Below, one piece after another: positions 1-64,000 of a stretch of 64,000 nucleotides of DNA. Source of the stretch: Escherichia phage Ec_Makalu_001; sequence record MN894885.1; one strand, written 5' to 3'. The notes under the pieces are model-generated. The model worked only from the letters and a program-made list of their open reading frames with translations. It was not told the DNA's origin and did no database searches. The translations under genes and the position numbers were made by a program. Positions within the stretch are counted from its first letter, which is position 1; every line of letters starts with the position of its first letter.

Positions 1-27
1 ATTAAGGCAAATACAGGATTCATAAAC

Positions 28-1269
28 ATGACTCATATTTTTACTGAACTGTTGCGGGAATCTACTTCCTCAGTAGCTAACCAGACAGCGCGACCGCAAC
101 TATTATCATTAACTCGCGCGGTAAACAACCTGATTTTCTCTGATCTGGTAGCAATCCAGCCAACGGATCAACCAGTATCTGCATTGTACGGCCTACGTTA
201 TCTTAATCGTGATGGACAGATGACTTTCCGAACTGCTGCAACCTACGGTGGTGCGGTTGGTGGTCGCACAGAGATTGAAGAGTTTTCAAAAGAAAAATCT
301 TATGACGAAGGCGCACTATTCAAATCAGGCGATGTTGTATACGAAGTTGTGACCGCTGGTACAGTCGGTGAAGATGCCGCAACTCCAGAAGCTGCGATCT
401 TTAAAGGCGTAATGACAAACAAAATTCGTTTCTATAGCGATTGTGCATCGGTAGAATACTTTGAAGATAAAAACACCGAAATTGCGTCTACCTCTATGCA
501 GTTTGACAAGTGGCAAGTTAATGTAGGTTCTCGTAAACTGAAAACCTCGTTCACCACTGAATTAATGCAGGATCTTGAGGCAAGCCAAATCAACTCTGAA
601 AACTCTGTAATTGATCTTCTGGCTACTGTTGCTTCCGAAGAGATCAACAAAGATATTATTCAGAAGTTGATCACTGTATCATCTCGCTATAAAATTAAAG
701 GGATCACCCCTGATGGCGTACTTTCTCTCGTTAGCGTTCAGGATGCACCAACACAAGCGCGTGAACTTTACCGCTATGCTTGCGAGATGAGCAATCAAAT
801 GTTGCGGACTTCCTCCTTTGCTGGTACATACGTTTTGGCGTCTTCTCGCGTGGTTGGCCTCCTGCAATCTTCCGGTTGGATGGAAGAAACCGACAATGCT
901 CTAAGCGAAGGTCGTCTACGTTGCGGTCTGGAAGTTTACGCAGACACGACAACACCTTTCGATTATATGCTCGTTGGTTGCAAGCACATGATCGGTGATA
1001 TGGAGAGTGTCGGTTCTCTGTTCTACTCCCCATATACAGAAGCCGACGGCGCTGGCGCGTATAAGAGCGTAATTGACCCTAATAGCTTCCAGCATCATGT
1101 AGCTATTATGAATCGTTATTCACTCTCTGTCAACCCATACACATCAAAAGTTGATCAGGAAGAACACCAGGTCATCAAGGGTGACGATTGGGGTAAAATG
1201 GCTGGACGTTCAGAAATGTCCTACATTTTAGGAATCGAACTGCCACCACTTGAGATTGACAACGCTTAA
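28..1269 (+). CDS. 24: Capsid vertex protein gp24
   Basis: 413 aa ORF; N-terminal region and overall length closely resemble remembered T4 gp24 (e.g. LLRESTxxxxN, LTRAxxxLIxSDxVAxQxTxQPVxAxYGxxYLN); position upstream of hoc/uvsW matches T4 synteny. Confidence 0.88.
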   Translation: MTHIFTELLRESTSSVANQTARPQLLSLTRAVNNLIFSDLVAIQPTDQPVSALYGLRYLNRDGQMTFRTAATYGGAVGGRTEIEEFSKEKSYDEGALFKSGDVVYEVVTAGTVGEDAATPEAAIFKGVMTNKIRFYSDCASVEYFEDKNTEIASTSMQFDKWQVNVGSRKLKTSFTTELMQDLEASQINSENSVIDLLATVASEEINKDIIQKLITVSSRYKIKGITPDGVLSLVSVQDAPTQARELYRYACEMSNQMLRTSSFAGTYVLASSRVVGLLQSSGWMEETDNALSEGRLRCGLEVYADTTTPFDYMLVGCKHMIGDMESVGSLFYSPYTEADGAGAYKSVIDPNSFQHHVAIMNRYSLSVNPYTSKVDQEEHQVIKGDDWGKMAGRSEMSYILGIELPPLEIDNA

Positions 1270-1857
1270 CTAAATATCTAACCAAGACAAGTCAGATCCG
1301 CCCAAGATTTTTTCGACGGCGGATCTATTTTCTTGATGATATAAGTTAAAACATGGTATCCCATGTCTACGGGCAACATAAACAGCAATTCGAGTTCCTC
1401 CCGAAACGATTCCATTAACTTCTTTAGCCCAGAATATCACACAATCTACAGGATCATCAAGTGTCTCACCTAAGACTTGAGCAACATTTCTAGAAAACAG
1501 ATTTTGCATGTATAACGGTATAGAACGAGGATTATCATAAACGTGTTCTAATTCATCCATCGCCAGATTTTTTTGTTCTAAGGTTTGCCATGCAATCACA
1601 TCATGACCGTTATGCTTGTGATCATAAAACTTCCAATTTGGAATGAAAATTTTTCTATAATCTGGATCGTAATACTTCATGAAAGCATTGTCCATACCGT
1701 AAGCCCCTCCAGAATGCGCTACAACGCGATTTTCTGACAATACCCTCCCAATGGTACTAGCCATTATCAAAATGTCGCTAGGCGCTTTTCTAGAGCCTAT
1801 TAAAGCACATCTACGAAGTGGTTTTACTCCAAATAGATCTTGTAACTGGTCAAACAT
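1270..1857 (-). CDS. DprA/Smf-like Rossmann-fold (SLOG superfamily) protein, function unknown
   Basis: 195 aa ORF with GGAGG RBS upstream; motif IGSRKA...VVAHSGGAYGMD resembles the DprA/Smf Rossmann domain signature; occupies the position where T4 carries rnlB but lacks a ligase KxDG motif. Confidence 0.45.
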   Translation of the reverse strand: MFDQLQDLFGVKPLRRCALIGSRKAPSDILIMASTIGRVLSENRVVAHSGGAYGMDNAFMKYYDPDYRKIFIPNWKFYDHKHNGHDVIAWQTLEQKNLAMDELEHVYDNPRSIPLYMQNLFSRNVAQVLGETLDDPVDCVIFWAKEVNGIVSGGTRIAVYVARRHGIPCFNLYHQENRSAVEKILGGSDLSWLDI

Positions 1858-2010
1858 AATATTTCCTCCATAGAAAGCAATATCATACTACAAGTTAATA
1901 ACAAATACAAGTATCCGCGTAGCGGAAGCGAGCACAGCGAGCAATAAAACACTTCCAATAATTGATTAATAAATGTTCGAAACAAATTTTTATTATTCTA
2001 TAAGATAAGT

Positions 2011-2180
2011 CTTCGTTTTGATCATAATTTAATCATACATGTAAAAACGACACAAAAGGATATCGCTTCGCGAACTCCTACGGAGTATAACATTTGTGTT
2101 ACATTATGTGGTGATTAATAATTAATCAAAGATACATTTTCTATGTTCTAAAGATCTTTCTTCGTTTTGATCATAATTTA
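2011..2180. repeat. 21-bp direct repeat pair (cttcgttttgatcataattta at 2011-2031 and 2160-2180) in long AT-rich intergenic region
   Basis: Exact 21-nt match read directly in the sequence, copies ~150 bp apart, inside the 410-bp non-coding gap 1858-2270. Confidence 0.6.
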
Positions 2181-2237
2181 GTCAAACAGTATTAATATTG
2201 TCCATATGTAAACTAAAATTATGTCAGTAATAGATAC

Positions 2238-2261
2238 AAAAAAGCCGCCCCGAAGGACGGC
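2238..2261 (-). terminator. Rho-independent terminator (minus strand)
   Basis: GC-rich hairpin gccgccc-cgaa-gggcggc on the minus strand followed by U-run (A-run 2238-2243 on plus), immediately downstream of the 2271..2708 gene. Confidence 0.6.
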
Positions 2262-2270
2262 TAATGTTAA

Positions 2271-2708
2271 TTATTTGTTGATAACGATCTGATTTCGGCG
2301 AATGGTAACATTACTCTTAGAGATGATCAGATCATCCGGCACTACGTTAGTTTTGTATGGTTGGAAGCGAACAAGCATCTGATTGCGTTTAGACCCTTCC
2401 TTAATCTTGATTTCCATCTGGATATTGTTGCCTACGTGAGCAACCGCAATTTCACCTTTATTCTCATAGACCCACTTGCTGGTAACGTCTCCCGCAAAAG
2501 CCTTAATAACTTGCAATGCTTCGTCGTATGCGGTAGAGCTGTGAACTTTCAGAAGGCCAGCCGTAGCAAGACGGGAGCAGGTGATCGCCGGAGATTGCCA
2601 AACATCAACATTAATTTGCTCAATCAGAGTAACACCGCCCTGATCAACTGCTTTGAATGCTTCGAACATTGCCTTTTTCATTGCTACGTGGTTTTTACGG
2701 AATTTCAT
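2271..2708 (-). CDS. Hypothetical protein (145 aa)
   Basis: ORF with RBS (GAGGTG) upstream and terminator downstream; no recognisable motif. Confidence 0.5.
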   Translation of the reverse strand: MKFRKNHVAMKKAMFEAFKAVDQGGVTLIEQINVDVWQSPAITCSRLATAGLLKVHSSTAYDEALQVIKAFAGDVTSKWVYENKGEIAVAHVGNNIQMEIKIKEGSKRNQMLVRFQPYKTNVVPDDLIISKSNVTIRRNQIVINK

Positions 2709-2754
2709 AATTAGTCACCTCTATTGATTAGTTATTCAGAATATTAATTACAAA

Positions 2755-3030
2755 TCAGGACATTGCCCGTTTGAATGCGTCCATTATAACAGTGTTATTT
2801 GGCTTGTCAACACGTTTTTGAACTTTATTTTTAAATTTTTTGTTTATGTGGTGTTTACGATAAACAACCTTTTCACGGCTGGCGTAAGCCTCGCGTGCAT
2901 CTTTTACCATCAACCATGCCTTAGCCGCATCTTGTCCGCTGATCCCGCCAATCTTCTTAGCAATATCAACAAAATTAAGACCGTGATCTTCGCGTAGCAT
3001 GTAAACCATTAACGCTGTTTTCTTGTCCAT
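2755..3030 (-). CDS. Hypothetical small basic protein, possible DNA-binding
   Basis: 91 aa ORF, lysine/arginine-rich C-terminus; start overlaps stop of upstream ORF 3030..3227 (coupled). Confidence 0.4.
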   Translation of the reverse strand: MDKKTALMVYMLREDHGLNFVDIAKKIGGISGQDAAKAWLMVKDAREAYASREKVVYRKHHINKKFKNKVQKRVDKPNNTVIMDAFKRAMS

Positions 3031-3227
3031 TACTTCGCCTCATTGACGATTAACAGGATAGTGATCAGTACCGGAAACTGGATCATGACAGTACCAATAA
3101 ACCGGATAAACGCATTTTCTGACTTCCACACATGACATGCGACTAGCTGATAGACCATTGTTGCAACCAAAGCCAGAAAATACATCTCGATTGGCGTTTC
3201 TTTGATCAATCGTACAATCTCATTCAT
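3030..3227 (-). CDS. Small hydrophobic membrane protein (65 aa)
   Basis: Two hydrophobic segments (LALVATMVYQLVA, VMIQFPVLITILLIV). Confidence 0.4.
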   Translation of the reverse strand: MNEIVRLIKETPIEMYFLALVATMVYQLVACHVWKSENAFIRFIGTVMIQFPVLITILLIVNEAK

Positions 3228-3391
3228 ACTTCACCTCATACATTCATAAACACAACAACGAATAGGACAGTAACAGTTATTAAAGCCATTTTCAACCCCA
3301 TATTCATAATATTTTCTTCGCCTCACGATGACAGTAGCATGTCGATGCGTGCCATTATAGGCATCTAAATCGCTCTGTCAAGCACAAAAAC

Positions 3392-3416
3392 AAAAAAGCC
3401 ACCCCGAAGGATGGCT
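3392..3416 (-). terminator. Rho-independent terminator (minus strand)
   Basis: Hairpin agccatcc-ttcg-gggtggct on minus strand followed by U-run; downstream of hoc stop. Confidence 0.6.
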
Positions 3417-3427
3417 GATAGATTTCA

Positions 3428-4630
3428 TTAATCACGAATGCGTAGAACTCGCTCTAACGTCTCTCGGTCCAGTTTATGTAACTCTTTGGAATGATACATG
3501 AAACCATTGCGAGATTCCATGCAAGTGCAATCACTATATTTTTCTTCCGCTGCCGCGATTGTCTCCAGATCTTTGGCGTACTTGCTGGTTGAATAAACTT
3601 CTCGGTTACGCCACTCTAACCCAGCCTCATTGAATTTAACAATCTCGTCAAATACCCACCATCCAATGTAGATAAATGAAGTTTTGCGCCACGGGATCGG
3701 GTGTACGTAACGAAACATTTTAACAACTTCCATTGAACATTTTCTACTTGTACTTGTTGCAACTTCTACTGTTTCATCTTCGATCTGTTGATATAGTTTA
3801 GCAACACACCAGAATTTGGCTGTGTCATCGTAAGTAGCACTCTCTTTGAACAGATGACCGTCTAGCATGATAGAAAATCCTTCCAGTGCTTCGCCGACCT
3901 CACTACCGATTAGAGTCGGTGACAGTTGTCCTTCGCGCTGCAAATACCAGTTATGTTTGATCGTCAATGTAGGCATACCGCTAGAATCGCCTACAATGTC
4001 CTCTGACACAACATAATTAAGTGAGATCTCATTACCTAGTGCCACGGTCTTTGATTCCACCACATCCTGTTCTACGTTCATTGTTGCCAGCATGATTTTA
4101 GTCGATGCGCTATCGGCTGAATCTTCCGACTCACCCCACACTTTTACAGTATACACGCCGTTTTTATCTGCTGTAAATTTTTGGATCGTAATATCCTGTG
4201 TTGTGTCTATAACTTCTTCGCCCTTACTCCAACTATAATGTAGTTCATAGTTGTCTGCTGGAGTCTTCCCACCCGAAAATTTTACTGTTGCATGTAATTC
4301 TACGTTTGTTTGTGATGATACGTAGAATTGCTGCGGTTCGGTGATATTTACGATTAATTCAGCTTCTTCCATGAGGAAAACTTCAGATTCTACTGATTCC
4401 ATCGTATCGGTATCTTGTACCGTTACTTTATAGCTACCCGCATTTTCACTTGTTGCGTCTGCTACAGTTAGCGTAGCTGTGCTATTTTCATGCGGTTGGT
4501 CGTCTTTTGTCCATGTATATGTCAAATTGCTGGGTAATGGTTCGTCACCCGCTACAGTCGCCGTTAAGGTGAAACCATCTCCAGCAAGAAAACATCTTTT
4601 GTTGGATTGTATTGATACTGTGAAAGCCAT
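3428..4630 (-). CDS. hoc: Hoc-like outer capsid decoration protein with Ig-like repeats
   Basis: 400 aa ORF; repeated beta-rich Ig-like segments (e.g. YTWTKDDQ...SYKVTVQD; YSWSKGEE...VYTVKVWG) and conserved C-terminal capsid-binding-like region; position between gene 24 and uvsW as in T4. Confidence 0.7.
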   Translation of the reverse strand: MAFTVSIQSNKRCFLAGDGFTLTATVAGDEPLPSNLTYTWTKDDQPHENSTATLTVADATSENAGSYKVTVQDTDTMESVESEVFLMEEAELIVNITEPQQFYVSSQTNVELHATVKFSGGKTPADNYELHYSWSKGEEVIDTTQDITIQKFTADKNGVYTVKVWGESEDSADSASTKIMLATMNVEQDVVESKTVALGNEISLNYVVSEDIVGDSSGMPTLTIKHNWYLQREGQLSPTLIGSEVGEALEGFSIMLDGHLFKESATYDDTAKFWCVAKLYQQIEDETVEVATSTSRKCSMEVVKMFRYVHPIPWRKTSFIYIGWWVFDEIVKFNEAGLEWRNREVYSTSKYAKDLETIAAAEEKYSDCTCMESRNGFMYHSKELHKLDRETLERVLRIRD

Positions 4631-4968
4631 ATAAAGCCACTCCCATAGAAAATCCGAATTTAATTAATTGAAATAGTTGATTGCCATCAACCAGATAACC
4701 ATTGCGAGATTCCAATACATGAGTATTAGAATAGTGATGTAACGAGGCCGAAATAGTATCGATCTCGTCTTGGTATTTGTTCTGTTATAAAGTCTGCTGT
4801 ACTAACAACAATCTTTAACAGAAGTGGATGACCAACGGAGCCATAAACCGGACCTTCTGTTTGATGTAATACATTGATTTTGTTAGACATGTAGTATCCT
4901 CTTTTAATTGCATAACGGAACTACAATTAAAATTATAACAAATATTTCACAACTTTTATCACCCAAAA

Positions 4969-5694
4969 TTACTTGAGTGTGTGGAATTGGCTATGTTTAG
5001 TCTCTCGCACCTTGACAGACCCATCGCGTTTGATATAATAGATCAGTGACTTGAGGGTGTCGTGTACATACGCGTGCGGGAAACGCTCTGGATACTTCTT
5101 CCAATCTGGAGTATTAACGATCCAGTCGAAAATCCACCACGGGCAGGAGTAGTAACCACGACCGCCACCGATCAAGCAAATGGTCGGACGGAAACCAGTA
5201 AGATCACAAAATGAATCAGTGTCATGTGCAGGAGAACGATGCTCTGCTTCGTCAGAGAAAATGTTTGCTACCGGAGATTCCACTTTAACTTCCGGTGCTT
5301 CTTCAACATCTGACTTAACTTCTTCGACCACTGGTTCAACTGCTGGAGATTCTTCTTTTGTTTCTTCAATGACGATCTCAGGTTCTTTCATTGCTTCAAC
5401 CAGAGACGGATCAACTTCGTCGAATACCACTTTATCATCTGCGGTATCTGCTGCCAGAATAAGGTCGTTAATACTGGTTCCTTCTGCCGGAGTTTCTTCT
5501 TCCATTTCGGAAGCCAGTTTAGTTAATTCGGTTTCTACGAACTCGATCATGTTCTCTAGTGATAAAGTCTTTTTGACCTTGATATCAAATTGTTTTGCAT
5601 AGTCTGCTAATTCTGTTTTAGCTGTTTTCTGTGCTTCTTTGTCGTCGGACGCCGCAATAGCGCGGAGTTCTTCGAAATATTCTTTATCAAACAT
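4969..5694 (-). CDS. Acidic protein, possibly Inh-like (prohead protease inhibitor); assignment by synteny only
   Basis: 241 aa ORF at the hoc-uvsW position where T4 has inh; long acidic E/D-rich central region; C-terminal Cys/Trp-rich segment. Confidence 0.35.
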   Translation of the reverse strand: MFDKEYFEELRAIAASDDKEAQKTAKTELADYAKQFDIKVKKTLSLENMIEFVETELTKLASEMEEETPAEGTSINDLILAADTADDKVVFDEVDPSLVEAMKEPEIVIEETKEESPAVEPVVEEVKSDVEEAPEVKVESPVANIFSDEAEHRSPAHDTDSFCDLTGFRPTICLIGGGRGYYSCPWWIFDWIVNTPDWKKYPERFPHAYVHDTLKSLIYYIKRDGSVKVRETKHSQFHTLK

Positions 5695-5720
5695 GCTATT
5701 CTCCTGATTGGGGGTGTTTG

Positions 5721-5728
5721 TATAAATA
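5721..5728 (+). promoter_or_regulatory. T4-type late promoter motif TATAAATA upstream of uvsW
   Basis: Exact TATAAATA ~22 bp upstream of the uvsW start; T4 late promoters are defined by this -10 element. Confidence 0.4.
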
Positions 5729-5749
5729 TTTGTATACTGTATTTATTGA

Positions 5750-7267
5750 GTGAGGCTATTCGCTATGCAAGATATTAAAATTCACTTTCTGAACTACTCC
5801 CACGTTCAAATTGAATGTAGCGATTCAATTTTATTAGAAATGCGAGATTATTTTAGTTTTGAAGTCGAGGGAGCGCGGTTTCAAAAAAGATTTAAGTATG
5901 GCGGATGGGATGGGCGTATTCGTCTTTTAGATTACAATGGAAAGTTGCCAATCGGACTAACTAAAACCGTTGGTATCTTCGCTAAAAATATGGGTTATTC
6001 TGTTTGGGTAGACCCTCGCTTATTCGAGAAAGAACAGGTTACAGAAGAAGAGATCACAAAATGGTGTAACGACTTAGAATTATATTCCGGTGCTAACAGG
6101 ATCACCCCGCATTGGTATCAATCAAAGGCTGTCTTTGAAGGTATTCATCATAAACGCCGTATGTTAGTTTTGCCTACGTCCGCTGGTAAATCTGCGATTG
6201 CTTGTATGTTGTCTCGCTGGTACTTAGAGAACTACGAAGGGAAAGTGCTGATCATCGTTCCTACCACGTCTCTAGTGCTGCAAATGCGAGATGACTTTGT
6301 TGATTATCGCCAGTTTCCTTATGAAGCAATTCATACTATCATGAGCGGTACTAGTAAACACGTAGGTGATCGCCTGATCGTTGTTAGTACGTGGCAATCT
6401 GCATGTAAACAACCTCGTGAGTGGTTCCAACAATTCGGGATGGTTATTGTTGACGAATGTCACAAGGCCACGGCTAAAAACCTGCTAAACATCGTTACTG
6501 ATATGGATCATTGCCAATTTAAGATCGGTATGACTGGTTCCCCTCGTGACGGGAAAGCTAACATGATGCAGTATGTCGGGCTTTTCGGTGATATTTCTAA
6601 GATCGTGAGTATTGACCGCCTGATGGAAGAAGGTCAAGTGACAAAACTGAAAATTAACTGTCTTTTTCTTCGTTATACCGATGAGGAATGTAGCGCGGTT
6701 AAGGGGAGAGAATATGCGGAAGAGATCAAGTATATTACATCTAACCCACGACGTAATAAGTTTGCTTGCAATTTGGCGCTAAAACTCGCTAAGAAGGGCG
6801 AAAACGTATTCCTGATGTTCCGCAACACTAAGCACGGAAAACTTATGTATGATGCGTTACAGAAGGTACATGACAAGGTTTATTATATTGACGGTGGAGT
6901 TAAGACAGAAGAACGTGATGAATTTAAGAAAATGGCGGAAGGTGACACCGGGATCATTTGTGTTGCGTCTTATGGTGTGTTCTCTACTGGTGTTTCCATC
7001 AAGAACTTGCATCATGTTATTTTCGGTCATCCAGTGAAGGAATCAACCATCGTTCGTCAGAGTATCGGTCGTGCATTGCGTAAACATGGTTCTAAGGATA
7101 TTGCTACCGTTTGGGATCTTATCGATCATTTGGCGGTGAAGACAAAGAGCAAGAATGCTAAGAAACAGTTTAGTCACCTTAATTATGCTCTTAAACACGC
7201 GCTTTTGAGGATACAGCTTTACAATACCGATAAATTTGAGTATGCCACGAAAACCATCGAGATTTAA
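5750..7267 (+). CDS. uvsW: UvsW DNA/RNA helicase (SF2)
   Basis: 505 aa; Walker A-like LVLPTSAGKS, DEAH-like VIVDECHKA, helicase C-terminal motifs (QSIGRALR); matches T4 UvsW by length and position. Confidence 0.85.
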   Translation: MRLFAMQDIKIHFLNYSHVQIECSDSILLEMRDYFSFEVEGARFQKRFKYGGWDGRIRLLDYNGKLPIGLTKTVGIFAKNMGYSVWVDPRLFEKEQVTEEEITKWCNDLELYSGANRITPHWYQSKAVFEGIHHKRRMLVLPTSAGKSAIACMLSRWYLENYEGKVLIIVPTTSLVLQMRDDFVDYRQFPYEAIHTIMSGTSKHVGDRLIVVSTWQSACKQPREWFQQFGMVIVDECHKATAKNLLNIVTDMDHCQFKIGMTGSPRDGKANMMQYVGLFGDISKIVSIDRLMEEGQVTKLKINCLFLRYTDEECSAVKGREYAEEIKYITSNPRRNKFACNLALKLAKKGENVFLMFRNTKHGKLMYDALQKVHDKVYYIDGGVKTEERDEFKKMAEGDTGIICVASYGVFSTGVSIKNLHHVIFGHPVKESTIVRQSIGRALRKHGSKDIATVWDLIDHLAVKTKSKNAKKQFSHLNYALKHALLRIQLYNTDKFEYATKTIEI

Positions 7268-7272
7268 TAAAT

Positions 7273-7295
7273 AGGGGCTTTAATGCCCCTTTATT
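7273..7295 (+). terminator. Rho-independent terminator after uvsW
   Basis: Hairpin aggggc-tttaat-gcccct followed by TTATT. Confidence 0.5.
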
Positions 7296-7310
7296 CTACG
7301 GAGATTAAAA

Positions 7311-7547
7311 ATGATTAGCTTTAAACGTTTTTTGGTTGAGGCCGCTATTGACGGTTTCATGAGTAAGATTTATTCTTGTAATACTATCGAGGGATTGAAT
7401 GAACTTGAGGCATATTATGAGAAGCGCAAGAAAGAAACAGAATTGAAACCTGCTGATGATATTTCGATCCGTGATGCCATCGCCGGACGCCGTAAGCAAC
7501 TGGAGGCCGACAACGAGCCAGAAGAGGAGCCGGAAGAGGATTTTTAA
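7311..7547 (+). CDS. UvsW.1-like small acidic protein
   Basis: 78 aa ORF directly downstream of uvsW with RBS; acidic C-terminus; synteny with T4 uvsW.1. Confidence 0.5.
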   Translation: MISFKRFLVEAAIDGFMSKIYSCNTIEGLNELEAYYEKRKKETELKPADDISIRDAIAGRRKQLEADNEPEEEPEEDF

Positions 7548-7552
7548 GATAT

Positions 7553-7577
7553 AAAAAAGCCCCATCAATGATGGGGC
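7553..7577 (-). terminator. Rho-independent terminator (minus strand)
   Basis: Hairpin gccccatcattgatggggc followed by UUUUUU on minus strand. Confidence 0.55.
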
Positions 7578-7610
7578 AAAATAAACCAATTAAAATCGGT
7601 TATCAACAAA

Positions 7611-7787
7611 TTACATTAACAGCATTGTTTGCTCTACGAGTTGTTCTTGTTCTTCGCCGTTCGCATCTTCACTAATCGAACGTTCTGTTACTAGCTGTAA
7701 GCAGTAGCCAGTGTGAACAACGCCGTTTTCTGTCTGGACGGCTAACGCATCCTCGACAGGTTGTTTACAACAAATACAGATTTTCAT
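7611..7787 (-). CDS. Small Cys-rich protein (58 aa), not in the supplied ORF track; possible uvsY.-2 equivalent
   Basis: Own translation: MKICICCKQPVEDALAVQTENGVVHTGYCLQLV...; AGGAGG RBS 7 nt upstream; sits between uvsY and the terminator. Confidence 0.4.
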   Translation of the reverse strand: MKICICCKQPVEDALAVQTENGVVHTGYCLQLVTERSISEDANGEEQEQLVEQTMLLM

Positions 7788-7807
7788 AAAATTCCTCCTG
7801 CATGTAT

Positions 7808-8215
7808 TTAGCGACCAGATTCCAGCATACGCAATTCTATTGCATTCTTGATCGCAAAGCCACGAGATTTAACGATATCAAGTGCGCGACCAGCGAAATC
7901 CATTACCATCTGGTAATATGCAATTTTCGTATCAAGTGGTAAGATCTCGTCATCTGCTGCCATGACAACTTTCAATTCTGATTTCTCATACTCAGCGCGA
8001 CACCAGTCATCACTACGGTTAGTGTAAAAGTCAAGACGATTTTTCATAGCCTTTTTCTTTTTAGCCTCAAGAGCAATCGTCTCTCGCTTCGCCTCGCTGT
8101 AAATCCTTAACCACTTTGAGTATACTACCGGATTATTCAGCGCCTCCCATTGCAACTTAGTCGCATCGATCTTCATGTCAGCTTCTAATTGTTCTTTCAA
8201 ATCGTTTAGGTCCAT
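7808..8215 (-). CDS. uvsY: UvsY recombination mediator
   Basis: 135 aa; strong similarity to remembered T4 UvsY (KLQxEAxNN...YSKWL, C-terminal DxxKSRGFAIK). Confidence 0.88.
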   Translation of the reverse strand: MDLNDLKEQLEADMKIDATKLQWEALNNPVVYSKWLRIYSEAKRETIALEAKKKKAMKNRLDFYTNRSDDWCRAEYEKSELKVVMAADDEILPLDTKIAYYQMVMDFAGRALDIVKSRGFAIKNAIELRMLESGR

Positions 8216-8262
8216 AATATCCCCTTATTCACACTAAGACCTATATCATATCACACGCAAAA

Positions 8263-8661
8263 TCATTTTGCAAGTCTTATGCGTAGTTGTTCAAGATCAT
8301 CTGGGTTATCTATTACTGAAAAGTAGATTGATACTATGATTGAATTATCGTCGTACTGCGGAGTTACTTCTACTGTCAGGTTTCGGACCCGTGGTTCATA
8401 GTTTCGGATTGCCTCATTAATGTTTTTTGATAAGGTATCCACTGTCAGTGGGTTCATGTTCTCAAACAGTGATTTATTGAGGTCACATCCAAACAGTGGA
8501 TCAAATGGACGAGATCCCTTGCGAGTAGTCACGATCAGTAGAATAGAATCCTTAACCGCTTTAATTCCTATGTTCTTTTTAACGTCGTTATTCCACGATC
8601 TGGATATATTGAGATCCAAATCAGTATACATCTGATTAATTGTTGCCATGTTATACCTCAA
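8263..8661 (-). CDS. 25: Baseplate wedge protein gp25 (lysozyme-like fold)
   Basis: 132 aa; TTRKGSRPFDPxFGCDL and FSVIDNPDDxEQ motifs as in T4 gp25. Confidence 0.88.
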   Translation of the reverse strand: MRYNMATINQMYTDLDLNISRSWNNDVKKNIGIKAVKDSILLIVTTRKGSRPFDPLFGCDLNKSLFENMNPLTVDTLSKNINEAIRNYEPRVRNLTVEVTPQYDDNSIIVSIYFSVIDNPDDLEQLRIRLAK

Positions 8662-9287
8662 AGAATTTTAAGGAAACTGGATAGACCTGATAATGAATAT
8701 ACACCAGATTCCCCGCATTCGCATTTGATCGGTACTGCCAGCGTGATTTGATTTCTTGTTAGCTCGTCGATCACTTCTTCCACTTTATCCGTGGTAAGCA
8801 TATCCAACACGCGGTCAAAGTCCTGCGCGTTCAGGTCGTCTATATTGAATTGCTGATCGCCGATCACGATATATTCGATACATGCAATTACCATCTGCAT
8901 AATATCAACATCTTCTGTAAACTTAGGTTGACGAAACTTGATTTTTACTTGTCCTAAGTCTAGAATATACGGTTCGACTTCTGGTATCTGTGTGCGTGAA
9001 ACATCAAGAGAATATACTTTCTCTTTATTGCATACACCACACACCCAAGTAGCATCAATTTTCATCTTATTGAGGCTGTGACACCATAAGAGAAGAAAAA
9101 TATATTCTGCTTCGCATTTCTCTAGCTCTAATGCATTGATCCCCGTACATTCGTATATAATCTCTATAACAACATCTGACAGCTTGCCAGTCTCTTTTGC
9201 TGCTACCAGTTTTTGAAATTCGCCGAAGGTGAAAGCACGGGCGTGTATCAACTTTTCGCCTATTTGGATCTTGAAAAAGTATTGCAT
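8658..9287 (-). CDS. 26: Baseplate hub protein gp26
   Basis: 209 aa ORF coupled to gene 25 (overlapping stop/start); starts MQYFF as T4 gp26; CxxC pairs; synteny. Confidence 0.55.
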   Translation of the reverse strand: MQYFFKIQIGEKLIHARAFTFGEFQKLVAAKETGKLSDVVIEIIYECTGINALELEKCEAEYIFLLLWCHSLNKMKIDATWVCGVCNKEKVYSLDVSRTQIPEVEPYILDLGQVKIKFRQPKFTEDVDIMQMVIACIEYIVIGDQQFNIDDLNAQDFDRVLDMLTTDKVEEVIDELTRNQITLAVPIKCECGESGVYSLSGLSSFLKIL

Positions 9288-9329
9288 AATAAAACACCCT
9301 TTATAAACACATAGAATTATTTAGTATTT

Positions 9330-9337
9330 TATAAATA
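9330..9337 (+). promoter_or_regulatory. T4-type late promoter motif TATAAATA upstream of gene 51
   Basis: Exact TATAAATA 21 bp upstream of the gene 51 ATG. Confidence 0.4.
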
Positions 9338-9357
9338 CCCGAAAGGGGGATTATACC

Positions 9358-10128
9358 ATGAATATTATCCGAATAAAACTACCGGAAGGTGTACAGCGAT
9401 TTAAACCATTCACGGTAAAAGATTATAGAGATTTCCTTCTGGTGTCAACTGAAATTAAGATGAATCCAGAAGAAGAACAAACTATACTGGATGAGCTACT
9501 AGAAGAAATATATCCAGACGTAGACCCTGCATTTCGTGAATATATTTTCCTGAACGTTTTTACTAGCTCAATAGGTAAAACAAAGATACCGCTTTGCTTT
9601 ACTTGCCCGACTTGCAACAAAGAAAGAAAAATGTTGCTCAACTTACAGGTCGAAGCACTAAAACCAATCGTTCTGGAGGCCGCAGGGCTTAAAATAACTT
9701 TCCGGTATGTGAAACCATCAACCGACTATGCAAAAACGTTTCTAGATGCGATAGAGCGTGTCTCTGATGGTGTTAATGATTATCTATGGACTGAATTACC
9801 GGAAGAAGTTAGAGATCAGGTTATCGATTCAATCTCATTTGCTGAATTTGAAGAAGTTGTTAAGCAGATGCACACGATCAAGATCGAACAAAAGATATCT
9901 TGCTGTGAAAGTCATGACCTGAAATACATAGGTCTTCTTCCATTATTCAAATTGTTGTTGAATCCAGATGAGTTATTCATCTTTTATCGAATAAACCATC
10001 TATTGGCAAAATCAAATTATTCTATCAGTGATCTTATGGACATGTTACCCGTCGAGAGAAACATTGCACTGACACTGGTCGAGAAAGACGTAAAAGAGGC
10101 AAACAATGCAAAGAACGGGGTTTCCTAA
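9358..10128 (+). CDS. 51: Baseplate hub assembly protein gp51
   Basis: 256 aa; divergently transcribed from gene 26 as in T4; CxxC...CxxC zinc-binding pairs; synteny. Confidence 0.55.
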   Translation: MNIIRIKLPEGVQRFKPFTVKDYRDFLLVSTEIKMNPEEEQTILDELLEEIYPDVDPAFREYIFLNVFTSSIGKTKIPLCFTCPTCNKERKMLLNLQVEALKPIVLEAAGLKITFRYVKPSTDYAKTFLDAIERVSDGVNDYLWTELPEEVRDQVIDSISFAEFEEVVKQMHTIKIEQKISCCESHDLKYIGLLPLFKLLLNPDELFIFYRINHLLAKSNYSISDLMDMLPVERNIALTLVEKDVKEANNAKNGVS

Positions 10129-11215
10129 TGTCTCAATAAAACTTTATCAGGATTATGAGGCATTTCTAAATCATCGCTTTATAGAATTGGGTGCTACCTT
10201 TGTTACAATGACTCTGCGTGATTCGATTCGTGGGGTGAACGAAGGATTGTTGCAATTCTATGATAATAAAGCGATGCATACAAAATTAAACGGGCGGGAG
10301 ATCATTCAGATTTCGTTATCTACTGCCAACACAGATGAAGTGTTCAACCGAATCTATGGGATCTCTCATAGTAATGTAACGATTGACCAAAAATCCGACA
10401 ACATTTTAACATTCCAGTTAAAGAGCTATCACGAAACACTAAACCTTAAATTTTCTCGCGCATTGACAAATAACGCTGTTAATAACGTAACCAGTATGAT
10501 TGATGCCATCTATAAGGAAGTCCCTTTATGGAAACCAGCTATAAAAGGTGATAACGTTGTTATTCCTCGTTGTCCGTGGGTTAGTACCATAAATGACTAT
10601 ATGGATTTTGTGAGGGCATACGGGCAAAGCGTAGAAACCGAGTCTTTCGTGTATTGTTGGGAAGATTTTGATGGTATAACTATAGCCGGACACGATACAA
10701 TATTAAAAAATGAGCCAATACCAGCTATAATCTGTGAGCCTAGACTCATGGGGCAATTTATTGATATGTCACCTAATCTGATGGTTTTTAATTTCGAGTG
10801 GCAGACTAAGAGCAATGCTAAAGTTAAAAATTCATTTAACAATGTGACATACACGACTATTGATTTTGTTACTAAGCAGTATAATAAAATTGTTGTTGGT
10901 AACGGGGATAACATTGCTCATTTTGCACATGGTGGCGCTTATGGGGAGTTGACTTATAAGAATGCATTTTTGGAAGGTTCTAAACTTGCCACAATAGAAC
11001 AGTATGATTCATATGCTACCGCCGTGTGTCATGGTAATTTTTCATTGCGTCCTGGTATGGTAATTCGATTCTTTGACGAGAAGCAACAAGCACGCAATGA
11101 TTTTATTGTTGACGAAGTGGTGCATGAAATTAGCCGAGAACAATCATTAACTCACCTGTATATGATCGGTAACAGCGAAGAATTACAGGAAGTCAAATTT
11201 GAAGGTAAGATATAA
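10106..11215 (+). CDS. 27: Baseplate hub protein gp27
   Basis: 369 aa; N-terminus (PNxSxKLxxxYxAxxNxRFxELxAT...TLRDS...NEGxLQFYD) matches T4 gp27. Confidence 0.85.
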   Translation: MQRTGFPNVSIKLYQDYEAFLNHRFIELGATFVTMTLRDSIRGVNEGLLQFYDNKAMHTKLNGREIIQISLSTANTDEVFNRIYGISHSNVTIDQKSDNILTFQLKSYHETLNLKFSRALTNNAVNNVTSMIDAIYKEVPLWKPAIKGDNVVIPRCPWVSTINDYMDFVRAYGQSVETESFVYCWEDFDGITIAGHDTILKNEPIPAIICEPRLMGQFIDMSPNLMVFNFEWQTKSNAKVKNSFNNVTYTTIDFVTKQYNKIVVGNGDNIAHFAHGGAYGELTYKNAFLEGSKLATIEQYDSYATAVCHGNFSLRPGMVIRFFDEKQQARNDFIVDEVVHEISREQSLTHLYMIGNSEELQEVKFEGKI

Positions 11216-11733
11216 TGACAGAAACTAAACCTATGTTAAAATTTGTTGTTCCTGTAAAAACTTTAGAGATAAACGGGAAACATATCAAGATCCCAAAAAT
11301 GGGTATTAAGCAACATCGATTATTAAAAGATGTTCGTAGCTGCGATGAAACATTAAAGATTCTTCTTGATTCAATCTGCCCTGGGTTAAACGCTGCTGAG
11401 TCTGAATTGGTTATGCTTAATCTTTGTGCGTTTAATGGTAAATGTCTGGAAGAAAAAGACGGTCTTAAACTATCTGATGTGTATATTTGTACAGAAACTG
11501 AATTTGATTTAAATGGCAAAACATTTAAATTTAAAAATCCGATGTATACTTCTGACCCCATTATCGATGACGCTGATTTCTTGAGTCATCATTATCACGA
11601 TCCTAGTGTAGACTTCCATGACTTCCCAGCTTTTATTATGGATTGGGCTACAGGATTAAGAAAAACTATTGCACTGGATACGCCGGAAGGTACTATCTAT
11701 GGTGGAATTAACATATTGGATCGCCTATCATGA
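11215..11733 (+). CDS. 28: Baseplate hub protein gp28
   Basis: 172 aa, coupled to gp27 stop; size and synteny as T4 gp28. Confidence 0.6.
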   Translation: MTETKPMLKFVVPVKTLEINGKHIKIPKMGIKQHRLLKDVRSCDETLKILLDSICPGLNAAESELVMLNLCAFNGKCLEEKDGLKLSDVYICTETEFDLNGKTFKFKNPMYTSDPIIDDADFLSHHYHDPSVDFHDFPAFIMDWATGLRKTIALDTPEGTIYGGINILDRLS

Positions 11734-13463
11734 ATGACGCATTAACATCATTTCGCGGGATGCGCAAGGAAGCGGAAGAAAATCCGATTGATAAACTTAA
11801 CAAATTAGATAAACTTGATTCTATTGATAATTTGCAAGCCGCTACCGAATTGGTGGCGGAGACAGTAGAACAAAAATCTAATGAAGTTGTTGGTGCGGTA
11901 GAGGATAACACCGCAGCCAATGAATTAACGGCAGAGAATACACAATCTACCGCTGGCAATACCCAAAAAACTTATGAAGAATTGCAAAAACTCAATAATT
12001 TCTCTTCTCAGATGAATGAGAAATTACGTGGTTTTGGCGTTATGATGGAACGTAGATTTGGTGTTGTCAGTAAAATGGCGAGCGGTATTGGTGCGATTGA
12101 AGAAGCACTGAAAAAACCGGAACAACCGCAAACAATGCCATCACCTCAGCCAGTTTTGCCTACTGTACCGGAACAGCCTAATAATGACAACTATCAAGGT
12201 CTTCCAAAGAAAAAACCAGATGTTGATGACCGAAAGAAAAAGAACGCCACAGATAAGCGTAATGCGGATTCTATGGAGAATCTTATTAAAGTTGTTCGTG
12301 GTGGATTTAAAGAAACCATAGGAATCTCTAATAAGGTCTTAGGGATGTTATTTAAGATCACCTTAACCGCAATGGCAGAAGCCGCAAAATGGGGTGCTAT
12401 TTTGATGGGTATTGTTTTCGTCATTGATACCCTGATGGTTCATTTCAGATATTGGAGCGATTTATTCGAAACAAAATTCGATGATTTTATGGATAAGGCC
12501 GGAGAATGGGCTGGACCAATTAGTGATATTCTAACAACTATTCGTCAAGTTCGAGATTATTGGTCTAAAGGCGAATATGGAGAATTAATTAAATCTCTTG
12601 TTATGGGTATTGGTGATGCATTCTATAAAACCTTTATCCAACTTGATCGAATTATCACTACTGGTATTGCTAAAATTCTTCGCATGATTCCTGGTATGGG
12701 TGATTATGCCGATAAGTTAGAATATGGTGCTTTAAAATCTGCTGTCGCTCAAGGATATACGCCAAATGAAAGAGAACTCGAATTAATGGATAAGGTCGAG
12801 TCTGAACACGAAAAAGACAAGTATGGAGAGCGCACAGGGTGGACCGGAAAAGCCCGTGATATTGGCGAAGCTATCGGGGATTCTATTAAGGATAAAGTTA
12901 ACGAAGGTCTTGTTAGTCTGGGTTGGCGAGATCAAAAGGATGTTGACGCAGAGAAGCGACAAGAAGAATTAAAGCGCGGAGAATATGAGTCTGTTTCTGC
13001 TGAACAACGATCTGCTAGTCGTAAACTTAGAATTAAAAGTGAGGGCGCGATCAACAATATTAATGAAGTTATGGAGAATTTGAGCGGTGACTATGACAAA
13101 GAAAGAATGGGAGAGTTGAAAAAGGATATTGATGTTTACCGTGAGAAAGTTCAAGATCCTACATTAGTTGAAAGTGATCGTTCTCAGTTAGAGCGTCTTA
13201 TTGAAAAATTTGATGAGATGTATGCTGATAAAACTAAGGGTGTTGTGCAAACACAGCCAGTTCCTGCAACTGAAACGGAAACAGCAAAACAAGCGGAACG
13301 TACTGAACAAATGCAGAAACAAGCTGCAATCCAGCAACAAACGACAAATCAGACCTCAAACGTAAATAATACACAAATTGTAACAAACAATAGAACTATT
13401 AAACAGGGTGCACCAACAACTAGAATTGATGCCCCAGGTACAATTAATATGGGGAACTTTTAA
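11730..13463 (+). CDS. 29: Baseplate hub / tail length determinator gp29
   Basis: 577 aa, coiled-coil-rich, internal hydrophobic segment; size and synteny as T4 gp29. Confidence 0.65.
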   Translation: MNDALTSFRGMRKEAEENPIDKLNKLDKLDSIDNLQAATELVAETVEQKSNEVVGAVEDNTAANELTAENTQSTAGNTQKTYEELQKLNNFSSQMNEKLRGFGVMMERRFGVVSKMASGIGAIEEALKKPEQPQTMPSPQPVLPTVPEQPNNDNYQGLPKKKPDVDDRKKKNATDKRNADSMENLIKVVRGGFKETIGISNKVLGMLFKITLTAMAEAAKWGAILMGIVFVIDTLMVHFRYWSDLFETKFDDFMDKAGEWAGPISDILTTIRQVRDYWSKGEYGELIKSLVMGIGDAFYKTFIQLDRIITTGIAKILRMIPGMGDYADKLEYGALKSAVAQGYTPNERELELMDKVESEHEKDKYGERTGWTGKARDIGEAIGDSIKDKVNEGLVSLGWRDQKDVDAEKRQEELKRGEYESVSAEQRSASRKLRIKSEGAINNINEVMENLSGDYDKERMGELKKDIDVYREKVQDPTLVESDRSQLERLIEKFDEMYADKTKGVVQTQPVPATETETAKQAERTEQMQKQAAIQQQTTNQTSNVNNTQIVTNNRTIKQGAPTTRIDAPGTINMGNF

Positions 13464-14521
13464 TGAAAATTAGTGTTATCAATGATGCCGTTGATAGCTT
13501 TAAAGCGGGGGTTAAAACCTCCGCTGGTTTTACCTCAAAAAATAAAGGGAAAACATTAACCGCTCAATTCCCCGCTGAACGTGCTAGCGGTAATGATGCT
13601 AGCGGTTATTATATCAACGACTTATATAATAATGGTCTGTTATTCACTGCATACGATTATACATCTCGTACTACCGGATCGTTGCGTGATTTCAGGAAAA
13701 AGAAAAATGTTGCTAGTGGTTTTGGTGGTAGCGTTAATATCGCTGGTTTTGATTTAAATTTGGGTGGGAGAAATGCTGCATTTGACCGAGAGGCAATTGC
13801 TAATATTCTTCTTCCTCGTAGTCAATCTGACGTTGACGCTGCTAGCCATAAGTTTAATGATGTTGGTGAATCTGTTATTTCTCGCGGTGGTGGTACTTTA
13901 GGAGGTGCTCTTTCTAATATGGCATCTACTGCCGTTTTTGGTGGTATCGAAAGTATTACTGGTGGATATCTTGCCGATCACGGTGAACAGATTTATAATA
14001 CTGCTCGAAGCATGTATGCTGGTGCTGACGCACGAACTAAAAACTACGTATGGCATCTAACCCCACGTAGTATTGAAGACCTTCGCAATATTCTAATCAT
14101 ATACGAAACGTTTTTAGAATTGTCTTATGGTTCTAGTGGTATTTCCAGCACCGCAAAAGAATTAAAAGCGGAAGTTGATGCGTGGTATAAAAATACACTA
14201 TTGAGAAAATCCACCCCAGAGGAAGCGAAGAGAAACGATACTCTGTTTGAAGGGATCACCGATTTTCTATCAAACGTAATTACTGTATCTAACCCGACAA
14301 TATGGATGATCTCTAACTTCGGCAAGCGTACATCGTTTGAAGGGCGTAGCGATGCATTTGGTCCCGCTCAGATCTCAAGTGTACGTCTGGACAAGTCGCC
14401 TGATGGTAAGTTTAATGGCCTTGCTATTTCTCCTAACTTGCCGAGTACCTTTGTTCTGGAAGTATCATTTAGAGAGATCTTGACACTTTCCCGTGGTACT
14501 ATATTTGGGAGTGCGGCATAA
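13463..14521 (+). CDS. 48: Baseplate tail tube cap gp48
   Basis: 352 aa; synteny and size as T4 gp48; coupled starts. Confidence 0.65.
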   Translation: MKISVINDAVDSFKAGVKTSAGFTSKNKGKTLTAQFPAERASGNDASGYYINDLYNNGLLFTAYDYTSRTTGSLRDFRKKKNVASGFGGSVNIAGFDLNLGGRNAAFDREAIANILLPRSQSDVDAASHKFNDVGESVISRGGGTLGGALSNMASTAVFGGIESITGGYLADHGEQIYNTARSMYAGADARTKNYVWHLTPRSIEDLRNILIIYETFLELSYGSSGISSTAKELKAEVDAWYKNTLLRKSTPEEAKRNDTLFEGITDFLSNVITVSNPTIWMISNFGKRTSFEGRSDAFGPAQISSVRLDKSPDGKFNGLAISPNLPSTFVLEVSFREILTLSRGTIFGSAA

Positions 14522-15453
14522 TGTTTGATTTAAATGACTTTAACGAACAAGCCGCTAACCTTGACTTTCAGCGATCTAACTTATTCAGCGTGGCATTTGC
14601 CACCACTCCAAGTAATAAGACACAAGCGATCCTAGAAAGTATGGGCGGTGCGGTATATGATATTATACCAAATGCATTAAATGACTATTTCGGGATTACT
14701 CGTGGTGATTATACTGACGCATTAACAAATCTTGCTGTACAGGGTGTTAGGCGTGCTGTTGATTCATCCGGTGTCAAAAAGTATCTTTTAGGTGCAATGT
14801 CATCCCGCGTAGTTCAATCTCTTCTGGGGCAATTTGATGTTGGTACATATGCGCTTGACTGGTTCAATATGGCATATAAGACAAGCGGTCTTCTGGTGTA
14901 TGCTGTTAAGGTTCCAGAAAACAGATTGAATTATGAAATAGACCGTAACCACAATGCGCCAAACATTCGAATTACCGGACGTGATTTTGATCCGCTTGTA
15001 TTGAGCTTTAGAATGGACTCTAGCGCATCAAACTATAGAGCAATGCAGGATTGGGTTAACTCAGTAGAAGACCCAGTTACAGGGCTTCGTGCGCTTCCTG
15101 TTGACGTTGAAGCAGATATTCAGGTTAACTTACATAACCGAATGGGAGTTCCTCACACGATCATGATGTTTAATGGTTGTGTTCCTGTTGGTGTGAGTGC
15201 ACCGGAATTAACCTATGAAAATAACAACGAAATTACAACATTCGATGTTACTTTTGCGTATAGGACTATGCAAACTGGTGCTGTAGGAGAGCAAGCCGCG
15301 CGAGAATGGATTGAGGATAAGGCAATAAACGCAATAACAAACACTTTCGGCAACAATTTACTTGATAGTGGGTTATCTGCTGCTGGTAATGCTTTATCGC
15401 GTCTAAATGGCGTCGGTGGGCGTGTGGTGAATACTGTCACTAACTGGTTCTGA
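14521..15453 (+). CDS. 54: Baseplate tail tube initiator gp54
   Basis: 310 aa; synteny and size as T4 gp54. Confidence 0.65.
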   Translation: MFDLNDFNEQAANLDFQRSNLFSVAFATTPSNKTQAILESMGGAVYDIIPNALNDYFGITRGDYTDALTNLAVQGVRRAVDSSGVKKYLLGAMSSRVVQSLLGQFDVGTYALDWFNMAYKTSGLLVYAVKVPENRLNYEIDRNHNAPNIRITGRDFDPLVLSFRMDSSASNYRAMQDWVNSVEDPVTGLRALPVDVEADIQVNLHNRMGVPHTIMMFNGCVPVGVSAPELTYENNNEITTFDVTFAYRTMQTGAVGEQAAREWIEDKAINAITNTFGNNLLDSGLSAAGNALSRLNGVGGRVVNTVTNWF

Positions 15454-15461
15454 TAAGCGAA

Positions 15462-15492
15462 AGGCGGGGACAATCACCCGCCTTTTTATTTT
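15462..15492 (+). terminator. Rho-independent terminator after gene 54
   Basis: Hairpin aggcggg...cccgcct followed by TTTTTATTTT. Confidence 0.6.
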
Positions 15493-15971
15493 GCTAAATC
15501 ATTGCAATATTTTAGTGCCTTAGTTTGAAACTCTGCGCTGTTAAGTTCTTCATAACGGTCATAATCACCGTTTAATGCTGCCTTTCTTGCTTCTTGTTCT
15601 ATCTGCATGTCAGACATGATAATACAACGATCCCGCGCTTTCATCTTCTCAAGTTGTATAGACTCTTCTTGTTGCTTGCGCAATTCTTCTTGATGCTTCT
15701 TTTCTTCTCGTGCTTTCTCTTCCCGCGCTTCTTTGATTGCATCTTTGAACATCTGCGTTTGTGGTGCTAAACCAACTTTAACGCGATCCACGTCTCGACG
15801 TTCCATTTTAGAAATAAAGCATGATTCGATCTGGTCATCGCTTGCATATGCTGCTTTACATTCACGAAGCAAGAAAACCGGATCTGATTTAGCATTCATC
15901 ATAGCTTCCATGTTAGTACAACCAGTAAGCATGAATGCAGCCGCAAGACCAATCAGTTTAATCATTTTCAT
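15486..15971 (-). CDS. Predicted lipoprotein with coiled-coil
   Basis: Signal peptide with lipobox LTGC (MKMIKLIGLAAAFMLTGC); charged coiled-coil middle; coupled to upstream Alt-like gene. Confidence 0.55.
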   Translation of the reverse strand: MKMIKLIGLAAAFMLTGCTNMEAMMNAKSDPVFLLRECKAAYASDDQIESCFISKMERRDVDRVKVGLAPQTQMFKDAIKEAREEKAREEKKHQEELRKQQEESIQLEKMKARDRCIIMSDMQIEQEARKAALNGDYDRYEELNSAEFQTKALKYCNDLAK

Positions 15972-16792
15972 TTAGTCACCTCACCGAAAATTGTAAATTG
16001 TCTACGATTCTCATCGCCGAAAGATTCTACTACGTCGTTTACCTTGATGCAAGTCCCGCGCGGTAAAATTACTTCACATTCGCAAGGATTCCATGCAATA
16101 GACCCAACAACAAAACCTTTATGATCTTTTACGTCAATTACCCATGATACATTACAAGAATGTTGCATCTTTCCGGTCATTGATTCATATCGATTCTCAC
16201 AATAAAGGCTAGTGCTGTTTGAAAGCCATCCTCCAAAGATGATCGGTGTCATGCTGGTCGATACAAAGTTTTTAAAGGTAAATTCCTTATCTTCAATAAT
16301 ACGCTCTATTGTCTGAATGTCAAGATGTTGACCGCGATAAAGAGTACCGTTTAACTTTTCGGTTTTATCCATGACACAATCCATCAAATCGACAATCTCT
16401 GATATCTCATCGGTCATGTCTTCTTCCCCTAAGAGAGCACCATTTACCCATTCGTATTGTTCAGACACATAATCGCAGATTGCATTATATTCTGCTGGGG
16501 TTATGTTGTTATGTTTGTAATGTTTGAATACATTATCTCCAAAATCTTCGGAATGTACTTCATACATCACATTAATGATTTTCTTGACAAATCCATAATC
16601 TTGCGTTTCTCGCTCAAGGAAACGGATAACTTTCACGTAATCATCAAAGTTAATATGATCGCTGATCATTTCAGTGATCATGTAACCATTAATCCCCTCA
16701 ATGCCATATGTTTCGATGTAATTATCCATACGTTCCATCATTGATTCGCGTGATTCTTCTGAAAGGCGAAAATCCTGTAATTTCTTGAACAT
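15968..16792 (-). CDS. ADP-ribosyltransferase, Alt/Mod-like paralogue
   Basis: 274 aa; ART catalytic signature: YRG (Arg), FVSTS (STS motif), ECEVILPRG (ExE) in correct order. Confidence 0.6.
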   Translation of the reverse strand: MFKKLQDFRLSEESRESMMERMDNYIETYGIEGINGYMITEMISDHINFDDYVKVIRFLERETQDYGFVKKIINVMYEVHSEDFGDNVFKHYKHNNITPAEYNAICDYVSEQYEWVNGALLGEEDMTDEISEIVDLMDCVMDKTEKLNGTLYRGQHLDIQTIERIIEDKEFTFKNFVSTSMTPIIFGGWLSNSTSLYCENRYESMTGKMQHSCNVSWVIDVKDHKGFVVGSIAWNPCECEVILPRGTCIKVNDVVESFGDENRRQFTIFGEVTK

Positions 16793-16816
16793 TTTAAACC
16801 TCCCATATAACAGAAA

Positions 16817-16843
16817 ACGGGGCTAGTATAAAACTAGTCCCCG
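16817..16843. other. Perfect 11-bp stem-loop between the two ADP-ribosyltransferase genes
   Basis: acggggctagt-ataaa-actagtccccgt read directly; weak U-run, so a processing site is as plausible as a terminator. Confidence 0.4.
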
Positions 16844-16871
16844 TTTGAGTCAACCATTATTTCTTAAAAAA

Positions 16872-18923
16872 TTACATTTTAAATTTATCCGGCATAGCGT
16901 CTACAGACACAAGATCAGCGATAAGCTGACGTAGAGTTGCCTTATCTGCTTTCTTACGTTCGGTTTTAGCTTCGGTAATGAAGCTGGAGAAAGACAGGTC
17001 AGAAGCAGGTTTAACAACACCTTCACGGATGAATGCATCACCGTCCGCGATCATCTCACCAGATTCTTGTAATGCTGCCAGTTCATTTTTGTTCATAATA
17101 TGTGCCTCGATGTAATAAGTTTCTTGTGAATCCGTCGATGCCGTAGCACGAGTTACCGTATCAAAGGATAACACAACACCGCGAGGAAGTAAAATCTCGC
17201 ATTCTTTGTAAGCAAATGCTTTGTTACCTACTGGCAATACAGGGATGTTTTCCGCGCCAGCAATGGAGAAAGCAACATTAGCGCCACCTTCACCGCGAGA
17301 TCCAGCCATAGAATCAACACCAGCAACGGCACTAGCCACGTTTGCATTCCATCCACCAAAAATATTAGGTGCAAGGGAAGTGCTCACATAGTTTTTAAAG
17401 TAAAACGCTTTTTGCTTACGTGCAGTTTCCCACATTTGAGAACGGAAGTCCATACCACGATACAAGATAGTACCTGGATCAAGTTTAACACCATAGTTAG
17501 CAAATGCGTTATCCAGTGCATCACACATCTTGACCAATTCTTCTGGGTCTGCGATGCCTTCAAACTCTTCCAGCTTACGGTCGGTTAGGAAGTTGTTCAT
17601 ATTGATGTATGCTGCATCCGCATATTCGCTCAACACAAAACCTTCCGCGCCAGGCAGATCAAGATCAATATCTGCCATCATTTCACCCATGTTGCTAGCA
17701 ATTGCTTCAAACATACCGGAAGCAACATTACGCAGGGCATCGGTTTTAATCTGCGTGATGTGACTACGCAGCATTTCAGCTTTTACATCTGCTGGCATAG
17801 ACTGGTCGACGCGATCCATTGCTAGGGCGGTGATCTTGTTTTCAAACACTTCTTCATTCATGATTTCTTTTAAGCGTTTGATTGATGCTGCGATAACTTC
17901 CGCAGACAACGGATCATATTGATCCTGAACTTTTACCAGTTCGCTTACTGCGTATTTTGCATCGGCTTCGCTTTCAAAAATAGTACGCATGAAACCATAG
18001 CGAGTGATAATATCACTTGTCCAGTCATTCAGAGAACGGGCGGTTGAACGTTCTAAGGCTTGACGGTCAATCAGAGTATTAAACTGTTTCTTAGGTTCTG
18101 CTTCGGTGATATCTTCTTCCGGTTTAAGATTAATTTTTTCTGGATGATTCACATAGTCGCTGTTATAGGTCGCTTGAGTTTTCAGCATTTCTTCTTTAGT
18201 CAAACGAGATTTAGCCGCTACGCGTTGTTCTGCTTCCGCGTTTCGTTCTTCTTCTGACACAAGACTAGCCGCATACGCCTCATCTTTAGTCAGAGATTCA
18301 CCAGTAGCCTTAGATACCCAGCGATCACCTAAATCACTTTCTACTTTAGTGAACAGGGATTCATCGAGTTTAATCCCTTTAATCTTATCAATCGCCATCC
18401 CGCGACGTTTGACAACAACTAAAGCGATCTTTTTGCTGGTCATTACTTCCTGCTGGAATACTTCAAACTTCGGTGTACGACGCACCAAACGCTCTATAAC
18501 GCGCTTAACCAGTTCGGTCTTACCTTTCATGCGGGATACGTTAAAACGGAACATAACAGCGTCTAATTGCGCTTTACGGGCTGTTTCCATAACCACATCA
18601 AAAGCACTTGACATAACTGCAATTGGGTTATCTCCTAGACCATTTTTAAGCTGTACAATACGACCGCTTTTGTTCATTTCGCACAGTACAACATGTGCGG
18701 TCTTGTCACCCATACGAATGATTTTAGGTGTTTTGTTGGTGAAGTTACAAAGACGGACAATCACATCTTTATCGCGTGTCTGTACTGCAAAAAGCTGTTT
18801 AGGATTCTGCTTAGGCTTTAAGCACTGTACCGGAGCAATACTGCCAAAGTTTTCTTCCTCTTCCGTCAACAGCCATTTCTCGAAAGATTCAATCATTAGA
18901 TCGTCGATTTCTAAGTTAAACAT
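16872..18923 (-). CDS. alt: Alt ADP-ribosyltransferase (head-packaged)
   Basis: 683 aa (T4 Alt is 682 aa); C-terminal ART signature ILYRG, YVSTS, ECEILLPRG; synteny after gene 54. Confidence 0.75.
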   Translation of the reverse strand: MFNLEIDDLMIESFEKWLLTEEEENFGSIAPVQCLKPKQNPKQLFAVQTRDKDVIVRLCNFTNKTPKIIRMGDKTAHVVLCEMNKSGRIVQLKNGLGDNPIAVMSSAFDVVMETARKAQLDAVMFRFNVSRMKGKTELVKRVIERLVRRTPKFEVFQQEVMTSKKIALVVVKRRGMAIDKIKGIKLDESLFTKVESDLGDRWVSKATGESLTKDEAYAASLVSEEERNAEAEQRVAAKSRLTKEEMLKTQATYNSDYVNHPEKINLKPEEDITEAEPKKQFNTLIDRQALERSTARSLNDWTSDIITRYGFMRTIFESEADAKYAVSELVKVQDQYDPLSAEVIAASIKRLKEIMNEEVFENKITALAMDRVDQSMPADVKAEMLRSHITQIKTDALRNVASGMFEAIASNMGEMMADIDLDLPGAEGFVLSEYADAAYINMNNFLTDRKLEEFEGIADPEELVKMCDALDNAFANYGVKLDPGTILYRGMDFRSQMWETARKQKAFYFKNYVSTSLAPNIFGGWNANVASAVAGVDSMAGSRGEGGANVAFSIAGAENIPVLPVGNKAFAYKECEILLPRGVVLSFDTVTRATASTDSQETYYIEAHIMNKNELAALQESGEMIADGDAFIREGVVKPASDLSFSSFITEAKTERKKADKATLRQLIADLVSVDAMPDKFKM

Positions 18924-18964
18924 TTTATATCCTCTAGTTGATAACCTATAAACCTATATTTATG

Positions 18965-18985
18965 AAAAAGGGGCTTAACGCCCCC
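18965..18985 (-). terminator. Rho-independent terminator (minus strand); same hairpin recurs at 22987-23006
   Basis: Hairpin ggggc-gttaa-gcccc followed by U-run on minus strand. Confidence 0.5.
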
Positions 18986-18990
18986 ATTTA

Positions 18991-19203
18991 TTATAATGCA
19001 CCATCGAGCAATTGCTCTAAGGTGTATCCTGAATAGTCTTTTTCAATCAGGATATATTTTCCTACTCGTTTAATACAACCGCGCATTTCAACGTATTCTG
19101 CGTAGTTGATGGTGCGAGTTGTTCCATCTTCTAGTAAAGCAGTACCGATTTCGTTAATGCGGTCATAAGTTACGTCGGTAATGATGATTTCGATGTTAGC
19201 CAT
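18991..19203 (-). CDS. Hypothetical small protein (70 aa)
   Basis: ORF preceded by cassette promoter and GGAG RBS. Confidence 0.45.
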   Translation of the reverse strand: MANIEIIITDVTYDRINEIGTALLEDGTTRTINYAEYVEMRGCIKRVGKYILIEKDYSGYTLEQLLDGAL

Positions 19204-19239
19204 TTGATACTCCTTAGTAGTTCGTTTCGGTATGGGTGT

Positions 19240-19268
19240 ATTATGATATACACCCTCTGTTATGTCAA
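19240..19268 (-). promoter_or_regulatory. Sigma70-like early promoter (PeSL-type cassette)
   Basis: Minus strand: TTGACA, 17-bp spacer, CATAAT; conserved leader with GGAG RBS follows. Confidence 0.55.
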
Positions 19269-19274
19269 CAACTT

Positions 19275-19453
19275 TTAGAACATTTTTGAAATTAATTCTG
19301 CTTTGATTTCGCAGAGAACATCTAAAGATTTCTCGTCACCCGCTTTTGCTGCTTCTGCTTGCATTTTTGAAATGGCTTCAATGTCAGTGCAATTATAAGC
19401 CGCTTGAACTTTAGCGATTGCGATGATTGCCGATTCGATGGTTAAGTGTTTCA
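19275..19453 (-). CDS. Small protein (58 aa), not in supplied ORF track
   Basis: Own translation MKHLTIESAIIAIAKVQAAYNCTDIEA...; preceded by cassette promoter and GGAGAATCAAAC leader. Confidence 0.4.
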
Positions 19454-19486
19454 TGTTTGATTCTCCTTTCGTTTCGGTATGTGTGC

Positions 19487-19515
19487 AGTACAGGGGATCG
19501 CCGATCCCCTGTCAA
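19487..19515 (-). promoter_or_regulatory. Sigma70-like early promoter with palindromic GATC-containing spacer
   Basis: Minus strand: TTGACA, spacer GGGGATCGGCGATCCCC (17 bp, inverted repeat, two GATC), -10-like hexamer. Confidence 0.5.
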
Positions 19516-19522
19516 CAACTTT

Positions 19523-20041
19523 TTAGTTATTTTTTAATTGCTCATCTTGCAATAGGGCAATCACATGCTGGCGATGTTCTTCCGATTGAGGAACACCGAA
19601 AAAGTTTGTTTTGTAGAAATACTCTAATCGGTCTTCTCGTGTGCTCTCTTCCATCATGATCGCGGGTAGTCCGAGATTTCGGAAACGTCGCTTTTCTGCT
19701 GGCGTAAAATCACTGTAATACAACATAGAATCATCATTACCAGCAATGCTAAACTCATCCTTCATAAAGGAGAATATTGCGTTTAAACGCTGTTTACCGT
19801 CCACGATTTCGATCTCATAGCGAGAGCCATCATCAATCTTAGCCATTGCGATAGCACCAACCGGAAAATCATTAATCAGGTTTTCGATAAACATACGTTT
19901 GTTTTCGGTGTCCCATACCAAAGGACGCTGATAATCTGGGTTCATGTTGATATAGCCATCTTCTAACCACGCCTCATAAACAGAGATGACAAAGTTTTTA
20001 GTATTGGTATAGTAACGGCGTTTAGGCGTTAAACGGTTCAT
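19523..20041 (-). CDS. DUF262 / ParB-like nuclease-domain protein
   Basis: About 172 aa from the internal ATG at 20041 (GGAG RBS; the longer track ORF to 20077 would overlap the upstream gene); motifs DYQRPLVWD and VDGKQRL match the DGQQR signature of the DUF262 ParB/Srx-fold domain; last gene of a coupled 5-gene operon. Confidence 0.5.
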   Translation of the reverse strand: MNRLTPKRRYYTNTKNFVISVYEAWLEDGYINMNPDYQRPLVWDTENKRMFIENLINDFPVGAIAMAKIDDGSRYEIEIVDGKQRLNAIFSFMKDEFSIAGNDDSMLYYSDFTPAEKRRFRNLGLPAIMMEESTREDRLEYFYKTNFFGVPQSEEHRQHVIALLQDEQLKNN

Positions 20042-20042
20042 G

Positions 20043-20375
20043 TTATAGTCTCCTGAATGGATCATCACGTAAATCAATATCTTTTAAGAACTCATCCCAT
20101 GAATGGCGGATATTGTTCTTAATTCTCCAGATAAGCGCAGGGATTGAACGCTCTCCCATCTGGAAGTAAGGATCATATGATCCATATGCCCAATATGCTA
20201 CTACAATTCCACAATCGGCGCAATAATATTCTATTTCACTTGCTGGCGACCAAAGTCCATCAATATGATCACGGATCTTGCTTTCGATGTTATGGCTATG
20301 GCAATCAGGGCAACGGATGCAATGACCTTGTTTATCGTAATTTGACGTTAGCGAATACTTAAACAATCTCATCAT
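20043..20375 (-). CDS. Zinc-ribbon protein
   Basis: 110 aa; CIRCPDCHSH and YYCADCG Cys clusters; ATGA overlap with upstream gene. Confidence 0.45.
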   Translation of the reverse strand: MMRLFKYSLTSNYDKQGHCIRCPDCHSHNIESKIRDHIDGLWSPASEIEYYCADCGIVVAYWAYGSYDPYFQMGERSIPALIWRIKNNIRHSWDEFLKDIDLRDDPFRRL

Positions 20376-21088
20376 AGATCCTTATTGGCTTCAAATACTG
20401 CCTTTGCGAATCCTCGCGGGGTAAGTGACCTGATAGTCTTTGTTCTGGTTCCTTTCCCGCCTAGCTTAGAATGCTGTTTACTGTACCCTTTATTAATCTG
20501 CAACGGTTTCTTTTCTGGCATTATAAAGCCTTGTCCGGTCCATAAGCAAGTCTTTTTCGGGTACATATCACGGGCGGCAATATACTCAGGAAACGTAGGA
20601 TGCTTATCATCTTCCGGCAAATAACCGCCATATTCCCACGGATGGAACATGTAATCAGGCTTACGCCACATGCTAGAGATAACGCTTACAGGATTCTCTA
20701 TCATGTAGGGAACTCCTAGCCATTCACCCAAATAAGCGGTTATTTTAGCTGCCCTTACATCATGAACTTGAATTAATGGTCCTTGTTCTCGTTTCTTTCG
20801 TTCAAAGTGCGCAGCGCCACTAACAGCTAAATTGGTGCATGGTGGGAATGCAAAGATAATATCCGGTTTCCCCCATTCAAGGTCCATTGCTCTTTCCAGC
20901 CAATTTAAATCAATCCATGTGTTTACATATGTAATGTTTGGATGTTCAAATCGGGTATTATATTTTTTGTATGTACCGTGGTCGCCATCGTCAGCATTAA
21001 AGCAGATCACCTTATGACCTGCTTTAGCCCATTCTAACCCCATTATCCCCGATCCGTCAAAGTTGCAGAATATTAATTTTTGTTTCAT
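20372..21088 (-). CDS. C5-cytosine methyltransferase-like protein (compact; PPC catalytic motif)
   Basis: 238 aa; motif I-like FCNFDGSGIMG (FxGxG), motif IV-like FAFPPCT (PC catalytic Cys), motif VI-like IENPV (ENV); no obvious target-recognition domain. Confidence 0.4.
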   Translation of the reverse strand: MKQKLIFCNFDGSGIMGLEWAKAGHKVICFNADDGDHGTYKKYNTRFEHPNITYVNTWIDLNWLERAMDLEWGKPDIIFAFPPCTNLAVSGAAHFERKKREQGPLIQVHDVRAAKITAYLGEWLGVPYMIENPVSVISSMWRKPDYMFHPWEYGGYLPEDDKHPTFPEYIAARDMYPKKTCLWTGQGFIMPEKKPLQINKGYSKQHSKLGGKGTRTKTIRSLTPRGFAKAVFEANKDL

Positions 21089-21330
21089 ATACGCCCCTTT
21101 AACCCAACACAGATTTTAGAAGGTTCTTTGCCGTGCCACATTAAGTAAATTCCGTTAATGCGTCCTTGTTTTGTATATGATTCTTTTCTGATCTTCTTAT
21201 AGTGTCGTGCTTCCTCAGCCGATTGTTTAGAATGTCGATCATAAAGGAAGAGGAACAAAGGCCAACCATTAGCGGCCTTAATGCAGTTATTCAAAAATTC
21301 CTTATTTCGTTTAATTAATTTTCTTTTCAC
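21085..21330 (-). CDS. Hypothetical protein (81 aa)
   Basis: ORF translationally coupled on both sides (ATGA overlaps). Confidence 0.4.
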   Translation of the reverse strand: MKRKLIKRNKEFLNNCIKAANGWPLFLFLYDRHSKQSAEEARHYKKIRKESYTKQGRINGIYLMWHGKEPSKICVGLKGRI

Positions 21331-21578
21331 GCTGCCCCCATTGGTTTGATAGTAACAGAATCTAAAAGACCTTTGTTAGCCAGTTCGCGGCAAGTTTTCA
21401 GATCCGCAACTTCCCAGCCAGCCGCAATAAGGTTATCAATGAGGCTGTTAGCAACTTCTTCGCTCATGAAAGAGCACTGTTTGCCGATGGTGTAGCGTAC
21501 ACGCTGTAATTTCAGTTTACGGAAGCCTTTAACGTTCAGGTCTTTAGCGATTTTCTTTGCGGTTTCGATGTTAGCCAT
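21327..21578 (-). CDS. Hypothetical protein (83 aa), first gene of the operon
   Basis: ORF with GGAGAATCAAAC leader and cassette promoter upstream. Confidence 0.45.
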   Translation of the reverse strand: MANIETAKKIAKDLNVKGFRKLKLQRVRYTIGKQCSFMSEEVANSLIDNLIAAGWEVADLKTCRELANKGLLDSVTIKPMGAA

Positions 21579-21618
21579 TGTTTGATTCTCCTAAGTGGTA
21601 TCTCGTCTTGATGGTTGT

Positions 21619-21647
21619 ATTGTAGGGGAGTTATCCTCCCCTGTCAA
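21619..21647 (-). promoter_or_regulatory. Sigma70-like early promoter with palindromic spacer (operon 21578->19523)
   Basis: Minus strand: TTGACA, spacer GGGGAGGATAACTCCCC (17 bp), TACAAT. Confidence 0.5.
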
Positions 21648-21661
21648 CACTTTTTATAAAA

Positions 21662-21829
21662 TTATTTGTTAATTTCTGGTGCGTTGCTAGGATAGTAACC
21701 TTCTTTAACTCCGAGGTATTTCGCAACCATCCCTACAATCTTCTGTGCTACTACAATGTCAAATTTCAGATAATCTTCGCCGTGGGTTTCAATGATATAT
21801 GCTTCACATGCTGCTTTAGTCTCGAACAT
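21662..21829 (-). CDS. Small protein (55 aa), paralogue of 24945..25112; not in supplied ORF track
   Basis: Own translation MFETKAACEAYIIETHGEDYLKFDIVVAQK...; nucleotide sequence ~85% identical to the 24945-25112 copy; cassette promoter upstream. Confidence 0.5.
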   Translation of the reverse strand: MFETKAACEAYIIETHGEDYLKFDIVVAQKIVGMVAKYLGVKEGYYPSNAPEINK

Positions 21830-21862
21830 TTTGATTCTCCTATTTCGTTTCGGTATGTGTGT

Positions 21863-21891
21863 ATTATAGGGGATCTCCCGATCCCCGTCAA
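21863..21891 (-). promoter_or_regulatory. Sigma70-like early promoter with palindromic GATC-containing spacer
   Basis: Minus strand: TTGACG, spacer GGGATCGGGAGATCCCC, TATAAT. Confidence 0.55.
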
Positions 21892-21905
21892 CAACTTTTT
21901 TAAAA

Positions 21906-22187
21906 TTATTCGTGATTAGTTTCGATATTGTGCATTTTGCACCAGTTCAGCCAATCGCCAAGATCTTGATAGTTGATGCTTTTATCTGCTGCCATCGTTT
22001 TTGTCTTGATACCCATATGTGCGTTATGAGTAAGCATTTTTACAGTGAACTCAATTTTATCGCCTTTAGCTTTAACATCAACCAGTTTGGTCCACTGGCT
22101 ACCAGCACCGCGAATGTTCATACCAACGATGTTTCCGATGTATGCTTCTTTGTTGTTCAGGATTTCGGTTGCTTTGATGAATTTCAT
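21906..22187 (-). CDS. Hypothetical protein (93 aa)
   Basis: ORF with cassette promoter and leader. Confidence 0.45.
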   Translation of the reverse strand: MKFIKATEILNNKEAYIGNIVGMNIRGAGSQWTKLVDVKAKGDKIEFTVKMLTHNAHMGIKTKTMAADKSINYQDLGDWLNWCKMHNIETNHE

Positions 22188-22220
22188 TTTTGATTCTCCA
22201 GTTCGTTTCGGTATGGGTGT

Positions 22221-22249
22221 ATTATGCTATGTTCTTACTTTGGTGTCAA
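22221..22249 (-). promoter_or_regulatory. Sigma70-like early promoter (cassette)
   Basis: Minus strand: TTGACA, 17 bp, CATAAT. Confidence 0.5.
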
Positions 22250-22257
22250 CAACTTTT

Positions 22258-22527
22258 TTAGATATTTTCAGAAATAAATTTTAAAACTTGACGTAAATGT
22301 TTCTCATCTTTGATAGTCGCCGGAAGTTCTTCTTTTACTTCCTGTGCAAGATAGATATTTCCGTTCCAAGTGAAAGACCCGTCTTCGTTTACGCGATAGC
22401 TGAACATCCATTCGCAATCATTTTCGATTTCATATACACACAGAAGGGTGTAATCTTCAAAGCTATTGATTTCAAGGTCGAAGCCGTGGCGTTTTGCAAA
22501 GTTGGTAGTGGTTTTAGTCAGTGCCAT
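22258..22527 (-). CDS. Hypothetical protein (89 aa)
   Basis: ORF with cassette promoter and leader. Confidence 0.45.
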   Translation of the reverse strand: MALTKTTTNFAKRHGFDLEINSFEDYTLLCVYEIENDCEWMFSYRVNEDGSFTWNGNIYLAQEVKEELPATIKDEKHLRQVLKFISENI

Positions 22528-22567
22528 TGTTTGATTCTCCTAAGTGGTATCTCGTTTCGATGGGTGT

Positions 22568-22596
22568 ATTATGCTATAGGCGTGATCAGGTGTCAA
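22568..22596 (-). promoter_or_regulatory. Sigma70-like early promoter (cassette)
   Basis: Minus strand: TTGACA, 17 bp, CATAAT. Confidence 0.5.
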
Positions 22597-22621
22597 TGCC
22601 TTTTTTAAAATTTTATGCAAT

Positions 22622-22645
22622 AAAAAAGCCGACACTAAGGTCGGC
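22622..22645 (-). terminator. Rho-independent terminator (minus strand)
   Basis: Hairpin gccgacc-ttagt-gtcggc followed by UUUUUU on the minus strand. Confidence 0.55.
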
Positions 22646-22653
22646 TAATAAAA

Positions 22654-22962
22654 TCATTTAGGCAAATAATCATTCAGTGCAATCCGGTCGGCATGTTCCG
22701 GCGTTACATCAATCGCAATCACTTTAACGCGTGCTTTCTTGCGACCTGGGTTTTCTCGTAACCAGTGCTCATGACCGTGAACATTTTTATACTGCGATGC
22801 TTCTTCGAAGGTACGGATCGGACCAGGGTAATCAGCGTAAAGGATCTCTAGGTCATCGGTGATGTAAAAATATACGTTGTAATTACTGTTCTCTAGCTTA
22901 AGCAGAGACTTTCGGAACATTGGGAGATTTTCGCGGGTAAATTCAAAAGTAATATCTTTCAT
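22654..22962 (-). CDS. Paralogue family A member 1 (HxHW...AIDV motif protein)
   Basis: About 102 aa from the internal ATG at 22962 (GAGGA RBS); motifs YFYITDDLEILYADY, HGHEHW, KVIAIDV shared with five neighbouring ORFs. Confidence 0.5.
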   Translation of the reverse strand: MKDITFEFTRENLPMFRKSLLKLENSNYNVYFYITDDLEILYADYPGPIRTFEEASQYKNVHGHEHWLRENPGRKKARVKVIAIDVTPEHADRIALNDYLPK

Positions 22963-22986
22963 AGTATTATCCTCAATAGTTGGATG

Positions 22987-23006
22987 AAAAGGGGGCTTAA
23001 CGCCCC
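22987..23006 (-). terminator. Rho-independent terminator (minus strand), duplicate of the 18965-18985 hairpin
   Basis: Same ggggcgttaagcccc hairpin plus U-run. Confidence 0.45.
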
Positions 23007-23011
23007 ATATA

Positions 23012-23299
23012 TTAAAACAGTCCTTCCTGTACACCGTAGTAGAGTTCGTCGCTGATAATTTCATTAATGCGACGGTGTGCATATTCCTGATTTGCGAAGT
23101 TGTCAGCAAGTTCTACTTTAGTTTCACCGTCATGAGTCCATTTAGTGATAACTTTACCATCTGCAAATTTGAAGTTGAACTCTTTAGCTACTGCATCGCG
23201 TACCAGACGTGCGAACTTGTTGTTACGGATTGCATTATCGGTTTCGTGTGCAGCGTGAGCAAATTTGTTAACTTTCAGAGTGATAGTGATGTATGCCAT
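23012..23299 (-). CDS. Paralogue family B member 1
   Basis: 95 aa; region NAIRNNKFARLVRDAVAKEF shared with 26330..26641 (NAILIREVRKALAKEF). Confidence 0.45.
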   Translation of the reverse strand: MAYITITLKVNKFAHAAHETDNAIRNNKFARLVRDAVAKEFNFKFADGKVITKWTHDGETKVELADNFANQEYAHRRINEIISDELYYGVQEGLF

Positions 23300-23344
23300 A
23301 ATTTGATTCTCCTAGTTAGAAAGTGTATCTCGTTTCGATGGGTG

Positions 23345-23373
23345 TATTATGCTATACACCCGATCTTATGTCA
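23345..23373 (-). promoter_or_regulatory. Sigma70-like early promoter (cassette; palindrome GGGTGTAT/ATACACCC flanks -10)
   Basis: Minus strand: TTGACA, 17 bp, CATAAT. Confidence 0.5.
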
Positions 23374-23382
23374 ACACTTTTT

Positions 23383-23676
23383 TTATAAAATAATTTTTTG
23401 ATATTTTTCTATGATGTTTGTGTAATCCACATCAACCGCTATCACCGTTGCTTCGAATCCACCGTTTAGCCAATGGCTATGGTCATGATCGTGAAAGAAA
23501 CCAAGACCAGTACGAAGACCTTCTTTATATTCGGCGCGTACATTTAGATCATCATCGATAAACAGATAAAACCATGAATTTTTACTAGGATTGATGATAC
23601 AACCTTTCAGATTAGGGAGAATATCACGACTAAGAATAAACTTATCACCTACTTTGAACATAATATTAGTCCTCAC
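23383..23676 (-). CDS. Paralogue family A member 2
   Basis: 97 aa; FYLFIDDDLNVRAEY, HDHDHSHW, VIAVDV. Confidence 0.5.
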   Translation of the reverse strand: MRTNIMFKVGDKFILSRDILPNLKGCIINPSKNSWFYLFIDDDLNVRAEYKEGLRTGLGFFHDHDHSHWLNGGFEATVIAVDVDYTNIIEKYQKIIL

Positions 23677-23989
23677 TTATAAGGTCAAACCAATTGTTTT
23701 TCGCATAATGCTTAATGCGTGCTTGATCTGCTTCCGCTGGTGATAGATTCCATGCAACCACTACAACTTCTGACGCGTCGTCATCCGTTTCTGATACCCA
23801 ATGATTGTGATTCATACAGTTATTTGCGATCGAGTGAGCAAATGATTTCATCACTGGAGACGTATAATCATAGTAACGGATTTTCAGATTTTCATCAACA
23901 TACAAGTAGATCGTATAAGGTTTATATTCAGTAACCAGTAACAGACAGTTACGCAATTCTGGGAAAATCTTTTTAGTTAATTTCATTTT
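23666..23989 (-). CDS. Paralogue family A member 3
   Basis: About 107 aa from the internal ATG at 23989 (GAGGA RBS); YLYVDENLKIRYYDY, NHNHW, VVVVAWN. Confidence 0.45.
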   Translation of the reverse strand, partial: KMKLTKKIFPELRNCLLLVTEYKPYTIYLYVDENLKIRYYDYTSPVMKSFAHSIANNCMNHNHWVSETDDDASEVVVVAWNLSPAEADQARIKHYAKNNWFDLISED

Positions 23990-24206
23990 ATAATCCTCGG
24001 TCGCGGCTATAGTACACGGTACGCCATACAATTTCATGTTTCGTGTCGCTCCAGCACACGATCTCATTTACTCTTAAATCTTTGTTATCAACAAAAGATG
24101 AACATTGTGACGCTTCTTTCATCATTTTATCTGCTGTTTTCTCATCAAATACAGCACAGATTTCTTTATACACTCGATAATCTTTGAATTGACTCTGGAT
24201 ACCCAT
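23988..24206 (-). CDS. Paralogue family C member 2
   Basis: QSQFKDYRVYKEICAVFDEKTADKMMKEASQCSSF shared with 24166..24423; start uncertain (overlaps neighbour). Confidence 0.35.
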   Translation of the reverse strand: MGIQSQFKDYRVYKEICAVFDEKTADKMMKEASQCSSFVDNKDLRVNEIVCWSDTKHEIVWRTVYYSRDRGL

Positions 24207-24423
24207 AATTAACACCATTCCAACCAATTGTTTTTGAGAAAACGTTTATCCACTGTTGAGTGTAGCATGTTTCTTTCCATGATACAATACGAGTAGAATA
24301 ATGGTTTTTGTTTCCAGAAAAGGACGGGCATTTTGATGCATCTTCCATCATCTTTTCGGCGAACTCCGCGTCATATACCCGCAGGATCTGTTGATATGCT
24401 TTATAATCTTTAAATTTGCTCAT
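24166..24423 (-). CDS. Paralogue family C member 1
   Basis: 85 aa; SKFKDYKAYQQILRVYDAEFAEKMMEDASKCPSF. Confidence 0.4.
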   Translation of the reverse strand: MSKFKDYKAYQQILRVYDAEFAEKMMEDASKCPSFSGNKNHYSTRIVSWKETCYTQQWINVFSKTIGWNGVNYGYPESIQRLSSV

Positions 24424-24688
24424 AATTGTTAACTACCTTATCAGCTTCTTTTATTGTTTTTACATCAACTGCGATAATCCGTAAAGGTTCGTCGAAGGTC
24501 CACCAGTGGTCATGAATATCAGCTTGTGATTTATCACCAAAGGAATCACGAATATCATTTTTACATTTATAGCTAATATGGCCTTCATAGTCAACATAAA
24601 GGTAATTATCGAAAATCGGCGTTTTTAAGATCATACCGAAAAATCTTTCTTTGTGTGTCTTATCCAGTGTTGCAGTAATTCGCATCAT
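24410..24688 (-). CDS. Paralogue family A member 4
   Basis: 92 aa; YLYVDYEGHISY, HDHWW, IIAVDV. Confidence 0.5.
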   Translation of the reverse strand: MMRITATLDKTHKERFFGMILKTPIFDNYLYVDYEGHISYKCKNDIRDSFGDKSQADIHDHWWTFDEPLRIIAVDVKTIKEADKVVNNYEQI

Positions 24689-24700
24689 AATATATTCCTC

Positions 24701-24880
24701 TTAGAAAGGGATGGTCATTTCTTGAGCTTGTACATTCTCGTTAGGATTAAACTTCATCCAACCGATATTGTCTACCAGCATATGTACATTTTTATCATAT
24801 CCTACGTGAGTAGTCAACACTAAATGTGCTTTGCCTTCAACGATGATTTCCATGTACTTCTGAACTTCGATAGCTTTCAT
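24701..24880 (-). CDS. Small protein (59 aa), not in supplied ORF track
   Basis: Own translation MKAIEVQKYMEIIVEGKAHLVLTTHVGYDKNVHMLV...; GGAGAATCAAA leader and cassette promoter upstream. Confidence 0.4.
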   Translation of the reverse strand: MKAIEVQKYMEIIVEGKAHLVLTTHVGYDKNVHMLVDNIGWMKFNPNENVQAQEMTIPF

Positions 24881-24912
24881 TTTGATTCTCCGTTTGTTTT
24901 CTTGATGGGAGT

Positions 24913-24941
24913 ATCTTACTACTCCCTTTAATCATTGTCAA
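24913..24941 (-). promoter_or_regulatory. Sigma70-like early promoter (cassette; 20-bp palindrome GGGAGTAGTAAGATACTCCC spans -10)
   Basis: Minus strand: TTGACA, 17 bp, TAAGAT. Confidence 0.45.
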
Positions 24942-24944
24942 CTA

Positions 24945-25112
24945 TTATTTGTTAATTTCTGGTGCGTTGCTCGGATAGTAACCTTCTTTAACACCCAGAT
25001 ATTTTGCAACCATTCCGGTGATCTTCTGTGCTACTACGATATCGAATTTCAGGTAGTCTTCACCGTGGTTTGCTACAATGTATGCTTCGCATTCTGCTTT
25101 AGTCTCGAACAT
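24945..25112 (-). CDS. Small protein (55 aa), paralogue of 21662..21829
   Basis: Track ORF 24945..25178 trimmed to the ATG at 25112, which follows the cassette promoter and RBS; MFETKAECEAYIVANHGEDYLKFDIVVAQK... Confidence 0.5.
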   Translation of the reverse strand: MFETKAECEAYIVANHGEDYLKFDIVVAQKITGMVAKYLGVKEGYYPSNAPEINK

Positions 25113-25146
25113 TTTTGATTCTCCTATATCTCGTTGGTATGTGTGT

Positions 25147-25175
25147 AGTATAGGGGATCTGCGATCCCCTGTCAA
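25147..25175 (-). promoter_or_regulatory. Sigma70-like early promoter with palindromic GATC-containing spacer
   Basis: Minus strand: TTGACA, spacer GGGGATCGCAGATCCCC, TATACT. Confidence 0.55.
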
Positions 25176-25180
25176 CAACT

Positions 25181-25474
25181 TTATAATGCTTTATACGCGT
25201 ATTTCATAAATTTGTCTGCCACTTCATTGGCATGTTCAGATTCTACGCCTGATTCGAGAACAATAGCTAGGTCGGTTTCGTCATTCCCGCCGTACCAATG
25301 ATTTGATGTTCGATTTTTTTCAATTGGAAATTGGTCACTTTTATCTGTGCGACAAAATACATCTAAATGCTCGTCGATGTAAAAGATCCAATCTTCATAA
25401 AGAATAACGGTATTAGCAAGATTTTTATTGCCTTCAACGAAAGGTTCCGCGACAAATAGCTTAGTTTGTTCCAT
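25181..25474 (-). CDS. Paralogue family A member 5
   Basis: About 97 aa from the internal ATG at 25474 (GAGGA RBS); ILYEDWIFYIDEHLDVF, SNHWYGG, AIVLESG. Confidence 0.45.
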   Translation of the reverse strand: MEQTKLFVAEPFVEGNKNLANTVILYEDWIFYIDEHLDVFCRTDKSDQFPIEKNRTSNHWYGGNDETDLAIVLESGVESEHANEVADKFMKYAYKAL

Positions 25475-25490
25475 AGTAATTTCCTCAAAA

Positions 25491-25682
25491 TTATACAGTT
25501 TCGTAAACTTCCCAATGTTCAGCGCCAACACGCTTAACGAAAAGGTTTTCTTTGATGTTATTCATAAACGTCTGGATGGATTTAATGCGGTTTGAAGGTT
25601 TCCATTCTTCGTTGGCATTGCGTCGATACATCATAACATTACCAGTTCGCTTATATTCAGCAACCATTTTAAGACCACACAT
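25491..25682 (-). CDS. Hypothetical small basic protein (63 aa)
   Basis: ORF with GAGGA RBS. Confidence 0.4.
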   Translation of the reverse strand: MCGLKMVAEYKRTGNVMMYRRNANEEWKPSNRIKSIQTFMNNIKENLFVKRVGAEHWEVYETV

Positions 25683-25739
25683 AATATTATCCTCAATTTG
25701 TGGGAGAGTATTACCCCTCCCAATGATTGTTATGTTATA

Positions 25740-26060
25740 TCACACAAAATGGCGTGTCAATGCTTCTTTTGCGGTTCCGCTAAGACTTTCAATCTCGCCT
25801 GGCATAACATCAACCGCCAGAACTTCTACAACATCTTCGGACCCTAACCAGTGAGTATGGCCTTTGTAGAACTTGATAACCAGACCACCTTCCTCGTCCC
25901 ATTTAACGCTATCGCTAGCCCACCACACATCACCGTCGATAAAGTTGATGTAAAGCACACTACGCCACATTGAATTAATTACTTTCAATACTGCGCCTTT
26001 CATCTCTTCCACGGTATGGTCTTCCATTTTGAAGACCTCACCTACCTGAACTTTTGCCAT
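25740..26060 (-). CDS. Paralogue family A member 6
   Basis: 106 aa; LYINFIDGDVWW, KGHTHW, VLAVDV. Confidence 0.5.
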   Translation of the reverse strand: MAKVQVGEVFKMEDHTVEEMKGAVLKVINSMWRSVLYINFIDGDVWWASDSVKWDEEGGLVIKFYKGHTHWLGSEDVVEVLAVDVMPGEIESLSGTAKEALTRHFV

Positions 26061-26077
26061 TTAGTCACCTCTCTTTA

Positions 26078-26257
26078 TTACATAACAATCACGCCAGCCG
26101 TTGAAAGTTGATGTTTCAACTGAGCATTTTCTGCTACCGTCAAATCAATGATTTCTTGTGACGCTGCAATCATATATCCATTGGTGATATTGTTTTGCAT
26201 CAGTTCAATGGTCTCTTCGTTGTAGCGGATTTTAGCGATGATTTCGTTGAAGTTCAT
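26078..26257 (-). CDS. Small protein (59 aa), not in supplied ORF track
   Basis: Own translation MNFNEIIAKIRYNEETIELMQNNITNGYMIAASQ...; cassette promoter and GGAGAATCAAAC leader. Confidence 0.4.
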   Translation of the reverse strand: MNFNEIIAKIRYNEETIELMQNNITNGYMIAASQEIIDLTVAENAQLKHQLSTAGVIVM

Positions 26258-26291
26258 GTTTGATTCTCCTAGTTCGTTTCGGTATGTGTGT

Positions 26292-26321
26292 ATTATAGGG
26301 GAGTTTAACCTCCCCTGTCAA
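26292..26321 (-). promoter_or_regulatory. Sigma70-like early promoter with palindromic spacer
   Basis: Minus strand: TTGACA, spacer GGGGAGGTTAAACTCCCC (18 bp), TATAAT. Confidence 0.5.
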
Positions 26322-26329
26322 CAACTTTT

Positions 26330-26641
26330 TTAAAGTTTTTCCATGATAACGGTCATAATTACATCTTCTGCGCGAGCGGTCAGATTATCAGCGTCAGTAT
26401 GTGGGCGGTTGGTTGTTACAGAGATAACACCGTTGCGCACTGGTTTGATATTGATATCAAGATGATCCGCGAAACGTTCGCCAGTTACAGAATGAATTTT
26501 GGTGTTAAATTCTTTTGCCAGTGCCTTGCGAACTTCACGAATCAGGATAGCGTTTTTCAGTTGGTTCTCCGCGCTCATGGTCTTCTGAGTGTTCATGGTT
26601 CCGTCGAAGTCAATCATTGGCAGCGTTACGATGTATTTCAT
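26330..26641 (-). CDS. Paralogue family B member 2
   Basis: 103 aa; shares NAILIREVRKALAKEFN region with 23012..23299. Confidence 0.45.
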   Translation of the reverse strand: MKYIVTLPMIDFDGTMNTQKTMSAENQLKNAILIREVRKALAKEFNTKIHSVTGERFADHLDINIKPVRNGVISVTTNRPHTDADNLTARAEDVIMTVIMEKL

Positions 26642-26686
26642 TTTTGATTCTCCGTTTAAGAAAGTGTGTTTCGTTTTGATGTGTGT

Positions 26687-26715
26687 AGTATAGGGGATAC
26701 GTGATCCCCTGTCAA
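26687..26715 (-). promoter_or_regulatory. Sigma70-like early promoter with palindromic GATC-containing spacer
   Basis: Minus strand: TTGACA, spacer GGGGATCACGTATCCCC, TATACT. Confidence 0.55.
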
Positions 26716-26728
26716 CAACTTTTTTGAA

Positions 26729-27205
26729 TTATTTTTCTTGATGCTCGCGCTCGTACTTTTCGAAATAAAATTCTACTGGCTGGTCATGAATTGACAGCAA
26801 GCCAAAGCGTTTAGCCGCTCGCAATCCCATATTGCGCTGAATGTACTTCTGGAAGTTCTCGCGTATACACTTACGCCAGTATTCTAAGCCCATACAGCTT
26901 TTATAAAGATTGCATTGCACACACGCCGGATTCATGTTATCAAGTATATCATGCTCCGGTTTATGCATTCCTACAACCTTATACTTCCACGATCCATCAT
27001 CGTTACGGGCAATGCGACCATTTTCATCATAGACTACTTTTGAGCGTCGTAATACTGGTTTGATGTGGTCTGCGTGCCAGCGATCCCCTAGTTCCTCACC
27101 ACAATAGGCACAACGTCCACCGTATTTCATTTTCAGGATCTGGCGTTGCTCTTTCTTTGACAATTTTTTAGGTTTAGGGGCTTTCGCCCCTTCATTATCA
27201 CACAT
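26729..27205 (-). CDS. HNH endonuclease
   Basis: 158 aa; CAYCGEEL...HADHIKP...N...CVQCN fits the HNH zinc-finger nuclease signature; start overlaps the stop of the DNA ligase gene. Confidence 0.6.
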   Translation of the reverse strand: MCDNEGAKAPKPKKLSKKEQRQILKMKYGGRCAYCGEELGDRWHADHIKPVLRRSKVVYDENGRIARNDDGSWKYKVVGMHKPEHDILDNMNPACVQCNLYKSCMGLEYWRKCIRENFQKYIQRNMGLRAAKRFGLLSIHDQPVEFYFEKYEREHQEK

Positions 27206-28700
27206 CGAATACCTCTTTTACTGTATTTGCAGTGGTCTTGTCGTAGCGAATACGTTTGATGATTGGGAGAAATAAAGAGAACTCCGGTTCATCTTCTTTA
27301 CGTGATTTGCTGCGAATGTACCCGTTGCATGTCATCTCAATGACTTTTCCAATCAGGTTATGACGGTCAGCCCATAACATTTCTCGGTCGAGTTCATTTC
27401 GACGATCGAACGGAATTACACGTTCAATACCATCATCATCTTTTTCGGTTGTGGTGTCGGTCAATCCCGATCCGGTGTTAGTCGTCATTCGTCCGCACGC
27501 ACTACGGACAGTAAAACCGCCTACCTTGTTAGGATCTTTACTATGCGGATATACATCAACAATTTCCGCGTCGAAGTCAATCACTTCTTTAAATTTAACC
27601 TGATCTTTACTGCGACGATCTTCAAATACACCATGTAAATTTTTAAGGATAATACCTTCCAATCCCATGTTTACATAGCGATGATATACTTCGCGAGCTT
27701 CATCGATATTGTTAACTACAGTGTTTTCGATTATCTGAACACGAGGATCGTTAAGTTCTTCAACAATCTGTTTTAGTTCTTCGAATCGATCTTTATATTG
27801 CTTCGTTGCTTTCTCGTTTCCGTAATACACATCACGGTCGATAACATCCCAGACAGTGTAAACAATACATTGGGCTTCTTCTTTTGGAATAGTTCCTTTC
27901 AGTGATTTGTTGAGGATACCATTTCCGGTCTGACGGTCTGCAACAACGGATTCTTTCACTGCTTCCGCTACTGGCGTTAATGGCATTTCCTCTTCTTCAA
28001 ATATCCATGATAGAGTACCATCATAAACGCTCTCAACGAAGTTCTGCGCTGGTGTTTGAGAAAGGGTAGGCATATATACCAACTCACCATCTAAAACAAT
28101 TCCACGGCCTCGTAGACGCTCTAAAACAGCAAACAAATCATCCAGCCCCTGATAGGTATTACCTGAACGGGTATAGATTGCTAATGTTTCTCCGTCAATA
28201 TCAGCCATACCACGAGCGCCATCGCTTTTAAGTTGTGCATACGCCGGATATTTGATATTGGCAATAGTCTTATCAGAACATGACGATGCAAGGTGGCAAG
28301 GTTGCTGAGGAATCAGCTTCTTCCATACCTTGTTTGCGGTGGTAGCGGAACAACCGCATTCCAGATCACGATTCAGGACCATCATTGCAACTTTAGCATC
28401 ATCTTCTGACAAGCAAGTCAGAGTATCGGTAACTAGCTGTAATGCAGCATTACCAGTTACTTGACGCGTGGCAAGTTTATTTTTAAAGACCTGTAATGCA
28501 CCGGATAAAGACAATACAGACGAATAGCGAGACGGTTTATCGTATTTCTTTACGCCAAACGTAACCTGCTTGCAATATGCCAGATAAAAGCATTCTTTCA
28601 GCGTTTCATTGCTTGCAGATTCTTTCAGGATCTTTTCTTTCAGCGATGTTTTGTCAGTGGCTGCAAGCTGATTAATGATATTAAGAATTGACATTTTCAC
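27198..28700 (-). CDS. 30: ATP-dependent DNA ligase gp30
   Basis: 500 aa; adenylation motif KSDGARG (KxDG), IILKN, DAEIVDVYPHSKDPNKVGGF; close to remembered T4 ligase. Confidence 0.88.
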   Translation of the reverse strand: MKMSILNIINQLAATDKTSLKEKILKESASNETLKECFYLAYCKQVTFGVKKYDKPSRYSSVLSLSGALQVFKNKLATRQVTGNAALQLVTDTLTCLSEDDAKVAMMVLNRDLECGCSATTANKVWKKLIPQQPCHLASSCSDKTIANIKYPAYAQLKSDGARGMADIDGETLAIYTRSGNTYQGLDDLFAVLERLRGRGIVLDGELVYMPTLSQTPAQNFVESVYDGTLSWIFEEEEMPLTPVAEAVKESVVADRQTGNGILNKSLKGTIPKEEAQCIVYTVWDVIDRDVYYGNEKATKQYKDRFEELKQIVEELNDPRVQIIENTVVNNIDEAREVYHRYVNMGLEGIILKNLHGVFEDRRSKDQVKFKEVIDFDAEIVDVYPHSKDPNKVGGFTVRSACGRMTTNTGSGLTDTTTEKDDDGIERVIPFDRRNELDREMLWADRHNLIGKVIEMTCNGYIRSKSRKEDEPEFSLFLPIIKRIRYDKTTANTVKEVFDV

Positions 28701-29160
28701 CTCGTTTTGTTAAACGTTCACGAATATCGTTTAGGATACTACAAAATTCCGATTCGGTCAATATGGTCTTTAACGGATCAGTTCCACCTATGCTATGACG
28801 CAATTTCTTATTTCCGGTAGCGAGCAATGCTTTACAAAAATCTGGGTTATTTCGTGCCATCGTAACAAATGCCAGATGTACCAGTCTGTAATAATGCTCA
28901 CTCATTCGATGAATCGGGCGACCCTGAAAATATAGCATGTGATTCTCTATCTTTTCAGTCCTTCCGGTTCTTTTTGCTTTGCAGCCGTGCATCAAAAAGA
29001 TTTCTCTTTGTCTCTGAGGGTTCTTAAATCTTAGCCCCTGTAAAAATCCTTCTGTGCTGTTAATATCGCAACCAAATAGACGGAATGGCCTTTTATTGAA
29101 ATTACTCAACTCGCCAGATGGATAAGGTCCACCCGCATAGATATCAATTTCAGAAGTCAT
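28681..29160 (-). CDS. Hypothetical protein (30.x position)
   Basis: 159 aa ORF coupled to the ligase start; no recognised motif. Confidence 0.45.
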   Translation of the reverse strand: MTSEIDIYAGGPYPSGELSNFNKRPFRLFGCDINSTEGFLQGLRFKNPQRQREIFLMHGCKAKRTGRTEKIENHMLYFQGRPIHRMSEHYYRLVHLAFVTMARNNPDFCKALLATGNKKLRHSIGGTDPLKTILTESEFCSILNDIRERLTKRGENVNS

Positions 29161-29359
29161 TGAAACTAATCTCGCTAATCAGAGAGAACGGATCATAATC
29201 GTCATGAGGAATATCGATAGTAATCGAGTGAGGATTTACCCATACACCAAACTGGTCTTCTTCGGTGAATACTTCGGTATGGATTTCGTGGATGTTTACA
29301 TTCATAGTTTTCATAATAAAAATTCCTTAATAATCAATAACTTACAAAATCATATAGCC

Positions 29360-29386
29360 AAAATATAGGCGGGATTATTTCCCGCC
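29360..29386 (-). terminator. Putative terminator (minus strand) after gene 31
   Basis: Hairpin ggcgggaaataatcccgcc followed by a T-rich run on the minus strand. Confidence 0.4.
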
Positions 29387-29397
29387 GTTTAAACTCA

Positions 29398-29721
29398 TTA
29401 ACCGTAAACTACCACAATATTCTGTTTGTGTGTTACAGTCCATTTCAGGTCGATCTCTTCTTCCTTCTTAACGCCGTTAATAACGTCTGGATGAGGAACT
29501 TTATTCATCTTGCCGTGTGGCAGTAGAACAGTTTTACCCAGCAATTCTTTATCTACAGTTTCACCAATATCAATAATCTTACCTACCAGCGGAATCTCGC
29601 CCATAGTGCGCTTTTGCTCAATAATGATCCCCATAGAGCTTTTTACTTCGGTTCCTGCGCTTTCTGCTTTAGCTTCGATAATTACATAATCACCAAGTGC
29701 TTTAGGAGTTTTAACGGTCAT
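29398..29721 (-). CDS. 31: Co-chaperonin gp31 (GroES-like)
   Basis: 107 aa; GDYVII...GIII...VPHP pattern resembles T4 gp31; synteny. Confidence 0.7.
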   Translation of the reverse strand: MTVKTPKALGDYVIIEAKAESAGTEVKSSMGIIIEQKRTMGEIPLVGKIIDIGETVDKELLGKTVLLPHGKMNKVPHPDVINGVKKEEEIDLKWTVTHKQNIVVVYG

Positions 29722-29761
29722 AATTTCTTACCTCTTCAAATCAATACAGTTTAATGATGAA

Positions 29762-30082
29762 TTATTTATAAATTTCGACGATCTGCGCTGGAGTCAGCCC
29801 GTCTACATTAATCAGACTATCAAGCCCAAAACTACGGAAACCTTCAACTGCAATTTCATATACTGGCAAAGATGTTTCTGATTCTTTACGCGGTTTTTCT
29901 ACATTAGGAACTAACCATTTTTCGTATGTTTCAAAAGGCATCAGTACCGGATCTCGCGTGGCGATCATCTCGCGGACAGTACCATCTTTCTTAGTAAACT
30001 GCAAAGAGTGAGTACCGACCGAAAACATTTTCTTTAGTGCTTCACGAAGTGCGATAATATCAATTTGTTCAGTCATTATCAA
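29762..30082 (-). CDS. Hypothetical protein (106 aa)
   Basis: ORF coupled to cd upstream. Confidence 0.4.
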   Translation of the reverse strand: MIMTEQIDIIALREALKKMFSVGTHSLQFTKKDGTVREMIATRDPVLMPFETYEKWLVPNVEKPRKESETSLPVYEIAVEGFRSFGLDSLINVDGLTPAQIVEIYK

Positions 30083-30596
30083 TACCCTTCAAATCAGTCA
30101 GTAATGCTTTTGGAATACGCGTAACCGTAATGTCAGCTTTATCCAAAATATCAGCCCAATCACGCCCACCATTTCGATCATATGTGTCGCAATAGTATAG
30201 ATGTTTAATTCCACTGTTTGCAATTGCTTTAGCGCAATCTGGACACGGTGAAGCCGTACACCACATACTAGCTCCTTCAATCGATACACCGCTACGGGCA
30301 GCAAACAAAATAGCATTTAATTCAGCATGGATCTCGTTTTTCTGTGACCATGCACTATGCTCTGGTCGTTTTTCTGGGATCATTTTACCTTCATCATCCA
30401 GCCAACCGCTTTTATGTGCATGACAGCTACAGTTTTCTTGTCCTGCTGGAGTACCATTAAATCCAGTAGAAATGATTCGCCCGTCTTTTTCAATTAGTGC
30501 GCCTACCTTCCACGAAACACATTTAGAGTTCTTTGCGATCAGGTAGGCGATCTGCATGTAAGTTTGTGATAACATAATATAATCCTCACATATCAA
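30069..30596 (-). CDS. cd: dCMP deaminase
   Basis: 175 aa; zinc-binding HAELNAI and SPCPDCAKAIAxSGIK motifs; close to remembered T4 Cd. Confidence 0.85.
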   Translation of the reverse strand: MICEDYIMLSQTYMQIAYLIAKNSKCVSWKVGALIEKDGRIISTGFNGTPAGQENCSCHAHKSGWLDDEGKMIPEKRPEHSAWSQKNEIHAELNAILFAARSGVSIEGASMWCTASPCPDCAKAIANSGIKHLYYCDTYDRNGGRDWADILDKADITVTRIPKALLTDLKGIDND

Positions 30597-30800
30597 TTAA
30601 CCGTATACGCGAAAGTATTCTACTGACCCGTCGCTATACTGTTTTACATTGAATGTATTCACACCATGATTATTTCTCATGATGACATATAAACTACGAC
30701 GTTCATCGCTAAACGGCATAACTGGTGCTGGTTCAATGTCAACATTAAAACCACGTTTAGCAAGTGCTTCGCCTAATTTCTTGATTTTATCGGTAAACAT
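30597..30800 (-). CDS. Hypothetical small protein (67 aa)
   Basis: ORF coupled between pseT and cd. Confidence 0.4.
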   Translation of the reverse strand: MFTDKIKKLGEALAKRGFNVDIEPAPVMPFSDERRSLYVIMRNNHGVNTFNVKQYSDGSVEYFRVYG

Positions 30801-31678
30801 TAAAAGTCTCCGTAGTTAACCTGAAAACATTCTACACCGATTGTGCGGTACATGTCAACCACTTGGTCACGGTCATCCACTGCCAAAACAACATGATAAC
30901 GTGGTGCAATTTCCGAGAAAAAGATCTCTTTCTTCACTTCATGATCTGGACGTCGATCATTAGTTTCACGCTGGAAGTGATCGCTAGGTTCAATACCCTG
31001 TTCACGCAACCATTGCAGCGTATCTTCTTCGCAAACATCCTCACGCCCTGAGCATGTAATGATACGATAACCATTATCACGATACAGTTTAAGCATTTCG
31101 ATCACTTGCGGACGCGGTTTATCTTCTTTGACCTTTGTCCAGTCAAACGGATGACGACCGCCCTTATCCGCTAATGTTCCATCAATATCAAAGATCACTG
31201 CCTTTGGCAGCATGGTATTCGGTTTGTATACTTCTTGACCCATATATTCCTGCATCAGATAAAATTGGTTACGCAAATGAGATAGCGGAATTGCTTTCTC
31301 GCCGCGATAGAAATTACGTTTCTTTAGTGTCTCAAACGGTTCATTGAACACTTGTTCAGTATACACCGCATTAAATTCTTTTGCAAGTTCTTTGTAGAAT
31401 ACACGATGTTTTTCTTTCAGGTTGGTATCAGAGATAATGATACTCAATCCGCGTGATAGAGTCTCGCGAGCAATCATTCTCTGAACAGACTCTACCAGCT
31501 TTTCCTTTTCCTTAGTATATTTGTATTTCAAAGGTGAGTCAACACCAAACAACATAAGACGAAGATCATCACGATTCACATTACGATAATTACTAAACCG
31601 TTTACACGTTTCCATAGCCCATGTAGTTTTACCGGACCCAGAACAACCAACGGTTAAAATCACTTCACATTTCGGCAT
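30800..31678 (-). CDS. pseT: Polynucleotide 5'-kinase / 3'-phosphatase
   Basis: 292 aa; P-loop GCSGSGKTTWA, HAD phosphatase motif VIFDIDGTLA, C-terminal VDDRxQVVxMWRxIGVECxQV as in T4 PseT. Confidence 0.88.
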   Translation of the reverse strand: MPKCEVILTVGCSGSGKTTWAMETCKRFSNYRNVNRDDLRLMLFGVDSPLKYKYTKEKEKLVESVQRMIARETLSRGLSIIISDTNLKEKHRVFYKELAKEFNAVYTEQVFNEPFETLKKRNFYRGEKAIPLSHLRNQFYLMQEYMGQEVYKPNTMLPKAVIFDIDGTLADKGGRHPFDWTKVKEDKPRPQVIEMLKLYRDNGYRIITCSGREDVCEEDTLQWLREQGIEPSDHFQRETNDRRPDHEVKKEIFFSEIAPRYHVVLAVDDRDQVVDMYRTIGVECFQVNYGDF

Positions 31679-32130
31679 TATTTCTCCTTCGGTTTACACC
31701 GTTCCTCATTGAGTTCTTTGCGATAATAACACATGATCAACTTACTTTCAAGTGTATATCTCTTAATATCAGCCAACCAGACTCTAAATTTTTGGGAGTC
31801 CTCCCATGACATAGAAACTCTAGGCTTACCGTCTATTGTATCCACATTCAGGTCAATGTCAACTTTTTCTATTGGTGCTGGTAGTGGTGGATGTAATTTC
31901 GGTTCCTGTGAATAATGGTCCAGTGTACACGAAGAAAGAGCAAATACAATAGGCACAGCGAAGACATGGATTATGGCGGTCTGAAAATTCTTATGTGTTT
32001 TCTTAAATATCCAGTGTATCACGAAAATTGAAAACACCATCAGGATAATAATGCTTGCACCTATCCACAGATAATCAACCAGATTAAAATTGCTTATCTG
32101 CTCTTGCGTAGGCAATATTTCTATGCTCAT
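31678..32130 (-). CDS. Putative o-spanin lipoprotein (PseT.2-like); start uncertain
   Basis: Internal signal-like segment ending in lipobox ALSSC; Pro-rich periplasmic region; position matches the T4 spanin pair next to pseT. Confidence 0.4.
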   Translation of the reverse strand: MSIEILPTQEQISNFNLVDYLWIGASIIILMVFSIFVIHWIFKKTHKNFQTAIIHVFAVPIVFALSSCTLDHYSQEPKLHPPLPAPIEKVDIDLNVDTIDGKPRVSMSWEDSQKFRVWLADIKRYTLESKLIMCYYRKELNEERCKPKEK

Positions 32131-32501
32131 TTAGTAGCCTCCTTTAATTCTTCGGTAAACTCCTTAAATGAGTCATTAAGCTGTTTCTCTACCAACTTGG
32201 GTTTTTGTGCTACTACATAGCCTCGTGTAGCGTCTTTCATTGCTTTGTTTTGTTCTTCTGCAAACTTAGTTCTTATTCCGTACATATCCTTTTGTAGTGA
32301 GTCTACGACCTTCATCTTTTCATCTGTCTTTTTCTTATACTCTGTAAATTCCTGATTCAGTCGATCTACCTCCTTTTTATTTTCCCACCACATATTGCCA
32401 CCTACCCCCAGCAACACAGATATGATAACAATGTATATCAGCTTTGACATATTACCCCCAACGACAAAAGGCGGGGAACTAGCCCCGCTTATTATTACCA
32501 A
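32127..32501 (-). CDS. Putative i-spanin (PseT.3-like)
   Basis: N-terminal TM segment (LIYIVIISVLLGVGG) followed by charged coiled-coil; ATGA overlap with the downstream lipoprotein gene. Confidence 0.4.
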   Translation of the reverse strand: MVIISGASSPPFVVGGNMSKLIYIVIISVLLGVGGNMWWENKKEVDRLNQEFTEYKKKTDEKMKVVDSLQKDMYGIRTKFAEEQNKAMKDATRGYVVAQKPKLVEKQLNDSFKEFTEELKEATK

Positions 32502-33664
32502 TCAATCTTATCAGCCGGAATAAGTTTCTTATAATTCCGTAGATAGTAAGTTTTCATTGAATCCAGAATACGGTCATAATCAAGGCCATCAAATGCAATC
32601 ATCAGACACATGAAAATATATGCTTGTGCATCACCATGTTTACGTGATTCGATAGTCGCATTTGATGCATATGTCTTTCTGTCTTCTCCAGCGTGTGCGT
32701 TATAAAATTCTGTTGCTGTCGTGAAGGCATTGCGAAGAATAGACCTGAATGCTTCCTCGAATAGCTCGATTCGTTCCAGTGCTCCCGGTTCGCCTTCATA
32801 TGCAGCACGCAAATCATCGGTTTCGCTTTCTACGACATAGTAGATCAAGTTATTAGGAAACATCGATGTATTTTTAATGTTATGCACACCAATATACCAT
32901 TCACTTTTCACCTTGAACATCTGTCCGTCTTTGGTTCGTGCAACAATTCCTTCGATACCTTCTGCGGTCCGAACTTCGTCAAGAATATTGCCAAAACGCG
33001 CTGAATCAACCTGTAACGCATTTACCAGATGAGGACGTAGGATTGCGTCAGCAAATAGCATTTGATGCGGTACGTACTCTCCTGTGACGTTATGGCGTAC
33101 ATTCAGAAGTGTTAGCGACGGTTCAGAATATTCTACAACAATTCGGTTGCTGGGTGCTGTATATTCAAAGTTGAAAGTATAATCAGATCCAATATCGGCG
33201 ATCTTAGCACGTAGTTCCGCATACTTCTCTGAATACAGAAGACCGTTTGCTCTCTCTGCCTGGCTTGAGTACAAGGCCGCTTTAGACTTCAACTGAACAT
33301 AGCCGTTATCAATGTATGTGCTTACTAGACTACCGTCCATTTTGTCCATGACCATTTCCACATCTTCCGGCTTAAAGCGAGCGCGATCATTCTCGCCTAA
33401 ATTAAAAAACTTCTCCATAGGACGAGATGCAATGCGGACCGGACGACCTTTATCGTCAATTTCAAACATGATCCCGCGACACTCTAACGCATCTGGTTTA
33501 TTCCACATTTCCGGTTTGCTCAAGTACAGATAGCTAAAAATGCGCATACGGGTTTGCATCGCCGTAATTTCATCTTTGTAATAGAACGTATCAGATCCGT
33601 CACATAGTGCCATCAGATTTTTGAACAATGCTAAAACTTTTTTGTTGTTTTCTTTTGTTGACAT
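32495..33664 (-). CDS. rnlA: RNA ligase 1
   Basis: 389 aa; KMDGSLVSTY (KxDG), ALECRGIMFE, RIASRPMEKFFNL essentially as in T4 RnlA (gp63). Confidence 0.88.
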   Translation of the reverse strand: MSTKENNKKVLALFKNLMALCDGSDTFYYKDEITAMQTRMRIFSYLYLSKPEMWNKPDALECRGIMFEIDDKGRPVRIASRPMEKFFNLGENDRARFKPEDVEMVMDKMDGSLVSTYIDNGYVQLKSKAALYSSQAERANGLLYSEKYAELRAKIADIGSDYTFNFEYTAPSNRIVVEYSEPSLTLLNVRHNVTGEYVPHQMLFADAILRPHLVNALQVDSARFGNILDEVRTAEGIEGIVARTKDGQMFKVKSEWYIGVHNIKNTSMFPNNLIYYVVESETDDLRAAYEGEPGALERIELFEEAFRSILRNAFTTATEFYNAHAGEDRKTYASNATIESRKHGDAQAYIFMCLMIAFDGLDYDRILDSMKTYYLRNYKKLIPADKIDW

Positions 33665-34061
33665 AATTTGTGTTCCATTCTGGTTTAAATTTGGTGATCA
33701 AAACAGGTTCTTCGATATCGGCAGTGCTTATAATATCCTTACCCGTTGGATTCTCAATATATAACTCAAAGCACTGGCGGTAATAGAATGTTACTGTCTT
33801 ACCTTCCTCTAGCGCCTTATGAATATTCTTACTCTTGCGAGTATCCGCTGTTGGTGTTTGTCTGTTAATGCTAGTCCGATAATAATTGATCCTCTTTCTG
33901 AGATTGACAGTCTGACCAATGTATACCAGTTCATCATCAACCGCAATAGCGTAAAGAACGTTTAAACGGTTCTTCTGAGGAGGCAGAATCACATCACCAT
34001 CTTTACACTCTAAACATGAATATTTAACGAATCCATAGTTTTCTATTAGCTCATTAACCAT
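33600..34061 (-). CDS. denA: Endonuclease II (GIY-YIG family)
   Basis: 153 aa; NVLYAIAVDDELVYIGQTVNLRKRINYYRT matches remembered T4 DenA; 3' end overlaps the rnlA start by ~65 nt. Confidence 0.8.
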   Translation of the reverse strand: MVNELIENYGFVKYSCLECKDGDVILPPQKNRLNVLYAIAVDDELVYIGQTVNLRKRINYYRTSINRQTPTADTRKSKNIHKALEEGKTVTFYYRQCFELYIENPTGKDIISTADIEEPVLITKFKPEWNTNYVNKRKQQKSFSIVQKSDGTM

Positions 34062-34111
34062 TATCCTTTCCTCACGTCACAACAAAGGCGGGATTTCTCC
34101 CGCCCACCTTA

Positions 34112-34510
34112 TTAACTTTCCAGAATATCGCGAGCTTCGTTACGCTCCTTGATGATTTTCAGGACAAATTCCAGTTTTTCTTTGTTTAGTGTTCCGTTTT
34201 CCATTGCTTCTTTGACGGTAAACACTCCGCCACCTTGCCCGTATACAGTGACAGTGATTTCACCTAACATCGTGGTATGAAAACCTCCAATTTTCGGTGA
34301 TTCGAAAGAAACAATTACCTCGCGGACAGTATTACCGTCGTTGATTTCTGAGAGGGTAATGTCGTTTTTGTAGGCGGTTGCTTTAACCATACGGATCAAC
34401 ATAGTCTGATCTGGGGAGATGGTCATTTTGTCCATTGCATGTTGCAATGCAGCGTAACCGAAAACTTTAACGAAGTCCAGAACGTCTTTGCGAGTTTGAA
34501 ATTTAATCAT
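34112..34510 (-). CDS. Hypothetical protein (132 aa)
   Basis: ORF with cassette promoter and leader upstream. Confidence 0.45.
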   Translation of the reverse strand: MIKFQTRKDVLDFVKVFGYAALQHAMDKMTISPDQTMLIRMVKATAYKNDITLSEINDGNTVREVIVSFESPKIGGFHTTMLGEITVTVYGQGGGVFTVKEAMENGTLNKEKLEFVLKIIKERNEARDILES

Positions 34511-34797
34511 CTTGATACTCCTTAGTTGTTTTGGGATGGGAGTATCTTACTACTCCCGTGATATGCTGTCAACTGCTTTTTTATGCAACCGCAAACATCA
34601 ACATTTGAACATTCTTGGCTGTCTGGCTTTCAAAGTTCTGACATTCTTTGATAATGTCCTCTACTTTCTCGCCGGAGATCTCCGCGTAAGTTTCGATTGC
34701 CATTTTCAGTACCGCGTCAAAGTTGTTCATTTGATTCTCCTTAAAGTGTATTTCGTTTCGATGGGGGTATATTACTACCCCCGTTTCATGCTGTCAA

Positions 34798-35016
34798 CTA
34801 CTTTTTAATGACAAGTTCGAATTTTGCTACCTTGCGTCCTCGTTTATTGAAAGCAACCCACGGACGGTTTTCAATGTAGAACAATTCTTCGCCAATAATG
34901 AATACTGGCTGATTGTAAAGGCGACCCATCAGGTCACGCTGGCGAATGGTATTAGATTCGTATACTTCGCCTACTACAAAGTGCTTGCTGATAGAGTCGG
35001 TGCAAGTAAATTTCAT
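34798..35016 (-). CDS. Paralogue family D member
   Basis: 72 aa; MKFTCTD...FVVGEVYE...VAKFELVIKK shared with 37394..37561 and 63252..63458. Confidence 0.45.
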   Translation of the reverse strand: MKFTCTDSISKHFVVGEVYESNTIRQRDLMGRLYNQPVFIIGEELFYIENRPWVAFNKRGRKVAKFELVIKK

Positions 35017-35085
35017 TTTGATTCTCCTTTGTTTCGTTTCGATGGGAGTATCTTACAACTCCCAATATTCAGTGTCAACTGCTTT

Positions 35086-35304
35086 TTACTTGTTGTATTC
35101 ATTCCACCAACGAGTAAGTTTATCGATTATTTTTGTGTTTCTATCCAATTTCTCCCACCGTTTACGCGGGTTTATAAGCCGGAATAGGTAGGGTGTACTT
35201 GTTAAGTGAACTCGGTCAAAATAATGGTTGATAAGCTGGCATTCAATTCTCAATTTCATCTTTTTACGATGAAAATATGCAATTACTTGTTCTTCTGTTT
35301 CCAT
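35086..35304 (-). CDS. Hypothetical small protein (72 aa)
   Basis: ORF with cassette promoter upstream. Confidence 0.4.
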   Translation of the reverse strand: METEEQVIAYFHRKKMKLRIECQLINHYFDRVHLTSTPYLFRLINPRKRWEKLDRNTKIIDKLTRWWNEYNK

Positions 35305-35404
35305 ATGTTCCTCCGTTTCGATGCGTGCATTATGCTATGGCAAGATCCGATTGTCAACACCCAATAACAAAAAAGTCGCCACTATGGGCGACTTAGGTTA
35401 AACA

Positions 35405-35881
35405 TTAATCATGACCGTGGTTGGCAAGATCCGCTCGTGTCTTATCTTTGTGATTTCCTACGTCAAAGACACGATAGCCGTTTTCTCGGAGAACTTTAAT
35501 CACTTCTGGGTTATCCTCAAAGACTCCCACCACTTCATCTTTATCAAATGATTTAATTACCTCTAATTTGATGTGATAGTCTTTACGGGAATCGGTACGG
35601 CCTCTCATAAAGATTTTATCAAAACGCACCCCGTTAGAAATTAACCAATCAATTGTTTCCATGTAAGCATGTGAACTTCGTCCGGTGAGGATGTAAATCA
35701 AATGACCGTTGTCCGAAAGAGCATTGATAACACGAATTACATCGTAAATGGGGGAATCTCCCCCACATGCCTTGTTATATTCGATCCATGACTCGACTTT
35801 ATCAAGATTTTCGGTTGGCATCTTTGCTAGTCGATGCGTTGGATCTGTGATCGTAAAATCTAAATCGACAAAATATATCAT
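35405..35881 (-). CDS. HAD-superfamily phosphatase-like protein
   Basis: 158 aa; N-terminal DxD-type motif FVDLDFT, later ILTGRS and GVFEDNP segments in HAD order; coupled to nrdB. Confidence 0.5.
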   Translation of the reverse strand: MIYFVDLDFTITDPTHRLAKMPTENLDKVESWIEYNKACGGDSPIYDVIRVINALSDNGHLIYILTGRSSHAYMETIDWLISNGVRFDKIFMRGRTDSRKDYHIKLEVIKSFDKDEVVGVFEDNPEVIKVLRENGYRVFDVGNHKDKTRADLANHGHD

Positions 35882-37038
35882 AGATATTTCCCGAATCGGT
35901 TGTAGTCGTCGTCTGTTAAATCGGTATTAACCTGAGATACCAGATACATAATCTCTACTTCTTGCGCCGCGTTTTGAACTTCGTCAGAGTTTAACCACTT
36001 ACGCATCCACGGTAAAGGATGACGACGAACACTAAACGGGCTTTTCAGTCCGGCAGCACGCATACGGGAATCTGCCAGGTATTCTACATAGGTTTTCAGA
36101 ATTTCCGGTGACAGGTTAGGAATTGCCCCCATTGCGAATAAGTGATCTACCCATTCTTTTTCTTGCTCGACAACATCCAGAAAGATTTTCGTTGCTTCGT
36201 CTTCAAGTTCTTCCGCAATCTGTTTCCACTCATCACCATCAGCCCCCGTTTGCCATTGACGAATAATGTATTGTGTTCCTTTTAAGTGAAGTTGTTCATC
36301 ACGCGCAATAAATTTCATGATCTTCGCGTTACCTTCCAGTAAACCACGTTCGGCAAAGCTGAAAGTACATGCAAAGGACACATAAAAACGGATTGCTTCC
36401 AAAGCATTAACGCAGTGTGCACACAGATAAATCGACGCCATCAGATCTCGTTTTGTATCTTCAAAAACTCTTCTTGCATCATCTAATGCTGTCTGGTCGT
36501 CTCGTTCTTCCCAATAGCGGAGATCTTCTTTTGCGTTCTCATACTTACGAATCCAATAAAGAACATCATCATAATATTGCCCGATAGATTCCGCTCGCTT
36601 CATGATAGCAGGGTTATCGATGATCTGGTCAAACTCACTAGCCGGATCAATGAAACAGTTACGCATAATGTGAGTATAACTGCGGCTATGAATTGTCTCG
36701 CTGAATGTCCAGGTTTGTAACCATGTATCGAGAGTTGGATCAGATACAATTGGACCAAATGCTGCGGACGGTGCGCGACCTTGAATAGAATCAAGTAATG
36801 TCTGATACTTCAAGTTTTCTGTAAAGAAACGTTTTTCAACATCGCCCATATTCAGATATTGAATGCGGTCGGTTGCAAGTGAAATCTCTTCTGGACGCCA
36901 GAAAAATGACAGAGATTTTTCAATTAATTCTTCAAATACTTGATGACGCTGAATGTCATAGCGAGCAATCCCTAAATCACTACCCAGAAACATTGGTTCG
37001 TTCATAATATCAACATGTTCGCGGTTAAATACGCTCAT
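35878..37038 (-). CDS. nrdB: Ribonucleotide reductase small subunit
   Basis: 386 aa; di-iron/tyrosyl radical motifs in the expected order; contiguous ORF with no intron. Confidence 0.85.
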   Translation of the reverse strand: MSVFNREHVDIMNEPMFLGSDLGIARYDIQRHQVFEELIEKSLSFFWRPEEISLATDRIQYLNMGDVEKRFFTENLKYQTLLDSIQGRAPSAAFGPIVSDPTLDTWLQTWTFSETIHSRSYTHIMRNCFIDPASEFDQIIDNPAIMKRAESIGQYYDDVLYWIRKYENAKEDLRYWEERDDQTALDDARRVFEDTKRDLMASIYLCAHCVNALEAIRFYVSFACTFSFAERGLLEGNAKIMKFIARDEQLHLKGTQYIIRQWQTGADGDEWKQIAEELEDEATKIFLDVVEQEKEWVDHLFAMGAIPNLSPEILKTYVEYLADSRMRAAGLKSPFSVRRHPLPWMRKWLNSDEVQNAAQEVEIMYLVSQVNTDLTDDDYNRFGKYL

Positions 37039-37393
37039 TAATTCACCTCACTATCACTTTTTAATACAAAAGAACTTAGTATTTCTGTTTATGTCTCTAT
37101 CCTGTTGCAATTCCTGCATGGCTTCAAAACAACTTTGATGTGATGAAAACTCTACGCTGGTAACAGTTCCTTTATTATATACCCCGACACTAACGGAAAG
37201 CAATAACCATAATGTAGCCATTAGTTCACCTTCTGCTTTTCAATGCAATACAGATTCATAAAGCGTTTATTGTCTTCGCGGATAATCTCGCGAGCTTTAA
37301 CGCAATCCTGCTTTGTTGCAAACTCAATGCTTGACATATTTCCGTAATTATACATTGAATTGCTTATTGCAATCAATAACCATACAGTAGCCA

Positions 37394-37561
37394 TTATCCG
37401 ACAACCTCAAAACATTTATCATCAGGAAGAATAGCCCATTCTACGCCGTATTCATCCTTAACGTAGTAGCAAGTCCCATCATGTCGAGCATCATATTCAT
37501 CACCGACAACAAAGCTATCAGCTAGCTCAAAATCTACAGCAACACATTTTAATTTTGCCAT
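37394..37561 (-). CDS. Paralogue family D member (55 aa)
   Basis: Track ORF trimmed to the ATG at 37561, which follows promoter and RBS; MAKLKCVAVDFELADSFVVGDEYD... . Confidence 0.45.
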   Translation of the reverse strand: MAKLKCVAVDFELADSFVVGDEYDARHDGTCYYVKDEYGVEWAILPDDKCFEVVG

Positions 37562-37592
37562 AATAAAATCCTCATTTGTTTTTGATGGTTGC

Positions 37593-37621
37593 ATTATAGC
37601 GGGGATTTCTCCCCGCGTCAA
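37593..37621 (-). promoter_or_regulatory. Sigma70-like early promoter with palindromic spacer
   Basis: Minus strand: TTGACG, spacer CGGGGAGAAATCCCCGC (17 bp), TATAAT. Confidence 0.55.
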
Positions 37622-37629
37622 CACTTATT

Positions 37630-39873
37630 TTACAGTTTGCAAGATGAACATTCGCTAGCGTCTTCCGTACCATCAGCACCATCACGCACGTTAGCGTAAT
37701 ACAGTGTCTTGAGGCCGTAATATTGAGCAAACAGCATATCATCTAACACATCAGCAATATCGACTTTACCAGTCTTATAAGTGCTTGGATCGTAGGATGT
37801 ATTGGAACTAATCGCCTGATCTACAAACTTCTGCATGATCGCTGCCAGTGTCAGATAAGGTTTGTTACCTTTCTTGATCAGTGTCCAAAGCAGGTCAATA
37901 ACATCAGCATTATTCTCTACGTTCGGAATAACCTGATTAAATTGTCCTTCCTTTGATCCTTTAACCGATACAATCCCGCGAGGCGGTTCTATTCCATTGG
38001 TGCTATTAGATACCTGAGAAGACGACTCACAAGGCATCAGCGCCGATAGTGTACTGTTACGAATGCCATATTTTTTCAGGTCTTCGCGCAGTTCTTCCCA
38101 ATCCATCTCATACACCGGGTCAACCAGTTCATCTACTGTCTTTTTGTACCAGTCAATAGGAAGTTCACCGCGACCATAACGTGTTTCGTGCATCAGTTCG
38201 CAAGCGCCCTTCTCTTTTGCTAGCTGCACACTAGCTTTAATCAGAGCATATTGCAAGCGTTCAAACGTTTTATGCGTAAACTCGTTAGCGTCTTCATATG
38301 TGAAGAAATTATCCGCCAGATATGATGCAAAGTTAGTCACACCAACACCCAGAGAGCGACGTTTCTTAGCTGTCAGTGCTTGTTTTACAGGATAATCCTG
38401 ATAATCTAACAGGTTATCAAGTGCACGCACCATAACCATAGCGATCCGCTCTACTTCTTCCATGTTTTCGATATCGAAATTACCTAAAACATATGCTGCC
38501 AAAGTGCATAGGCTGATCTCTGAATCATCACGACCCATCGGTTTTGTCGGCAGAGCGATTTCACAACACAGGTTAGATTGTTTAATCGGTGCTACATTAC
38601 GAATAAACGCCCCGTGATTGTTCATGTTGTCTGTGAACGCTGGATAGATTCGACCAGTGTTAAAACGTTCAATTGCCACCGCTAAAAACAGGTCTTCGGC
38701 TTTAACACGAGTTTTACGAACACTCGGATCTTTTTCCAGTTTTTCATAAAGCTGGCGGAATCCTTCCTCATCTCGGAAGTACAGATCCCACAACAAGCCA
38801 CCCGCAACATCTGGACTAAACAGAGTAATGTAATCACGTTTAAGGAATCGCTCTACCATCAGGTTATTAATCTGTACGCCGTAATCAAGATGACGAATGC
38901 GGTTATCTTCTACCCCTTTGTTGTTCTTCAACACAATAAGACTTTCAAACTCTAAATGCCACATTGGGTAATAGAGAGTCGCCGCCCCGCCACGAATACC
39001 GCCTTGTGAGCATGACTTAACGGCAGTCTGAAAATGTTTCCAGAATGGGATAACGCCAGTATGACGAACTTCACCATGCCCGATCTTAGATCCTTCCGCT
39101 CGAATCATACCAGCATTGATACCGATACCAGCACGCTTACTAATATACTTGATGATTGCATTTGCTGTTTCGTTGATGCCCTGCAATGAGTCATCACTTT
39201 CAATCACCACACACGAACTAAATTGTCGTGTTGGAGTACGCACACCAGCCATAATCGGAGTAGGCAGAGAAATTTGCTTATTCGCAACAGCATTATAAAA
39301 ATCAATCACATGTTCAAGTCGATTTTCTGTCTCTTCTTGATGTAAGCACATACCGATCAGCATATAAGCAAATTGCGGTGTTTCAATGATTTTCTTAGTG
39401 CTGCGATCCTGAACAAGATATTTCTCTTTTAACTGCATTGCACCAGCATAGGTCATTTTAAAGTCAAGTTTATGGTCGATGAATTTCTCCAGATATTCCA
39501 CTTCTTCACGGGAATACTTTTGCAGAATTTCGCGATCATATTTTCCGGTTGCAATATTACGCTCAATATGGCTGTAAAAATCAATTGGTTGGAATTGACC
39601 GTATACTGATTTACGAAGCGCGAACATTGCAAGGTTACTTGCTACATATTGATAATCAGGTGTTTCTACAGTAATGTTATCTGCGGCGACCTTAATCAAT
39701 ACTTTCTGGATATCGTTAGTAGACATACCTTCTGTCAGAAGTGGTTCAACCATATCAAACAATTCATATGGATCAACGTTATGACCTTCGGCTGCCGCTT
39801 CCAGAATTTTCATTACTTTTTCTCTTTCAAACGGAACAGTCAGACCGGAAGACTTAACAACATTTTTAATCAT
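37630..39873 (-). CDS. nrdA: Ribonucleotide reductase large subunit
   Basis: 747 aa; class Ia RNR active-site region (NLCCEIALP; C-terminal CESSS...CSSCKL redox Cys pairs). Confidence 0.88.
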   Translation of the reverse strand: MIKNVVKSSGLTVPFEREKVMKILEAAAEGHNVDPYELFDMVEPLLTEGMSTNDIQKVLIKVAADNITVETPDYQYVASNLAMFALRKSVYGQFQPIDFYSHIERNIATGKYDREILQKYSREEVEYLEKFIDHKLDFKMTYAGAMQLKEKYLVQDRSTKKIIETPQFAYMLIGMCLHQEETENRLEHVIDFYNAVANKQISLPTPIMAGVRTPTRQFSSCVVIESDDSLQGINETANAIIKYISKRAGIGINAGMIRAEGSKIGHGEVRHTGVIPFWKHFQTAVKSCSQGGIRGGAATLYYPMWHLEFESLIVLKNNKGVEDNRIRHLDYGVQINNLMVERFLKRDYITLFSPDVAGGLLWDLYFRDEEGFRQLYEKLEKDPSVRKTRVKAEDLFLAVAIERFNTGRIYPAFTDNMNNHGAFIRNVAPIKQSNLCCEIALPTKPMGRDDSEISLCTLAAYVLGNFDIENMEEVERIAMVMVRALDNLLDYQDYPVKQALTAKKRRSLGVGVTNFASYLADNFFTYEDANEFTHKTFERLQYALIKASVQLAKEKGACELMHETRYGRGELPIDWYKKTVDELVDPVYEMDWEELREDLKKYGIRNSTLSALMPCESSSQVSNSTNGIEPPRGIVSVKGSKEGQFNQVIPNVENNADVIDLLWTLIKKGNKPYLTLAAIMQKFVDQAISSNTSYDPSTYKTGKVDIADVLDDMLFAQYYGLKTLYYANVRDGADGTEDASECSSCKL

Positions 39874-39884
39874 ATTACCTCACT

Positions 39885-40187
39885 TCATATATCAAGCGTA
39901 TTTTCTGGAGTATCGCCGAAAACTCTATTAACGAGATCCGCCAATACTTCACCGTGGCATTTCTTAGGGTAGCAAGTACAACCTAAGCGCATATGTCTTA
40001 ATACTTCTAAATGCGCCCGTGTTATCTCACCATTTCGAATCTTATTATACAACCACTCTTTGTATAATGCAATAGCTTTCTCTCGTCCGTATTCTTTGGC
40101 GGTGTATGGATTTCCCCACATAGTACCACGCTGAATATTAACATCAAAATCGCTATTGTATTTGTTTACAACGCGGCATATTTTCAT
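39885..40187 (-). CDS. DUF4326-like small protein
   Basis: 100 aa; GNPY...LGCTCYPKKCHG pattern; GC palindrome and AAGGAG RBS upstream. Confidence 0.4.
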   Translation of the reverse strand: MKICRVVNKYNSDFDVNIQRGTMWGNPYTAKEYGREKAIALYKEWLYNKIRNGEITRAHLEVLRHMRLGCTCYPKKCHGEVLADLVNRVFGDTPENTLDI

Positions 40188-40223
40188 TTGATACTCCTTG
40201 CGGGGATTCCTCCCCGCATTTGT

Positions 40224-41456
40224 TTATACTGCCATTTGAGCGGTGATTGCCGGATGGCTTTGATAGTTGTGAATTTTAAAGTCTTTCGGAGTTTTTGTCA
40301 ATACCTCATCTAAAGATTTAAATTCCGGCAACTCAATTGTTGGTTTATCAAACGGAACACGGCTTAACTGTTCCATCACTTGGTCAAAGTGATTTTTGTA
40401 AATGTGAGTATCTCCGCCGGAGAAAATCAGTTCTCCTACTTCGAGATCACACATTTTCGCTATGATGTGAGTTAACAGCGCATAGCTGGCGACGTTAAAG
40501 GGCAAGCCCAAAAAGCTGTCTACGCTTCGCTGAAACCACATACAAGACAGTTTACCCTCATTGACATAGAATTGCACGAACGGATGACATACACCTAATA
40601 CAGCATTATGTGTTCCTTGTACGTTCCATGAGTCAATGATGATACGTCGATCCGTTGGATTGTTTTTAATTTGTTCAATCACGTTTTGTAACTGGTCTTC
40701 CCAAATCTTCGGGCGATAGACATATTCTTCATCGTCTTTAGTGCTCGATGTGTCTATGTCCATACTAGCAAAGATCGTGGTATCTGGCGCTAAAATATCC
40801 CCGCCTAGATAATCACTATCAAGCAGATAACCGAAATAACCATCATCTACCCATTCCTGGAATCCCCACAAGCAATATGCATCATTAACAAAATTAGATT
40901 GAGTCTTCCAGTGGTCTGCTACTAAGAATTGATTATATTCAGAATCAAACTCTTCATAACGCATACCACGCCAGATAGCACATAAACGGTCTTCTGTGTC
41001 GTTGGTTGGCGTAAAGTCTTCTACCCACGGGTGTTTAAATGTATGTGTATATTTGCTCTTAACGCGCTTAATTTTGATTTCACCGTGTGGATGAATCGGT
41101 TTGCGTCGCCACGCCATACCATACATATTGCCGACATTATAACCATTGAATCGCAAGGGATTCTTTTCTTTCATATCAAGACAGTTGCCGCGCCAAATAT
41201 CAAATGCTTCCTCGTCAAACTTTCCGCGTGTAATTTCCTGTAAGCGACGGCGGTCAAGTGATCCCTCCATAAACCATAGCAATTCGCCAATTACAGAGGC
41301 TGTAGCCATCTTTTTAGTGGTCAGTAATGGGAAACCCTTGCTTAAATCAATTCGCATCTCTGTGCCGAATTTAGAGAGCGTACCTACCCCCGTTCGGTCT
41401 TCACGAGGCCAGCCATTATCAAGAACATCACGCAATAGTTTCAAATATTCTTTCAT
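40224..41456 (-). CDS. td: Thymidylate synthase with ~115-aa internal insertion
   Basis: 410 aa; TS motifs DRTGVGT, catalytic LGVCHPFVQFYV, QRSVDSFLGLPFNVASYALL (Asn = dUMP specificity), C-terminal AV; ~115 extra residues between the YGxxWR segment and the DRRIIxxSWN segment relative to E. coli and T4 TS. Confidence 0.8.
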   Translation of the reverse strand: MKEYLKLLRDVLDNGWPREDRTGVGTLSKFGTEMRIDLSKGFPLLTTKKMATASVIGELLWFMEGSLDRRRLQEITRGKFDEEAFDIWRGNCLDMKEKNPLRFNGYNVGNMYGMAWRRKPIHPHGEIKIKRVKSKYTHTFKHPWVEDFTPTNDTEDRLCAIWRGMRYEEFDSEYNQFLVADHWKTQSNFVNDAYCLWGFQEWVDDGYFGYLLDSDYLGGDILAPDTTIFASMDIDTSSTKDDEEYVYRPKIWEDQLQNVIEQIKNNPTDRRIIIDSWNVQGTHNAVLGVCHPFVQFYVNEGKLSCMWFQRSVDSFLGLPFNVASYALLTHIIAKMCDLEVGELIFSGGDTHIYKNHFDQVMEQLSRVPFDKPTIELPEFKSLDEVLTKTPKDFKIHNYQSHPAITAQMAV

Positions 41457-41724
41457 CCCACATCACCTTTTTCTTATTGATTGCTTTCTTACGCAGTTTT
41501 GCTACTGTCTCGTCAATATCGATAAAGACAACGCCACGGTCGAATATAGTAGCAGGTCTTGAGATATCGCTATTTTCTTGCACAGGAAGCCATGATGCGC
41601 TCGCTTCATCATAGAGATATTGTAAACCGTAATAATCTACGGCTACTGCGTAGTTTTCACTGGTAGCCGTCCATAATTGAATAATACCGACTTTCATTAT
41701 TGTTCCCGTCCGCAATGTAAACAC
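41428..41724 (-). CDS. Hypothetical protein (about 89-98 aa; start uncertain)
   Basis: ORF coupled to the td start. Confidence 0.35.
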   Translation of the reverse strand: MFTLRTGTIMKVGIIQLWTATSENYAVAVDYYGLQYLYDEASASWLPVQENSDISRPATIFDRGVVFIDIDETVAKLRKKAINKKKVMWDERIFETIA

Positions 41725-41790
41725 CGACTACCAGCAAACATCAAAGATTCACCACAATGTTTGCACTCATAATCTGTAAGAATTTTCATG

Positions 41791-42360
41791 TTACGCCTTC
41801 TTACGTTCTAAAATTTGTTCGCTGATCAGGTAATTATCAAGGAAGTAATTATGTTCTTCTTTGGTTACAAAGTCAAAATACAATTCCTGAATCATTTCCT
41901 TAGAGATACCAACATCATATTCAAATGGATCGTTGATCCCTGAACGCTGAACATACGTTAACACAATACGGTCCGCAAAGTCAACCGCTTTTTCAATCAG
42001 GGAAGGTCCTCCGATAACACTTACCAAACCTTGCGTTTTCTCCAGGACTTTTAACAGATCCTTTAATTCAATTCCAGTATACACATTAGGCTGGTCGCCG
42101 TTTTTGGCTTTCGGTGTCGGCTTGCTGGCATCGGTACTAATAACCACATTAAGACGACCTTCCAGTGCTTTAGGGAGACTTTCAAAGGTATTACGTCCCA
42201 TTACAACCGCCGCAAGATCAACATCTCCCATAGTGCGCATTTTAAAGTTTTCCATGTCCTTTTTGATTGGACGACCCCACGGTAAACCGCCTTTAAAACC
42301 AAAAGCCCAATTTTCATCTGACATTTTAGTGTCACCAATCGCAAATACACATTGAATCAT
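41791..42360 (-). CDS. frd: Dihydrofolate reductase
   Basis: 189 aa; GLPW motif region (GFKGGLPWGRP), VIGGPSL; synteny after td. Confidence 0.8.
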   Translation of the reverse strand: MIQCVFAIGDTKMSDENWAFGFKGGLPWGRPIKKDMENFKMRTMGDVDLAAVVMGRNTFESLPKALEGRLNVVISTDASKPTPKAKNGDQPNVYTGIELKDLLKVLEKTQGLVSVIGGPSLIEKAVDFADRIVLTYVQRSGINDPFEYDVGISKEMIQELYFDFVTKEEHNYFLDNYLISEQILERKKA

Positions 42361-42375
42361 AATATAAATCTCCCA

Positions 42376-42705
42376 TCAAATCAGTTTGAAATAGTTTTCG
42401 TTTACATTTTCTTCTGTGATTGCTGTCTTAAATTCTTGACCGTTATCCGGTGTGATGAAATAACGGTCAGAATAATCACGAAAACGTTTTAAGTGAGATA
42501 CCCCAACATTAACACCATTTTCCCAAAAACGAAAGGTAATCATTTTTGGTTCATATCGATAGTCGCTGGTTAACACAGTGCCATCACCGCGACGGGCTTC
42601 ATAAACCATAATACATTCACGGTTAGCGGCTTTAATACATTCTTCAATAGTGCCACATGCGATAATACTTACTGTTTCATCTACGATTTGTTCTACAGTC
42701 CACAT
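42376..42705 (-). CDS. Hypothetical protein (109 aa)
   Basis: ORF with cassette promoter upstream. Confidence 0.45.
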   Translation of the reverse strand: MWTVEQIVDETVSIIACGTIEECIKAANRECIMVYEARRGDGTVLTSDYRYEPKMITFRFWENGVNVGVSHLKRFRDYSDRYFITPDNGQEFKTAITEENVNENYFKLI

Positions 42706-42760
42706 AATATAATCCTCACTTTGTTTCGATGTTTGTATTATACATCATCTGTGTTCGGCG

Positions 42761-43090
42761 TCAACCTTTTTGTTCCATGAAAAGCGGTGCTGTTTCTTCT
42801 TTCAGTTTAATAACTAGCGCGGAAACTTCATCAAGAAAATCTTTTTCCATATGAGCAAGCAATGATTTAGAATCTTTGATAACTTTCAAAGAATATTCAC
42901 TTAGATTTCCTTTTCCTAACAATAATGCAGGGTACACACTATGCGGTATCTCGATTTCATGATATTCACTCATAGTATAATATTTGTGAATTTTTAAATC
43001 TATATTTCTTCGTTGTACGTCTACATCAGCAATGACATACAGAAGTTCGATTTTATCACTTTTCTGGGAAAGGGTAGCATTCAAAAACAT
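42761..43090 (-). CDS. Hypothetical protein (109 aa)
   Basis: ORF with cassette promoter upstream. Confidence 0.45.
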   Translation of the reverse strand: MFLNATLSQKSDKIELLYVIADVDVQRRNIDLKIHKYYTMSEYHEIEIPHSVYPALLLGKGNLSEYSLKVIKDSKSLLAHMEKDFLDEVSALVIKLKEETAPLFMEQKG

Positions 43091-43135
43091 TGTTAATCCT
43101 CCGTTGTTTCGATGAGTTCATTATACACTATTGGG

Positions 43136-44314
43136 TTACGCTGTCAACTCTTTTTCAAAAGATTTTACGATATACATGATAGTGCTCAATTCAGACGGCG
43201 CTACTGTTTCGGTGTAGCCATCCGGCATATCTTCTTTCGAGATATAGGAAGTCTTGCCTTTCATCGCTTCCTTGATCTTGTTCTCTAATTCTAAGATCTT
43301 TTGACCGTCTTGTAAAGTCAATTCATAAAAGATCTCGTGACCGAACTTTGAAACACGAGATTGGTTTCTCATGCGCTCATGTGTTTCTTTGTTTGTTATT
43401 CCAAATTTCACGCCAACAAAGGAATCATTGTTGGTTAATTTCTGTATATAAAGAGTTCCTGTCTTTAATGCCTGATAACCATGCTTAGAACACAACGGGC
43501 AGCGTGTTCCGCGATTAACAAAATTATCAATAGTTACATCCCATTCATGGTTACGTTCGCATGTCAGAAGTATTCTTGTTAATGCACCTTTCCACTTTCC
43601 TGAAATCCCAATAAATTTTAGTCTGTTGGTTTCGCATATTTTTTCAATTTGTTTTAATCGGTCACTTTTTGTTATTGGTGCTGTTCCGCTACATTTGCGA
43701 CACCGACGACCTAGTTTGAACTTATCATAACTTTGTTCGTAAATGTGATTATTAGGACACTCAAATTTAAGTTTAGTTTTTGTTCCTCTCCATTCCCCAA
43801 TTATACCCAAAAATTTATAATCTCCTTTATTTTCATTTATATAAGATAAGGAATCTTCTTTATCATGCATCTTGCCCCCGTTACATAAAGGACATCTTGT
43901 TTTTTGATGAATGAAATCTGTATATGTTGGTTGGTATGTGTGTCCGTTTGTACAGTTCATAATGAGTCTTGTTCTGCTATTTTTATACTCCCCACCAACA
44001 AAACCAACAAATACATCGTTTGTTTCTTGTTTTATTCTTTCTATCACATTGTTTGGGTTTAATCTTTGAGAATCAACCACACATTTCTTACACGAAACTT
44101 TTTTCCTGATATTTGCTAGAGTTGATGTGTATTCATGCTTGTTATTACATAATATAAGAGCTTTTGTTTTGAGACCAGACCATTCTCCAACAAACCCCAT
44201 GAAAGAATAACCAACTTCCAAACATGAATTTTTTACAACATTTTCCCAATAGAAGGGAGTTTTCGTGTTTCCTTTTATTTCTATACGAATCTCATGTGCT
44301 TGACGTACTAACAT
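43136..44314 (-). CDS. Four-repeat zinc-ribbon protein with C-terminal GIY-YIG-like region
   Basis: Four ~45-aa repeats of pattern F(V/I)G(F/I)xGxWxGxxTxLxxxCxxxHxYxxxxxxFxxxxxC(x2)C; C-terminal LYIQKL...VKFGIT...R...E loosely GIY-YIG-like; start taken at the ATG at 44314 after promoter and RBS. Confidence 0.45.
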   Translation of the reverse strand: MLVRQAHEIRIEIKGNTKTPFYWENVVKNSCLEVGYSFMGFVGEWSGLKTKALILCNNKHEYTSTLANIRKKVSCKKCVVDSQRLNPNNVIERIKQETNDVFVGFVGGEYKNSRTRLIMNCTNGHTYQPTYTDFIHQKTRCPLCNGGKMHDKEDSLSYINENKGDYKFLGIIGEWRGTKTKLKFECPNNHIYEQSYDKFKLGRRCRKCSGTAPITKSDRLKQIEKICETNRLKFIGISGKWKGALTRILLTCERNHEWDVTIDNFVNRGTRCPLCSKHGYQALKTGTLYIQKLTNNDSFVGVKFGITNKETHERMRNQSRVSKFGHEIFYELTLQDGQKILELENKIKEAMKGKTSYISKEDMPDGYTETVAPSELSTIMYIVKSFEKELTA

Positions 44315-44398
44315 ATTTTTATCCTCCGTTGTTTCGATGTGTGTATTATACATTACCACATCAGCACGTCAACACCTTTTTCATAAAATTTTAGGCAA

Positions 44399-44423
44399 TA
44401 AAAAAGCCTCCCCGAAGGGAGGC
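44399..44423 (-). terminator. Rho-independent terminator after gene 32 (minus strand)
   Basis: Hairpin gcctccc-ttcg-gggaggc followed by U-run. Confidence 0.6.
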
Positions 44424-44434
44424 TTTAAAATTCA

Positions 44435-45382
44435 TTACATCGCTAACAGAGAATCCAGGTCATCCAGATCAGAAGCGGAGGAAGTACCGCCACTCAGGTC
44501 CAGAGATGCCATCAGGTCATCAGCGGAAGAATCTAACGCCGTGCTAGCGGCGGTAGTACCAGCGTCGAATGCATTCATCTGTGCGTCAAAATCGTCAAGC
44601 TGGCTGTTAATCGCTGCCGCAGCACTGGAAGCCGCAGCACCAGCTACCATAGACACGCCCATAGTTTTCTTAAATTTGGTTTCCAGTTCGTCAAACGGTT
44701 TAAACTGGCTAGGTGCTACAATCTCACCCAAATCAACCATGTTTTCCATCAGATATTTCTGGTATGCTTCGTCTTCAATTTTCGGAAGCTGTGATTGCTG
44801 CATGAAACGAGAATCATCATAGTTCTGGTGTTTATCAACCTTCTTAGCTTTCAGGAGGAAGTTAGCGCCAGAGAACACACAAGTTACATCTACCGGAACT
44901 TCGCCCATGTCGGTATTCACGTTCACCATCGCAACGATCTTATCATAAATTTTCTGACCGAAGCGGAATTTAAATACCTTGCCTTCGTTTTCTGGTGCTT
45001 GAGGATCTTTCAGTACCAGAATGTTTGCGTAGTAAGACGCTTTACGCTTAATCAGTTGCCATTCGGTTTTATCGGTATTGTACAAATCTTTTTCGTTAAT
45101 ATATTTGCACACAGGGCAAGAATCAAAATCACCGTGGGTGCTGGAGCAGTTTTCCCAATACCATTTTCCATTAACTTTGAAGGAATGGTTTACCAGTTTC
45201 ACAATCGGCAGACCGTCTTCTGTCTTAGACGGCAGGAAGCGAATCAGGGCTTCACCGTTACCTGCTGCATCAGTCTTAATCTTCCACTCTTTCGGGTCTT
45301 CTTTGGAGAAACCGTTGCCACCTTTCAGTGCGGCCAGTTGAGCTTGCAGTTTGGAAGAATCTTGGCGTTTAAACATATTCAC
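44435..45382 (-). CDS. 32: Single-stranded DNA-binding protein gp32
   Basis: 315 aa; LIRFLPSK, HxFxxNGKWY, zinc-binding Cys/His, [12 protein letters not shown], acidic C-terminal tail; as T4 gp32. Confidence 0.9.
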
Positions 45383-45436
45383 TATTCCTTCTTTTGATTA
45401 ATTTACGAGACTATTATACAGATTTAAATTTACTTG

Positions 45437-46117
45437 TCAACTATTTGTTTCGGCTTTTAATTGAGATATTTCTTTACACTCTTTAACGACTTTAACAAAT
45501 AATGCTCTTGCTTTTGCGGCGTCAATAACAAGTAGTTTCTTGTACGCCTTCATTTTAACACTATAAGTTTGCCAAATCAAGTCTTTGGCTACCTTGTCGT
45601 GTTCGTCGATTATATTTAGAAAGCTATCTAACAACATAAACGACTCAAACGATATAATCCGATTTTGCAGTAGTTTAAAGATACCGCTAGTTTCGGTTGC
45701 GGGATTGTATGTAATTAGCTCTTTAAGAGTAACCCCGCGTTTCTCGGAGAAGTATACCAGACTTTTAATGTCATCGTCAAATCGTGTTGCCGCATCGGTT
45801 ATCTTTCCTATGTATTCCATATAAAAGCCGTATGCGTCAACATCAGTGATTTCACCTACCCATGCATCGGTATTAGCTACCAGATTGCTTAGGAATAGGA
45901 AGTATAATTCTCTTAGATTGTACTTTTCCGCTAATTTCGCGAAATAATACTTATCTCTGCGTTTATTGAATGCGGCATCAGATAACCGCATCCTCCAATT
46001 GTATTTTACGCAATCATAACGCCCGTTCATATGAGCTTTCATCATGCAATATAACATATACACAGATTTAGCATTAATTCGCATATCTGGATCTGGAGGA
46101 AGACGGTTTCTGATCAT
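45437..46117 (-). CDS. 59: Helicase loader gp59
   Basis: 226 aa; KSVYxLYxMxKxHMNGxYD, SNLVAN, IISFExFxLLDSFLNIIDxHD as T4 gp59. Confidence 0.88.
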   Translation of the reverse strand: MIRNRLPPDPDMRINAKSVYMLYCMMKAHMNGRYDCVKYNWRMRLSDAAFNKRRDKYYFAKLAEKYNLRELYFLFLSNLVANTDAWVGEITDVDAYGFYMEYIGKITDAATRFDDDIKSLVYFSEKRGVTLKELITYNPATETSGIFKLLQNRIISFESFMLLDSFLNIIDEHDKVAKDLIWQTYSVKMKAYKKLLVIDAAKARALFVKVVKECKEISQLKAETNS

Positions 46118-46126
46118 ACATACCCC

Positions 46127-46396
46127 TTAAATATCGAGAGTGTTGGTCGGTTCGTCGATCACTCCCTTCCTGAGCGTTCTATTTACTATACATTCTTGTG
46201 TGATCTTGTCAATAATGGACACCGGAATATACTTCTGATAGTGACCATATTCGATAGAGTTTTCCTCTACAAACTGCGTTGTCGCTTCAAGATAAGTCAA
46301 TCCCTCTTCAACAACCAGTTTTTCGATTGCAAGACCGTTTGCTGTTTTGTTCGCGGCTTTTACCGCATGTTCATTAAGCATTGAACACCCGATCAT
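46127..46396 (-). CDS. 33: Late transcription co-activator gp33
   Basis: 89 aa; YLEATTxFxEENSI and C-terminal NTLD as T4 gp33. Confidence 0.75.
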   Translation of the reverse strand: MIGCSMLNEHAVKAANKTANGLAIEKLVVEEGLTYLEATTQFVEENSIEYGHYQKYIPVSIIDKITQECIVNRTLRKGVIDEPTNTLDI

Positions 46397-46649
46397 AGAG
46401 TTCTACCGCTTCGTCGCGTTCTGCTTCGAAGGTTTCGCGCTGTTGCTGGTGATATAGTTTAAACAGAATACCCCACATTTTACCATCTACGCCTAATTCT
46501 TCTTTAGCACGCTGTTTGATCTCTTTGATCTTATCGCCGTATGCTTCTTGAATGGTTTTCTGATCGCTGGCTTCTTTAATCAGTTGTGCCAGGGTATTTC
46601 CGTGCACTGCTTCGTCAAATACTACTTTTTCTTTTTTCTGTTCAGTCAT
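46374..46649 (-). CDS. dsbA: dsDNA-binding protein DsbA
   Basis: 91 aa; ELGVDGKM...LYH...FEAE...VELYDxVF as T4 DsbA. Confidence 0.8.
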   Translation of the reverse strand: MTEQKKEKVVFDEAVHGNTLAQLIKEASDQKTIQEAYGDKIKEIKQRAKEELGVDGKMWGILFKLYHQQQRETFEAERDEAVELYDRVFNA

Positions 46650-46653
46650 AATA

Positions 46654-47253
46654 TTAACCCTCTTTAGTCATTAATTGAAAACCACGTTCAGCTTTTGAGA
46701 TTTCGCTAGGACGTAAATCATCATCTACATATTCTAGCATCATTTCTCTGATAATGTCAAGTGCTTTTTCATCACCTGATTTTAACTCGAACTCAAGTTC
46801 ATAATGAGCAGTGTCGCCCAATCCTTCGCCTACTTTGCCATAATAGAAAGTGTCTTTGCACATTTCCACTATACCACAACCCATATCTAGAGTCAATGAC
46901 TTGCGATATGTCATTACTTGCATTATTGTAGTGATATAGTCTGAGTTTACCCCTAGACTATCAATAAAATGGACGAACTCATCCCAATTTGAAAATGTCA
47001 TTTCCTCGCGGTTGAATAGTCCAGATTCATTATCACCCATTTTGACCATGATCTCTGATTTTCTACAGTCAAGTCGTGCATAAATTCCTTTTTGACGTAG
47101 CGCATGGTCTTCGGTATCATAATAAAATTCGTGTTTTAATATGTTATCTCGATCTACGATATTATAACCGTCATACATTGCCACCCACAAATCACAGATG
47201 GTTTCGACGCCAATTTGTGAGTGTGCATAGTATTTTAACTCAAGTTCTTTCAT
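46654..47253 (-). CDS. CYTH-domain (triphosphate tunnel metalloenzyme-like) protein
   Basis: 199 aa; N-terminal ExExK signature (MKELELKY) and C-terminal ExExE-like HYELEFELK, CYTH-like spacing; inserted between dsbA and rnh. Confidence 0.5.
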   Translation of the reverse strand: MKELELKYYAHSQIGVETICDLWVAMYDGYNIVDRDNILKHEFYYDTEDHALRQKGIYARLDCRKSEIMVKMGDNESGLFNREEMTFSNWDEFVHFIDSLGVNSDYITTIMQVMTYRKSLTLDMGCGIVEMCKDTFYYGKVGEGLGDTAHYELEFELKSGDEKALDIIREMMLEYVDDDLRPSEISKAERGFQLMTKEG

Positions 47254-47263
47254 GTGTCAACCC

Positions 47264-48211
47264 TTAGAACTCACCAATTTTCTGCAACATTTTAACTAGC
47301 GCATTTGTTACAAAATAGTTATAAATTTTACCGCGTGGTGCTGGTTTAGATTTTTCCCATGCTAACAAAATTTCATATTCGATGTTATCAGGAATAAATT
47401 CAAAATCAATAAGTTCGCGGTTTTCGTCAAAGCGTCGTGCTTCTTCCTCTGTCATCAAAGACTTTGGATCTTCGGCATCGAAAATTTGCTCTAACCATTT
47501 GGTTGCAATTGGTTTAGCTCGTTCCCCTTCCAGCCGTGAGATAATGAAATCACTACGGCACTTGATAGAAGCTACACCGTCTTTTGCGTCACCCTTAACA
47601 CATTTTACCATAAGGTCTTTGTAAGGACTACCATATTTGCATTTCTTCCATGCTTTCTGTACTGGTGCCCACTGTTTCACATTTTTGTATTTGTGCAACT
47701 GTGTGTAGTCACCATCGCCGGAGTTGATTAGCACCTGGCGACCTTCTACAGAAAACTTTTTAGTTAACACAGCGATTATATCATCTGCCTCAACTTTGTC
47801 AACCTTAATAACGTGATAAGGCATGTTCTCTTTAAACTCTTCGGTGATCTTATTGATTGCAGCAAAGATCATCTCCCAATCACGCGGATCTGCGTCTCGC
47901 TTTTCCTTACGGTTACGCTTGTAATAAGGTGCGATATCACGTCGCCAGTAACCTTTGCTAGAGTCAAAGGCAAGTACCGTAATCGGGTATTGCTCTTTGA
48001 ATTTTGTCATATTATAACGCATGGTGTCAAGGATAAGATGACGAATCATACCTTCGCTAATCGGATCTTCCGGCTTAAATGTATGAGAGATAGTAGCAAT
48101 CATAAGCTGCGACATATCAATCAAATGCACACCTTCCGGCAGTTTATCTTCTGGATCGTCGAAGAAATCATTAAGTGTAGCGGTAGTTTTTGTAAACGGG
48201 TTATACGTCAT
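47264..48211 (-). CDS. rnh: RNase H / 5'-3' exonuclease (FEN family)
   Basis: 315 aa; YWRRDxAxYYKxNR, EADDxIAVL, SxDGDxTQLHKYxNVKQW, PPRGKIYxYF as T4 RNase H. Confidence 0.88.
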   Translation of the reverse strand: MTYNPFTKTTATLNDFFDDPEDKLPEGVHLIDMSQLMIATISHTFKPEDPISEGMIRHLILDTMRYNMTKFKEQYPITVLAFDSSKGYWRRDIAPYYKRNRKEKRDADPRDWEMIFAAINKITEEFKENMPYHVIKVDKVEADDIIAVLTKKFSVEGRQVLINSGDGDYTQLHKYKNVKQWAPVQKAWKKCKYGSPYKDLMVKCVKGDAKDGVASIKCRSDFIISRLEGERAKPIATKWLEQIFDAEDPKSLMTEEEARRFDENRELIDFEFIPDNIEYEILLAWEKSKPAPRGKIYNYFVTNALVKMLQKIGEF

Positions 48212-48213
48212 AA

Positions 48214-48426
48214 TTAAGTTCTCTCCACTCTCACAACAACATATTCGCCAAACGAGTTAGATACTTCACGGTCATACCCGTATTTCTCCATAACTCGCAG
48301 AATTGCATTGTTTAATTCAGCACGGAAATAATTGTAATCCTTATCTGGGATTCTGTCAACTATCCATTTTGCACCGTCTGACAAATCAACTTTAACCATA
48401 ATATCATCCTCTTTTGTTTCTATCAA
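48214..48426 (-). CDS. Hypothetical small protein (70 aa)
   Basis: ORF coupled to the rnh start. Confidence 0.4.
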   Translation of the reverse strand: MIETKEDDIMVKVDLSDGAKWIVDRIPDKDYNYFRAELNNAILRVMEKYGYDREVSNSFGEYVVVRVERT

Positions 48427-48435
48427 GCCTCATTT

Positions 48436-48443
48436 TATAAATA
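48436..48443 (+). promoter_or_regulatory. T4-type late promoter motif TATAAATA upstream of gene 34
   Basis: Exact TATAAATA ~29 bp upstream of the gene 34 ATG, followed by AAGGAG RBS. Confidence 0.45.
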
Positions 48444-48471
48444 TGAACATACTATAAAAGGAGACCCAATA

Positions 48472-51400
48472 ATGGCAGATTTTTCTCAACATTTCAAGGC
48501 CACATTTGGCTTTGACGCTGGTAATGAAAAGGTCGTCAATGTAGCATTGGCTGATAAGAATGTCAACACCGATGCGGTCAACGTTGAATTTTTCAATTAC
48601 CATAATGGTATTACTCAGTATGACACAACTCGCGGTTATGATCAATACGGAACTACAATCTATCAAAACCGTCCGTATTATGCAAAAGAAGATATCACAA
48701 AGCCAGCAGGTGATTTTGACCCGACTAAATGGCAAGCACTGCGCACGGACCCACGTTGGGATTATATTGCAGCAACTTCCGGTGATACTCCTTTAAAGTC
48801 TGGTGATTATATCGCAGCAGATGGTCAATTTGCAAACTTGACTTTCTCTATGCCAACTAAACCAGCAGAGGGAGACACTATAACAGTAAAAGATATCGGT
48901 GGCAAGTGTGGTGTTAACGAATTATCGTTCTTGAGTTCAGGACATGAGTTTTACCATAACGGTAATGTGTATAACCGAAAATGGTATTGCACTACCCCGT
49001 ATGCAATGAACTATTTCATCTTTGTTCGTAATCGTTGGCATGTTTATCAGACAGGAACAGAGCCACGCGGTGTGTACGCACAGCCAGCGATTGATGCTAT
49101 TCAAATGCAGAATGGTGACCAGGTATTTCGTCGTAGTTCGTTGGGTAATATTACCTTAGTGCTTCCTAAGTTTGCCAACAATGGCGACATGATCCAGACT
49201 ACAGACCTTGACGGATTAACCGCAACCAACCACGTTACGGTTAAAGTTCATGAGCACGCAGAAGAACAATCAATTGGCACGTCCGGTCTAAAAGAGATTA
49301 TCGGTAAGCGTAGCGGTCATGGTGTATTCATCTTTGACAAGACGGAAAACTTATGGCGTTTGTGGGATGGTGATCAGTCTGTTCGTCTTAAACCGATCAT
49401 CGATGACACTCGCTTGCAACCTAATAGCTATGTTGCTGTATTTGGTGATCGTGATGTTACTCTGACGCTGCCGACCAATGTCGAGCCGGGTGATCGTATT
49501 CAAGTTTCTATGCAGTATATGAACGGAAACCAGAATTGCCGTATTATCACCGCCACAGAGGATACAAAAATCCTTATGCAGAAAAACATGGTTCAGTTTC
49601 CTAAGCGTAGCGAGTACCCATTCAATGGGACCGATACATGGACGGGAGTATCTGAATTGTCTTTCAACGCTGCAAATGATTATGTACCTTATCTGGAGTT
49701 CTCTTATTCAGAAGGTGATGATGGTAAGAAATACTGGTTGGTGGCACATGCTCACCCGATTGTAGAACGAGTAGATCCGACTCGTAAAGATCGTGTTGGT
49801 GTAATTGCACTGGCTACCCAGACTGAAACGAATAAAAACCATGAAGAGAATCCTAGCGACGAAGTTGCGGTGACTCCAAAGGTTCTGGCTAATAAAACAG
49901 CCAACGAAACTAGACGCGGTATTGCTCGCATTGCGACTCAAGCGGAAACGCATCAAGATACTGGTTCTATCTTCCTGGATGATGTTATCGTTACGCCTAA
50001 AAAGTTAAATGATTGTGTTGCTACCGAAGCCCGTCGTGGCGTGATGGAAATTGCAACCCAGCACGAAACAAATGAAGGTTTAGACGATACCCGCGCTATT
50101 ACTCCTAAGAAATTAGAAGAACGTCGCGCTTCCGAAGATCTCGCTGGTATTGCTGAAATTGTTCAGGCTGGCGGTAGTGCTGCCGCTCGACGTGGCGAAG
50201 CTGGTACAGGGATCTATAACATCAACGACCATGTTAAAATTGTTACGCCACAAAACATCAACGAAGTCAAGGCGACCGAAACTTCCCGTGGTGTTGGCTA
50301 TCTGGCAACTGACGCGGAAGTGCAAGGGGCTACAGAATCAACCCCGCAAGATGCTTTACTAATCACGACTCGCACGCTAACGAAACGTACTGCTACCGAA
50401 TCGCGCACTGGTATCGCTGAAATTGCAACTCAGGAAGAAACAAACTTAGGTCAAAGTGATAACCATATCATCACGCCTAAAAAGCTGCATACTCGCCGCG
50501 CAACGGAAACTTTACATGGTTTAGCAGAAATTGCAACTCAGCCGGAATTTGACGCAGGTCTTGACGATGCTCGCATTTCTACCCCATTGAAGATTAAAAC
50601 CTTCTTTGAGAATGCACAGCGTTTGAAAGTAGATCCGACTCAGGGGCTTAACCTTACTGGTGATTTGTGGCAAGGTATCATGATTCGCGGTCTGGATGCA
50701 ACAGAAGACACAAAAGGTGTCGCTAAAGTTGCTACTACTCAGCTTACTGACGCTGGTCAAGATGATACTACAATCATCACTCCTAAAAAGCTGCAAGGCA
50801 AAAAGGCCACCGAAGGTAAAGAAGGTATTATCCGAGTTGGTACTCAAGCCGAAACCGTGGCTGGTACACTGGCTAATGTAGCAATTTCTCCGAAGAACTT
50901 CAAATATGTTGTTCAGACAGAGGATACATGGAAAGCAACCGAAGCTCGTCGTGGTTTCTTGAAAGTTGCTACTCAGGAAAACTGTTTTGTTGGTGACAAT
51001 CTGCAAGGTTCTACTCAAGAACTAGGAAACTACCAGCATGACGGAATTGCTGTTACTCCGAAAGGATTAAACTACGCACTTGCTAATTTCTTGCCTAAGA
51101 TGGCAACCGCTCAGAATAGTTTGAAATTGGGTAACGTAGAGGCCGCTAAATGGGCGCGTAGAGACATTGACCAGACCATAGAGAGCAATTACACGTTTAA
51201 TAAAAACGTTAACGTGAAGGGCGATTTAGAGTGCTTAAAATCAGGTTCCTTTGAAACTCTGTATGTGACTAAGAACTCTACTGATGATCCGAGTAATGGT
51301 CATCTGGTGTTGGGTGAGCGTGGAGTTGACGGTCACACCGGAATTACTCTGCATGGCACAACCGCATCGGAAGGCATGAAAAACTCCTGGTCTATTATCG

Positions 51401-52212
51401 TTGGTGGTACTGGAACGGCGCAAGCAGTTAATAGTGGCGCTATCGCTTTCGGTCAAATCAATGATGGTGGAGTCGTCGAGCATTACGCCTTTGCTATGGA
51501 ACACAATGGCGACGCGACAGCATATAGAGACTTTATTGCAGGTCGTAACCTGTATGCGAAACAAGGCGGTTTATACATTGTTGACCAGTCTAATCCGGCA
51601 ATGACTCGTTCCCCAGATGGTATGCTGAATATCGGTCACGGTGGAAGTGTTAACATCAAGGCAGGTTCTCAAACGTTAACTACAGAGATCGCCGGACAGA
51701 AATATCAGATCGTACACGCAGGAAACGCCGACGAAGTTCTTAACCGTCGGTTTGTTAAGAATGCTGGCGATACAATGGTCGGTAAGCTGACTATGGATAA
51801 TGCGCCTATTGTTTCTGTTAAACATGAAGCTAGCGCGGCAACCGCTCCGGCAATTGGTAACATCGGTTTCTGGAATATGCGAGTTACTACCCAGAACATC
51901 AAAGAAACTTATCCAGAGAAGAAAAACGGTACTCTGATGCAATGGGGTACTGACGCGGACGGGCTTACCCAGCTTTGGTCCCCTGATGGTACTCATAAAC
52001 ATTATATCCGTTCCGGTACTGGTGGTCAATGGACCGCATGGGGTGAAATTTACACCAAACAGAATAAGCCTACCGCTCAGGAAATCGGGGCGGTAGTTGC
52101 AGAAGGTGGTTTAATGAACTCTATGACGGTTCGTGATTGGATTAAAGTTGGTAATGTTAAAATCATCGCCAATAATCTGACTCGTACCGTAGACTTTATC
52201 TGGGAAGACTAA
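48472..52212 (+). CDS. 34: Long tail fibre proximal subunit gp34
   Basis: 1246 aa (T4 gp34 is 1289 aa); repeated ATExRRG(V/I)AxIATQ fibre motifs; synteny and late promoter. Confidence 0.8.
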   Translation: MADFSQHFKATFGFDAGNEKVVNVALADKNVNTDAVNVEFFNYHNGITQYDTTRGYDQYGTTIYQNRPYYAKEDITKPAGDFDPTKWQALRTDPRWDYIAATSGDTPLKSGDYIAADGQFANLTFSMPTKPAEGDTITVKDIGGKCGVNELSFLSSGHEFYHNGNVYNRKWYCTTPYAMNYFIFVRNRWHVYQTGTEPRGVYAQPAIDAIQMQNGDQVFRRSSLGNITLVLPKFANNGDMIQTTDLDGLTATNHVTVKVHEHAEEQSIGTSGLKEIIGKRSGHGVFIFDKTENLWRLWDGDQSVRLKPIIDDTRLQPNSYVAVFGDRDVTLTLPTNVEPGDRIQVSMQYMNGNQNCRIITATEDTKILMQKNMVQFPKRSEYPFNGTDTWTGVSELSFNAANDYVPYLEFSYSEGDDGKKYWLVAHAHPIVERVDPTRKDRVGVIALATQTETNKNHEENPSDEVAVTPKVLANKTANETRRGIARIATQAETHQDTGSIFLDDVIVTPKKLNDCVATEARRGVMEIATQHETNEGLDDTRAITPKKLEERRASEDLAGIAEIVQAGGSAAARRGEAGTGIYNINDHVKIVTPQNINEVKATETSRGVGYLATDAEVQGATESTPQDALLITTRTLTKRTATESRTGIAEIATQEETNLGQSDNHIITPKKLHTRRATETLHGLAEIATQPEFDAGLDDARISTPLKIKTFFENAQRLKVDPTQGLNLTGDLWQGIMIRGLDATEDTKGVAKVATTQLTDAGQDDTTIITPKKLQGKKATEGKEGIIRVGTQAETVAGTLANVAISPKNFKYVVQTEDTWKATEARRGFLKVATQENCFVGDNLQGSTQELGNYQHDGIAVTPKGLNYALANFLPKMATAQNSLKLGNVEAAKWARRDIDQTIESNYTFNKNVNVKGDLECLKSGSFETLYVTKNSTDDPSNGHLVLGERGVDGHTGITLHGTTASEGMKNSWSIIVGGTGTAQAVNSGAIAFGQINDGGVVEHYAFAMEHNGDATAYRDFIAGRNLYAKQGGLYIVDQSNPAMTRSPDGMLNIGHGGSVNIKAGSQTLTTEIAGQKYQIVHAGNADEVLNRRFVKNAGDTMVGKLTMDNAPIVSVKHEASAATAPAIGNIGFWNMRVTTQNIKETYPEKKNGTLMQWGTDADGLTQLWSPDGTHKHYIRSGTGGQWTAWGEIYTKQNKPTAQEIGAVVAEGGLMNSMTVRDWIKVGNVKIIANNLTRTVDFIWED

Positions 52213-52245
52213 TTAAAGGGGGCGAAAGCCCCCTATGGGGTTATT

Positions 52246-53385
52246 ATGACACAAGAGATAGAATTACGCAACACTGGAATTAGGTTTGCGCATTTCGATG
52301 AGGACTCCGCGACATTTACCAGCATTTCAGAAAACAACTCTGTGATGTATAAGCTGGAAGTGCGCGGATCTAATGCGGATTCTACCAAACCAGCAAGGAT
52401 TAGATTTAATGGAGTGGAGATCGTTGGTACTGGCTATGAAAATGGCCTAAATTTTAAAGTTCTTACTCCAACTGGACAACTACACGAAGAAAAGGTATTC
52501 TATGGTCGCGGTGCTGTTTTGGCAATGCGTGATTATCTTTCTTTGCTGAAAGGTGACTATATCATTGCGATGGCAACGCATGGAGAATTGTTTGCAGATC
52601 CGGTAAGTGATGTTGTATTTTCTAAGCTGGGATCTGTATCATTCCCGAATCACATTTTGTTACAGCAAATGCCTCGTGTATCCTATGCAGCAATTTATTC
52701 TACGAAAATGGGTAAAATTGTGTGCGAAGGTATGCAAGCGACCCACGGGGAAGGACAAGATTCATCTATACAAATTGAGAAAGTCTATGATACTATAGAT
52801 GATCTTGCTATAACAGGAACACCACAACGATTTTTAGATTATCCGGTTGAGTATGTTAGCGAAGATGCCGAACATTTCGAGCTAATACAATGGCCTCACG
52901 ATGAGATCAGCGCCCCACTTGAGGATTTTAACATAAAGGCAGGTGACAAACTATCAATATCCTTTGAATTGTTCCGTGATAGTGCCGCAGCCGCAGCCAA
53001 CGTAACAGCGCGTTTCTATCACAACTACTTCACCGATGGACAATATAAAACTGGTGTTCGATACAATGCCAGCAAAAAAGATCAATGGGAAAAGTTTGAA
53101 GCCGTCTATACCGTACCGGAAGGAGTTGATAGTGTAGTAACTGGTTGTATCAGATATCCAACCAACTCAAATGAAGGTATTGTTAAAATTAGAAACATAC
53201 TAATAACGCCGATCAGTGGAGTCGTCAAAACTACTGGTCCTACTTCATTTGGTGTTAATGGTGTTAGAACAACTCATATTCAGGATAACGGTGATTTTAC
53301 TAACCCTGTAATGAGTCTTCTTAAGCTGCCTAGAGACAATAAACATATCACATCCAACAACTTTAAAGAGTTCGATGTTGATTAA
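52246..53385 (+). CDS. 35: Long tail fibre hinge connector gp35
   Basis: 379 aa; synteny between 34 and 36, size similar to T4 gp35. Confidence 0.6.
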   Translation: MTQEIELRNTGIRFAHFDEDSATFTSISENNSVMYKLEVRGSNADSTKPARIRFNGVEIVGTGYENGLNFKVLTPTGQLHEEKVFYGRGAVLAMRDYLSLLKGDYIIAMATHGELFADPVSDVVFSKLGSVSFPNHILLQQMPRVSYAAIYSTKMGKIVCEGMQATHGEGQDSSIQIEKVYDTIDDLAITGTPQRFLDYPVEYVSEDAEHFELIQWPHDEISAPLEDFNIKAGDKLSISFELFRDSAAAAANVTARFYHNYFTDGQYKTGVRYNASKKDQWEKFEAVYTVPEGVDSVVTGCIRYPTNSNEGIVKIRNILITPISGVVKTTGPTSFGVNGVRTTHIQDNGDFTNPVMSLLKLPRDNKHITSNNFKEFDVD

Positions 53386-53546
53386 CATTTTTTACAAGCC
53401 GATCCATGTGGTCGGCTTTATTTTTATACAGTTGGTTAAAATGTAACCAAAACGAAGAAAGATCTTTAGAATAATAGAAAATTTGTTTCGGTTAAAAATT
53501 AGTCAGTGCCTACGGCACGTCGCGAAGCGATATTTTGTTAACATTC

Positions 53547-53554
53547 TATAAATA
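53547..53554 (+). promoter_or_regulatory. T4-type late promoter motif TATAAATA upstream of gene 36
   Basis: Exact TATAAATA 34 bp upstream of the ATG. Confidence 0.4.
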
Positions 53555-53587
53555 CTCGGAACTATAACTAATTTTTGAGGTTACTTT

Positions 53588-55078
53588 ATGGCAGATTTGA
53601 AATATGGATCTACTGTAGGTGGATCTCCCATTTGGACGCAAGGAAACTTGACGATCCAGCCAGCGGGGGATCAGCTTTTCTACAAAGGTCATAAAATCTA
53701 TACCGCTTTTGATAGACCTTCGGCTACCGATTTTGATGCTGTTAGTGCATCCGAAGGTGGCACATTTCAAAAGCAAGTTCATTTCGAGGAAGGTTTAAGC
53801 GTAGGTAGCGCATCGGCTGGAGAAACCAAAAAGAATGGTATCTTTAAAGGTCAGAGTGACGCTGCTAATTTTGACGGTGTAAGCTGGGGTTTGCATTCAT
53901 GGAAGTCAATCGGCTTTGTTAATGCCCGTGATGGCGTTATCATGGCTTATATTGACACCACAACGGGCGAATTTAAGTCTAAAGGGACTATCGAAGGGAC
54001 AACCATTAAAGACACAGGTCAACGCGTCTATAGCCCTGTTAATAAACCAACGAATAATGATTTAGATTTGGTGTCTCGTCGCGGTGATACCCTCACAGGA
54101 ACATATAATTTAAACACTGTCACTGTTAAACTATCGGTTGATTCGAAATTAATTGCAAGGGAACGTGATTTAATTAATTTTGATGCGACTAAGATCTATT
54201 ATGGTAACGTTCTTGATACGTTGGTATTCCGAAGTAAAGATGAGCCTACCATTTTTGTTAATGGCAAAGAAGGTCGTTTTTATCACACCAACAATAAACC
54301 AACTAAAGCCGATGTGGGACTAGGCAATGTCACCAATGATGCACAGGTTAAACGTGCTGGTGATATTATGGAAGGTAACTTGCAAGCGCCTAGAATGTTG
54401 GCGACAAACGATCCTGCTGGTCCGAATGAATTGGTTCGTTTGAGCTACTTTGAGAGAAAATCAATGGTAGCAAATCCAACCATCATAGGAAACGTTGATT
54501 GGAACACTCTTATTAATCGCGGTATCTATCGTGTGGAAAATGCGGGATCAGGTACTAATAAACCGTCTGATAGCTATTATAACGGCGTTTTGATGGTATA
54601 CCGACCAGAAGATGCGGTCGGTACTCGTCGAATTGTTCAGGTGTATTATCCTGAATCTATTGACCATCCGATGTGCTGGCGTTCTTGTTCTAATGAATCG
54701 TGGACTGCATGGAACTATGTGGATCACCGTAAATTAGCCGATATTCGCTATGTTAACGTAACTGGAGATACCATGACAGGGCCGTTAACTGTTCCGGCTG
54801 CAAATGGCGTTAGAACGGCTAGAGGTGCATATAATGGTGATAACTACTATGCTGGGTTAAATAGTGCCGATGGCACGGCTATGATTCACCGTATCAGCGA
54901 TATTAAAGCCACCGAAAAATTGGGGATCACCCACGACTCAAAGGTCGTGTTTTTCCGTTCTAGAAACAATACTCAAACCGTGGATCGCTATCAGCTTTAT
55001 CATGAAGGTAATAAACCTACTCCGGCTGATGTTGGTGCGGTTCCACTTAATGCGGTGATTGATTTTGGTACTTTCTAA
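53588..55078 (+). CDS. 36: Long tail fibre distal connector gp36 (enlarged)
   Basis: 496 aa; N-terminus MADLKYGSTVGGSPIWTQGN...PAGDxLxYKxxKIY matches T4 gp36, but the protein is about twice the T4 length; contains HxxNKPTxADVG fibre repeats. Confidence 0.75.
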   Translation: MADLKYGSTVGGSPIWTQGNLTIQPAGDQLFYKGHKIYTAFDRPSATDFDAVSASEGGTFQKQVHFEEGLSVGSASAGETKKNGIFKGQSDAANFDGVSWGLHSWKSIGFVNARDGVIMAYIDTTTGEFKSKGTIEGTTIKDTGQRVYSPVNKPTNNDLDLVSRRGDTLTGTYNLNTVTVKLSVDSKLIARERDLINFDATKIYYGNVLDTLVFRSKDEPTIFVNGKEGRFYHTNNKPTKADVGLGNVTNDAQVKRAGDIMEGNLQAPRMLATNDPAGPNELVRLSYFERKSMVANPTIIGNVDWNTLINRGIYRVENAGSGTNKPSDSYYNGVLMVYRPEDAVGTRRIVQVYYPESIDHPMCWRSCSNESWTAWNYVDHRKLADIRYVNVTGDTMTGPLTVPAANGVRTARGAYNGDNYYAGLNSADGTAMIHRISDIKATEKLGITHDSKVVFFRSRNNTQTVDRYQLYHEGNKPTPADVGAVPLNAVIDFGTF

Positions 55079-55082
55079 TTTT

Positions 55083-55107
55083 AGCGGGGATTCTCTCCCC
55101 GCTTTTC
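55083..55107 (+). terminator. Rho-independent terminator after gene 36
   Basis: Hairpin agcgggga-ttctc-tccccgct followed by TTTTCT. Confidence 0.55.
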
Positions 55108-55148
55108 TAAATAATATTATTCTAATAACCGTTTAAGGATTTTATAAA

Positions 55149-58091
55149 ATGGCAGATTTAAGCAGAATCCAATTTAAACGTACTAGCACTAAAGGCCGTC
55201 GACCTGATGCTGGTACGATGAATCCGGGGGAATTGGCAATCAACCTTGCGGATCAATATCTTCTTACTAAAAATGATTCCGGCGCTATTATCAATTTAAG
55301 TTGTCCTCCGGTTTATGACCGTGATGTTACAATGGCGGGTAAGGTTAAAGGAAATAATTATATTTTAAGTAAAACCGCCAATTATCTGGAAGACCAGACA
55401 GCGAGAGATCTTAACTACTTTGGTGCTTTCCGTACCAATAGTCTAGATGGACTCATGGATCTAACCCTTAACGTTCCTCACTCTTCCGGTAAAGCGCATG
55501 GTCGAGGATTTACTTTCCGTTATGGGACTGGCGGATCTCGTGTTGAAACCTATGGTTTTGATGTTCAGGGACAAAAAGCATTTAGTTATAAAATGTATCA
55601 TGAAGGGGATAAACCGACTCCCTCAGAATTGAACGTTTATAGCAAACAAGAAGTTGACCGTATGTTTGTTAAAACCGTTAAACTTGCTACAGTTCCTGTT
55701 GATATCGTTGACGGTTATTTTAAATTAGCAACTGCATTGATTCCGCAAAACGGTCGTAGTGTATTTTTCCGTATTCATGGTGGTAACGGATATAACGTTA
55801 CTGCATACGATCAAGTTGATATTGTAGAAATTGTTATTCGCAGTGGAAATAATCGTCCTAAAGGTGTTAACGTTATTGCATACCGCCGAAATACAAACAA
55901 AGCATTTGATGTTTTGGCTGTTAATACTTCTGGTGATAACTATGATATCTACGTGAAATATCAGCGTTACACTGATAACGTTATTGTTGAATTTGGTAAA
56001 AGTGTTGATGTTGATCTGGTGGTTCATGACGTTCCAGACTTTGTTGTTGATCGTCCTGTTGGTGATAATGTTATTGGCGGTCGCGCGGTAACTCTTTTTA
56101 ACACCGAAAACAAACGAGGTGTGTTGAGTTTTGACGATAACACACAAAATAGTTATGATATTGTTCACTTGAGTAATGATAAAGGTACTGGAAGGAAATA
56201 TATTCGTAAATTCCGTAGTAACTATAATGAAATGATCTGGCATGAGACGGTTCAAGGTTCCAGTTATCGACTCGCCACGGGTAGTACAGATGCTCAGGAA
56301 ATTATAACTATTGAATCTAGTAGCTCAATTGCTGGAACTCATAAAGGTAATATTATTTCTGGTCGTATGCTGTTAAATGGCGGATCTAATGCCATTACAC
56401 TACGCCGACCTGCTGGTCAGTCTAATCATATCGCTTTTCAGGATAACCGCACCGGAGATATTACTCGTCAAGGATGGATCGGTTATGCAAACGCTGATAC
56501 TAACGTTTTTGAATGGTATAGTGATGTAGGCGGTAGTTCTATTCGTCAACATATTGACGGCCAGATAGAACTTCAAACTGGCAATATGAAGCGAGTTTAT
56601 ACTAACGCTCAATTCATCTCAATGAATAGCGACGCCTACCGTATGCTCTATGGTAATTATGGTGCATTCTGGCGTAATGACGGCGTTAAAGTTTATCTTC
56701 TTTCTACTGCCGAAAATGATAAATTGGGCGGATGGAATACTTATCGTCCATTCATTTATGATTTAACTTCCGGTAACGTTCAATTAGGTGGTGATGGTAA
56801 CGAAGATGCATTAACTTTAGAATGTGCTTCTCGTGCCGCTCGCTTTAGTAATGACGTTTACATTAAGAAAGGGCTTTTGACTTTCGACGCTGGGCGCGCT
56901 GGGTCTCGCGATTATATTCGATTTAATCATTGGGGTGATAGCAATAATGCTCGTGATAACGTTTTGTACATAGAAGATAGTCAAGGCCGACATTTTAGCA
57001 CAGAACGTGCGATGGGTACTGGTGCTCTTAAAGCATACTTCTTAGGCGATCTTGAAGTCGGTGGTAAGTTTACTTGGGGTAAAAATACAGCTACATCTAG
57101 CTTTAATATTCGTGCATGGGGTAGTGATTCTCGTAAGCAAGTATTAGAATGCGCGGATGAAAGTGGTTGGCATTGGTATACCCAGCGACCGGGCGGTCCG
57201 GGTACTTCGGCAATTGAGTTTGCCATCAACGGTACTGTTAAGCCTCAAGCAATTCATACTGGCGGCAATATTCTTTTGAACGGTGCCGATATTGAATTTC
57301 GTCGCACCGGTAATAAGCATTTGTGGTTTAGAGATCCAGACGGTTTAGAGTTAGGCTTGATGTACTGCGATGATGCTGGTGCTATTCGCTTCCGTGGTCA
57401 GAAACAAGCCCAGACGTGGAAATTTGCAGATAAAATGATCCAGTTGGAATCTGGTACTGTATCTGGTGGCGGTAATGGCCTGATTCGTGGTGAAGTTGCT
57501 GGCGGTAGTTGGGCTAGCTGGCGTGACCGTCCTGCTGGTCTTATGGTTGGGTGTCCTCAATCCGTTGACTCGGCACATAACGTATGGAAAGCGACGCATT
57601 GGGGTAAATATCATATCGCAGCAATGGGTGTACATGTTCCTAGTGGTACTATTACCAATGCTTTAGCTCGCCTAAACGTTCATGACGCCAACTTTGACTT
57701 TAGCGCCTCCGGTGACCTGTCGGTAGGTCGTAATGGTTCGTTTAACGATGTTTATATTCGTTCTGATGCTCGCCTTAAAATCAACAAAGAAGAGTATAAA
57801 GAGAATGCCACCGATAAAGTTAATCGCTTGACGGTATACACCTATGACAAGGTTAAATCTTTAACCGACCGTACTGTCATTGCTCATGAAGTTGGTATTA
57901 TTGCTCAGGAACTTGAAAAAGAATTGCCGGAAGCAGTAACAACTTCTAAGGTCGGCGATCCTGATAAGCCAGAAGAGATCTTAACAATTTCTAACTCTGC
58001 TGTCAACGCTCTTTTAATTAAGGCGTTTCAGGAAATGAGCGAAGAATTGAAAGCCGTTAAAGCTGAACTAGCGGAACTTAAAAAGAATTAA
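55149..58091 (+). CDS. 37: Long tail fibre distal subunit gp37 with C-terminal intramolecular-chaperone-like module
   Basis: 980 aa; N-terminus IQFKRTxxxGxRPxAxxxxxGELAINLxD...DSGxII(N/D)L matches T4 gp37; C-terminal ~110 aa begins at RS-DARLK and is coiled-coil-rich, resembling self-cleaving tail-fibre chaperone domains. Confidence 0.8.
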   Translation: MADLSRIQFKRTSTKGRRPDAGTMNPGELAINLADQYLLTKNDSGAIINLSCPPVYDRDVTMAGKVKGNNYILSKTANYLEDQTARDLNYFGAFRTNSLDGLMDLTLNVPHSSGKAHGRGFTFRYGTGGSRVETYGFDVQGQKAFSYKMYHEGDKPTPSELNVYSKQEVDRMFVKTVKLATVPVDIVDGYFKLATALIPQNGRSVFFRIHGGNGYNVTAYDQVDIVEIVIRSGNNRPKGVNVIAYRRNTNKAFDVLAVNTSGDNYDIYVKYQRYTDNVIVEFGKSVDVDLVVHDVPDFVVDRPVGDNVIGGRAVTLFNTENKRGVLSFDDNTQNSYDIVHLSNDKGTGRKYIRKFRSNYNEMIWHETVQGSSYRLATGSTDAQEIITIESSSSIAGTHKGNIISGRMLLNGGSNAITLRRPAGQSNHIAFQDNRTGDITRQGWIGYANADTNVFEWYSDVGGSSIRQHIDGQIELQTGNMKRVYTNAQFISMNSDAYRMLYGNYGAFWRNDGVKVYLLSTAENDKLGGWNTYRPFIYDLTSGNVQLGGDGNEDALTLECASRAARFSNDVYIKKGLLTFDAGRAGSRDYIRFNHWGDSNNARDNVLYIEDSQGRHFSTERAMGTGALKAYFLGDLEVGGKFTWGKNTATSSFNIRAWGSDSRKQVLECADESGWHWYTQRPGGPGTSAIEFAINGTVKPQAIHTGGNILLNGADIEFRRTGNKHLWFRDPDGLELGLMYCDDAGAIRFRGQKQAQTWKFADKMIQLESGTVSGGGNGLIRGEVAGGSWASWRDRPAGLMVGCPQSVDSAHNVWKATHWGKYHIAAMGVHVPSGTITNALARLNVHDANFDFSASGDLSVGRNGSFNDVYIRSDARLKINKEEYKENATDKVNRLTVYTYDKVKSLTDRTVIAHEVGIIAQELEKELPEAVTTSKVGDPDKPEEILTISNSAVNALLIKAFQEMSEELKAVKAELAELKKN

Positions 58092-58131
58092 GGAAACTCC
58101 CAGGGAAGGGAACTACTAAGGAGAAACGGCT

Positions 58132-58371
58132 ATGGTCTATAATATCGTCATTGGTGCTTTGTCTAATTTCGGAATGAAATTATTGTCAAAGTTAATTAGT
58201 GAAAAGATGCTCACTAAAATTTTCTTCTATTGCGCTCGTCGTCTTGCGGCTTATACCAATACGCCAATTGATGATCGTTTTGTGGAAGAACTTTATAAGG
58301 AGTTTAATAAAGATCAGTCGGAAGATAGTAACGAGCAAGATAAACCTAGTGATAGTCAACTACCTAAATAA
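58132..58371 (+). CDS. Hypothetical small protein (79 aa) between gene 37 and t
   Basis: ORF with AAGGAG RBS; hydrophobic N-terminus, acidic C-terminus; too short to be a gp38 adhesin. Confidence 0.4.
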   Translation: MVYNIVIGALSNFGMKLLSKLISEKMLTKIFFYCARRLAAYTNTPIDDRFVEELYKEFNKDQSEDSNEQDKPSDSQLPK

Positions 58372-58404
58372 GAGTACACTGTCATAGTTATCTTAGGGCA
58401 TTAT

Positions 58405-59061
58405 ATGCAAGTTTCTGAAAAAGGGAAAGACTTTGCTATCTCAAATGTCCTGCGCGCTATTTTCACAACTAAAAGCACGGAGTTGCTCGTACTTCGTGTT
58501 TTTGCTGCCGTCGTGTTGTCCATATTAGCATTTGTCGTTTATAGTAAAAACGAGTTATTCGCGCTTTATAAAGAGACTCGTTATGAGACTTATGCTCACA
58601 TTCTCCAGGTAGAGAAAGACCGCAATTTTGATAATGCAGCACAGGAGCAGTTACAGATAGTTCATGTATCGGCTGATGCCGATTTTTCTGCTGTTTTTAG
58701 TTTTCGTCCGAAAAACCTAAACTATTTTGTTGATTTGGTGGCATATGAAGGAAAGCTACCGCATACAATCGATGAAAAAAATTTAGGCGGATTCCCTATC
58801 AATAAAACGAGTGAAGAATATCGTAGGCATCTTTTAGGTAAATCCTATTTTACCGATAAAGATTTCCAGTATATTCCATCGAGGGAGAAAAAATTAGAGA
58901 ATATTGATATAGGGTTTATGTATTCTTGTCCTATATTCAATCTCGATAATGTCTATTCTGGTAGTATTGCCATTTCATGGAAGAATAAACCAGATATTGA
59001 TATCGAGAATTTAGATACTCTTTGTAATCAATCTGCCAGAATCCTCGGAAGGATTAGATAA
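58405..59061 (+). CDS. t: Holin
   Basis: 218 aa (same as T4 T); single TM; YKxxxYETYxxIxxxExxxxFxxxAxEQLQIVHxSxxADFSAVxSFRPKNLNYFVDxxAYEGKLP and C-terminal ARILGR as T4 holin T. Confidence 0.9.
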   Translation: MQVSEKGKDFAISNVLRAIFTTKSTELLVLRVFAAVVLSILAFVVYSKNELFALYKETRYETYAHILQVEKDRNFDNAAQEQLQIVHVSADADFSAVFSFRPKNLNYFVDLVAYEGKLPHTIDEKNLGGFPINKTSEEYRRHLLGKSYFTDKDFQYIPSREKKLENIDIGFMYSCPIFNLDNVYSGSIAISWKNKPDIDIENLDTLCNQSARILGRIR

Positions 59062-59065
59062 CTTA

Positions 59066-59099
59066 AAGGGGAAGCCTTTCGGCCTCCCCTTCTTTTTTA
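59066..59099 (+). terminator. Rho-independent terminator after t
   Basis: Hairpin aggggaagcc-tttc-ggcctcccct followed by TTCTTTTTT. Confidence 0.6.
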
Positions 59100-59345
59100 T
59101 TGGCGCATAGAATCCCCTGAATCACATTTTGACGCTGTATGATGAAAACAGGTAGCGTACCAGTCATCGGCTTGTTTGTCTTCGTCAGAAAACGCGTAAT
59201 TTCGTTGTATGCCGTTTTCTACTTTGACCAGTGCAATAGCTGTTTCTGGAAGATCGATCAATCGGACAAAATCACCATCTTCCCACTCTACACGAGCAAT
59301 ATCATAGCCCATCTCAAAGTATACAATCGCTTGTTCTAGTTTCAT
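59097..59345 (-). CDS. Hypothetical protein (82 aa)
   Basis: ORF in the minus-strand early cluster. Confidence 0.4.
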   Translation of the reverse strand: MKLEQAIVYFEMGYDIARVEWEDGDFVRLIDLPETAIALVKVENGIQRNYAFSDEDKQADDWYATCFHHTASKCDSGDSMRQ

Positions 59346-59674
59346 TTTGGAAACTTCCCGTAAATGTTTTCTGCCAGCTTACGTGCATCGATGATAATGT
59401 CATTCATGCTATGCCCGTAGTGTTCAGCCATTGACATAATACAATCAACAAAGAAATTATATCGGCAACGATTCAAGATTTGCTCTTTGCTGTAAACTTC
59501 ATACTTGACGGTCGCGTGTACTTTCTCGATTGCCTTAATCGCTGTATTGACTTCACTGATAATGGTTTTCGCATTGTATGCACCACGACGGATCAGGATT
59601 TGAGTCAATTCTCTTGCAATATCTTGCATTTCTTCATATTCATGTTCAAGCATAATTAACCTCTCAAAATACAA
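59342..59674 (-). CDS. Hypothetical protein (110 aa)
   Basis: ORF coupled to neighbours. Confidence 0.4.
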   Translation of the reverse strand: MYFERLIMLEHEYEEMQDIARELTQILIRRGAYNAKTIISEVNTAIKAIEKVHATVKYEVYSKEQILNRCRYNFFVDCIMSMAEHYGHSMNDIIIDARKLAENIYGKFPK

Positions 59675-59677
59675 TAA

Positions 59678-60010
59678 TTACAGATGAAACCCTGTTACGA
59701 TCACCGCGTCGATCATACCGCTAGGGATAAACGGTTCACCCTCTTTTATCTCAACTTTGAATTGATGCCATTTCGCTAATACTTCTTCCGGTACACCCAG
59801 CGATTCGGCATCTGCTTTAGTTTCATCCATAATCCAGCTAGGCTGCATGAGAGCATAGTTTACATAGTCCATTTCTGGGGTCATGTCATCAATGTTAATA
59901 TATTTGCAGTTGACGCGTTTCAGAATTTCAAATTCTTTTTCATCAACCTGTATCATGTATAATTCAGTAGTTTCTGGAATCAGTTCCCACACAATCAGTA
60001 CATTTTTCAT
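59678..60010 (-). CDS. Hypothetical protein (110 aa), possible distant family A relative
   Basis: LYMIQVDEKEFEIL...KWHQF...IDAVIVTG loosely echoes the family A pattern. Confidence 0.35.
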   Translation of the reverse strand: MKNVLIVWELIPETTELYMIQVDEKEFEILKRVNCKYINIDDMTPEMDYVNYALMQPSWIMDETKADAESLGVPEEVLAKWHQFKVEIKEGEPFIPSGMIDAVIVTGFHL

Positions 60011-60018
60011 AGTTCACC

Positions 60019-60387
60019 TCACTTAACAAAGATTTTCTTTAATGCTTTCAGGATCGTTGCTTCCGGCGCTTCTTCCGGTGGAGGAAGCAATTCTACCACT
60101 TCCTCTTCCAACTCGATATAGTCTACCAGATATTCTACATAGAATGCAAGTGCTTCCATGAAATTAGATGCTACATCCGATTCACCACAAGCGCCTACAT
60201 GCATTGTATAAACGTCACTGCGATCAAGTTTGTGGATGCTTCCCAGATAGTTCCGGTTATACCAGACTTCCCACACTTTCAGTTTTCCGGTTTTGGTTGC
60301 TGTCTTATAATCTGTTTCGTAGTGGTGCAGTTGACGTTGCAGATCATTGATAATAACACATTTTTCGTAATTGTTTTGAATTTCCAT
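60019..60387 (-). CDS. Hypothetical protein (122 aa)
   Basis: ORF with RBS. Confidence 0.4.
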   Translation of the reverse strand: MEIQNNYEKCVIINDLQRQLHHYETDYKTATKTGKLKVWEVWYNRNYLGSIHKLDRSDVYTMHVGACGESDVASNFMEALAFYVEYLVDYIELEEEVVELLPPPEEAPEATILKALKKIFVK

Positions 60388-60397
60388 GATGTAATCC

Positions 60398-60589
60398 TCA
60401 CTTATCGTTAAGAAGTTCTAAAACTTTCTGTCGTACTTTGTCAATATTAGTTGACTCAAATACTGTACGGTATCCACAACTTTGACCGTATGATCGAGAG
60501 CAATCCCCGTATCCCCATTGTTCAACCTGATAGTATTCAAGGAATGGGTGTTGCCGAACTATGATACCATCGCGATTAAAAATTACCAT
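60398..60589 (-). CDS. Hypothetical small protein (63 aa)
   Basis: ORF with GAGGA RBS. Confidence 0.35.
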   Translation of the reverse strand: MVIFNRDGIIVRQHPFLEYYQVEQWGYGDCSRSYGQSCGYRTVFESTNIDKVRQKVLELLNDK

Positions 60590-60612
60590 AATATAATCCT
60601 CACGTCAACAAA

Positions 60613-60891
60613 CTATTTTCGGTTATACTTCTGCCACTTTCGGTAATACTGCTTGTAATGTTGTTTAATGTTTGGCGGTTCGTCACTATACATGTTATCA
60701 ACCATCATGTCAATAAGACCCTCCGGTGTTTGATAGCTCCCCGCTCGAATAAGTTCCTTAATTAAAAGATCTTGCGTCGCTTTATACTCTACAATAACAA
60801 CTGTCTTTTCTGCCTTTCCAATTCCGATCCGGTCGTTAGCTCTCATAGCATCCCACCAGTCTTTTTTAAACTTCATGTTATTGAATTGCAT
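60613..60891 (-). CDS. Hypothetical protein (92 aa)
   Basis: ORF with RBS. Confidence 0.4.
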   Translation of the reverse strand: MQFNNMKFKKDWWDAMRANDRIGIGKAEKTVVIVEYKATQDLLIKELIRAGSYQTPEGLIDMMVDNMYSDEPPNIKQHYKQYYRKWQKYNRK

Positions 60892-60902
60892 AATTTAACC
60901 TC

Positions 60903-61661
60903 TTACTTGCAAACGTATTGATCTACATCAATTGCGCCACCGAATGTAGGATGACGTTTTTCAAATCGAATCGTTCCGTCGTTTGGTTCGAAAACGGAGT
61001 ATTCATATAGATCTTTCTTGCCAACATTCTTATAAAACCCGCCTTTAGTCATAACGGTTTCTTGTACGTTTGCTTTGTGTACATTGTATTCATCAATGTA
61101 CACAAAATCAACCATCTTCCCATTTTTAATAGTTACTTTAAGATCCCCTGGCTGGTTTCCATATTTTGCATACAGTGGAGATTCTTTAATTTTGGTGGAA
61201 ATTCCATCTTTCATACTCCACTCATAACGAACGGTGCATTGATAGGTAAAAGTTTCGACCTTCGGTTCTTCCACCACTTTTTCTTCCTGTTTCGGTTGTT
61301 CTTCTTCAATCTTCGCAGAAGTCTCTGAATCGCTTTCTGACGCGGTTTCTTCTTTAGGTAATACATTCATTAAGTTTTGGATTTGAGCGTTATATACAGC
61401 CTCCAGTGGCTGAATCTGCCCGATATTGATCATTGTATCACGAACAGTTTTATTCCAGTTGCGTTGCTCTTGTTTCAGAGACGGATCAATCTTAACAGCC
61501 TTAACATATACTTCATGAAGTTTAGAATCAAGTGCGGAGATTGACTCGTTAGCACAAATAAACTTCTCTGATTTGGTAGTAGCCTTAGTGCAATCAAAGG
61601 ACGCAGCATTAGCACCGATGGCAGTAGCAGAAAGAAAGATAGCAGCGATAATGTTTTTCAT
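60903..61661 (-). CDS. Secreted protein with LprI/DUF1311-like N-terminal domain
   Basis: 252 aa; signal peptide (MKNIIAAIFLSATAIGANA-AS); motif FDCTKATTKSEKFICANESISALDSKLHEVY matches the Cys-x-Cys-containing DUF1311 pattern; acidic linker and beta-rich C-terminal domain with a second Cys pair. Confidence 0.5.
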   Translation of the reverse strand: MKNIIAAIFLSATAIGANAASFDCTKATTKSEKFICANESISALDSKLHEVYVKAVKIDPSLKQEQRNWNKTVRDTMINIGQIQPLEAVYNAQIQNLMNVLPKEETASESDSETSAKIEEEQPKQEEKVVEEPKVETFTYQCTVRYEWSMKDGISTKIKESPLYAKYGNQPGDLKVTIKNGKMVDFVYIDEYNVHKANVQETVMTKGGFYKNVGKKDLYEYSVFEPNDGTIRFEKRHPTFGGAIDVDQYVCK

Positions 61662-61731
61662 AATATATTCCTCAATGTCTTGTCTTGATGGGAGTATCTT
61701 ACTACTCCCTTAATCCGGTGTCAACTACTTT

Positions 61732-61887
61732 TTAAATTTCTTCTACAGTAAAGTCTTCAATGTTGTTGTGCTCGGAGAACGTTGCCAGACCAGCATTCCA
61801 TGCATCATCCTCAGAGAAGAATACACCGTAACGTTCATATCCTTTAGCGCCTTCAAATTTAATCATTAATTTGTGAGTATGTTTCAT
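61732..61887 (-). CDS. Small protein (51 aa), not in supplied ORF track
   Basis: Own translation MKHTHKLMIKFEGAKGYERYGVFFSEDDAWNAG...; GGAGAATCAAA leader and cassette promoter upstream. Confidence 0.35.
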   Translation of the reverse strand: MKHTHKLMIKFEGAKGYERYGVFFSEDDAWNAGLATFSEHNNIEDFTVEEI

Positions 61888-61919
61888 TTTGATTCTCCAT
61901 CGTTGTCTTGATGAGTTTA

Positions 61920-61948
61920 GTATAGGGGATCACCGATCCCCTGTCAAC
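61920..61948 (-). promoter_or_regulatory. Sigma70-like early promoter with palindromic GATC-containing spacer
   Basis: Minus strand: TTGACA, spacer GGGGATCGGTGATCCCC, TATACT. Confidence 0.5.
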
Positions 61949-61956
61949 AACTATTT

Positions 61957-62169
61957 TTAATTTTTACCCACGCGTAAATTAATGCGCATTTTCTGCATAG
62001 CCATGATCTGGTTTACTGCTTCTTCTTTACGCTCTTTCGTGATAATGTGACCAGATTCCGCAAACGCTTCCGCAACTTCTTCTACGATCTCGCGAACTTG
62101 AGAACGTCCAAAGATGCGATTTCCTTCGTAGCTCATAAACTCTGTTACTACTTGCTCAATAGATTTCAT
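61957..62169 (-). CDS. Hypothetical small protein (70 aa)
   Basis: ORF with cassette leader. Confidence 0.4.
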   Translation of the reverse strand: MKSIEQVVTEFMSYEGNRIFGRSQVREIVEEVAEAFAESGHIITKERKEEAVNQIMAMQKMRINLRVGKN

Positions 62170-62234
62170 GTGATTCTCCTTTCGTTTGGTATGGGAGTAT
62201 CTTACTACTCCCTTTTCTTTACGTCAACTGGTTT

Positions 62235-62477
62235 TTAGAAATTTTTCGCTTCTTCTTCGGTCATCATAACCGAGCATTCGTGCATAACTTTGAAAACCGG
62301 GTCAATCATGTCGAATGCTTCGCGGGACAGTTTACGAGAAGCGATTTTGATTGCTTCTACGTCTTCTACTACAGGAACAAAAACAGTTTTCAGTTCATCG
62401 AGCACAGCAGCTTCTTTTTCATTCAGGAAGATCCCAGCGTCGTACAGTGCAACTTCGATAACATTAACTTTAACCAT
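62235..62477 (-). CDS. Hypothetical protein (about 80 aa)
   Basis: Track ORF trimmed to the ATG at 62477, which follows the GGAGG RBS and cassette. Confidence 0.4.
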   Translation of the reverse strand: MVKVNVIEVALYDAGIFLNEKEAAVLDELKTVFVPVVEDVEAIKIASRKLSREAFDMIDPVFKVMHECSVMMTEEEAKNF

Positions 62478-62540
62478 TTTTATTTCCTCCAGTTCGTTTC
62501 GGTATGGGAGTATAATACTACCGATGACCTTTGGCGTCAA

Positions 62541-62741
62541 CTAGTTTTTATTATTTTCGTGAAAATTTTTCGTCGCCTCATGTGCTTTTCGCTGGGCTTC
62601 TTGTTGTGCTTGCTGGCGTGCTGCCTCTTGTGAAGCCATAACGGAAGCATTTGCAGCAGTTACAGCCGCTACCATCGCTGCGGTATTAGCATTTACAGTA
62701 CATGCACTAGCCAGCAAAGCAATTGCAATCATTTTCTTCAT
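62541..62741 (-). CDS. Small secreted/lipoprotein-like protein (66 aa)
   Basis: Signal peptide MKKMIAIALLASAC with lipobox-like ASAC; Ala/Gln-rich mature part. Confidence 0.4.
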   Translation of the reverse strand: MKKMIAIALLASACTVNANTAAMVAAVTAANASVMASQEAARQQAQQEAQRKAHEATKNFHENNKN

Positions 62742-62923
62742 AGTTTCCCCTTTAGGTTATCTTCGACCTTCATCCATTCCGAGTATTCTTGCGCAGCTAC
62801 TTTCGGATTTAGTCCGTCTTCGTACATTGCATCGAGTAATTCTTCGTCGGTGGGCTTATACCCTAGATAAGCCTCCACCTGATTTTTCCAAATTTTATAC
62901 CAGTTCATATTATCACCAATCAA
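62738..62923 (-). CDS. Hypothetical small protein (61 aa)
   Basis: ORF coupled by ATGA overlap. Confidence 0.35.
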   Translation of the reverse strand: MIGDNMNWYKIWKNQVEAYLGYKPTDEELLDAMYEDGLNPKVAAQEYSEWMKVEDNLKGKL

Positions 62924-63188
62924 GAGCGCGTGTCTCTGCGTCTTCCCATGCTTGATCCATTACAGCCTTAAAAACATACTCTAAGGTATCATCTTTAGAG
63001 AATCCGAAGACTTTAGACGGAATATCTTCGATTGCCACTCCCGCAACTTCTGCATTACGCGCTTGGCAATAATGCAACTCTAAGTTATCGAGATAGCGAC
63101 CGCCTAATTTCTCCATATCGTCCCAGCATTTCCAATAACCGACTTTATCGGCAATTGCTAACACTTTGCTGTTTTTGTTGCTCATCTT
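62913..63188 (-). CDS. Hypothetical protein (about 91 aa)
   Basis: Track ORF trimmed to the ATG at 63188, which follows the GGAGAATCAAAG leader. Confidence 0.4.
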   Translation of the reverse strand, partial: KMSNKNSKVLAIADKVGYWKCWDDMEKLGGRYLDNLELHYCQARNAEVAGVAIEDIPSKVFGFSKDDTLEYVFKAVMDQAWEDAETRALDW

Positions 63189-63251
63189 TGATTCTCCTTT
63201 TGTTTGGTGTGGGAGTATTTTACTACTCCCTTGTTCTGGTGTCAATAGACT

Positions 63252-63458
63252 TTATTTGATTATTTCAAATTTTGCTACCGGGTCGCCGTTTCTTTTGTTG
63301 GCAGTAAGTTGTTGCTTGTCAAAGTAAAACCAAATATAGTCACCATGAACTACATCAAATGTATTTCCGCTATTGTCCGTGAATACATCAACATCATAAT
63401 CACACCCGACACTAAAGCTATAATTGATGTGGTCGGTTTCAATGCAACGTACTTTCAT
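63252..63458 (-). CDS. Paralogue family D member (68 aa)
   Basis: MKVRCIETDHINYSFSVGCDYD...YIWFYFDK...VAKFEIIK; start at the ATG after promoter and RBS. Confidence 0.45.
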   Translation of the reverse strand: MKVRCIETDHINYSFSVGCDYDVDVFTDNSGNTFDVVHGDYIWFYFDKQQLTANKRNGDPVAKFEIIK

Positions 63459-63491
63459 TTTTTGATTCTCCTGTTGTTTCAGTTTGGGTGT

Positions 63492-63520
63492 ATTATGCAA
63501 TGTTTGATTATGGGAGTCAA
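63492..63520 (-). promoter_or_regulatory. Sigma70-like early promoter (cassette)
   Basis: Minus strand: TTGACT, 17 bp, CATAAT. Confidence 0.5.
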
Positions 63521-63533
63521 CAACTTTTCAAAT

Positions 63534-63560
63534 AAAAAAGCCGACCACAAGGATCGGCTT
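63534..63560 (-). terminator. Putative terminator (minus strand)
   Basis: Hairpin agccgatcc-ttgt-ggtcggct followed by U-run on the minus strand. Confidence 0.4.
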
Positions 63561-63569
63561 AATAATCAA

Positions 63570-63965
63570 TTACTTACTAAATTTCTTTTTGGCTTCGTCT
63601 ACTGCATGAGATGCTAGTACCGCTGCCGCATGTGCACTTTTATCTGTGTTACAGAGAACACCCAGATAAACATCACGCCAAAGTTTAATCATCTCGTAGA
63701 TCATATCAATATCATTTTCTTGTTTGTTGGCGATGCTATTCGTCGTTATCTGGTAAGGCAACGGCTTGATCTGTACTGGTTCCGCCATCGGGCTAATCGG
63801 TTTCGGATCGGTCATAATAGGTGCTGTTGTCGGTGATGTTTTCCATACGCCATTATCCCACGGTTTAATCGTTGTATCGTACAGTTTATAAGGATTTTTG
63901 TCTGGATTAACCATCCATGCATGATGATTACCCAAACCATTTGCAGTGATGCGTCGTTCAGTCAT
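63570..63965 (-). CDS. Hypothetical protein (131 aa)
   Basis: ORF with GAGGAAATAAATT-ATG context. Confidence 0.45.
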   Translation of the reverse strand: MTERRITANGLGNHHAWMVNPDKNPYKLYDTTIKPWDNGVWKTSPTTAPIMTDPKPISPMAEPVQIKPLPYQITTNSIANKQENDIDMIYEMIKLWRDVYLGVLCNTDKSAHAAAVLASHAVDEAKKKFSK

Positions 63966-64000
63966 AATTTATTTCCTCTCTGATAATTCTTTCATCAAGC

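Follow-up and report, generated by a model that had tools for sequence, protein, structure and literature searches.

The closest described relatives of ORF164, the phage protein considered here, are the Rossmann-like (RF) domains of the DprA/Smf proteins, represented by the H. pylori (4LJK/4LJR) and R. palustris (3MAJ) structures. DprA binds ssDNA and loads RecA, activities that for ORF164 (with RecA or UvsX) are predicted at most. In contrast to DprA/Smf, ORF164 is made up of one domain, with neither an N-terminal SAM domain nor a C-terminal DML1 (winged-helix) domain, and by sequence only its N-terminal half can be aligned. The viral SLOG proteins surveyed previously resemble it in being stand-alone phage proteins, in being enriched in larger phages and in forming NADAR/DUF4326 fusions, while the parts consulted make no mention of the rnlB linkage or of the Krischvirus locus reported below (PMC9503650, PMC7824862). 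Phage SLOG/DprA proteins have been read as an extra ssDNA-binding protein (PMC7824862), and an in-silico survey predicts viral SLOG domains to sense or process ADP-ribose derivatives rather than DNA (PMC9503650). The literature searched yielded no experimentally established function for any of the phage proteins in PHROG 768, the family to which ORF164 belongs. The T4 protein gp30.3 (AdfN) removes ADP-ribose from phage DNA, thereby countering DarTG1 (PMC11825919). ORF164 shares common motifs alone with the ShosA/PsyrA antitoxins, and differs from these in lacking an adjacent (PRTase-type) toxin gene, the SAM domain and the C-terminal helix.

In T4, the corresponding genome region has the order 24, rnlB, 24.2, 24.3, hoc, and does not contain a DprA-like gene. 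The genes that flank the region (24, 24.3, hoc, inh and uvsW) are common to T4 and Krischvirus, whereas the latter has a DprA-like gene, an ORFan and a 413-bp cassette region, and no rnlB. The nearest described counterparts of these cassettes are the PeSLs of RB49/phi1, which are likewise repeated intergenic cassettes with promoter-like and stem-loop parts and mosaic borders, found in the same phages (PMC2839356).

Locus layout

The window analysed here is a 64,000-nucleotide stretch of Escherichia phage Ec_Makalu_001 (MN894885.1). It belongs to a Krischvirus (RB49/Phi1 group), and its first 4 kb are 99.8% identical to Escherichia phage Ec_Makalu_002; 58 GenBank phages show at least 90% identity over this stretch. 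The features of the locus are collected in Table 1. ORF165, located across the gap from ORF164, occurs among phage records only in the 58 Krischvirus records, and is followed by 24.3 (DUF2774) and then hoc, inh and uvsW.

Table 1 Positions of the features of the ORF164 locus and of related features in the window.
Feature	Coordinates	Strand	Remarks
gp24 head vertex protein	28..1269	+	Convergent with ORF164; annotated orthologues in Makalu_002 and Phi1
ORF164, 195-aa stand-alone DprA-type SLOG domain protein	1270..1857	-	
Shine-Dalgarno GGAGG of ORF164	1865..1869	-	From sequence; RBS annotation in Makalu_002
Candidate sigma-70 promoter of ORF164, TTGTAT-17-TATGAT	1882..1910	-	Predicted from sequence
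GC-rich block TTGCTCGCTGTGCTCGCTTCCGCTACGCGGA with mini-hairpin TCCGCtacGCGGA and T-rich tail (weak terminator T3)	1914..1944	-	
Palindromic element copy B	1958..2043	-	21-bp repeat at 2011-2031; CM R1 71.1 bits
Hairpin cluster CTCCgtaGGAG, TCGCgaaGCGA, then CGTTTTT	2044..2106	-	Folding z = -1.7
Palindromic element copy A	2107..2192	-	21-bp repeat at 2160-2180; palindrome TGATTAATaATTAATCA; CM R1 77.2 bits
Intrinsic terminator T1, end of ORF165 unit	2243..2262	-	Also a terminator in the Makalu_002 annotation
ORF165, 145-aa ORFan	2271..2708	-	PHROG 15652; restricted to Krischvirus-like phages
PeSL-type consensus sigma-70 promoter of ORF165, TTGACA-16-TATAAT with TG	2783..2810	-	PeSL definition from PMC2839356
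gp30.3/AdfN-type NADAR protein	28681..29160	-	Pfam Phage_30_3, 5.3e-39; putative partner of ORF164
Stand-alone DUF4326 protein	39885..40187	-	Pfam DUF4326, 6.5e-23; putative partner of ORF164
Copy C of palindromic element	53425..53510	+	Between gp35-like and gp36-like tail-fibre genes; CM R1 90.7 bits
Late promoter TATAAATA	53547-53554		Downstream of copy C mini-hairpins

ORF164 is a stand-alone DprA-type SLOG domain

An earlier note on this DNA had proposed a DprA-like reading frame of 195 codons in place of RNA ligase 2. The reading frame is real, with IGSRKA at residues 20-25 and VVAHSGGAYGMD at residues 45-56, and a DprA/SLOG-like protein, as opposed to RNA ligase 2, is what the PHROG, profile, PDB and fold comparisons all return. 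The match to PHROG 768 ('DprA-like DNA recombination-mediator protein') has an E-value of 1.2e-60 and extends over residues 15-187 (profile positions 4-181 of 191), and the Phi1 orthologue is already named 'DprA-like' in RefSeq. The curated models score below their thresholds: PF02481 reaches 22.3 bits (cutoff 29.6) over residues 15-60 only, and TIGR00732 14.4 (cutoff 191). No Pfam domain was found besides the DprA match.

The predicted model of ORF164 displays a single alpha/beta domain spanning its 195 residues. It has a Rossmann-like RF fold and a SLOG-type Rossmannoid core with a glycine-rich nucleotide-binding loop, and is closest to DprA. A profile of the 44-member family compared with the PDB recovered three DprA structures at E-values of 1e-5 to 0.02, with a LOG enzyme next at 0.07. 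Comparison with BFVD gave much better matches to DprA-like entries than to the viral SLOGs of the YspA/DUF2493 type. The catalytic motif of the LOG phosphoribohydrolases is PGGxGTxxE; its glutamate is absent from ORF164, where the equivalent stretch reads SGGTRIAV.

Motifs found family-wide are GSR, SGGAxGxD, RNxxQ and GGT, and the residues invariant across the 44 members are G21/R23, G50/A52/G54/D56 and R123(N124). In DprA, GSR, SGGAxGxD and the RN motif belong to the surface that binds ssDNA. The N-terminal motifs align with those of H. pylori DprA, placing R23 at the arginine of the DprA GTR motif. We take this arginine to be R52, assuming that the crystal construct of H. pylori DprA starts at residue 5. 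R52 is among the ssDNA contacts given in the H. pylori DprA paper. By fold and motifs, ORF164 is thus a stand-alone DprA-type SLOG domain, while it falls outside the curated score thresholds and the DprA domain architecture. What these comparisons show is a single-domain member of the SLOG superfamily, from its large 'DprA-like' branch in phages.

A profile search of 1.84 billion representatives returned 4,319 family matches at E-values up to 1e-3, mostly 160-200 residues in length. By tblastn, homologs are present in 1,434 of 50,697 phage records, including many T4-like genera, and the description of such a protein as uncommon in T4-like phages was therefore wrong. Genera with homologs include Slopekvirus, Pseudotevenvirus, Moonvirus, Cinqassovirus (Aeh1), Acinetobacter Lazarusvirus and Pseudomonas Nankokuvirus, and the gene also occurs in jumbo phages and other large coliphages.

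The majority of the family are stand-alone proteins. Ten long members were scanned for further domains, which were NADAR in five (two of them giant, with more SLOG domains), DUF4326 in one and the ssDNA exonuclease RecJ in one; the other three had none. The window itself encodes a NADAR and a DUF4326 protein, both possible partners of ORF164 because its family is fused elsewhere to NADAR and to DUF4326 (P0137). A NADAR gene adjoining the DprA-like gene was not seen in any of the eight phage contexts inspected.

The DprA-like gene is a neighbour of rnlB

The protein had been described as standing where T4 has rnlB. It is correct that T4 rnlB lies directly beside gene 24; ORF164 is, however, no stand-in for it. 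Moonvirus CF1 and Klebsiella phage Mexia both have hoc ... rnlB, then the DprA-like gene and convergent gp24. The rnlB/DprA-like pair is found at a different locus, and still adjacent, in Pseudotevenvirus IME-CF2 and Slopekvirus KP1, and in the latter the two genes overlap, with NAMPT three genes downstream. No rnlB was detected in Krischvirus by tblastn over ~162 kb of genome, and a candidate for a divergent Rnl2, the Aeh1 gene upstream of the DprA-like gene, was rejected. From the gene orders in these relatives, T4 and Krischvirus it follows that the DprA-like gene is a neighbour of rnlB and not its substitute. As it is the downstream neighbour of rnlB in relatives, the Krischvirus gap and ORF165 occupy the rnlB/24.2 slot.

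The gap contains two tandem palindromic cassettes

The non-coding region between ORF164 and ORF165 (1858-2270) measures 413 bp, close to the 410 bp given previously, and is AT-rich as stated (30.3% GC, compared with 40.3% for the whole window). No other intergenic stretch reaches this length in ~102 kb of the Ec_Makalu_002 annotation, where the next longest measure ~320-330 bp. Both the exact 21-bp direct repeat CTTCGTTTTGATCATAATTTA and the terminator that the earlier note had placed here are present. The repeat does not recur elsewhere in the window, even with 3 mismatches allowed (0.01 matches expected by chance). Its exactness held, but the 21 bp are the core of a 77-nt direct repeat (71% identity, 149-bp spacing), itself part of a ~150-bp palindrome-containing cassette with copies elsewhere.

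Read along the minus strand, the gap starts with T1, an 8-bp stem with six GC pairs and a T6 run (folding z = -4.5) that is kept in the metagenomic relative L090. A 50-nt spacer leads to element A, the hairpin cluster (ending in a T5 run) and element B, after which come the conserved GC-rich block, the candidate promoter, the Shine-Dalgarno sequence and the ATG. Each of the two tandem ~150-bp units thus consists of an AT-rich imperfect palindrome of ~86 nt and small GC hairpins. Copy B folds as a long hairpin, which is degenerate in copy A. The mini-hairpin motif GCGAAGC is found again downstream of copies C and D, and also in L090. T3 corresponds to a terminator-like match at 1926-1914; L090 has kept the block containing it, with a hairpin that more clearly resembles a terminator, and there the position aligned with the ORF164 candidate promoter reads TTGATT-17-TATAGT.

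Rfam gave no match near the gathering score over region 1200-3500 (best 23.9 against 95 bits) and none at three prophage loci; a tRNA scan found nothing.

The cassettes are constrained and kept in distant relatives

Among four Krischvirus genomes, elements A and B vary at 2 sites in 172 nt (both in A, none in B), compared with 6 of 44 in the spacer 2199-2242 and with 13 of 196 and 14 of 146 third codon positions in ORF164 and ORF165. Two metagenomic relatives, L090 and L092, have ORF164 homologs of 57% and 50% identity and ORF165 homologs of 56-58%, and in both of them hoc is followed by 24.3, an ORF165-like gene, a gap (404 and 326 bp), the DprA-like gene and convergent gp24. Each of their gaps contains two tandem AT-rich hairpins followed by GC mini-hairpins, so that comparison of the locus in relatives, as proposed in the earlier note, reveals conserved non-coding elements. 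The outer stem TGATTAA/TTAATCA is retained in L090, with the inner AAACGAA/TTTGTTT replaced by AAACGTCAT/ATGACGTTT, and L092 has yet a different stem; the hairpins are kept through compensatory changes. Of these four hairpins, three are far more stable than their shuffled counterparts (z -3.0, -4.5 and -5.0) and one, L092 copy 2, is not (z -1.4); nor do the window copies fold better than shuffled sequence (z +0.1 to -1.9).

When a 20-pair hairpin is specified by hand, 85.7% of cells over 15 copies are paired, compared with 29-56% when partners are slid. Two pairs have changes on both sides, in a set that amounts to ~5 independent lineages and with a structure taken from one of them. As evidence of constraint, L090 and L092 weigh more heavily. 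RNAalifold predicts two small local hairpins and does not recover the long one. The G.U count (38 versus 4) favours the gene-sense strand, from which the structure had been derived, whereas folding energies favour the opposite strand for copies A and B. The palindromes of L090 and L092 are near-perfect and fold equally well on both strands.

Copies elsewhere and relation to PeSLs

A covariance model detects exactly four copies (A-D) in the genome and zero in other T4-like loci. Copy C is followed by GTGCCtacGGCAC, TCGCgaaGCGA and the late promoter, and copy D lies upstream of gene 3 (Makalu_002 62341-62425); every copy is oriented like its downstream gene. Among GenBank phages, the element is confined to Krischviruses. 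An IMG/VR scan and HMM search revealed full-length copies (E-values 1e-9 to 1e-12) in ~25 prophage contigs, and the prophage concerned is chromosomal in E. coli, where it is present in 57 of 5,426 complete genomes. In the prophage the element opens a 1.27-kb ORF-free region with similar GC mini-hairpins and GTGTAGGTTT iterons. No copy was found in plasmids, nor with a 20-base pattern in one genome per species.

Mosaic junctions occur at the element borders in the prophages, and in another Krischvirus-like contig a homing-endonuclease gene is inserted right after copy D. Because of these, the cassettes are suggested to mark recombination boundaries as well, as PeSLs do.

The locus is bordered by true PeSLs, located at 2783-2810 and 3354-3416, whose promoters (2810-2783 and 3381-3354) score 12/12. 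We considered the gap cassettes as candidate PeSLs; stem-loops are present, but no window copy comes near the consensus hexamers, and membership was rejected because the cassettes lack a consensus sigma-70 promoter. They further differ in having a long AT-rich palindrome instead of the PeSL G/C-tract hairpin, in being limited to four copies, in lying beside late genes as well and in being common to a temperate E. coli phage. No mention of them was found in the PeSL paper (PMC2839356).

A -10-like hexamer is located in the apical region of the palindrome on the gene-sense strand in every lineage: TAGAAT in copies B, C, D and the prophage, TAGAAC in A and, in both L090 and L092, TATAAT. At the -35 position, A, B and most L090/L092 copies have ATGATC and C and D have GTAACC, while L092 copy 1 has the near-consensus promoter TTGAAC-17-TATAAT. 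Small GC hairpins that end in T-rich tails come 40-70 nt further downstream. The last one in L090 is clearly a terminator, and its tail extends into the -35 of the ORF164 promoter. Promoter-like counts in the gap are not above those of shuffles. A candidate promoter on the opposite strand (TTGATC/TTGGTT-16..18-TAnnnA, window + strand) was set aside as the main model, its -7 T being missing in four of the five copies compared and its occurrence not above chance. In copy D and the prophage, the genes that this candidate faces are real. Published transcriptomics of Krischvirus were sought, and no relevant data were found.

Discussion

Our preferred explanation, held tentatively and at a little less than an even chance, is that the locus forms a conserved module of Krischvirus-type phages in which ORF164 is a predicted binder of ssDNA or DNA-linked nucleotides and the cassettes punctuate transcription. 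The module would run from terminator T1 through the two tandem palindromic cassettes to a weak sigma-70 promoter and ORF164. The cassettes may thereby insulate ORF164 from the upstream ORFan unit, each may fire a short transcript, and, like PeSLs, they could serve as portable homology for coliphage recombination. Against punctuation stand the poor -35 of the window copies, the promoter-like counts no higher than in shuffles, the long hairpin missed by RNAalifold, the unremarkable folding of the window copies and the position of the most conserved part, which would be upstream of the start site.

The predicted function of ORF164 is most likely ssDNA or nucleotide binding. We favour ssDNA or a DNA-linked nucleotide as the ligand because of the close relationship to DprA, the fusion of a family member to RecJ and the action of NADAR on DNA. 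ORF164 would then be a non-catalytic binder in DNA metabolism or counter-defence, with cooperation with the phage NADAR (gp30.3/AdfN-like) and DUF4326 proteins as a plausible setting. Points against this view are the sub-threshold Pfam and TIGRFAM DprA scores, which cover only the N-terminal half, the prevalence of stand-alone family members and the lack of an adjacent NADAR gene in the eight contexts inspected. A strong rival to DNA binding remains: ORF164 would act on a soluble NAD+/ADP-ribose-derived nucleotide (e.g. a cADPR isomer) by sensing, sequestering or cleaving it, would thereby blunt host immune signalling, and would not bind DNA. The ADP-ribose role predicted for viral SLOGs in the in-silico survey (PMC9503650) speaks for this reading, which we consider possible though rather unlikely: the domains nearest to ORF164 by sequence and fold are the ssDNA-binding ones of DprA, the LOG glutamate is missing, one family fusion is to an ssDNA exonuclease and ADP-ribosylated DNA bases are by now an established substrate of NADAR. 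The linkage to rnlB raises the question of a functional partnership with RNA ligase 2 in RNA repair, given that rnlB is immediately upstream, sometimes overlapping, in four contexts (Moonvirus, Mexia, Pseudotevenvirus and Slopekvirus), and that the pair has relocated together in Pseudotevenvirus and Slopekvirus. An obligatory partnership is unlikely because each gene occurs without the other, ORF164 in the Krischviruses, L090 and L092 and rnlB in T4; other neighbours are found in Aeh1 and in the Acinetobacter and Pseudomonas phages, and we regard any such role in RNA repair as quite improbable. Very improbable, in our estimate, is that ORF164 is an orphan antitoxin mimic which replaces unstable ShosA/PsyrA and so neutralises ShosTA/PsyrTA abortive infection. 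The one argument for it, partial PADLOC matches, is limited to the shared motif region (residues 15-60); the PDB sequence search recovers DprA and not ShosA, the SAM and C-terminal parts that ShosA needs for its dimer are lacking, and the neighbours of ORF164 are gp24 and the non-coding gap, instead of the toxin with which ShosTA/PsyrTA antitoxins are paired.

The gap lies in the slot that holds rnlB in relatives and could for this reason be taken for a decayed rnlB remnant. tblastn with two Rnl2 proteins finds nothing in it at E-values up to 10, and its length and architecture are kept in relatives at ~55% protein identity; an rnlB scar is extremely improbable. The constrained cores and the architecture kept in L090/L092 show that the gap is an old, maintained and selected non-coding region and not decayed rnlB. 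What is selected may be other than punctuation. The cassettes could be small-RNA genes, with the promoter inside the palindrome and a transcript of ~60-100 nt made up of the 3' arm and GC hairpins. This is consistent with the -10-like hexamer at the same place in every lineage, the near-consensus promoter in L092 and the downstream GC hairpins with T-rich tails. It is nonetheless unlikely, with a weak -35 in most copies, the best-conserved part (5' arm and loop) outside the transcript, poor terminators after copies C, D and the prophage copy, and no Rfam match. Alternatively, the palindromes act as DNA, either as origin/unwinding elements or as cruciform hotspots (endonuclease VII targets) seeding recombination-dependent replication. 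The near-perfect both-strand palindromes of L090 and L092 with their AT-rich centre, the presence of just three loci per genome, the iterons and GCGAAGC-type mini-hairpins of the prophage region and the mosaic junctions at element borders point this way, and a role at the level of DNA fits the palindromy and the prophage context just as well. No replication protein is linked to the element, the prophage iterons are ~400 bp away and copy A is conserved despite much lost pairing, which leaves a DNA-level role distinctly doubtful. Processing or stability sites of the RNase III type in read-through polycistronic transcripts would account for a stem of ~20 bp with internal loops, the intercistronic position between co-directional genes and the presence in unrelated coliphages, as expected of a host-enzyme signal; the strongly conserved primary sequence of the loop, which RNase III does not need, and the location downstream of strong terminators make such sites improbable. 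Equally improbable is a joint reading for both halves of the locus, in which the cassettes are an undescribed class of non-coding element (cruciform/R-loop initiators or small-RNA genes) exchanged between virulent T4-like and temperate E. coli phages, and the DprA-like protein is the ssDNA-targeting partner of NADAR (AdfN)/DUF4326 proteins in reversing DarT-type DNA ADP-ribosylation.

On the protein side, ORF164 belongs to a known and widespread phage family, PHROG 768 being present in about 3% of sequenced phages, and the new contextual leads are its linkage to rnlB, the fusions with NADAR, DUF4326 and RecJ, and the presence of stand-alone partners in this genome. These leads give concrete hypotheses (ssDNA binding, anti-DarT activity or ADP-ribose signalling) for a phage of E. 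coli that is easy to work with. On the gap side, the palindromic cassettes form a small family under constraint that had not been annotated before. If these are ordinary promoter/terminator punctuation, the locus illustrates the routine plasticity of T4-like genomes. The cassettes are nevertheless constrained non-coding elements that annotation pipelines have missed, even in a well-studied phage group, and the occurrence of the element in a prophage as well suggests that lytic and temperate coliphages exchange modules for regulation or replication.

Promoter cassettes and palindromic elements

The two perfect-consensus promoters near ORF165 belong to textbook PeSL (promoter-early stem-loop) cassettes, which flank the ORFan ORF165 and ORF167. 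The terminator ahead of the second promoter shares 92.6% identity over 27 nt with T1, the intrinsic terminator of the ORF165 unit.

Copy C of the AT-rich imperfect palindrome is located in the tail-fibre region, within an intergenic stretch (53386-53587) bordered by gp35-like and gp36-like genes. A terminator comes first here and copy C second, then a pair of GC mini-hairpins and finally a late promoter of the T4 type. Copy D is found in reverse orientation just upstream of Makalu002_129, a gene running opposite to genes 2 and 3, with TTGGTT-17-TATATT facing it; by eye, the encoded protein has a coiled-coil appearance. In another Krischvirus-like contig (L045), a 177-aa homing endonuclease gene (2148-2681(-)) sits directly after copy D, before gene 3. 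This inserted gene has its own TTGACA promoter, and visual inspection of the translation suggests an HNH/AP2-like enzyme.

The palindromic element is shared with a 1.27-kb ORF-free region of an E. coli prophage (L041 7753-8998, equivalent to L084 8982-10254, E. coli CP024134), the integration site of which adjoins hicAB/yncJ. The region also contains numerous GC mini-hairpins (loops GAA/GTA/TTC), AATCCCTTTC motifs in repeat and clustered GTGTAGGTTT iterons, and resembles an origin or a packaging region.

Features of the window and of Krischvirus sequence L004
Feature	Position	Strand	Remarks
PeSL cassette	2783-2810	(-)	perfect sigma-70 consensus promoter TTGACA-16-TATAAT
PeSL cassette	3354-3416	(-)	terminator, then perfect sigma-70 consensus promoter TTGACA-16-TATAAT
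NADAR protein, gp30.3/AdfN-type	28681-29160	(-)	adjoins DNA ligase gene (27198-28700)
DUF4326 protein, stand-alone, 100 aa	39885-40187	(-)	
T4-type late promoter TATAAATA	53547-53554		after copy C and two GC mini-hairpins
Makalu002_129, 84 aa, PHROG 17832	L004 12473-12727	(+)	

NAD-related genes and the rnlB neighbourhood

The NADAR protein is a homolog of the T4 anti-DarTG1 factor. The DUF4326 domain, a predicted bridge between DNA modification and NAD/ADP-ribose chemistry, is encoded between ORFs of 747 aa (37630-39873(-)) and 410 aa (40224-41456(-)).

A tblastn search of ~162 kb of Krischvirus genome (the window, L003 and L004) yielded no homolog of RNA ligase 2, and tRNA genes are absent from the window. 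Inside the matched 4-kb stretch, a 'putative RNA ligase' is annotated in one GenBank record (vB_EcoM_Skers); this label may be a positional misnaming of ORF164, the DprA-like gene. Slopekvirus KP1 and Pseudotevenvirus IME-CF2 share a conserved block comprising, in order, a srd-like 'decoy of sigma70', rnlB, the DprA-like gene, a PHROG 7671 protein, two small ORFs and NAMPT. This block suggests a possible NAD/RNA-repair/counter-defence gene island.

Follow-up and report, generated by a model that had tools for sequence, protein, structure and literature searches.

Seven short open reading frames (ORFs) on the minus strand of Escherichia phage Ec_Makalu_001 are almost certainly genuine, conserved protein-coding genes, six of them early ORFans borne on PeSL (promoter-early stem-loop) cassettes and the seventh a homologue of uvsY.-2. 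The window analysed (64,000 nucleotides of record MN894885.1) comes from a Krischvirus, an RB49-like T4-type coliphage, and is ~96% identical to RB49 and 98–99.5% identical to Ec_Makalu_003; an 8.4-kb region of it is matched by 63 records. The seven genes have been known for years, with an annotation that dates from the 2003 RB49 record, and their cassettes are the PeSLs already described by Arbiol et al. 2010 (PMC2839356), so that nothing here is novel. Their omission from the ORF track is an artefact of its 60-aa length cut-off only. The core reading of the earlier note, that real genes had been hidden by this cut-off and that several track starts lie too far upstream, is thus supported, and each of the seven ORFs runs from an ATG to a stop codon. 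The sequence itself was analysed for the anatomy of genes and cassettes, for orthology, purifying selection and codon usage, and for indels that are precise to the cassette; the activity of PeSLs as promoters and terminators and the contribution of T4 uvsY.-2 to fitness come from published work. A literature search for ribosome-profiling, proteomic or transcript-mapping results in any Krischvirus found none, and for this reason we infer the translation of the seven ORFs in Ec_Makalu_001 from their sequence. All genes and cassettes described below lie on the minus strand.

Each of the seven ORFs has an annotated CDS counterpart in RB49 (uvsY.-2, ORF186c, 191c, 204c, 209c, 226c and 261c; 96–100% identical) and a full-length match to a PHROG family, and is annotated as a CDS wherever it is carried, in RB49, Phi1, JSE, phiS, Makalu_003, Makalu_002 and others. 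Two of the families, phrog_8009 and phrog_21179, are also found in unrelated phages. Full-length orthologues (3–10 per ORF) were extracted and all are intact and of constant length, except for one copy of the 61732..61887 ORF, in phage Whisky. The earlier note had proposed conservation of the reading frames (dN/dS) as a check, and this conservation is present: unique within-genus substitutions, pooled over the seven ORFs, comprise 41 synonymous and 16 non-synonymous changes (omega ~0.10, p = 2e-17), with individually significant selection (p < 0.05) in six of the seven. In a frame control on an earlier subset (33:14), the shifted frames gave 10:37 and 2:45, and the signal is confined to the proposed frame. 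Codon-usage log-odds are likewise positive in the proposed frame (+8 to +24) and negative in all others, and the scores of the seven ORFs exceed those of 52 out of 52 null ORFs.

The first ORFan, which the earlier note had given as 19275..19453 (58 aa), occupies 19275..19454 and encodes 59 aa; the other six coordinate pairs were correct. It corresponds to RB49ORF186c (phrog_20811, 98% identical) and has matches in 43 phage records, which are without exception Krischvirus-type; every match listed coincides with an annotated CDS. It shows six synonymous and two non-synonymous changes (omega 0.09, p = 0.0014). The ORF at 21662..21829 (55 aa) is RB49ORF191c (phrog_8009, 98% identical), with 65 records, among them Swiduovirus swi2 (72% aa identity), and seven synonymous against two non-synonymous changes (p = 4e-4). 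It has a paralogue at 24945..25112, the pair differing by 18 synonymous (Sd) and 7 non-synonymous (Nd) changes. RB49ORF204c (phrog_15082) is represented at 24701..24880 (59 aa, 97% identical; 56 records), where 10 of 10 orthologues are intact and the 13 changes only (6 synonymous, 7 non-synonymous) give an omega of ~0.27 (p = 0.022). The 59-aa product of 26078..26257 is 100% identical to that of RB49ORF209c (phrog_14803); 51 of its 55 records are at ≥99% aa identity, and its changes are all synonymous (8:0, p = 3e-6). At 61732..61887 (51 aa), the counterpart of RB49ORF261c (phrog_19699, 96% identical) is found in 35 records and carries 10 synonymous and 4 non-synonymous changes (omega 0.09, p = 3e-5).

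The remaining ORFan, 34581..34730 (49 aa), is 100% identical to RB49ORF226c (phrog_21179). Since it shows a single substitution within the genus, its coding support comes from distant homologues: its 52 records include CSP1C (62%) and Aeromonas phage 56 (50%), and length and frame are kept at 62% aa identity in CSP1C, an unrelated phage. In a library of 1.8 billion proteins, 13 representative clusters of 48–75 aa were found. The AF2 model predicts, with confidence, a three-helix bundle (pLDDT 92.5), and this model had no significant match among PDB folds. A Pfam search returned no family for any of the six ORFans. None of the six is present throughout the genus, and all are therefore dispensable; most likely, these small products would bind and modulate proteins of the host or the phage.

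The earlier note had placed a cassette promoter, the conserved leader and a start codon at the expected spacing in front of all seven ORFs, which holds for the six that start at 19454, 21829, 24880, 26257, 34730 and 61887, and not for 7611..7787. The cassettes run from a sigma-70 promoter (TTGACA/G, 17–18 nt, then the -10 hexamer) through a GC stem-loop of 7–10 bp (z = -2.3 to -4.0) and a leader to GGAGAATCAA and the ATG. This 10-mer ends 0–2 nt before the ATG, which therefore places its GGAG core 6–8 nt from the start codon, and the -10 ends 31–38 nt before the ATG in the five cassettes scored. The window holds 15 copies of it, all on the minus strand and each just before an ATG (0.11 in shuffles), and ~28 PeSL-type promoters on the minus strand.

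In the cassette at 19455..19530, the stem-loop (-19.7 kcal/mol, z = -4.0) lies in the spacer between TTGACA (19515-19510) and TGTACT (19492-19487), with GGAGAATCAA at 19466-19457. The cassettes at 21830..21905 (TTGACG, TATAAT) and 61888..61961 (TTGACA, TATACT) also hold the stem-loop in their 17-nt spacers, followed by the leader and GGAGAATCAA; those at 24881..24955 and 34731..34811 have it overlapping the -10 (TAAGAT and TAATAT, respectively). In the cassette at 26258..26335, the promoter matches the consensus at 12/12 positions and the stem-loop lies in the spacer; this cassette corresponds to PeSL210/209, which together with a second PeSL forms the ORF210 mini-circles of RB49 and phi1 (PMC2839356). 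The two PeSLs that flank ORF210 correspond to window positions 26715 and 26321. PeSLs were defined in these two phages, where their promoter and terminator activities were measured (PMC2839356). JSE and phiS lack exactly one 225-bp unit, consisting of a PeSL and ORF226c, with crossover points that differ between them.

It is unlikely, although less so than the alternatives below, that some of the ORFs on cassettes have lost their function in this phage and persist as decaying remnants that are still transcribed, with 19275..19454 and 61732..61887 as the candidates. Relatives have TATAAT or TATACT as the -10 in front of 19454, where this phage has TGTACT, and this cassette may be weak, given the G at the second position of its -10; moreover, the Whisky copy of 61732..61887 is frameshifted, and ORF186c, 204c, 209c, 226c and 261c are found in only 43, 56, 55, 52 and 35 records, against 63 for the 8.4-kb region. 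However, the seven frames are intact in the window with SD and start unchanged, the 19275..19454 protein is 100% identical to the Makalu_003 copy, and omega is as low as 0.09 for both candidates. The 19454 ORF could, in addition, still be expressed by read-through from upstream cassettes.

That the short ORFs are chance frames in non-coding spacers, such as promoter/terminator arrays or leader RNAs, is highly improbable. Frames of 49–59 codons are indeed common at 40% GC, with 357 ORFs of ≥40 aa in the window, and six of the seven ORFs are without a Pfam family. Nevertheless, chance frames do not account for purifying selection that is specific to one frame, with no synonymous excess in the shifted ones, for codon usage above that of every null ORF, for a strong SD 6–8 nt before each ATG, or for constant length across all sets of orthologues and in unrelated phages; the confident fold predicted for 34581..34730 also argues against them. 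Least credible of all is the proposal that overlapping plus-strand ORFs are the real genes and the minus-strand ORFs their shadows: such frames exist (for example 34512..34808, 98 aa; 19423..19659, 78 aa; 24653..24823, 56 aa), one of them longer than its minus-strand candidate, but they run across PeSL promoters and stem-loops that are conserved on the minus strand, start with TTG or GTG except for the ATG of 19423..19659, have negative antisense codon-usage scores (-3.7 to -17.4), and lie on a strand where no cassette-type promoter was seen in the scanned region, whereas the skew (of both GC and AT) and every flanking gene here are minus-strand and every annotated relative examined has the minus-strand CDS called.

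The seventh of these genuine genes, 7611..7787 (58 aa), is 98% identical to RB49 uvsY.-2 (AAQ15406.1). It matches Pfam DUF2685 (PF10886) at 54.9 bits, with a cut-off of 25, and has tblastn matches in 1210 phage records. It adjoins uvsY (7808..8215), lying 20 nt downstream, and has GGAGG six nt before its ATG; neither a cassette nor a strong minus-strand promoter was found upstream, and the gene is presumably co-transcribed with uvsY. An intrinsic terminator (7559..7577), with an 8-bp stem of which six pairs are GC and a T run, lies downstream. No variation is seen at C4, C7, H25 or C29 among six genera-level relatives; this CxxC...HxxxC pattern is probably a C2HC zinc knuckle, and an acidic tail comes after it. 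In T4, uvsY.-2 is important for infection (PMC11879866).

All nine track ORFs that had been suspected of 5' over-extension are indeed too long, as judged by their best SD-preceded ATGs, and for eight of the nine the corrected start gives a CDS as long as the one annotated in RB49, Makalu_003 or Makalu_002. The proposed cause, a promoter inside the annotated ORF, applies to six. The track ORF 24945..25178 becomes 24945..25112 (55 aa, RB49ORF205c), preceded by a PeSL at 25175 that corresponds to PeSL206/205, with a promoter activity of ~13,000 Miller units (PMC2839356). Similarly, 37394..37624 becomes 37394..37561 (55 aa, RB49ORF233c), with the promoter TTGACG-17-TATAAT at 37621, and 43136..44359 becomes 43136..44314, a 392-aa endonuclease-like protein with a promoter at 44372; for this last start, no annotated counterpart of equal length was found among the relatives' records compared. 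The TTG track starts of 62235..62540 and 62913..63245 are the TTG of the -35 hexamers TTGACG and TTGACA, respectively, and that of 63252..63500 lies within a promoter spacer; the corrected genes are 62235..62477 (80 aa; Makalu002_262, 243 bp), 62913..63185 (90 aa; a 273-bp CDS in RB49, JSE, Phi1 and Makalu_002) and 63252..63458 (68 aa; Makalu002_266, 207 bp). In the other three, the extension has a different content. That of 22654..23109, corrected to 22654..22962 (102 aa; a 309-bp CDS in RB49 and Makalu_003), holds no promoter but the upstream gene's 3' end and a terminator (23006..22992); that of 23666..24067, corrected to 23666..23986 (106 aa; RB49ORF200c, 321 bp), overlaps the upstream gene and has no promoter; and that of 25181..25531, corrected to 25181..25474 (97 aa; RB49ORF206c, 294 bp), has a lone TATAAT, without a -35, that contains the upstream stop codon.

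The count of seven genes below 60 aa proved too low, as at least six more are present and annotated in relatives. Besides 24945..25112 and 37394..37561, these are 29150..29314 (54 aa, RB49ORF215c, phrog_15277), 37054..37221 (55 aa, ORF231c) and 37221..37394 (57 aa, ORF232c), the latter two being tandem paralogues (36% identical), and 62738..62908 (56 aa; Makalu002_264, RB49ORF263c family), which the track extends to 61 aa from a TTG.

The six ORFans are accessory early genes of the hyperplastic regions, each on a self-contained PeSL expression cassette. An A-rich tract leads into a near-consensus sigma-70 promoter, and the GC-rich stem-loop, in the -35/-10 spacer or over the -10, attenuates transcription arriving from upstream; a leader, a strong Shine-Dalgarno and the short ORF follow, its stop abutting the next cassette. 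These promoters would be used by the host RNA polymerase as soon as infection has begun, with each small product expressed monocistronically. Whole units of cassette and ORF are inserted and deleted by recombination between adjacent PeSLs, and this explains the patchy distribution of each ORF among the relatives. By comparison, uvsY.-2 is a conserved core-neighbourhood gene with its own ribosome-binding site, ending at its terminator.

In common with T4 uvsY.-2 and DUF2685, the gene at 7611..7787 lies directly downstream of uvsY and convergent with uvsW.1, encodes ~55–58 aa, and has the invariant CxxC...HxxxC and an acidic C-terminus ending in ETxLL. It differs in being ~43% identical to the T4-type protein, with two extra, non-conserved cysteines, and in the absence of the uvsY.-1 that separates uvsY from uvsY.-2 in T4. 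Many of the small immediate-early ORFs of T4 hyperplastic regions encode host-takeover or host-interference proteins. The six ORFans resemble such ORFs in being short, promoter-proximal, non-essential, variably present and transcribed by the host sigma-70 polymerase, although no sequence or fold link to characterised T4 early proteins was found. Compared with RB49 ORFans 186c, 191c/205c, 204c, 209c, 226c and 261c (AY343333), they have equal length, order and flanking genes and 96–100% protein identity, with point substitutions as the sole difference. Finally, the cassettes share with the RB49 and phi1 PeSLs (PMC2839356; Comeau et al. 2014, PMC4122927), at orthologous loci in the same genus, the A-rich tract, the sigma-70 -35/-10, the GC stem-loop placed either over the -10 or in between the two hexamers, the SD and small ORFan start, the concentration in hyperplastic regions and the cassette-precise indels. 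Nothing substantive differs: this phage carries its own cassette set, phi1-like between ORF191 and ORF193 and Makalu-like at 62–63.5 kb, and one of its cassettes has a point change in the -10.

The seven minus-strand ORFs of fewer than 60 codons that are absent from the ORF track are, judging from their sequences, real genes, as the earlier note had proposed; orthology, PHROG families, frame-specific selection and codon usage all support this. Each product is 96–100% identical in amino acids, over 100% of its length, to an annotated syntenic CDS of RB49: 7611..7787 to uvsY.-2, 19275..19454 to ORF186c, 21662..21829 to ORF191c, 24701..24880 to ORF204c, 26078..26257 to ORF209c, 34581..34730 to ORF226c and 61732..61887 to ORF261c. 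The same CDSs are annotated, where carried, in Makalu_003, Makalu_002, JSE, Phi1, phiS, kvi, ELT4, Aragogtheria, SAP, SSG23 and G37-3. A tblastn search against 50,697 phage records matched uvsY.-2 in 1210, ORF186c in 43, ORF191c in 65, ORF204c in 56, ORF209c in 55, ORF226c in 52 and ORF261c in 35. A CDS lies under the match in every listed row from an annotated record, except those of Acinetobacter phage Henu6 (no CDS under the tblastn match to uvsY.-2) and vB_AsaM-56 (ORF226c). Moreover, all seven match PHROG families of unknown function from end to end.

Selection was assessed among orthologues from 16 Krischvirus loci, counting every variable site once. The ratios of synonymous to non-synonymous sites were 3:1 for 7611..7787 (p = 0.029), 6:2 for 19275..19454 (p = 0.0014), 7:2 for 21662..21829 (p = 4e-4), 6:7 for 24701..24880 (p = 0.022), 8:0 for 26078..26257 (p = 3e-6) and 10:4 for 61732..61887 (p = 3e-5), with 1:0 (not significant) for 34581..34730. 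Pooled, the seven ORFs give 41:16 (omega about 0.10, p = 2e-17). In a shifted-frame control on a smaller set (33:14 in frame), the counts were 10:37 and 2:45, with no synonymous excess; the signal is therefore specific to the proposed frame. The earlier note had made the genes depend on conservation of their reading frames in relatives, and these frames are clearly conserved. Codon-usage log-odds, with the window's long genes as training set, lie between +8 and +24 for the proposed frame and are negative in all other frames of both strands; the seven values exceed those of all 52 null ORFs of similar length. The possibility that overlapping plus-strand ORFs are the true genes was rejected because of their codon usage, the promoters they overlap and the annotation. 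A literature search for Krischvirus transcriptome, translatome, Ribo-seq or proteome data found nothing relevant. In phage Whisky (MZ504878.1, ~2470–2632), the copy of the 51-aa ORF at 61732..61887 is frameshifted after codon 21 and annotated as a 99-bp CDS only: either a pseudogene or the result of a sequencing error.

By sequence comparison, Ec_Makalu_001 is a Krischvirus, an RB49-like T4-type coliphage of the Straboviridae. By megablast, 63 phage records match 18900–27300 and 411 match 28000–52000, the full-length matches to these intervals coming from Krischvirus only. The closest relative is Ec_Makalu_003 (99.5% over 18900–27300 and 98.3% over 28000–52000), with RB49, Phi1 and JSE at 95–96% identity. 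An IMG/VR scan anchored on Alt returned two related loci only, so relatives were drawn from GenBank phage records. The window runs through gene 24, hoc, uvsW, uvsY, the baseplate genes, alt, a hyperplastic region, ligase, nrd and td, followed by frd, gene 32, the tail-fibre genes and a second hyperplastic region.

All seven ORFs are present on the minus strand as described, but one coordinate was wrong: 19275..19453 should read 19275..19454 (59 aa), an off-by-one that arose because the A of the ATG was omitted. The earlier note had also assigned to each ORF a cassette promoter, a conserved leader and a suitably spaced start. This holds for six of them, which follow a PeSL (promoter-early stem-loop) cassette; 7611..7787 lacks a promoter of its own. 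The promoters of the six (at 19515, 21891, 24941, 26321, 34797 and 61947) take the form TTGACA/G, 17–18 nt, a -10 hexamer and a GC-rich stem-loop, and lie 31–38 nt from the ORF start in the five scored in the scan, the sixth being similar. The -35 and -10 elements, near consensus and spaced within the 16–18 nt of the PeSL definition, match 10–12 of 12 positions in five cassettes, while the sixth, at 19515, combines a perfect -35 with TGTACT as its -10. The stem-loops have 7–10 bp stems (-13.7 to -19.7 kcal/mol, z = -2.3 to -4.0) and occupy the spacer at 19515, 21891, 26321 and 61947 or overlap the -10 at 24941 and 34797. In all six, the TAA of the upstream gene sits in an A-rich run within about 15 nt of the -35, and the 10-mer GGAGAATCAA ends 0–2 nt 5´ of the ATG, which places its GGAG core 6–8 nt from the start codon. 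This 10-mer occurs 15 times in the window (0.11 expected), always on the minus strand and directly before an ATG; the cassettes are thus real, and chance falls far short of explaining them. In all, the minus strand carries about 28 cassettes of the PeSL type.

The -10 of the PeSL before 19275..19454 (19487–19492, minus strand) reads TGTACT here, TATAAT in RB49, JSE and a metagenomic relative, and TATACT in Makalu_003. The A-to-G change affects the second base of the -10, a position that is as a rule essential, and the adjacent hairpin grows from ~8 to 10 bp (-19.7 kcal/mol). The hexamer may be a natural promoter-down variant.

The gene without a cassette, uvsY.-2 (7611..7787), is different in kind from the six PeSL ORFs: it is a uvsY-linked DUF2685 gene. 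It starts 20 nt after uvsY (7808..8215), with GGAGG six nt 5´ of its ATG and a strong terminator downstream (7577..7559), and is convergent with uvsW.1 (7311..7547, plus strand). The uvsY/uvsY.-2/uvsW.1 layout is common to RB49, JSE, ime09, a Klebsiella phage and an Aeromonas phage, with uvsY.-1 lying between uvsY and uvsY.-2 in ime09. The product matches PF10886 (DUF2685; 54.9 bits against a cut-off of 25, residues 1–56 of 58) and phrog_1043 (E = 6e-20). Residues C4, C7, H25 and C29 are invariant in a six-sequence alignment and the tail is acidic. This CxxC...HxxxC pattern points to a putative C2HC zinc knuckle, which would account for the description of the ORF as Cys-rich. The protein is conserved across T4-like phages of Tequatrovirus and of Klebsiella, Aeromonas, Vibrio and Acinetobacter, in more than 1200 phage genomes, and a 2025 report describes T4 uvsY.-2 as important for infection (PMC11879866). 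A homologous-protein search retrieved four close relatives only, from which AlphaFold2 gave a poor model (pLDDT 56); this model was therefore kept out of the fold search. No T4-type late promoter TATAAATA was found near uvsY or uvsY.-2; its five matches in the window precede uvsW, gene 51, gene 31, gene 34 and gene 36, a count at or below chance.

Since ORF226c (34581..34730, 49 aa) is nearly invariant within the genus, its support comes from distant homologues. Outside the Straboviridae, homologues of the same length are found in the unrelated phage CSP1C (49 aa, 62% identity), Aeromonas phage vB_AsaM-56 (Popoffvirus) and a Cronobacter phage. The vB_AsaM-56 copy (NC_019527.1, ~395–547) is an intact ORF of ~50 aa, 50% identical to the family and unannotated in the RefSeq record, where the annotated gp31 begins downstream in another frame. 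In a library of 1.8 billion proteins, 13 representative clusters were recovered, nine of them 48–50 aa long, with the conserved pattern AI..Y...SG......EC..F.SQT..N...LM. The AlphaFold2 model on this alignment is a three-helix bundle (pLDDT 92.5). It gave no significant match in a PDB fold search (best, UBA- or AID-like three-helix domains, E > 4), and its BFVD matches were uncharacterised phage proteins only. The label "coproporphyrinogen III oxidase" on the CSP1C homologue is impossible for a 49-aa three-helix protein, and the 1182-aa protein P0007, with nine repeats, was rejected as a spurious match of a low-complexity coiled-coil repeat protein.

The ORFs at 21662–21829 and 24945–25112, which each follow a PeSL of their own, are paralogues of 55 aa (85% nucleotide and 89% amino acid identity; 18 synonymous and 7 non-synonymous differences). 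A 51-aa homologue of this ORF191c/205c family, with 72% amino acid identity, is found in the unrelated siphovirus vB_EcoS_swi2 (Swiduovirus), so this small gene has moved between phage families. None of the homologues in swi2, CSP1C and Aeromonas phage 56 was found to have a PeSL-like promoter upstream. It seems unlikely that the cassette-borne mini-proteins form an exchangeable arsenal for host interference or anti-defence moving between unrelated phage families; PeSL mini-circles could conceivably act as their export vehicle. A Pfam search of the six ORFans gave no family, and we infer, as a working assumption, that they would be small protein-binding modulators made immediately after infection.

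Taken as a full list of genes under 60 aa, the seven are an undercount, as relatives annotate more that are intact here. These include 24945..25112 (ORF205c), 29150..29314 (ORF215c), 37394..37561 (ORF233c), 62738..62908 and the tandem paralogues 37054..37221 (ORF231c) and 37221..37394 (ORF232c). The last two (minus strand; 55 and 57 aa, 36% identical) lie between nrdA and nrdB and are a tandem duplication of a mini-gene, the interval being occupied by a homing endonuclease in JSE. Upstream of hoc, in a plastic region, the frame equivalent to RB49p168.2 (4545–4890, minus strand) is broken by an insertion with stop codons, and a different 54-aa ORF, 4726..4890, is open instead. A 30-aa ORF at 41697–41789 (minus strand) is annotated only in Makalu_003 (Makalu003_236), with a product 100% identical here; its status as a gene is doubtful because its codon-usage score is weak (-0.09 per codon) and it has no clear SD.

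The nine track ORFs suspected of starting too far upstream are indeed all over-extended relative to an SD-preceded ATG. The corrected genes are 22654..22962, 23666..23986, 24945..25112, 25181..25474, 37394..37561, 43136..44314, 62235..62477, 62913..63185 and 63252..63458. Eight have the CDS lengths annotated in relatives; the sole RB49 counterpart of the ninth, 43136..44314, is longer and divergent (ORF239c, 1458 bp). The explanation offered, a promoter inside the ORF, applies to the ORFs beginning at 24945, 37394, 43136, 62235, 62913 and 63252 but not to those at 22654, 23666 and 25181. For 24945, 62235 and 62913 the track begins falsely at the TTG of the -35 TTGAC, or of the GTTGTTGACA run holding it; the false start lies just 5´ of the -35 for 37394 and within the spacer for 43136 and 63252. 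As for the other three, the extension of 22654..23109 takes in the 3´ end of the gene before it and an intrinsic terminator (23006..22992), that of 23666..24067 runs into the upstream gene, and 25181..25531 has no more than a lone TATAAT, which contains the upstream TAA and lacks a -35, the scan reporting no promoter-like site in its extension. A comparison of ORF lengths with the CDS lengths of relatives suggests that several further "first start" ORFs, among them 19523..20077, 23383..23676, 23988..24227, 44435..45382 and 62738..62923, may be over-extended by the same mechanical rule.

The gene at 43136–44314 (minus strand) has an early promoter of its own and encodes a 392-aa protein with repeated CapR/treble-clef zinc-finger domains and a match to phrog_681 (endonuclease, E = 1e-99). 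RB49 has RB49ORF239c at this frd–gene 32 locus, and the protein shares only 47% identity with its C-terminal part; Makalu_003 has nothing there. The locus seems to be a variable one for endonucleases and is probably mobile.

The earlier note thus recognised an ORF-track artefact correctly, apart from a few errors of detail, and its main value lies in the quality control of ORF tracks. With a 60-aa cut-off and the rule "first start after a stop", such a track gives a false picture of T4-type early regions: this 64-kb window holds at least 13 annotated genes under 60 aa, and many of its ORFs are extended 5´ into promoters, terminators or upstream genes. None of it is new, the genes having been in GenBank since the RB49 annotation, their families in PHROGs, and the cassettes and their shuffling published in 2010 and 2014.

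The cassettes are the PeSLs of RB49 and phi1 (Arbiol et al. 2010, PMC2839356); work of 2014 added further T4-like phages (PMC4122927). The published layout comprises an upstream stop codon in an AT-rich tract, sigma-70 -35 and -10 elements, a stem-loop in one of five positions, an SD and the start of an ORFan, with 51–52 PeSLs per genome, mainly in hyperplastic regions (PMC2839356). Promoter activity was measured for PeSL206/205 of RB49/phi1 and terminator activity for PeSL211/210 (PMC2839356); the counterpart of PeSL206/205 here is the promoter at 25175, before 24945..25112. Recombination of neighbouring PeSLs excises ORF-containing mini-circles, the pair flanking ORF210 being one of those studied (PMC2839356). 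That pair corresponds to 26715 and 26321 in the window, the latter being the promoter of 26078..26257. The six ORFs would be expressed from these early cassettes, which double as recombination modules.

This modular behaviour, with cassette-precise indels, is reproduced in the present comparison. JSE and phiS lack exactly a 225-bp unit (one PeSL plus the 49-aa ORF226c), leaving chimeric PeSLs at the junctions, and phiS also lacks the ORF186c unit and a block including ORF209c. At 34500–34830 the deletion crossovers differ, with a chimeric stem-loop in JSE and a junction in the A-rich/-35 part in phiS, which indicates at least two independent PeSL-by-PeSL recombinations at one locus. The cassettes show T4-type phages shuffling small accessory genes, by the mechanism already published in 2010.

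Follow-up and report, generated by a model that had tools for sequence, protein, structure and literature searches.

A short second ADP-ribosyltransferase gene and an allelic putative lipoprotein gene in the alt region of a Krischvirus coliphage

Introduction

Bacteriophage T4 encodes Alt, a packaged mono-ADP-ribosyltransferase (ART) of the R-S-ExE type, and its alt, alt.-1, and alt.-2 genes lie between the early genes on the gene 30 side and gene 54, the same genome position as the locus described here. In the T4 annotation, alt.-1 and alt.-2 together are a deleted, frameshifted second copy of alt. The slot between these alt copies and gene 54 is occupied by alt.-3, a dispensable accessory gene of unknown function; alt.-3 mutants with a C-terminal extension let T4 escape CmdTAC defence (PMC11618068). 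Nolan et al. (2006; PMC1524935) listed RB49ORF183c of phage RB49 as a paralogue that arose by duplication of alt, the neighboring gene. The alt region of RB49-like (Krischvirus) coliphages is already known, and most of its features have been annotated before. We analyzed this region in Escherichia phage Ec_Makalu_001 (sequence record MN894885.1); "the window" is the whole stretch of 64,000 nucleotides that was analyzed, and positions are counted from its first nucleotide.

Results

The window comes from a Krischvirus of the RB49/Phi1/GEC-3S type and was 99.5% identical to phage Ec_Makalu_003. The same block was found in 58 deposited phages, several of which annotate two ADP-ribosyltransferases and one of which also annotates a putative lipoprotein. 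A preliminary description, made from the sequence alone, had reported two ART open reading frames followed by a lipoprotein open reading frame. All three were located on the minus strand, which confirmed the observation; its interpretation was partly supported. The features of the region were as follows.

18957..18985, minus strand: element 5' of alt, a terminator-like hairpin plus a late-promoter-like match (sequence, terminator scan)
16872..18923, minus strand: alt, encoding a full-length 683-aa Alt-like ADP-ribosyltransferase with N-terminal domain (ORF, phrog_802, PF03496)
16825..16853, minus strand: sigma-70-type promoter overlapping the hairpin, TTGACT-17-TATACT (scan 10/12, conservation, GEC-3S promoter annotation)
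16815..16846, minus strand: conserved intrinsic-terminator-like hairpin between alt and ART2 (fold, consensus fold, Ec_Makalu_003 terminator annotation)
15968..16792, minus strand: ART2, a 274-aa short Alt paralogue of the RB49ORF183c family (PF03496, phrog_15144, predicted fold)
15968..15971, minus strand: ATGA shared by the stop codon of ART2 and the start codon of the lipoprotein gene (sequence)
15486..15971, minus strand: lipoprotein gene, 161 aa (ORF, phrog_16112, W115 annotation)
15500..15930, minus strand: allelic cassette, the coding region of the mature lipoprotein (sliding-window identity, protein identities, dS)
15459..15486, both strands: bidirectional terminator at the junction of the lipoprotein gene and gene 54 (terminator scan; annotated on both strands in GEC-3S and Ec_Makalu_003)

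The alt product matched phrog_802 ('Alt-like') of PHROG over residues 16-683 (E=1.4e-179) and PF03496 ADPrib_exo_Tox over residues 426-610 (36.2 bits, E=5e-9; gathering score 23.4), and it is annotated as Alt in GEC-3S, JK32, and E26. Its LYRG, STS, and ECE motifs aligned with those of T4 Alt, the N-terminal Alt domain of ~320 residues (PF26846 Tevenvirinae_ADPRT in precomputed hits) was present, and dN/dS was 0.01-0.04. By analogy with T4, this Alt would be carried in the phage head and enter the cell together with the DNA. The hairpin upstream of alt, GGGGGCGTTAAGCCCCT followed by TTTTT, spanned 18969-18985, where GEC-3S annotates a terminator. Next to it, CATAAATA at 18957-18964 matched 7 of the 8 positions of the T4 late-promoter consensus TATAAATA and, read from that consensus, could be a late promoter. 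Lying behind its own terminator and CATAAATA, alt would form the first of two minus-strand transcription units.

A perfect 11-bp stem-loop at 16817-16843 had been reported between the two ART genes. A stem-loop was indeed present there, but it consisted of 8 bp, a bulged A, 5 bp, and a 5-nt loop at 16815-16846, followed by TTTT (16811-16814). A simple terminator scan did not list this hairpin, and the whole intergenic region had a fold z of -2.26 compared to shuffles. The consensus fold of 5 divergent sequences contained 13 pairs, and we regard the hairpin as real because it is conserved with two compensatory pairs. The sigma-70-type hexamers TTGACT (16848-16853) and TATACT (16825-16830) were separated by 17 nt, with the -10 hexamer lying in the loop and 3' arm of the hairpin. 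Both hexamers and the spacing were kept in L009, L012, L013, and L016 (ART2 42-83% identical), and the promoter/terminator composite as a whole, including the compensatory pairs, was conserved in relatives with ART2 only 42-48% identical. Independent annotators placed a promoter (GEC-3S) and a terminator (Ec_Makalu_003) at this same spot. The promoter scan overall showed no enrichment over shuffles (15 sites compared to 13.1 +/- 3.5), so the promoter call rests on conservation. These features suggest that the alt transcript would end at the hairpin and T-run, and that the early-type promoter inside the hairpin would start a second unit of ART2 and the lipoprotein gene, running to the bidirectional terminator before gene 54.

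The complete R / STS / ExE signature attributed to the 274-aa protein was borne out by its PF03496 match and by alignment. The residues R153 (in LYRG; codon 16334-16336), S178-T179-S180 (16253-16261), and E238-C-E240 (E238 at 16079-16081, E240 at 16073-16075) were invariant in a 9-sequence alignment reaching down to 22% identity. Alignment with T4 Alt, ModA, and ModB, which the preliminary description had set as a check, placed the ExE of ART2 in the ExE columns of all three proteins, with the catalytic Glu present. Around R, STS, and ExE, ART2 also aligned with Tre1, SpvB, and Vis. The PF03496 match scored 58.1 bits (E=1e-15; cut-off 23.4), with residues 82-266 aligning to profile positions 2-187 of 196, and phrog_15144 ('ADP-ribosyltransferase') of PHROG was matched over the full length at E=2.5e-196. 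An AlphaFold2 model (pLDDT 82.6, pTM 0.80) predicted a C3/Vis-like fold; a Foldseek search with the model returned 138 PDB matches at E<=0.001, headed by Vis, Certhrax, C3bot, and CDTa with probability 1.0.

ART2 covered only positions 331-602 of the 674-position phrog_802 profile, and we therefore conclude that it is without the Alt N-terminal domain. In the alignment its start lay opposite approximately residue 300 of Alt, and it lacked ~320 residues found at the N-terminus of Alt and ~70 found at the C-terminus. The core of ART2 shared only 37% identity with the Alt of the same phage. The protein was 98-100% identical across 58 deposited Krischvirus genomes, and dN/dS was 0.03-0.05, indicating purifying selection like that on Alt. 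A Shine-Dalgarno sequence, GGGAGG, was located at 16799-16804. Membership of ART2 in the ModA/ModB family was considered and rejected: ART2 was 19% and 14% identical to these proteins in the alignment, showing no homology beyond the superfamily, and its PHROG matches were all Alt-like, with no Mod PHROG. In RB49, a distinct modB homologue (BLASTP E=8e-11 to T4 ModB) lies at the srd-modB position.

The lipoprotein gene followed ART2 directly, as had been described, with ATGA at 15968-15971 containing both the stop and the start, and with GAGGT 6 nt upstream of the lipoprotein start. Such an overlap may give translational coupling. The junction varied in relatives, with overlaps of 8, 4, or 1 nt and gaps of 1 or 11 nt. 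Coupling to a lipoprotein had been called unusual, but such overlaps are ordinary in genomes of this type: by a hand count from the RB49 annotation, the first 50 kb contain 90 pairs of neighboring genes, 31 of which have stop/start overlaps.

The N-terminus of the 161-aa protein, MKMIKLIGLAAAFMLTGC, agreed with the earlier prediction of a lipoprotein with lipobox LTGC (MKMIKLIGLAAAFM-LTG-C18). Within its first ~35 residues it had a basic n-region, a hydrophobic h-region, and a lipobox of the form [LVI][ASTVI][GAS]C, the pattern that marks bacterial lipoproteins as Lgt/LspA substrates. The signal peptide is encoded at 15921-15971 and the predicted lipidated Cys18 at 15918-15920. Signal peptide and lipobox were invariant family-wide, including G17-C18 in 13 members, and across the scanned alt neighborhoods the lipobox regular expression matched the lipoprotein gene only. 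In E. coli, a residue other than Asp at position +2 predicts outer-membrane sorting. The +2 residue was Thr, Ala, or Ser, never Asp, and the lipoprotein is therefore probably sorted to the outer membrane. The mature part of 143 aa had four invariant cysteines (C38, C51, C116, and C156), and its AlphaFold2 model (pLDDT 86.9) was all helices, including a long helix at 72-133. Taken together, the sequence and the model suggest a helical protein that would be exported, lipidated at Cys18, and exposed to the periplasm, probably with two disulfide bonds.

Annotated in W115 as 'putative lipoprotein', the protein belongs to phrog_16112 (unknown function; E=3.8e-108). It is an orphan: only 10 clusters matched among 1.84 billion representatives, and searches of Pfam, NCBIfam, PDB, and BFVD gave no matches outside its own family. 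The family was always 3' of the short enzyme and was seen nowhere else.

DNA identity to E26 dropped from 96-100% to 15-45% in the cassette and recovered at the terminator, with sharp breakpoints. The mature lipoprotein was only 26-29% identical in phages with Alt and ART2 98-100% identical (Whisky, JK32, and E26; ART2 98-99%). Between alleles dS was saturated (1.5-2.0), and within an allele dN/dS was 0.11-0.14, indicating purifying selection. The E26-type allele was also found in L012, beside an 83%-identical ART2. These data suggest that the region evolves separately, as an accessory cassette with ancient alleles that would be exchanged by recombination between conserved flanks, namely the signal peptide and ART2 end on one side and the terminator and gene 54 on the other.

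Discussion

On balance, we consider it probable that this locus is the inherited Krischvirus alt region arranged as two minus-strand units, one with alt and the other with ART2 and an independently evolving lipoprotein cassette. ART2 would be an old alt duplicate cut down to its catalytic module. From its sequence and predicted fold, it would be classed as a mono-ART of the R-S-ExE type that is active in the cytoplasm. In this ART superfamily ExE goes with arginine targets, and ART2 is probably arginine-specific. By analogy with T4 ModA and ModB, it may be synthesized from the injected genome instead of arriving in the virion, and may act on host proteins. A target set differing from that of Alt, as had been proposed, is plausible because the core is only 37% identical to Alt and ART2 is served by an early-type promoter of its own.

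The loss of the N-terminal and C-terminal parts of Alt, and the precedent of T4 alt.-1 and alt.-2, could also mean that the 274-aa open reading frame is an inactive remnant of a duplicated alt, an outcome that the preliminary description had named as one that would overturn it. We find this very improbable. An intact open reading frame is present in 58 phage genomes, preceded by a Shine-Dalgarno sequence of its own and a conserved promoter, and it keeps the whole catalytic module, whereas T4 alt.-1 keeps the N-terminus only. The dN/dS, the invariance of R153, STS, and ExE at such low identity, and the confidently predicted ART fold likewise argue against a dead Alt fragment. The toxin/immunity-like pair that had been proposed, or a pair in which the lipoprotein directs the ART to the envelope, appears improbable. 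In every lineage found, including those with ART2 only 42% identical (lipoprotein profile E 4e-6), the genes overlap or lie <=11 nt apart, and the lipoprotein family has no other location. These cases all belong to a single lineage, however, in which the gene order is shared; the synteny is thus inseparable from inheritance and the adjacency may be plain descent. An export and lipidation signal is present on the lipoprotein only, which predicts different compartments for the two products, and within Krischvirus the lipoprotein alleles diverge strongly beside a nearly constant ART2 and reassort against ART2 variants. Toxin/immunity pairs, for example Tre1/Tri1, are marked by tight linkage, a shared compartment, and co-evolution; linkage was found here in that the genes were adjacent in all loci recovered, but the other two marks were not. 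Nor is it obvious why a lytic phage would need protection from its own ART, and to our knowledge T4 Alt, ModA, and ModB have no immunity protein. The lipoprotein would then not be an immunity partner of ART2, and nothing points to an envelope-associated role for ART2 itself.

Tentatively, the lipoprotein could be an early envelope-level conflict factor that excludes superinfecting or competing phages or counters an envelope-based host defence. A narrower version, in which it excludes superinfecting phages by masking a receptor, as T5 Llp and phi80 Cor do, and is matched to the receptor-binding protein of the same phage, is rather unlikely. An early-type promoter, an outer-membrane-type lipobox, and high polymorphism between close relatives would fit such a protein, and a tblastn search of the window and of RB49 1-50 kb including the syntenic slots, a weak test, found no Sp/Imm homologue. 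There was also a weak PHROG match to Cor (E=0.0084), but it spans residues 1-45 only, the signal peptide. The mature protein of 143 aa, predicted to be helical, is approximately twice the size of Llp or Cor, and the gene adjoins gene 54 rather than a receptor-binding protein or fibre gene. Furthermore, lipoprotein alleles do not co-vary with gp38 adhesin type: divergent alleles occur with RB49-type gp38 in Whisky, AV108, and PTE-Eco09 and with GEC-3S-type gp38 in E26, PHB13, and JK32, and the window-type allele is found with both. Being a predicted phage-encoded outer-membrane lipoprotein, it could instead be a lysis component, either an o-spanin or a unimolecular spanin, but we give this almost no credence. 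The upstream gene encodes a soluble ART, and no i-spanin with a transmembrane domain adjoins or embeds the gene; the C-terminus, KALKYCNDLAK, is not hydrophobic and forms no transmembrane segment; the gene has an early-type promoter; and the predicted protein, large, helical, and disulfide-containing, is unlike o-spanins. Spanins of the Rz/Rz1 type are reported among the Krischvirus core genes, at another place in the genome (PMC10194099).

Extending the conflict-factor reading, it is conceivable, though doubtful, that the lipoprotein founds a new class of envelope-conflict proteins: early, outer-membrane-anchored, disulfide-stabilized, and helical, with several ancient alleles recombining among otherwise near-identical Krischvirus genomes, as frequency-dependent selection would be expected to produce, and with a role in superinfection exclusion or anti-defence in phages whose searched regions gave no Sp or Imm homologue by tblastn. 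Its synteny with the short ART could then be a functional tie.

Comparison with known systems

T5 Llp, phi80/N15 Cor, and T4 Sp/Imm are early envelope-exported exclusion proteins, and Llp and Cor are outer-membrane lipoproteins, as is predicted here. Beyond the signal peptide, the lipoprotein has no homology to Llp, Cor, or Sp, and its predicted all-helical fold is different, with no PDB match. T4 alt.-3 lies in the same slot, but its 96-aa product is unrelated in sequence and has no signal peptide or lipobox; among the other T4-like phages examined, none was found to have a lipoprotein in this slot.

ART2 shares its fold and catalytic triad with the C3-like, Vis, Certhrax, and iota/CDTa toxins of PF03496 (target-normalized TM ~0.6, E ~1e-10). 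Identity to these bacterial toxins is only 15-18%; ART2 is an intracellular phage protein that lacks a component for secretion or translocation, and it has ExE where C3 has QxE. T4 ModA and ModB resemble ART2 in small size (200-274 aa), R-S-ExE motifs, and lack of a packaging domain, and all three are likely expressed early from the injected genome, the timing for ART2 being a prediction. Unlike T4 Alt, ART2 is without the N-terminal ~320 residues and the C-terminal tail and has its own sigma-70-type promoter, and head packaging is therefore unlikely. RB49ORF183c and phrog_15144 are the same protein as ART2. The tandem alt duplication and the catalytic motifs are common to T4 and this phage, with ART2 29% identical to T4 Alt in the alignment; the second alt copy of T4 is broken and holds N-terminal sequence only, whereas the copy here is intact and retains the catalytic half.

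Organization of the locus

The preliminary description had listed two ADP-ribosyltransferase (ART) genes followed by a lipoprotein gene, and all three open reading frames were present, with the following matches (cut-off for Pfam PF03496, 23.4 bits).

16872-18923, minus strand: Alt, 683 aa; PF03496, 36.2 bits; phrog_802 (Alt-like), E=1.4e-179
15968-16792, minus strand: ART2, 274 aa; PF03496, 58.1 bits; phrog_15144 ('ADP-ribosyltransferase'), E=2.5e-196
15486-15971, minus strand: lipoprotein, 161 aa; no PF03496 match; phrog_16112 (unknown function), E=3.8e-108

The lipoprotein has a lipobox and begins MKMIKLIGLAAAFMLTGC; its start overlaps the stop of ART2, the two sharing ATGA with a Shine-Dalgarno sequence, GAGGT, upstream. 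Tail-tube/baseplate genes (29, 48, and 54) flank the locus on the plus strand, which places it at the classical alt-54 junction of T4-type genomes. The 3.6-kb stretch around the three genes was 99.5% identical to Escherichia phage Ec_Makalu_003 and 95-99% identical to 56 further phages (including RB49, Phi1, JSE, GEC-3S, and ECD7), and all matching phages belong to the genus Krischvirus, Straboviridae.

The gene block is already known, having been deposited and annotated across dozens of Krischvirus genomes, and its direct importance is small. The three genes are annotated as Alt, hypothetical, and hypothetical in GEC-3S, with a promoter marked between Alt and the second gene, and as 'ADP-ribosyltransferase', 'ADP-ribosyltransferase', and 'putative lipoprotein' in W115; the Makalu_003 annotation has an additional terminator between both ART genes. 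The alt duplication was already described in print in 2006. In a limited literature search, we did not find reported either the behavior of the lipoprotein gene as a bounded allelic cassette or the conserved terminator/promoter hairpin between the ART genes.

Just upstream of alt, 19523-20077 on the minus strand encodes a 184-aa DUF262/GmrSD_N-like protein (annotated as DUF262 in W115; PF03235 matches the equivalent protein in a Hadza metagenome contig). Two genes beyond it, 20372-21088 on the minus strand encodes a 238-aa protein annotated in Makalu_003 as a putative C-5 cytosine DNA methylase. These two genes form a restriction-related pair within a lytic phage.

The short ADP-ribosyltransferase

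ART2 is an Alt paralogue cut down to the catalytic module. It aligned with positions 331-602 of the 674 in the Alt profile, without the N-terminal approximately 320 residues and the C-terminal tail of Alt, and its core shared 37% identity with the catalytic core of the neighboring Alt. The complete R/STS/ExE signature attributed to it (LYR153G, S178-T179-S180, and E238-C-E240) was confirmed by alignment. E238 and E240 were invariant among T4 Alt, ModA, and ModB, ART2, and the Alt of the window, and R153, S178, T179, S180, E238, and E240 were all invariant in an alignment of nine sequences comprising ART2 relatives and Alt. In the ART superfamily the ExE motif, unlike QxE, goes with arginine targets.

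The AlphaFold2 model of ART2 (pLDDT 82.6, pTM 0.80) had as its closest solved structures in Foldseek the R-S-E toxins Vis, Certhrax, C3, and CDTa/iota (probability 1.0, E approximately 1e-10); by sequence, Tre1, SpvB, and Vis were weakly matched in the PDB, in the region of the signature motifs. Compared with other Krischvirus genomes, dN/dS was 0.03-0.05 for ART2, comparable to 0.01-0.04 for Alt, and short ARTs (271-288 aa) with only 42-48% identity kept both the motifs and the genomic position, which argues that ART2 is not a decayed fragment. Taken together, the invariant signature residues, the low dN/dS, and the confident predicted fold support a second ART that is real and, as judged from sequence and model, probably functional. 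An inactive Alt fragment was rejected on the same three grounds. A limited literature search found no functional work on ORF183c, the RB49 member of this family, and no Krischvirus virion proteome.

In phage JK32, 9 nt are duplicated where ART2 begins (3171-3182 of its locus; MFKMFKQ...), giving an annotated 277-aa product; its downstream ATG is the start used by other phages.

The lipoprotein family

No name could be assigned to the lipoprotein, since no search led beyond its own family or matches to the signal peptide. There was no match in Pfam, whether for the lipoprotein alone or for all 13 family members, in NCBIfam, or in sequence and profile searches of the PDB, and a weak PHROG match to Cor was confined to the signal peptide. 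Among 1.84 billion representative proteins, a profile search recovered only 10 clusters, each with a lipobox and of 155-174 aa except for one 103-aa partial sequence. Positions G17-C18, C38, C51, D60, G67, C116, G135, and C156 were invariant; with four cysteines, the mature protein may form two disulfide bonds, which fits a periplasmic location. Residue +2 was never Asp, from which the E. coli sorting rule predicts sorting to the outer membrane. The AlphaFold2 model (pLDDT 86.9, pTM 0.54) was all-helical with a central helix of 62 residues, and in the PDB Foldseek found nothing of significant fold similarity, in BFVD only the family itself. In a metagenomic variant of 172 aa (P0032), the charged central helix contains an 11-residue tandem duplication (EEESRKENKHQ); indels occur at the same site in other alleles, making the long helix variable in length.

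Wherever a contig extended upstream, the family member lay directly 3' of a short ART, in the order Alt, short ART, lipoprotein, gene 54. When the alt neighborhoods of 32 IMG/VR T4-like loci were scanned for the family or for any lipobox ORF, the family was found in two Krischvirus loci only, and the 30 other neighborhoods had neither it nor a lipobox ORF of another kind. The T4 counterpart in this slot, alt.-3, is unrelated and non-exported. Functional work on the lipoprotein was not found in a limited literature search.

An allelic cassette that evolves apart from ART2

The lipoprotein gene was a sharply bounded allelic cassette of approximately 430 bp. DNA identity to phage E26 was 96-100% across ART2 and the signal-peptide codons, 15-45% from approximately position 15930, and >90% again once the terminator near 15500 was reached. 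The divergent tract stopped at this terminator in E26; in Whisky and JK32 it extended into the 3' part of gene 54 (equivalent to approximately 15290-15500 of the window). The E26-type allele was also present in L012, a more divergent relative.

Amino-acid identity (%) to the window at related loci
Whisky: Alt 99, ART2 99, mature lipoprotein 26, gp54 87
JK32: Alt 100, ART2 98, mature lipoprotein 26, gp54 87
E26: Alt 99, ART2 99, mature lipoprotein 29, gp54 99
Hadza metagenome contig: Alt 100, ART2 98, mature lipoprotein 82, gp54 93
L012: ART2 83, mature lipoprotein 28
L009 (more divergent relative): Alt 47, ART2 45, mature lipoprotein 39, gp54 81

Between alleles, dS was saturated (1.5-2.0), and within an allele dN/dS was 0.11-0.14; these values indicate old functional alleles rather than recent rapid divergence. 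The alleles are moved by recombination between conserved flanks. The GenBank record of E26 (MN655998) has no CDS annotated over its allele, where an intact 170-aa lipobox ORF is present (4001-4513 of its locus).

This decoupled evolution decides between the interpretations of the gene pair. A toxin/immunity-like pair had been proposed, but the mature lipoprotein was only 26-29% identical where ART2 was 98-99% identical, and the lipoprotein alone carries a predicted export signal; it is therefore no credible immunity partner. The differing predicted compartments and the decoupled evolution led us to reject both such a pair and an envelope-directed ART. Nor did the coupling prove unusual, as had been suggested. 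RefSeq annotates 91 CDS, all on the same strand, in RB49 positions 1-50,000, and by hand count 31 of the 90 adjacent gene pairs overlapped, 12 of them by exactly 4 nt. At the ART2/lipoprotein junction, the two genes of relatives either overlapped, by 8, 4, or 1 nt, or were separated by 1 or 11 nt. The ATGA overlap thus reflects genome packing and does not mark a special relationship.

With ART2 set apart, the lipoprotein might act as an envelope-level conflict factor, a tentative reading that fits its early-type promoter, export signal, and allele shuffling. A specific Llp/Cor-type mechanism appears improbable. We checked the idea of a receptor-matched exclusion protein like T5 Llp through co-variation with the gp38 adhesin, which in Krischvirus is of an RB49 type (94-100% identity) or a GEC-3S type (about 80-84%). 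Divergent lipoprotein alleles occurred with RB49-type gp38 in Whisky, AV108, and PTE-Eco09 and with GEC-3S-type gp38 in E26, PHB13, and JK32, and the window-type allele was found with both; by eye, among the listed records and uncorrected for phylogeny, allele and gp38 type were not associated, which speaks against receptor matching. A tblastn search of the window and of RB49 1-50 kb, which takes in the syntenic slots, found no homologue of T4 Sp or Imm; the test covered all but about 50 kb of the genome and is weak for small, fast-evolving proteins. An hhalign comparison of T4 Sp with the lipoprotein profile, likewise a weak negative, matched in the signal peptide only. The cassette offers an easy handle on envelope-level phage-phage and phage-host conflict in phages used in therapy.

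The element between the two ART genes

A perfect 11-bp stem-loop had been reported between the ART genes. The stem-loop is real, but that description was imprecise: the hairpin, at 16815-16846, has 8 pairs, a bulged A, 5 further pairs, and a 5-nt loop, and is followed by TTTT. The minus strand of the spacer also reads TTGACT, 17 nt, TATACT, and the hairpin covers the 17-nt spacer and the -10 hexamer. The whole promoter scan gave 15 sites compared to 13.1 +/- 3.5 in shuffled sequence and was not enriched, so a consensus match alone carries little weight and conservation matters. The hexamers, the 17-nt spacing, and the hairpin were kept in three divergent relatives (L009, L013, and L016) whose ART2 is only 42-46% identical, and relatives of this type had compensatory changes at two stem pairs. 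The composite is not universal, since in L017, the most distant relative, the spacer was only 26 nt (1504-1529 of that locus), with TTGACA kept and the hairpin absent.

We infer a compact, overlapping terminator and promoter at the hairpin. The terminator would end the alt transcript, and the promoter would start an early-type unit of ART2 and the lipoprotein gene that probably ends at a bidirectional terminator at 15459-15486. Upstream of alt, another terminator is followed by CATAAATA, which agrees with the T4 late-promoter consensus at 7 of 8 positions; by analogy with T4, this candidate late promoter would fit late synthesis of packaged Alt.

A near-consensus sigma-70 promoter (TTGACA-17-CATAAT, 11/12) was also seen at 19240-19268 on the minus strand, ahead of a 70-aa ORF at 18991-19203. 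This promoter and an inverted repeat at 19234-19255 overlap, as do the alt-ART2 promoter and its hairpin. Early promoters embedded in hairpins may be a recurring design of this genome.

Comparison with other T-even phages

RB49 also encodes a 167-aa modB homologue at 8917-9420, outside the window and at the usual srd-modB position, that is 33% identical to T4 ModB over 113 residues. Krischvirus ART genes are thus three, namely Alt, ART2, and ModB, and they are a natural subject for studying how packaged and newly made phage ARTs divide their targets among them.

The alt duplication is old and previously known. Nolan et al. (2006; PMC1524935) attributed RB49ORF183c, 44RRORF188c, and T4 alt.-1/alt.-2 to paralogous duplication of alt, and the T4 GenBank note gives alt.-1 and alt.-2 as a second alt copy, deleted and frameshifted. 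The translation of T4 alt.-1 was similar to the N-terminus of Alt, and many other T-even records had two or three Alt-like places. In T4 the duplicate has decayed, whereas in Krischvirus the short paralogue is intact and strongly constrained.
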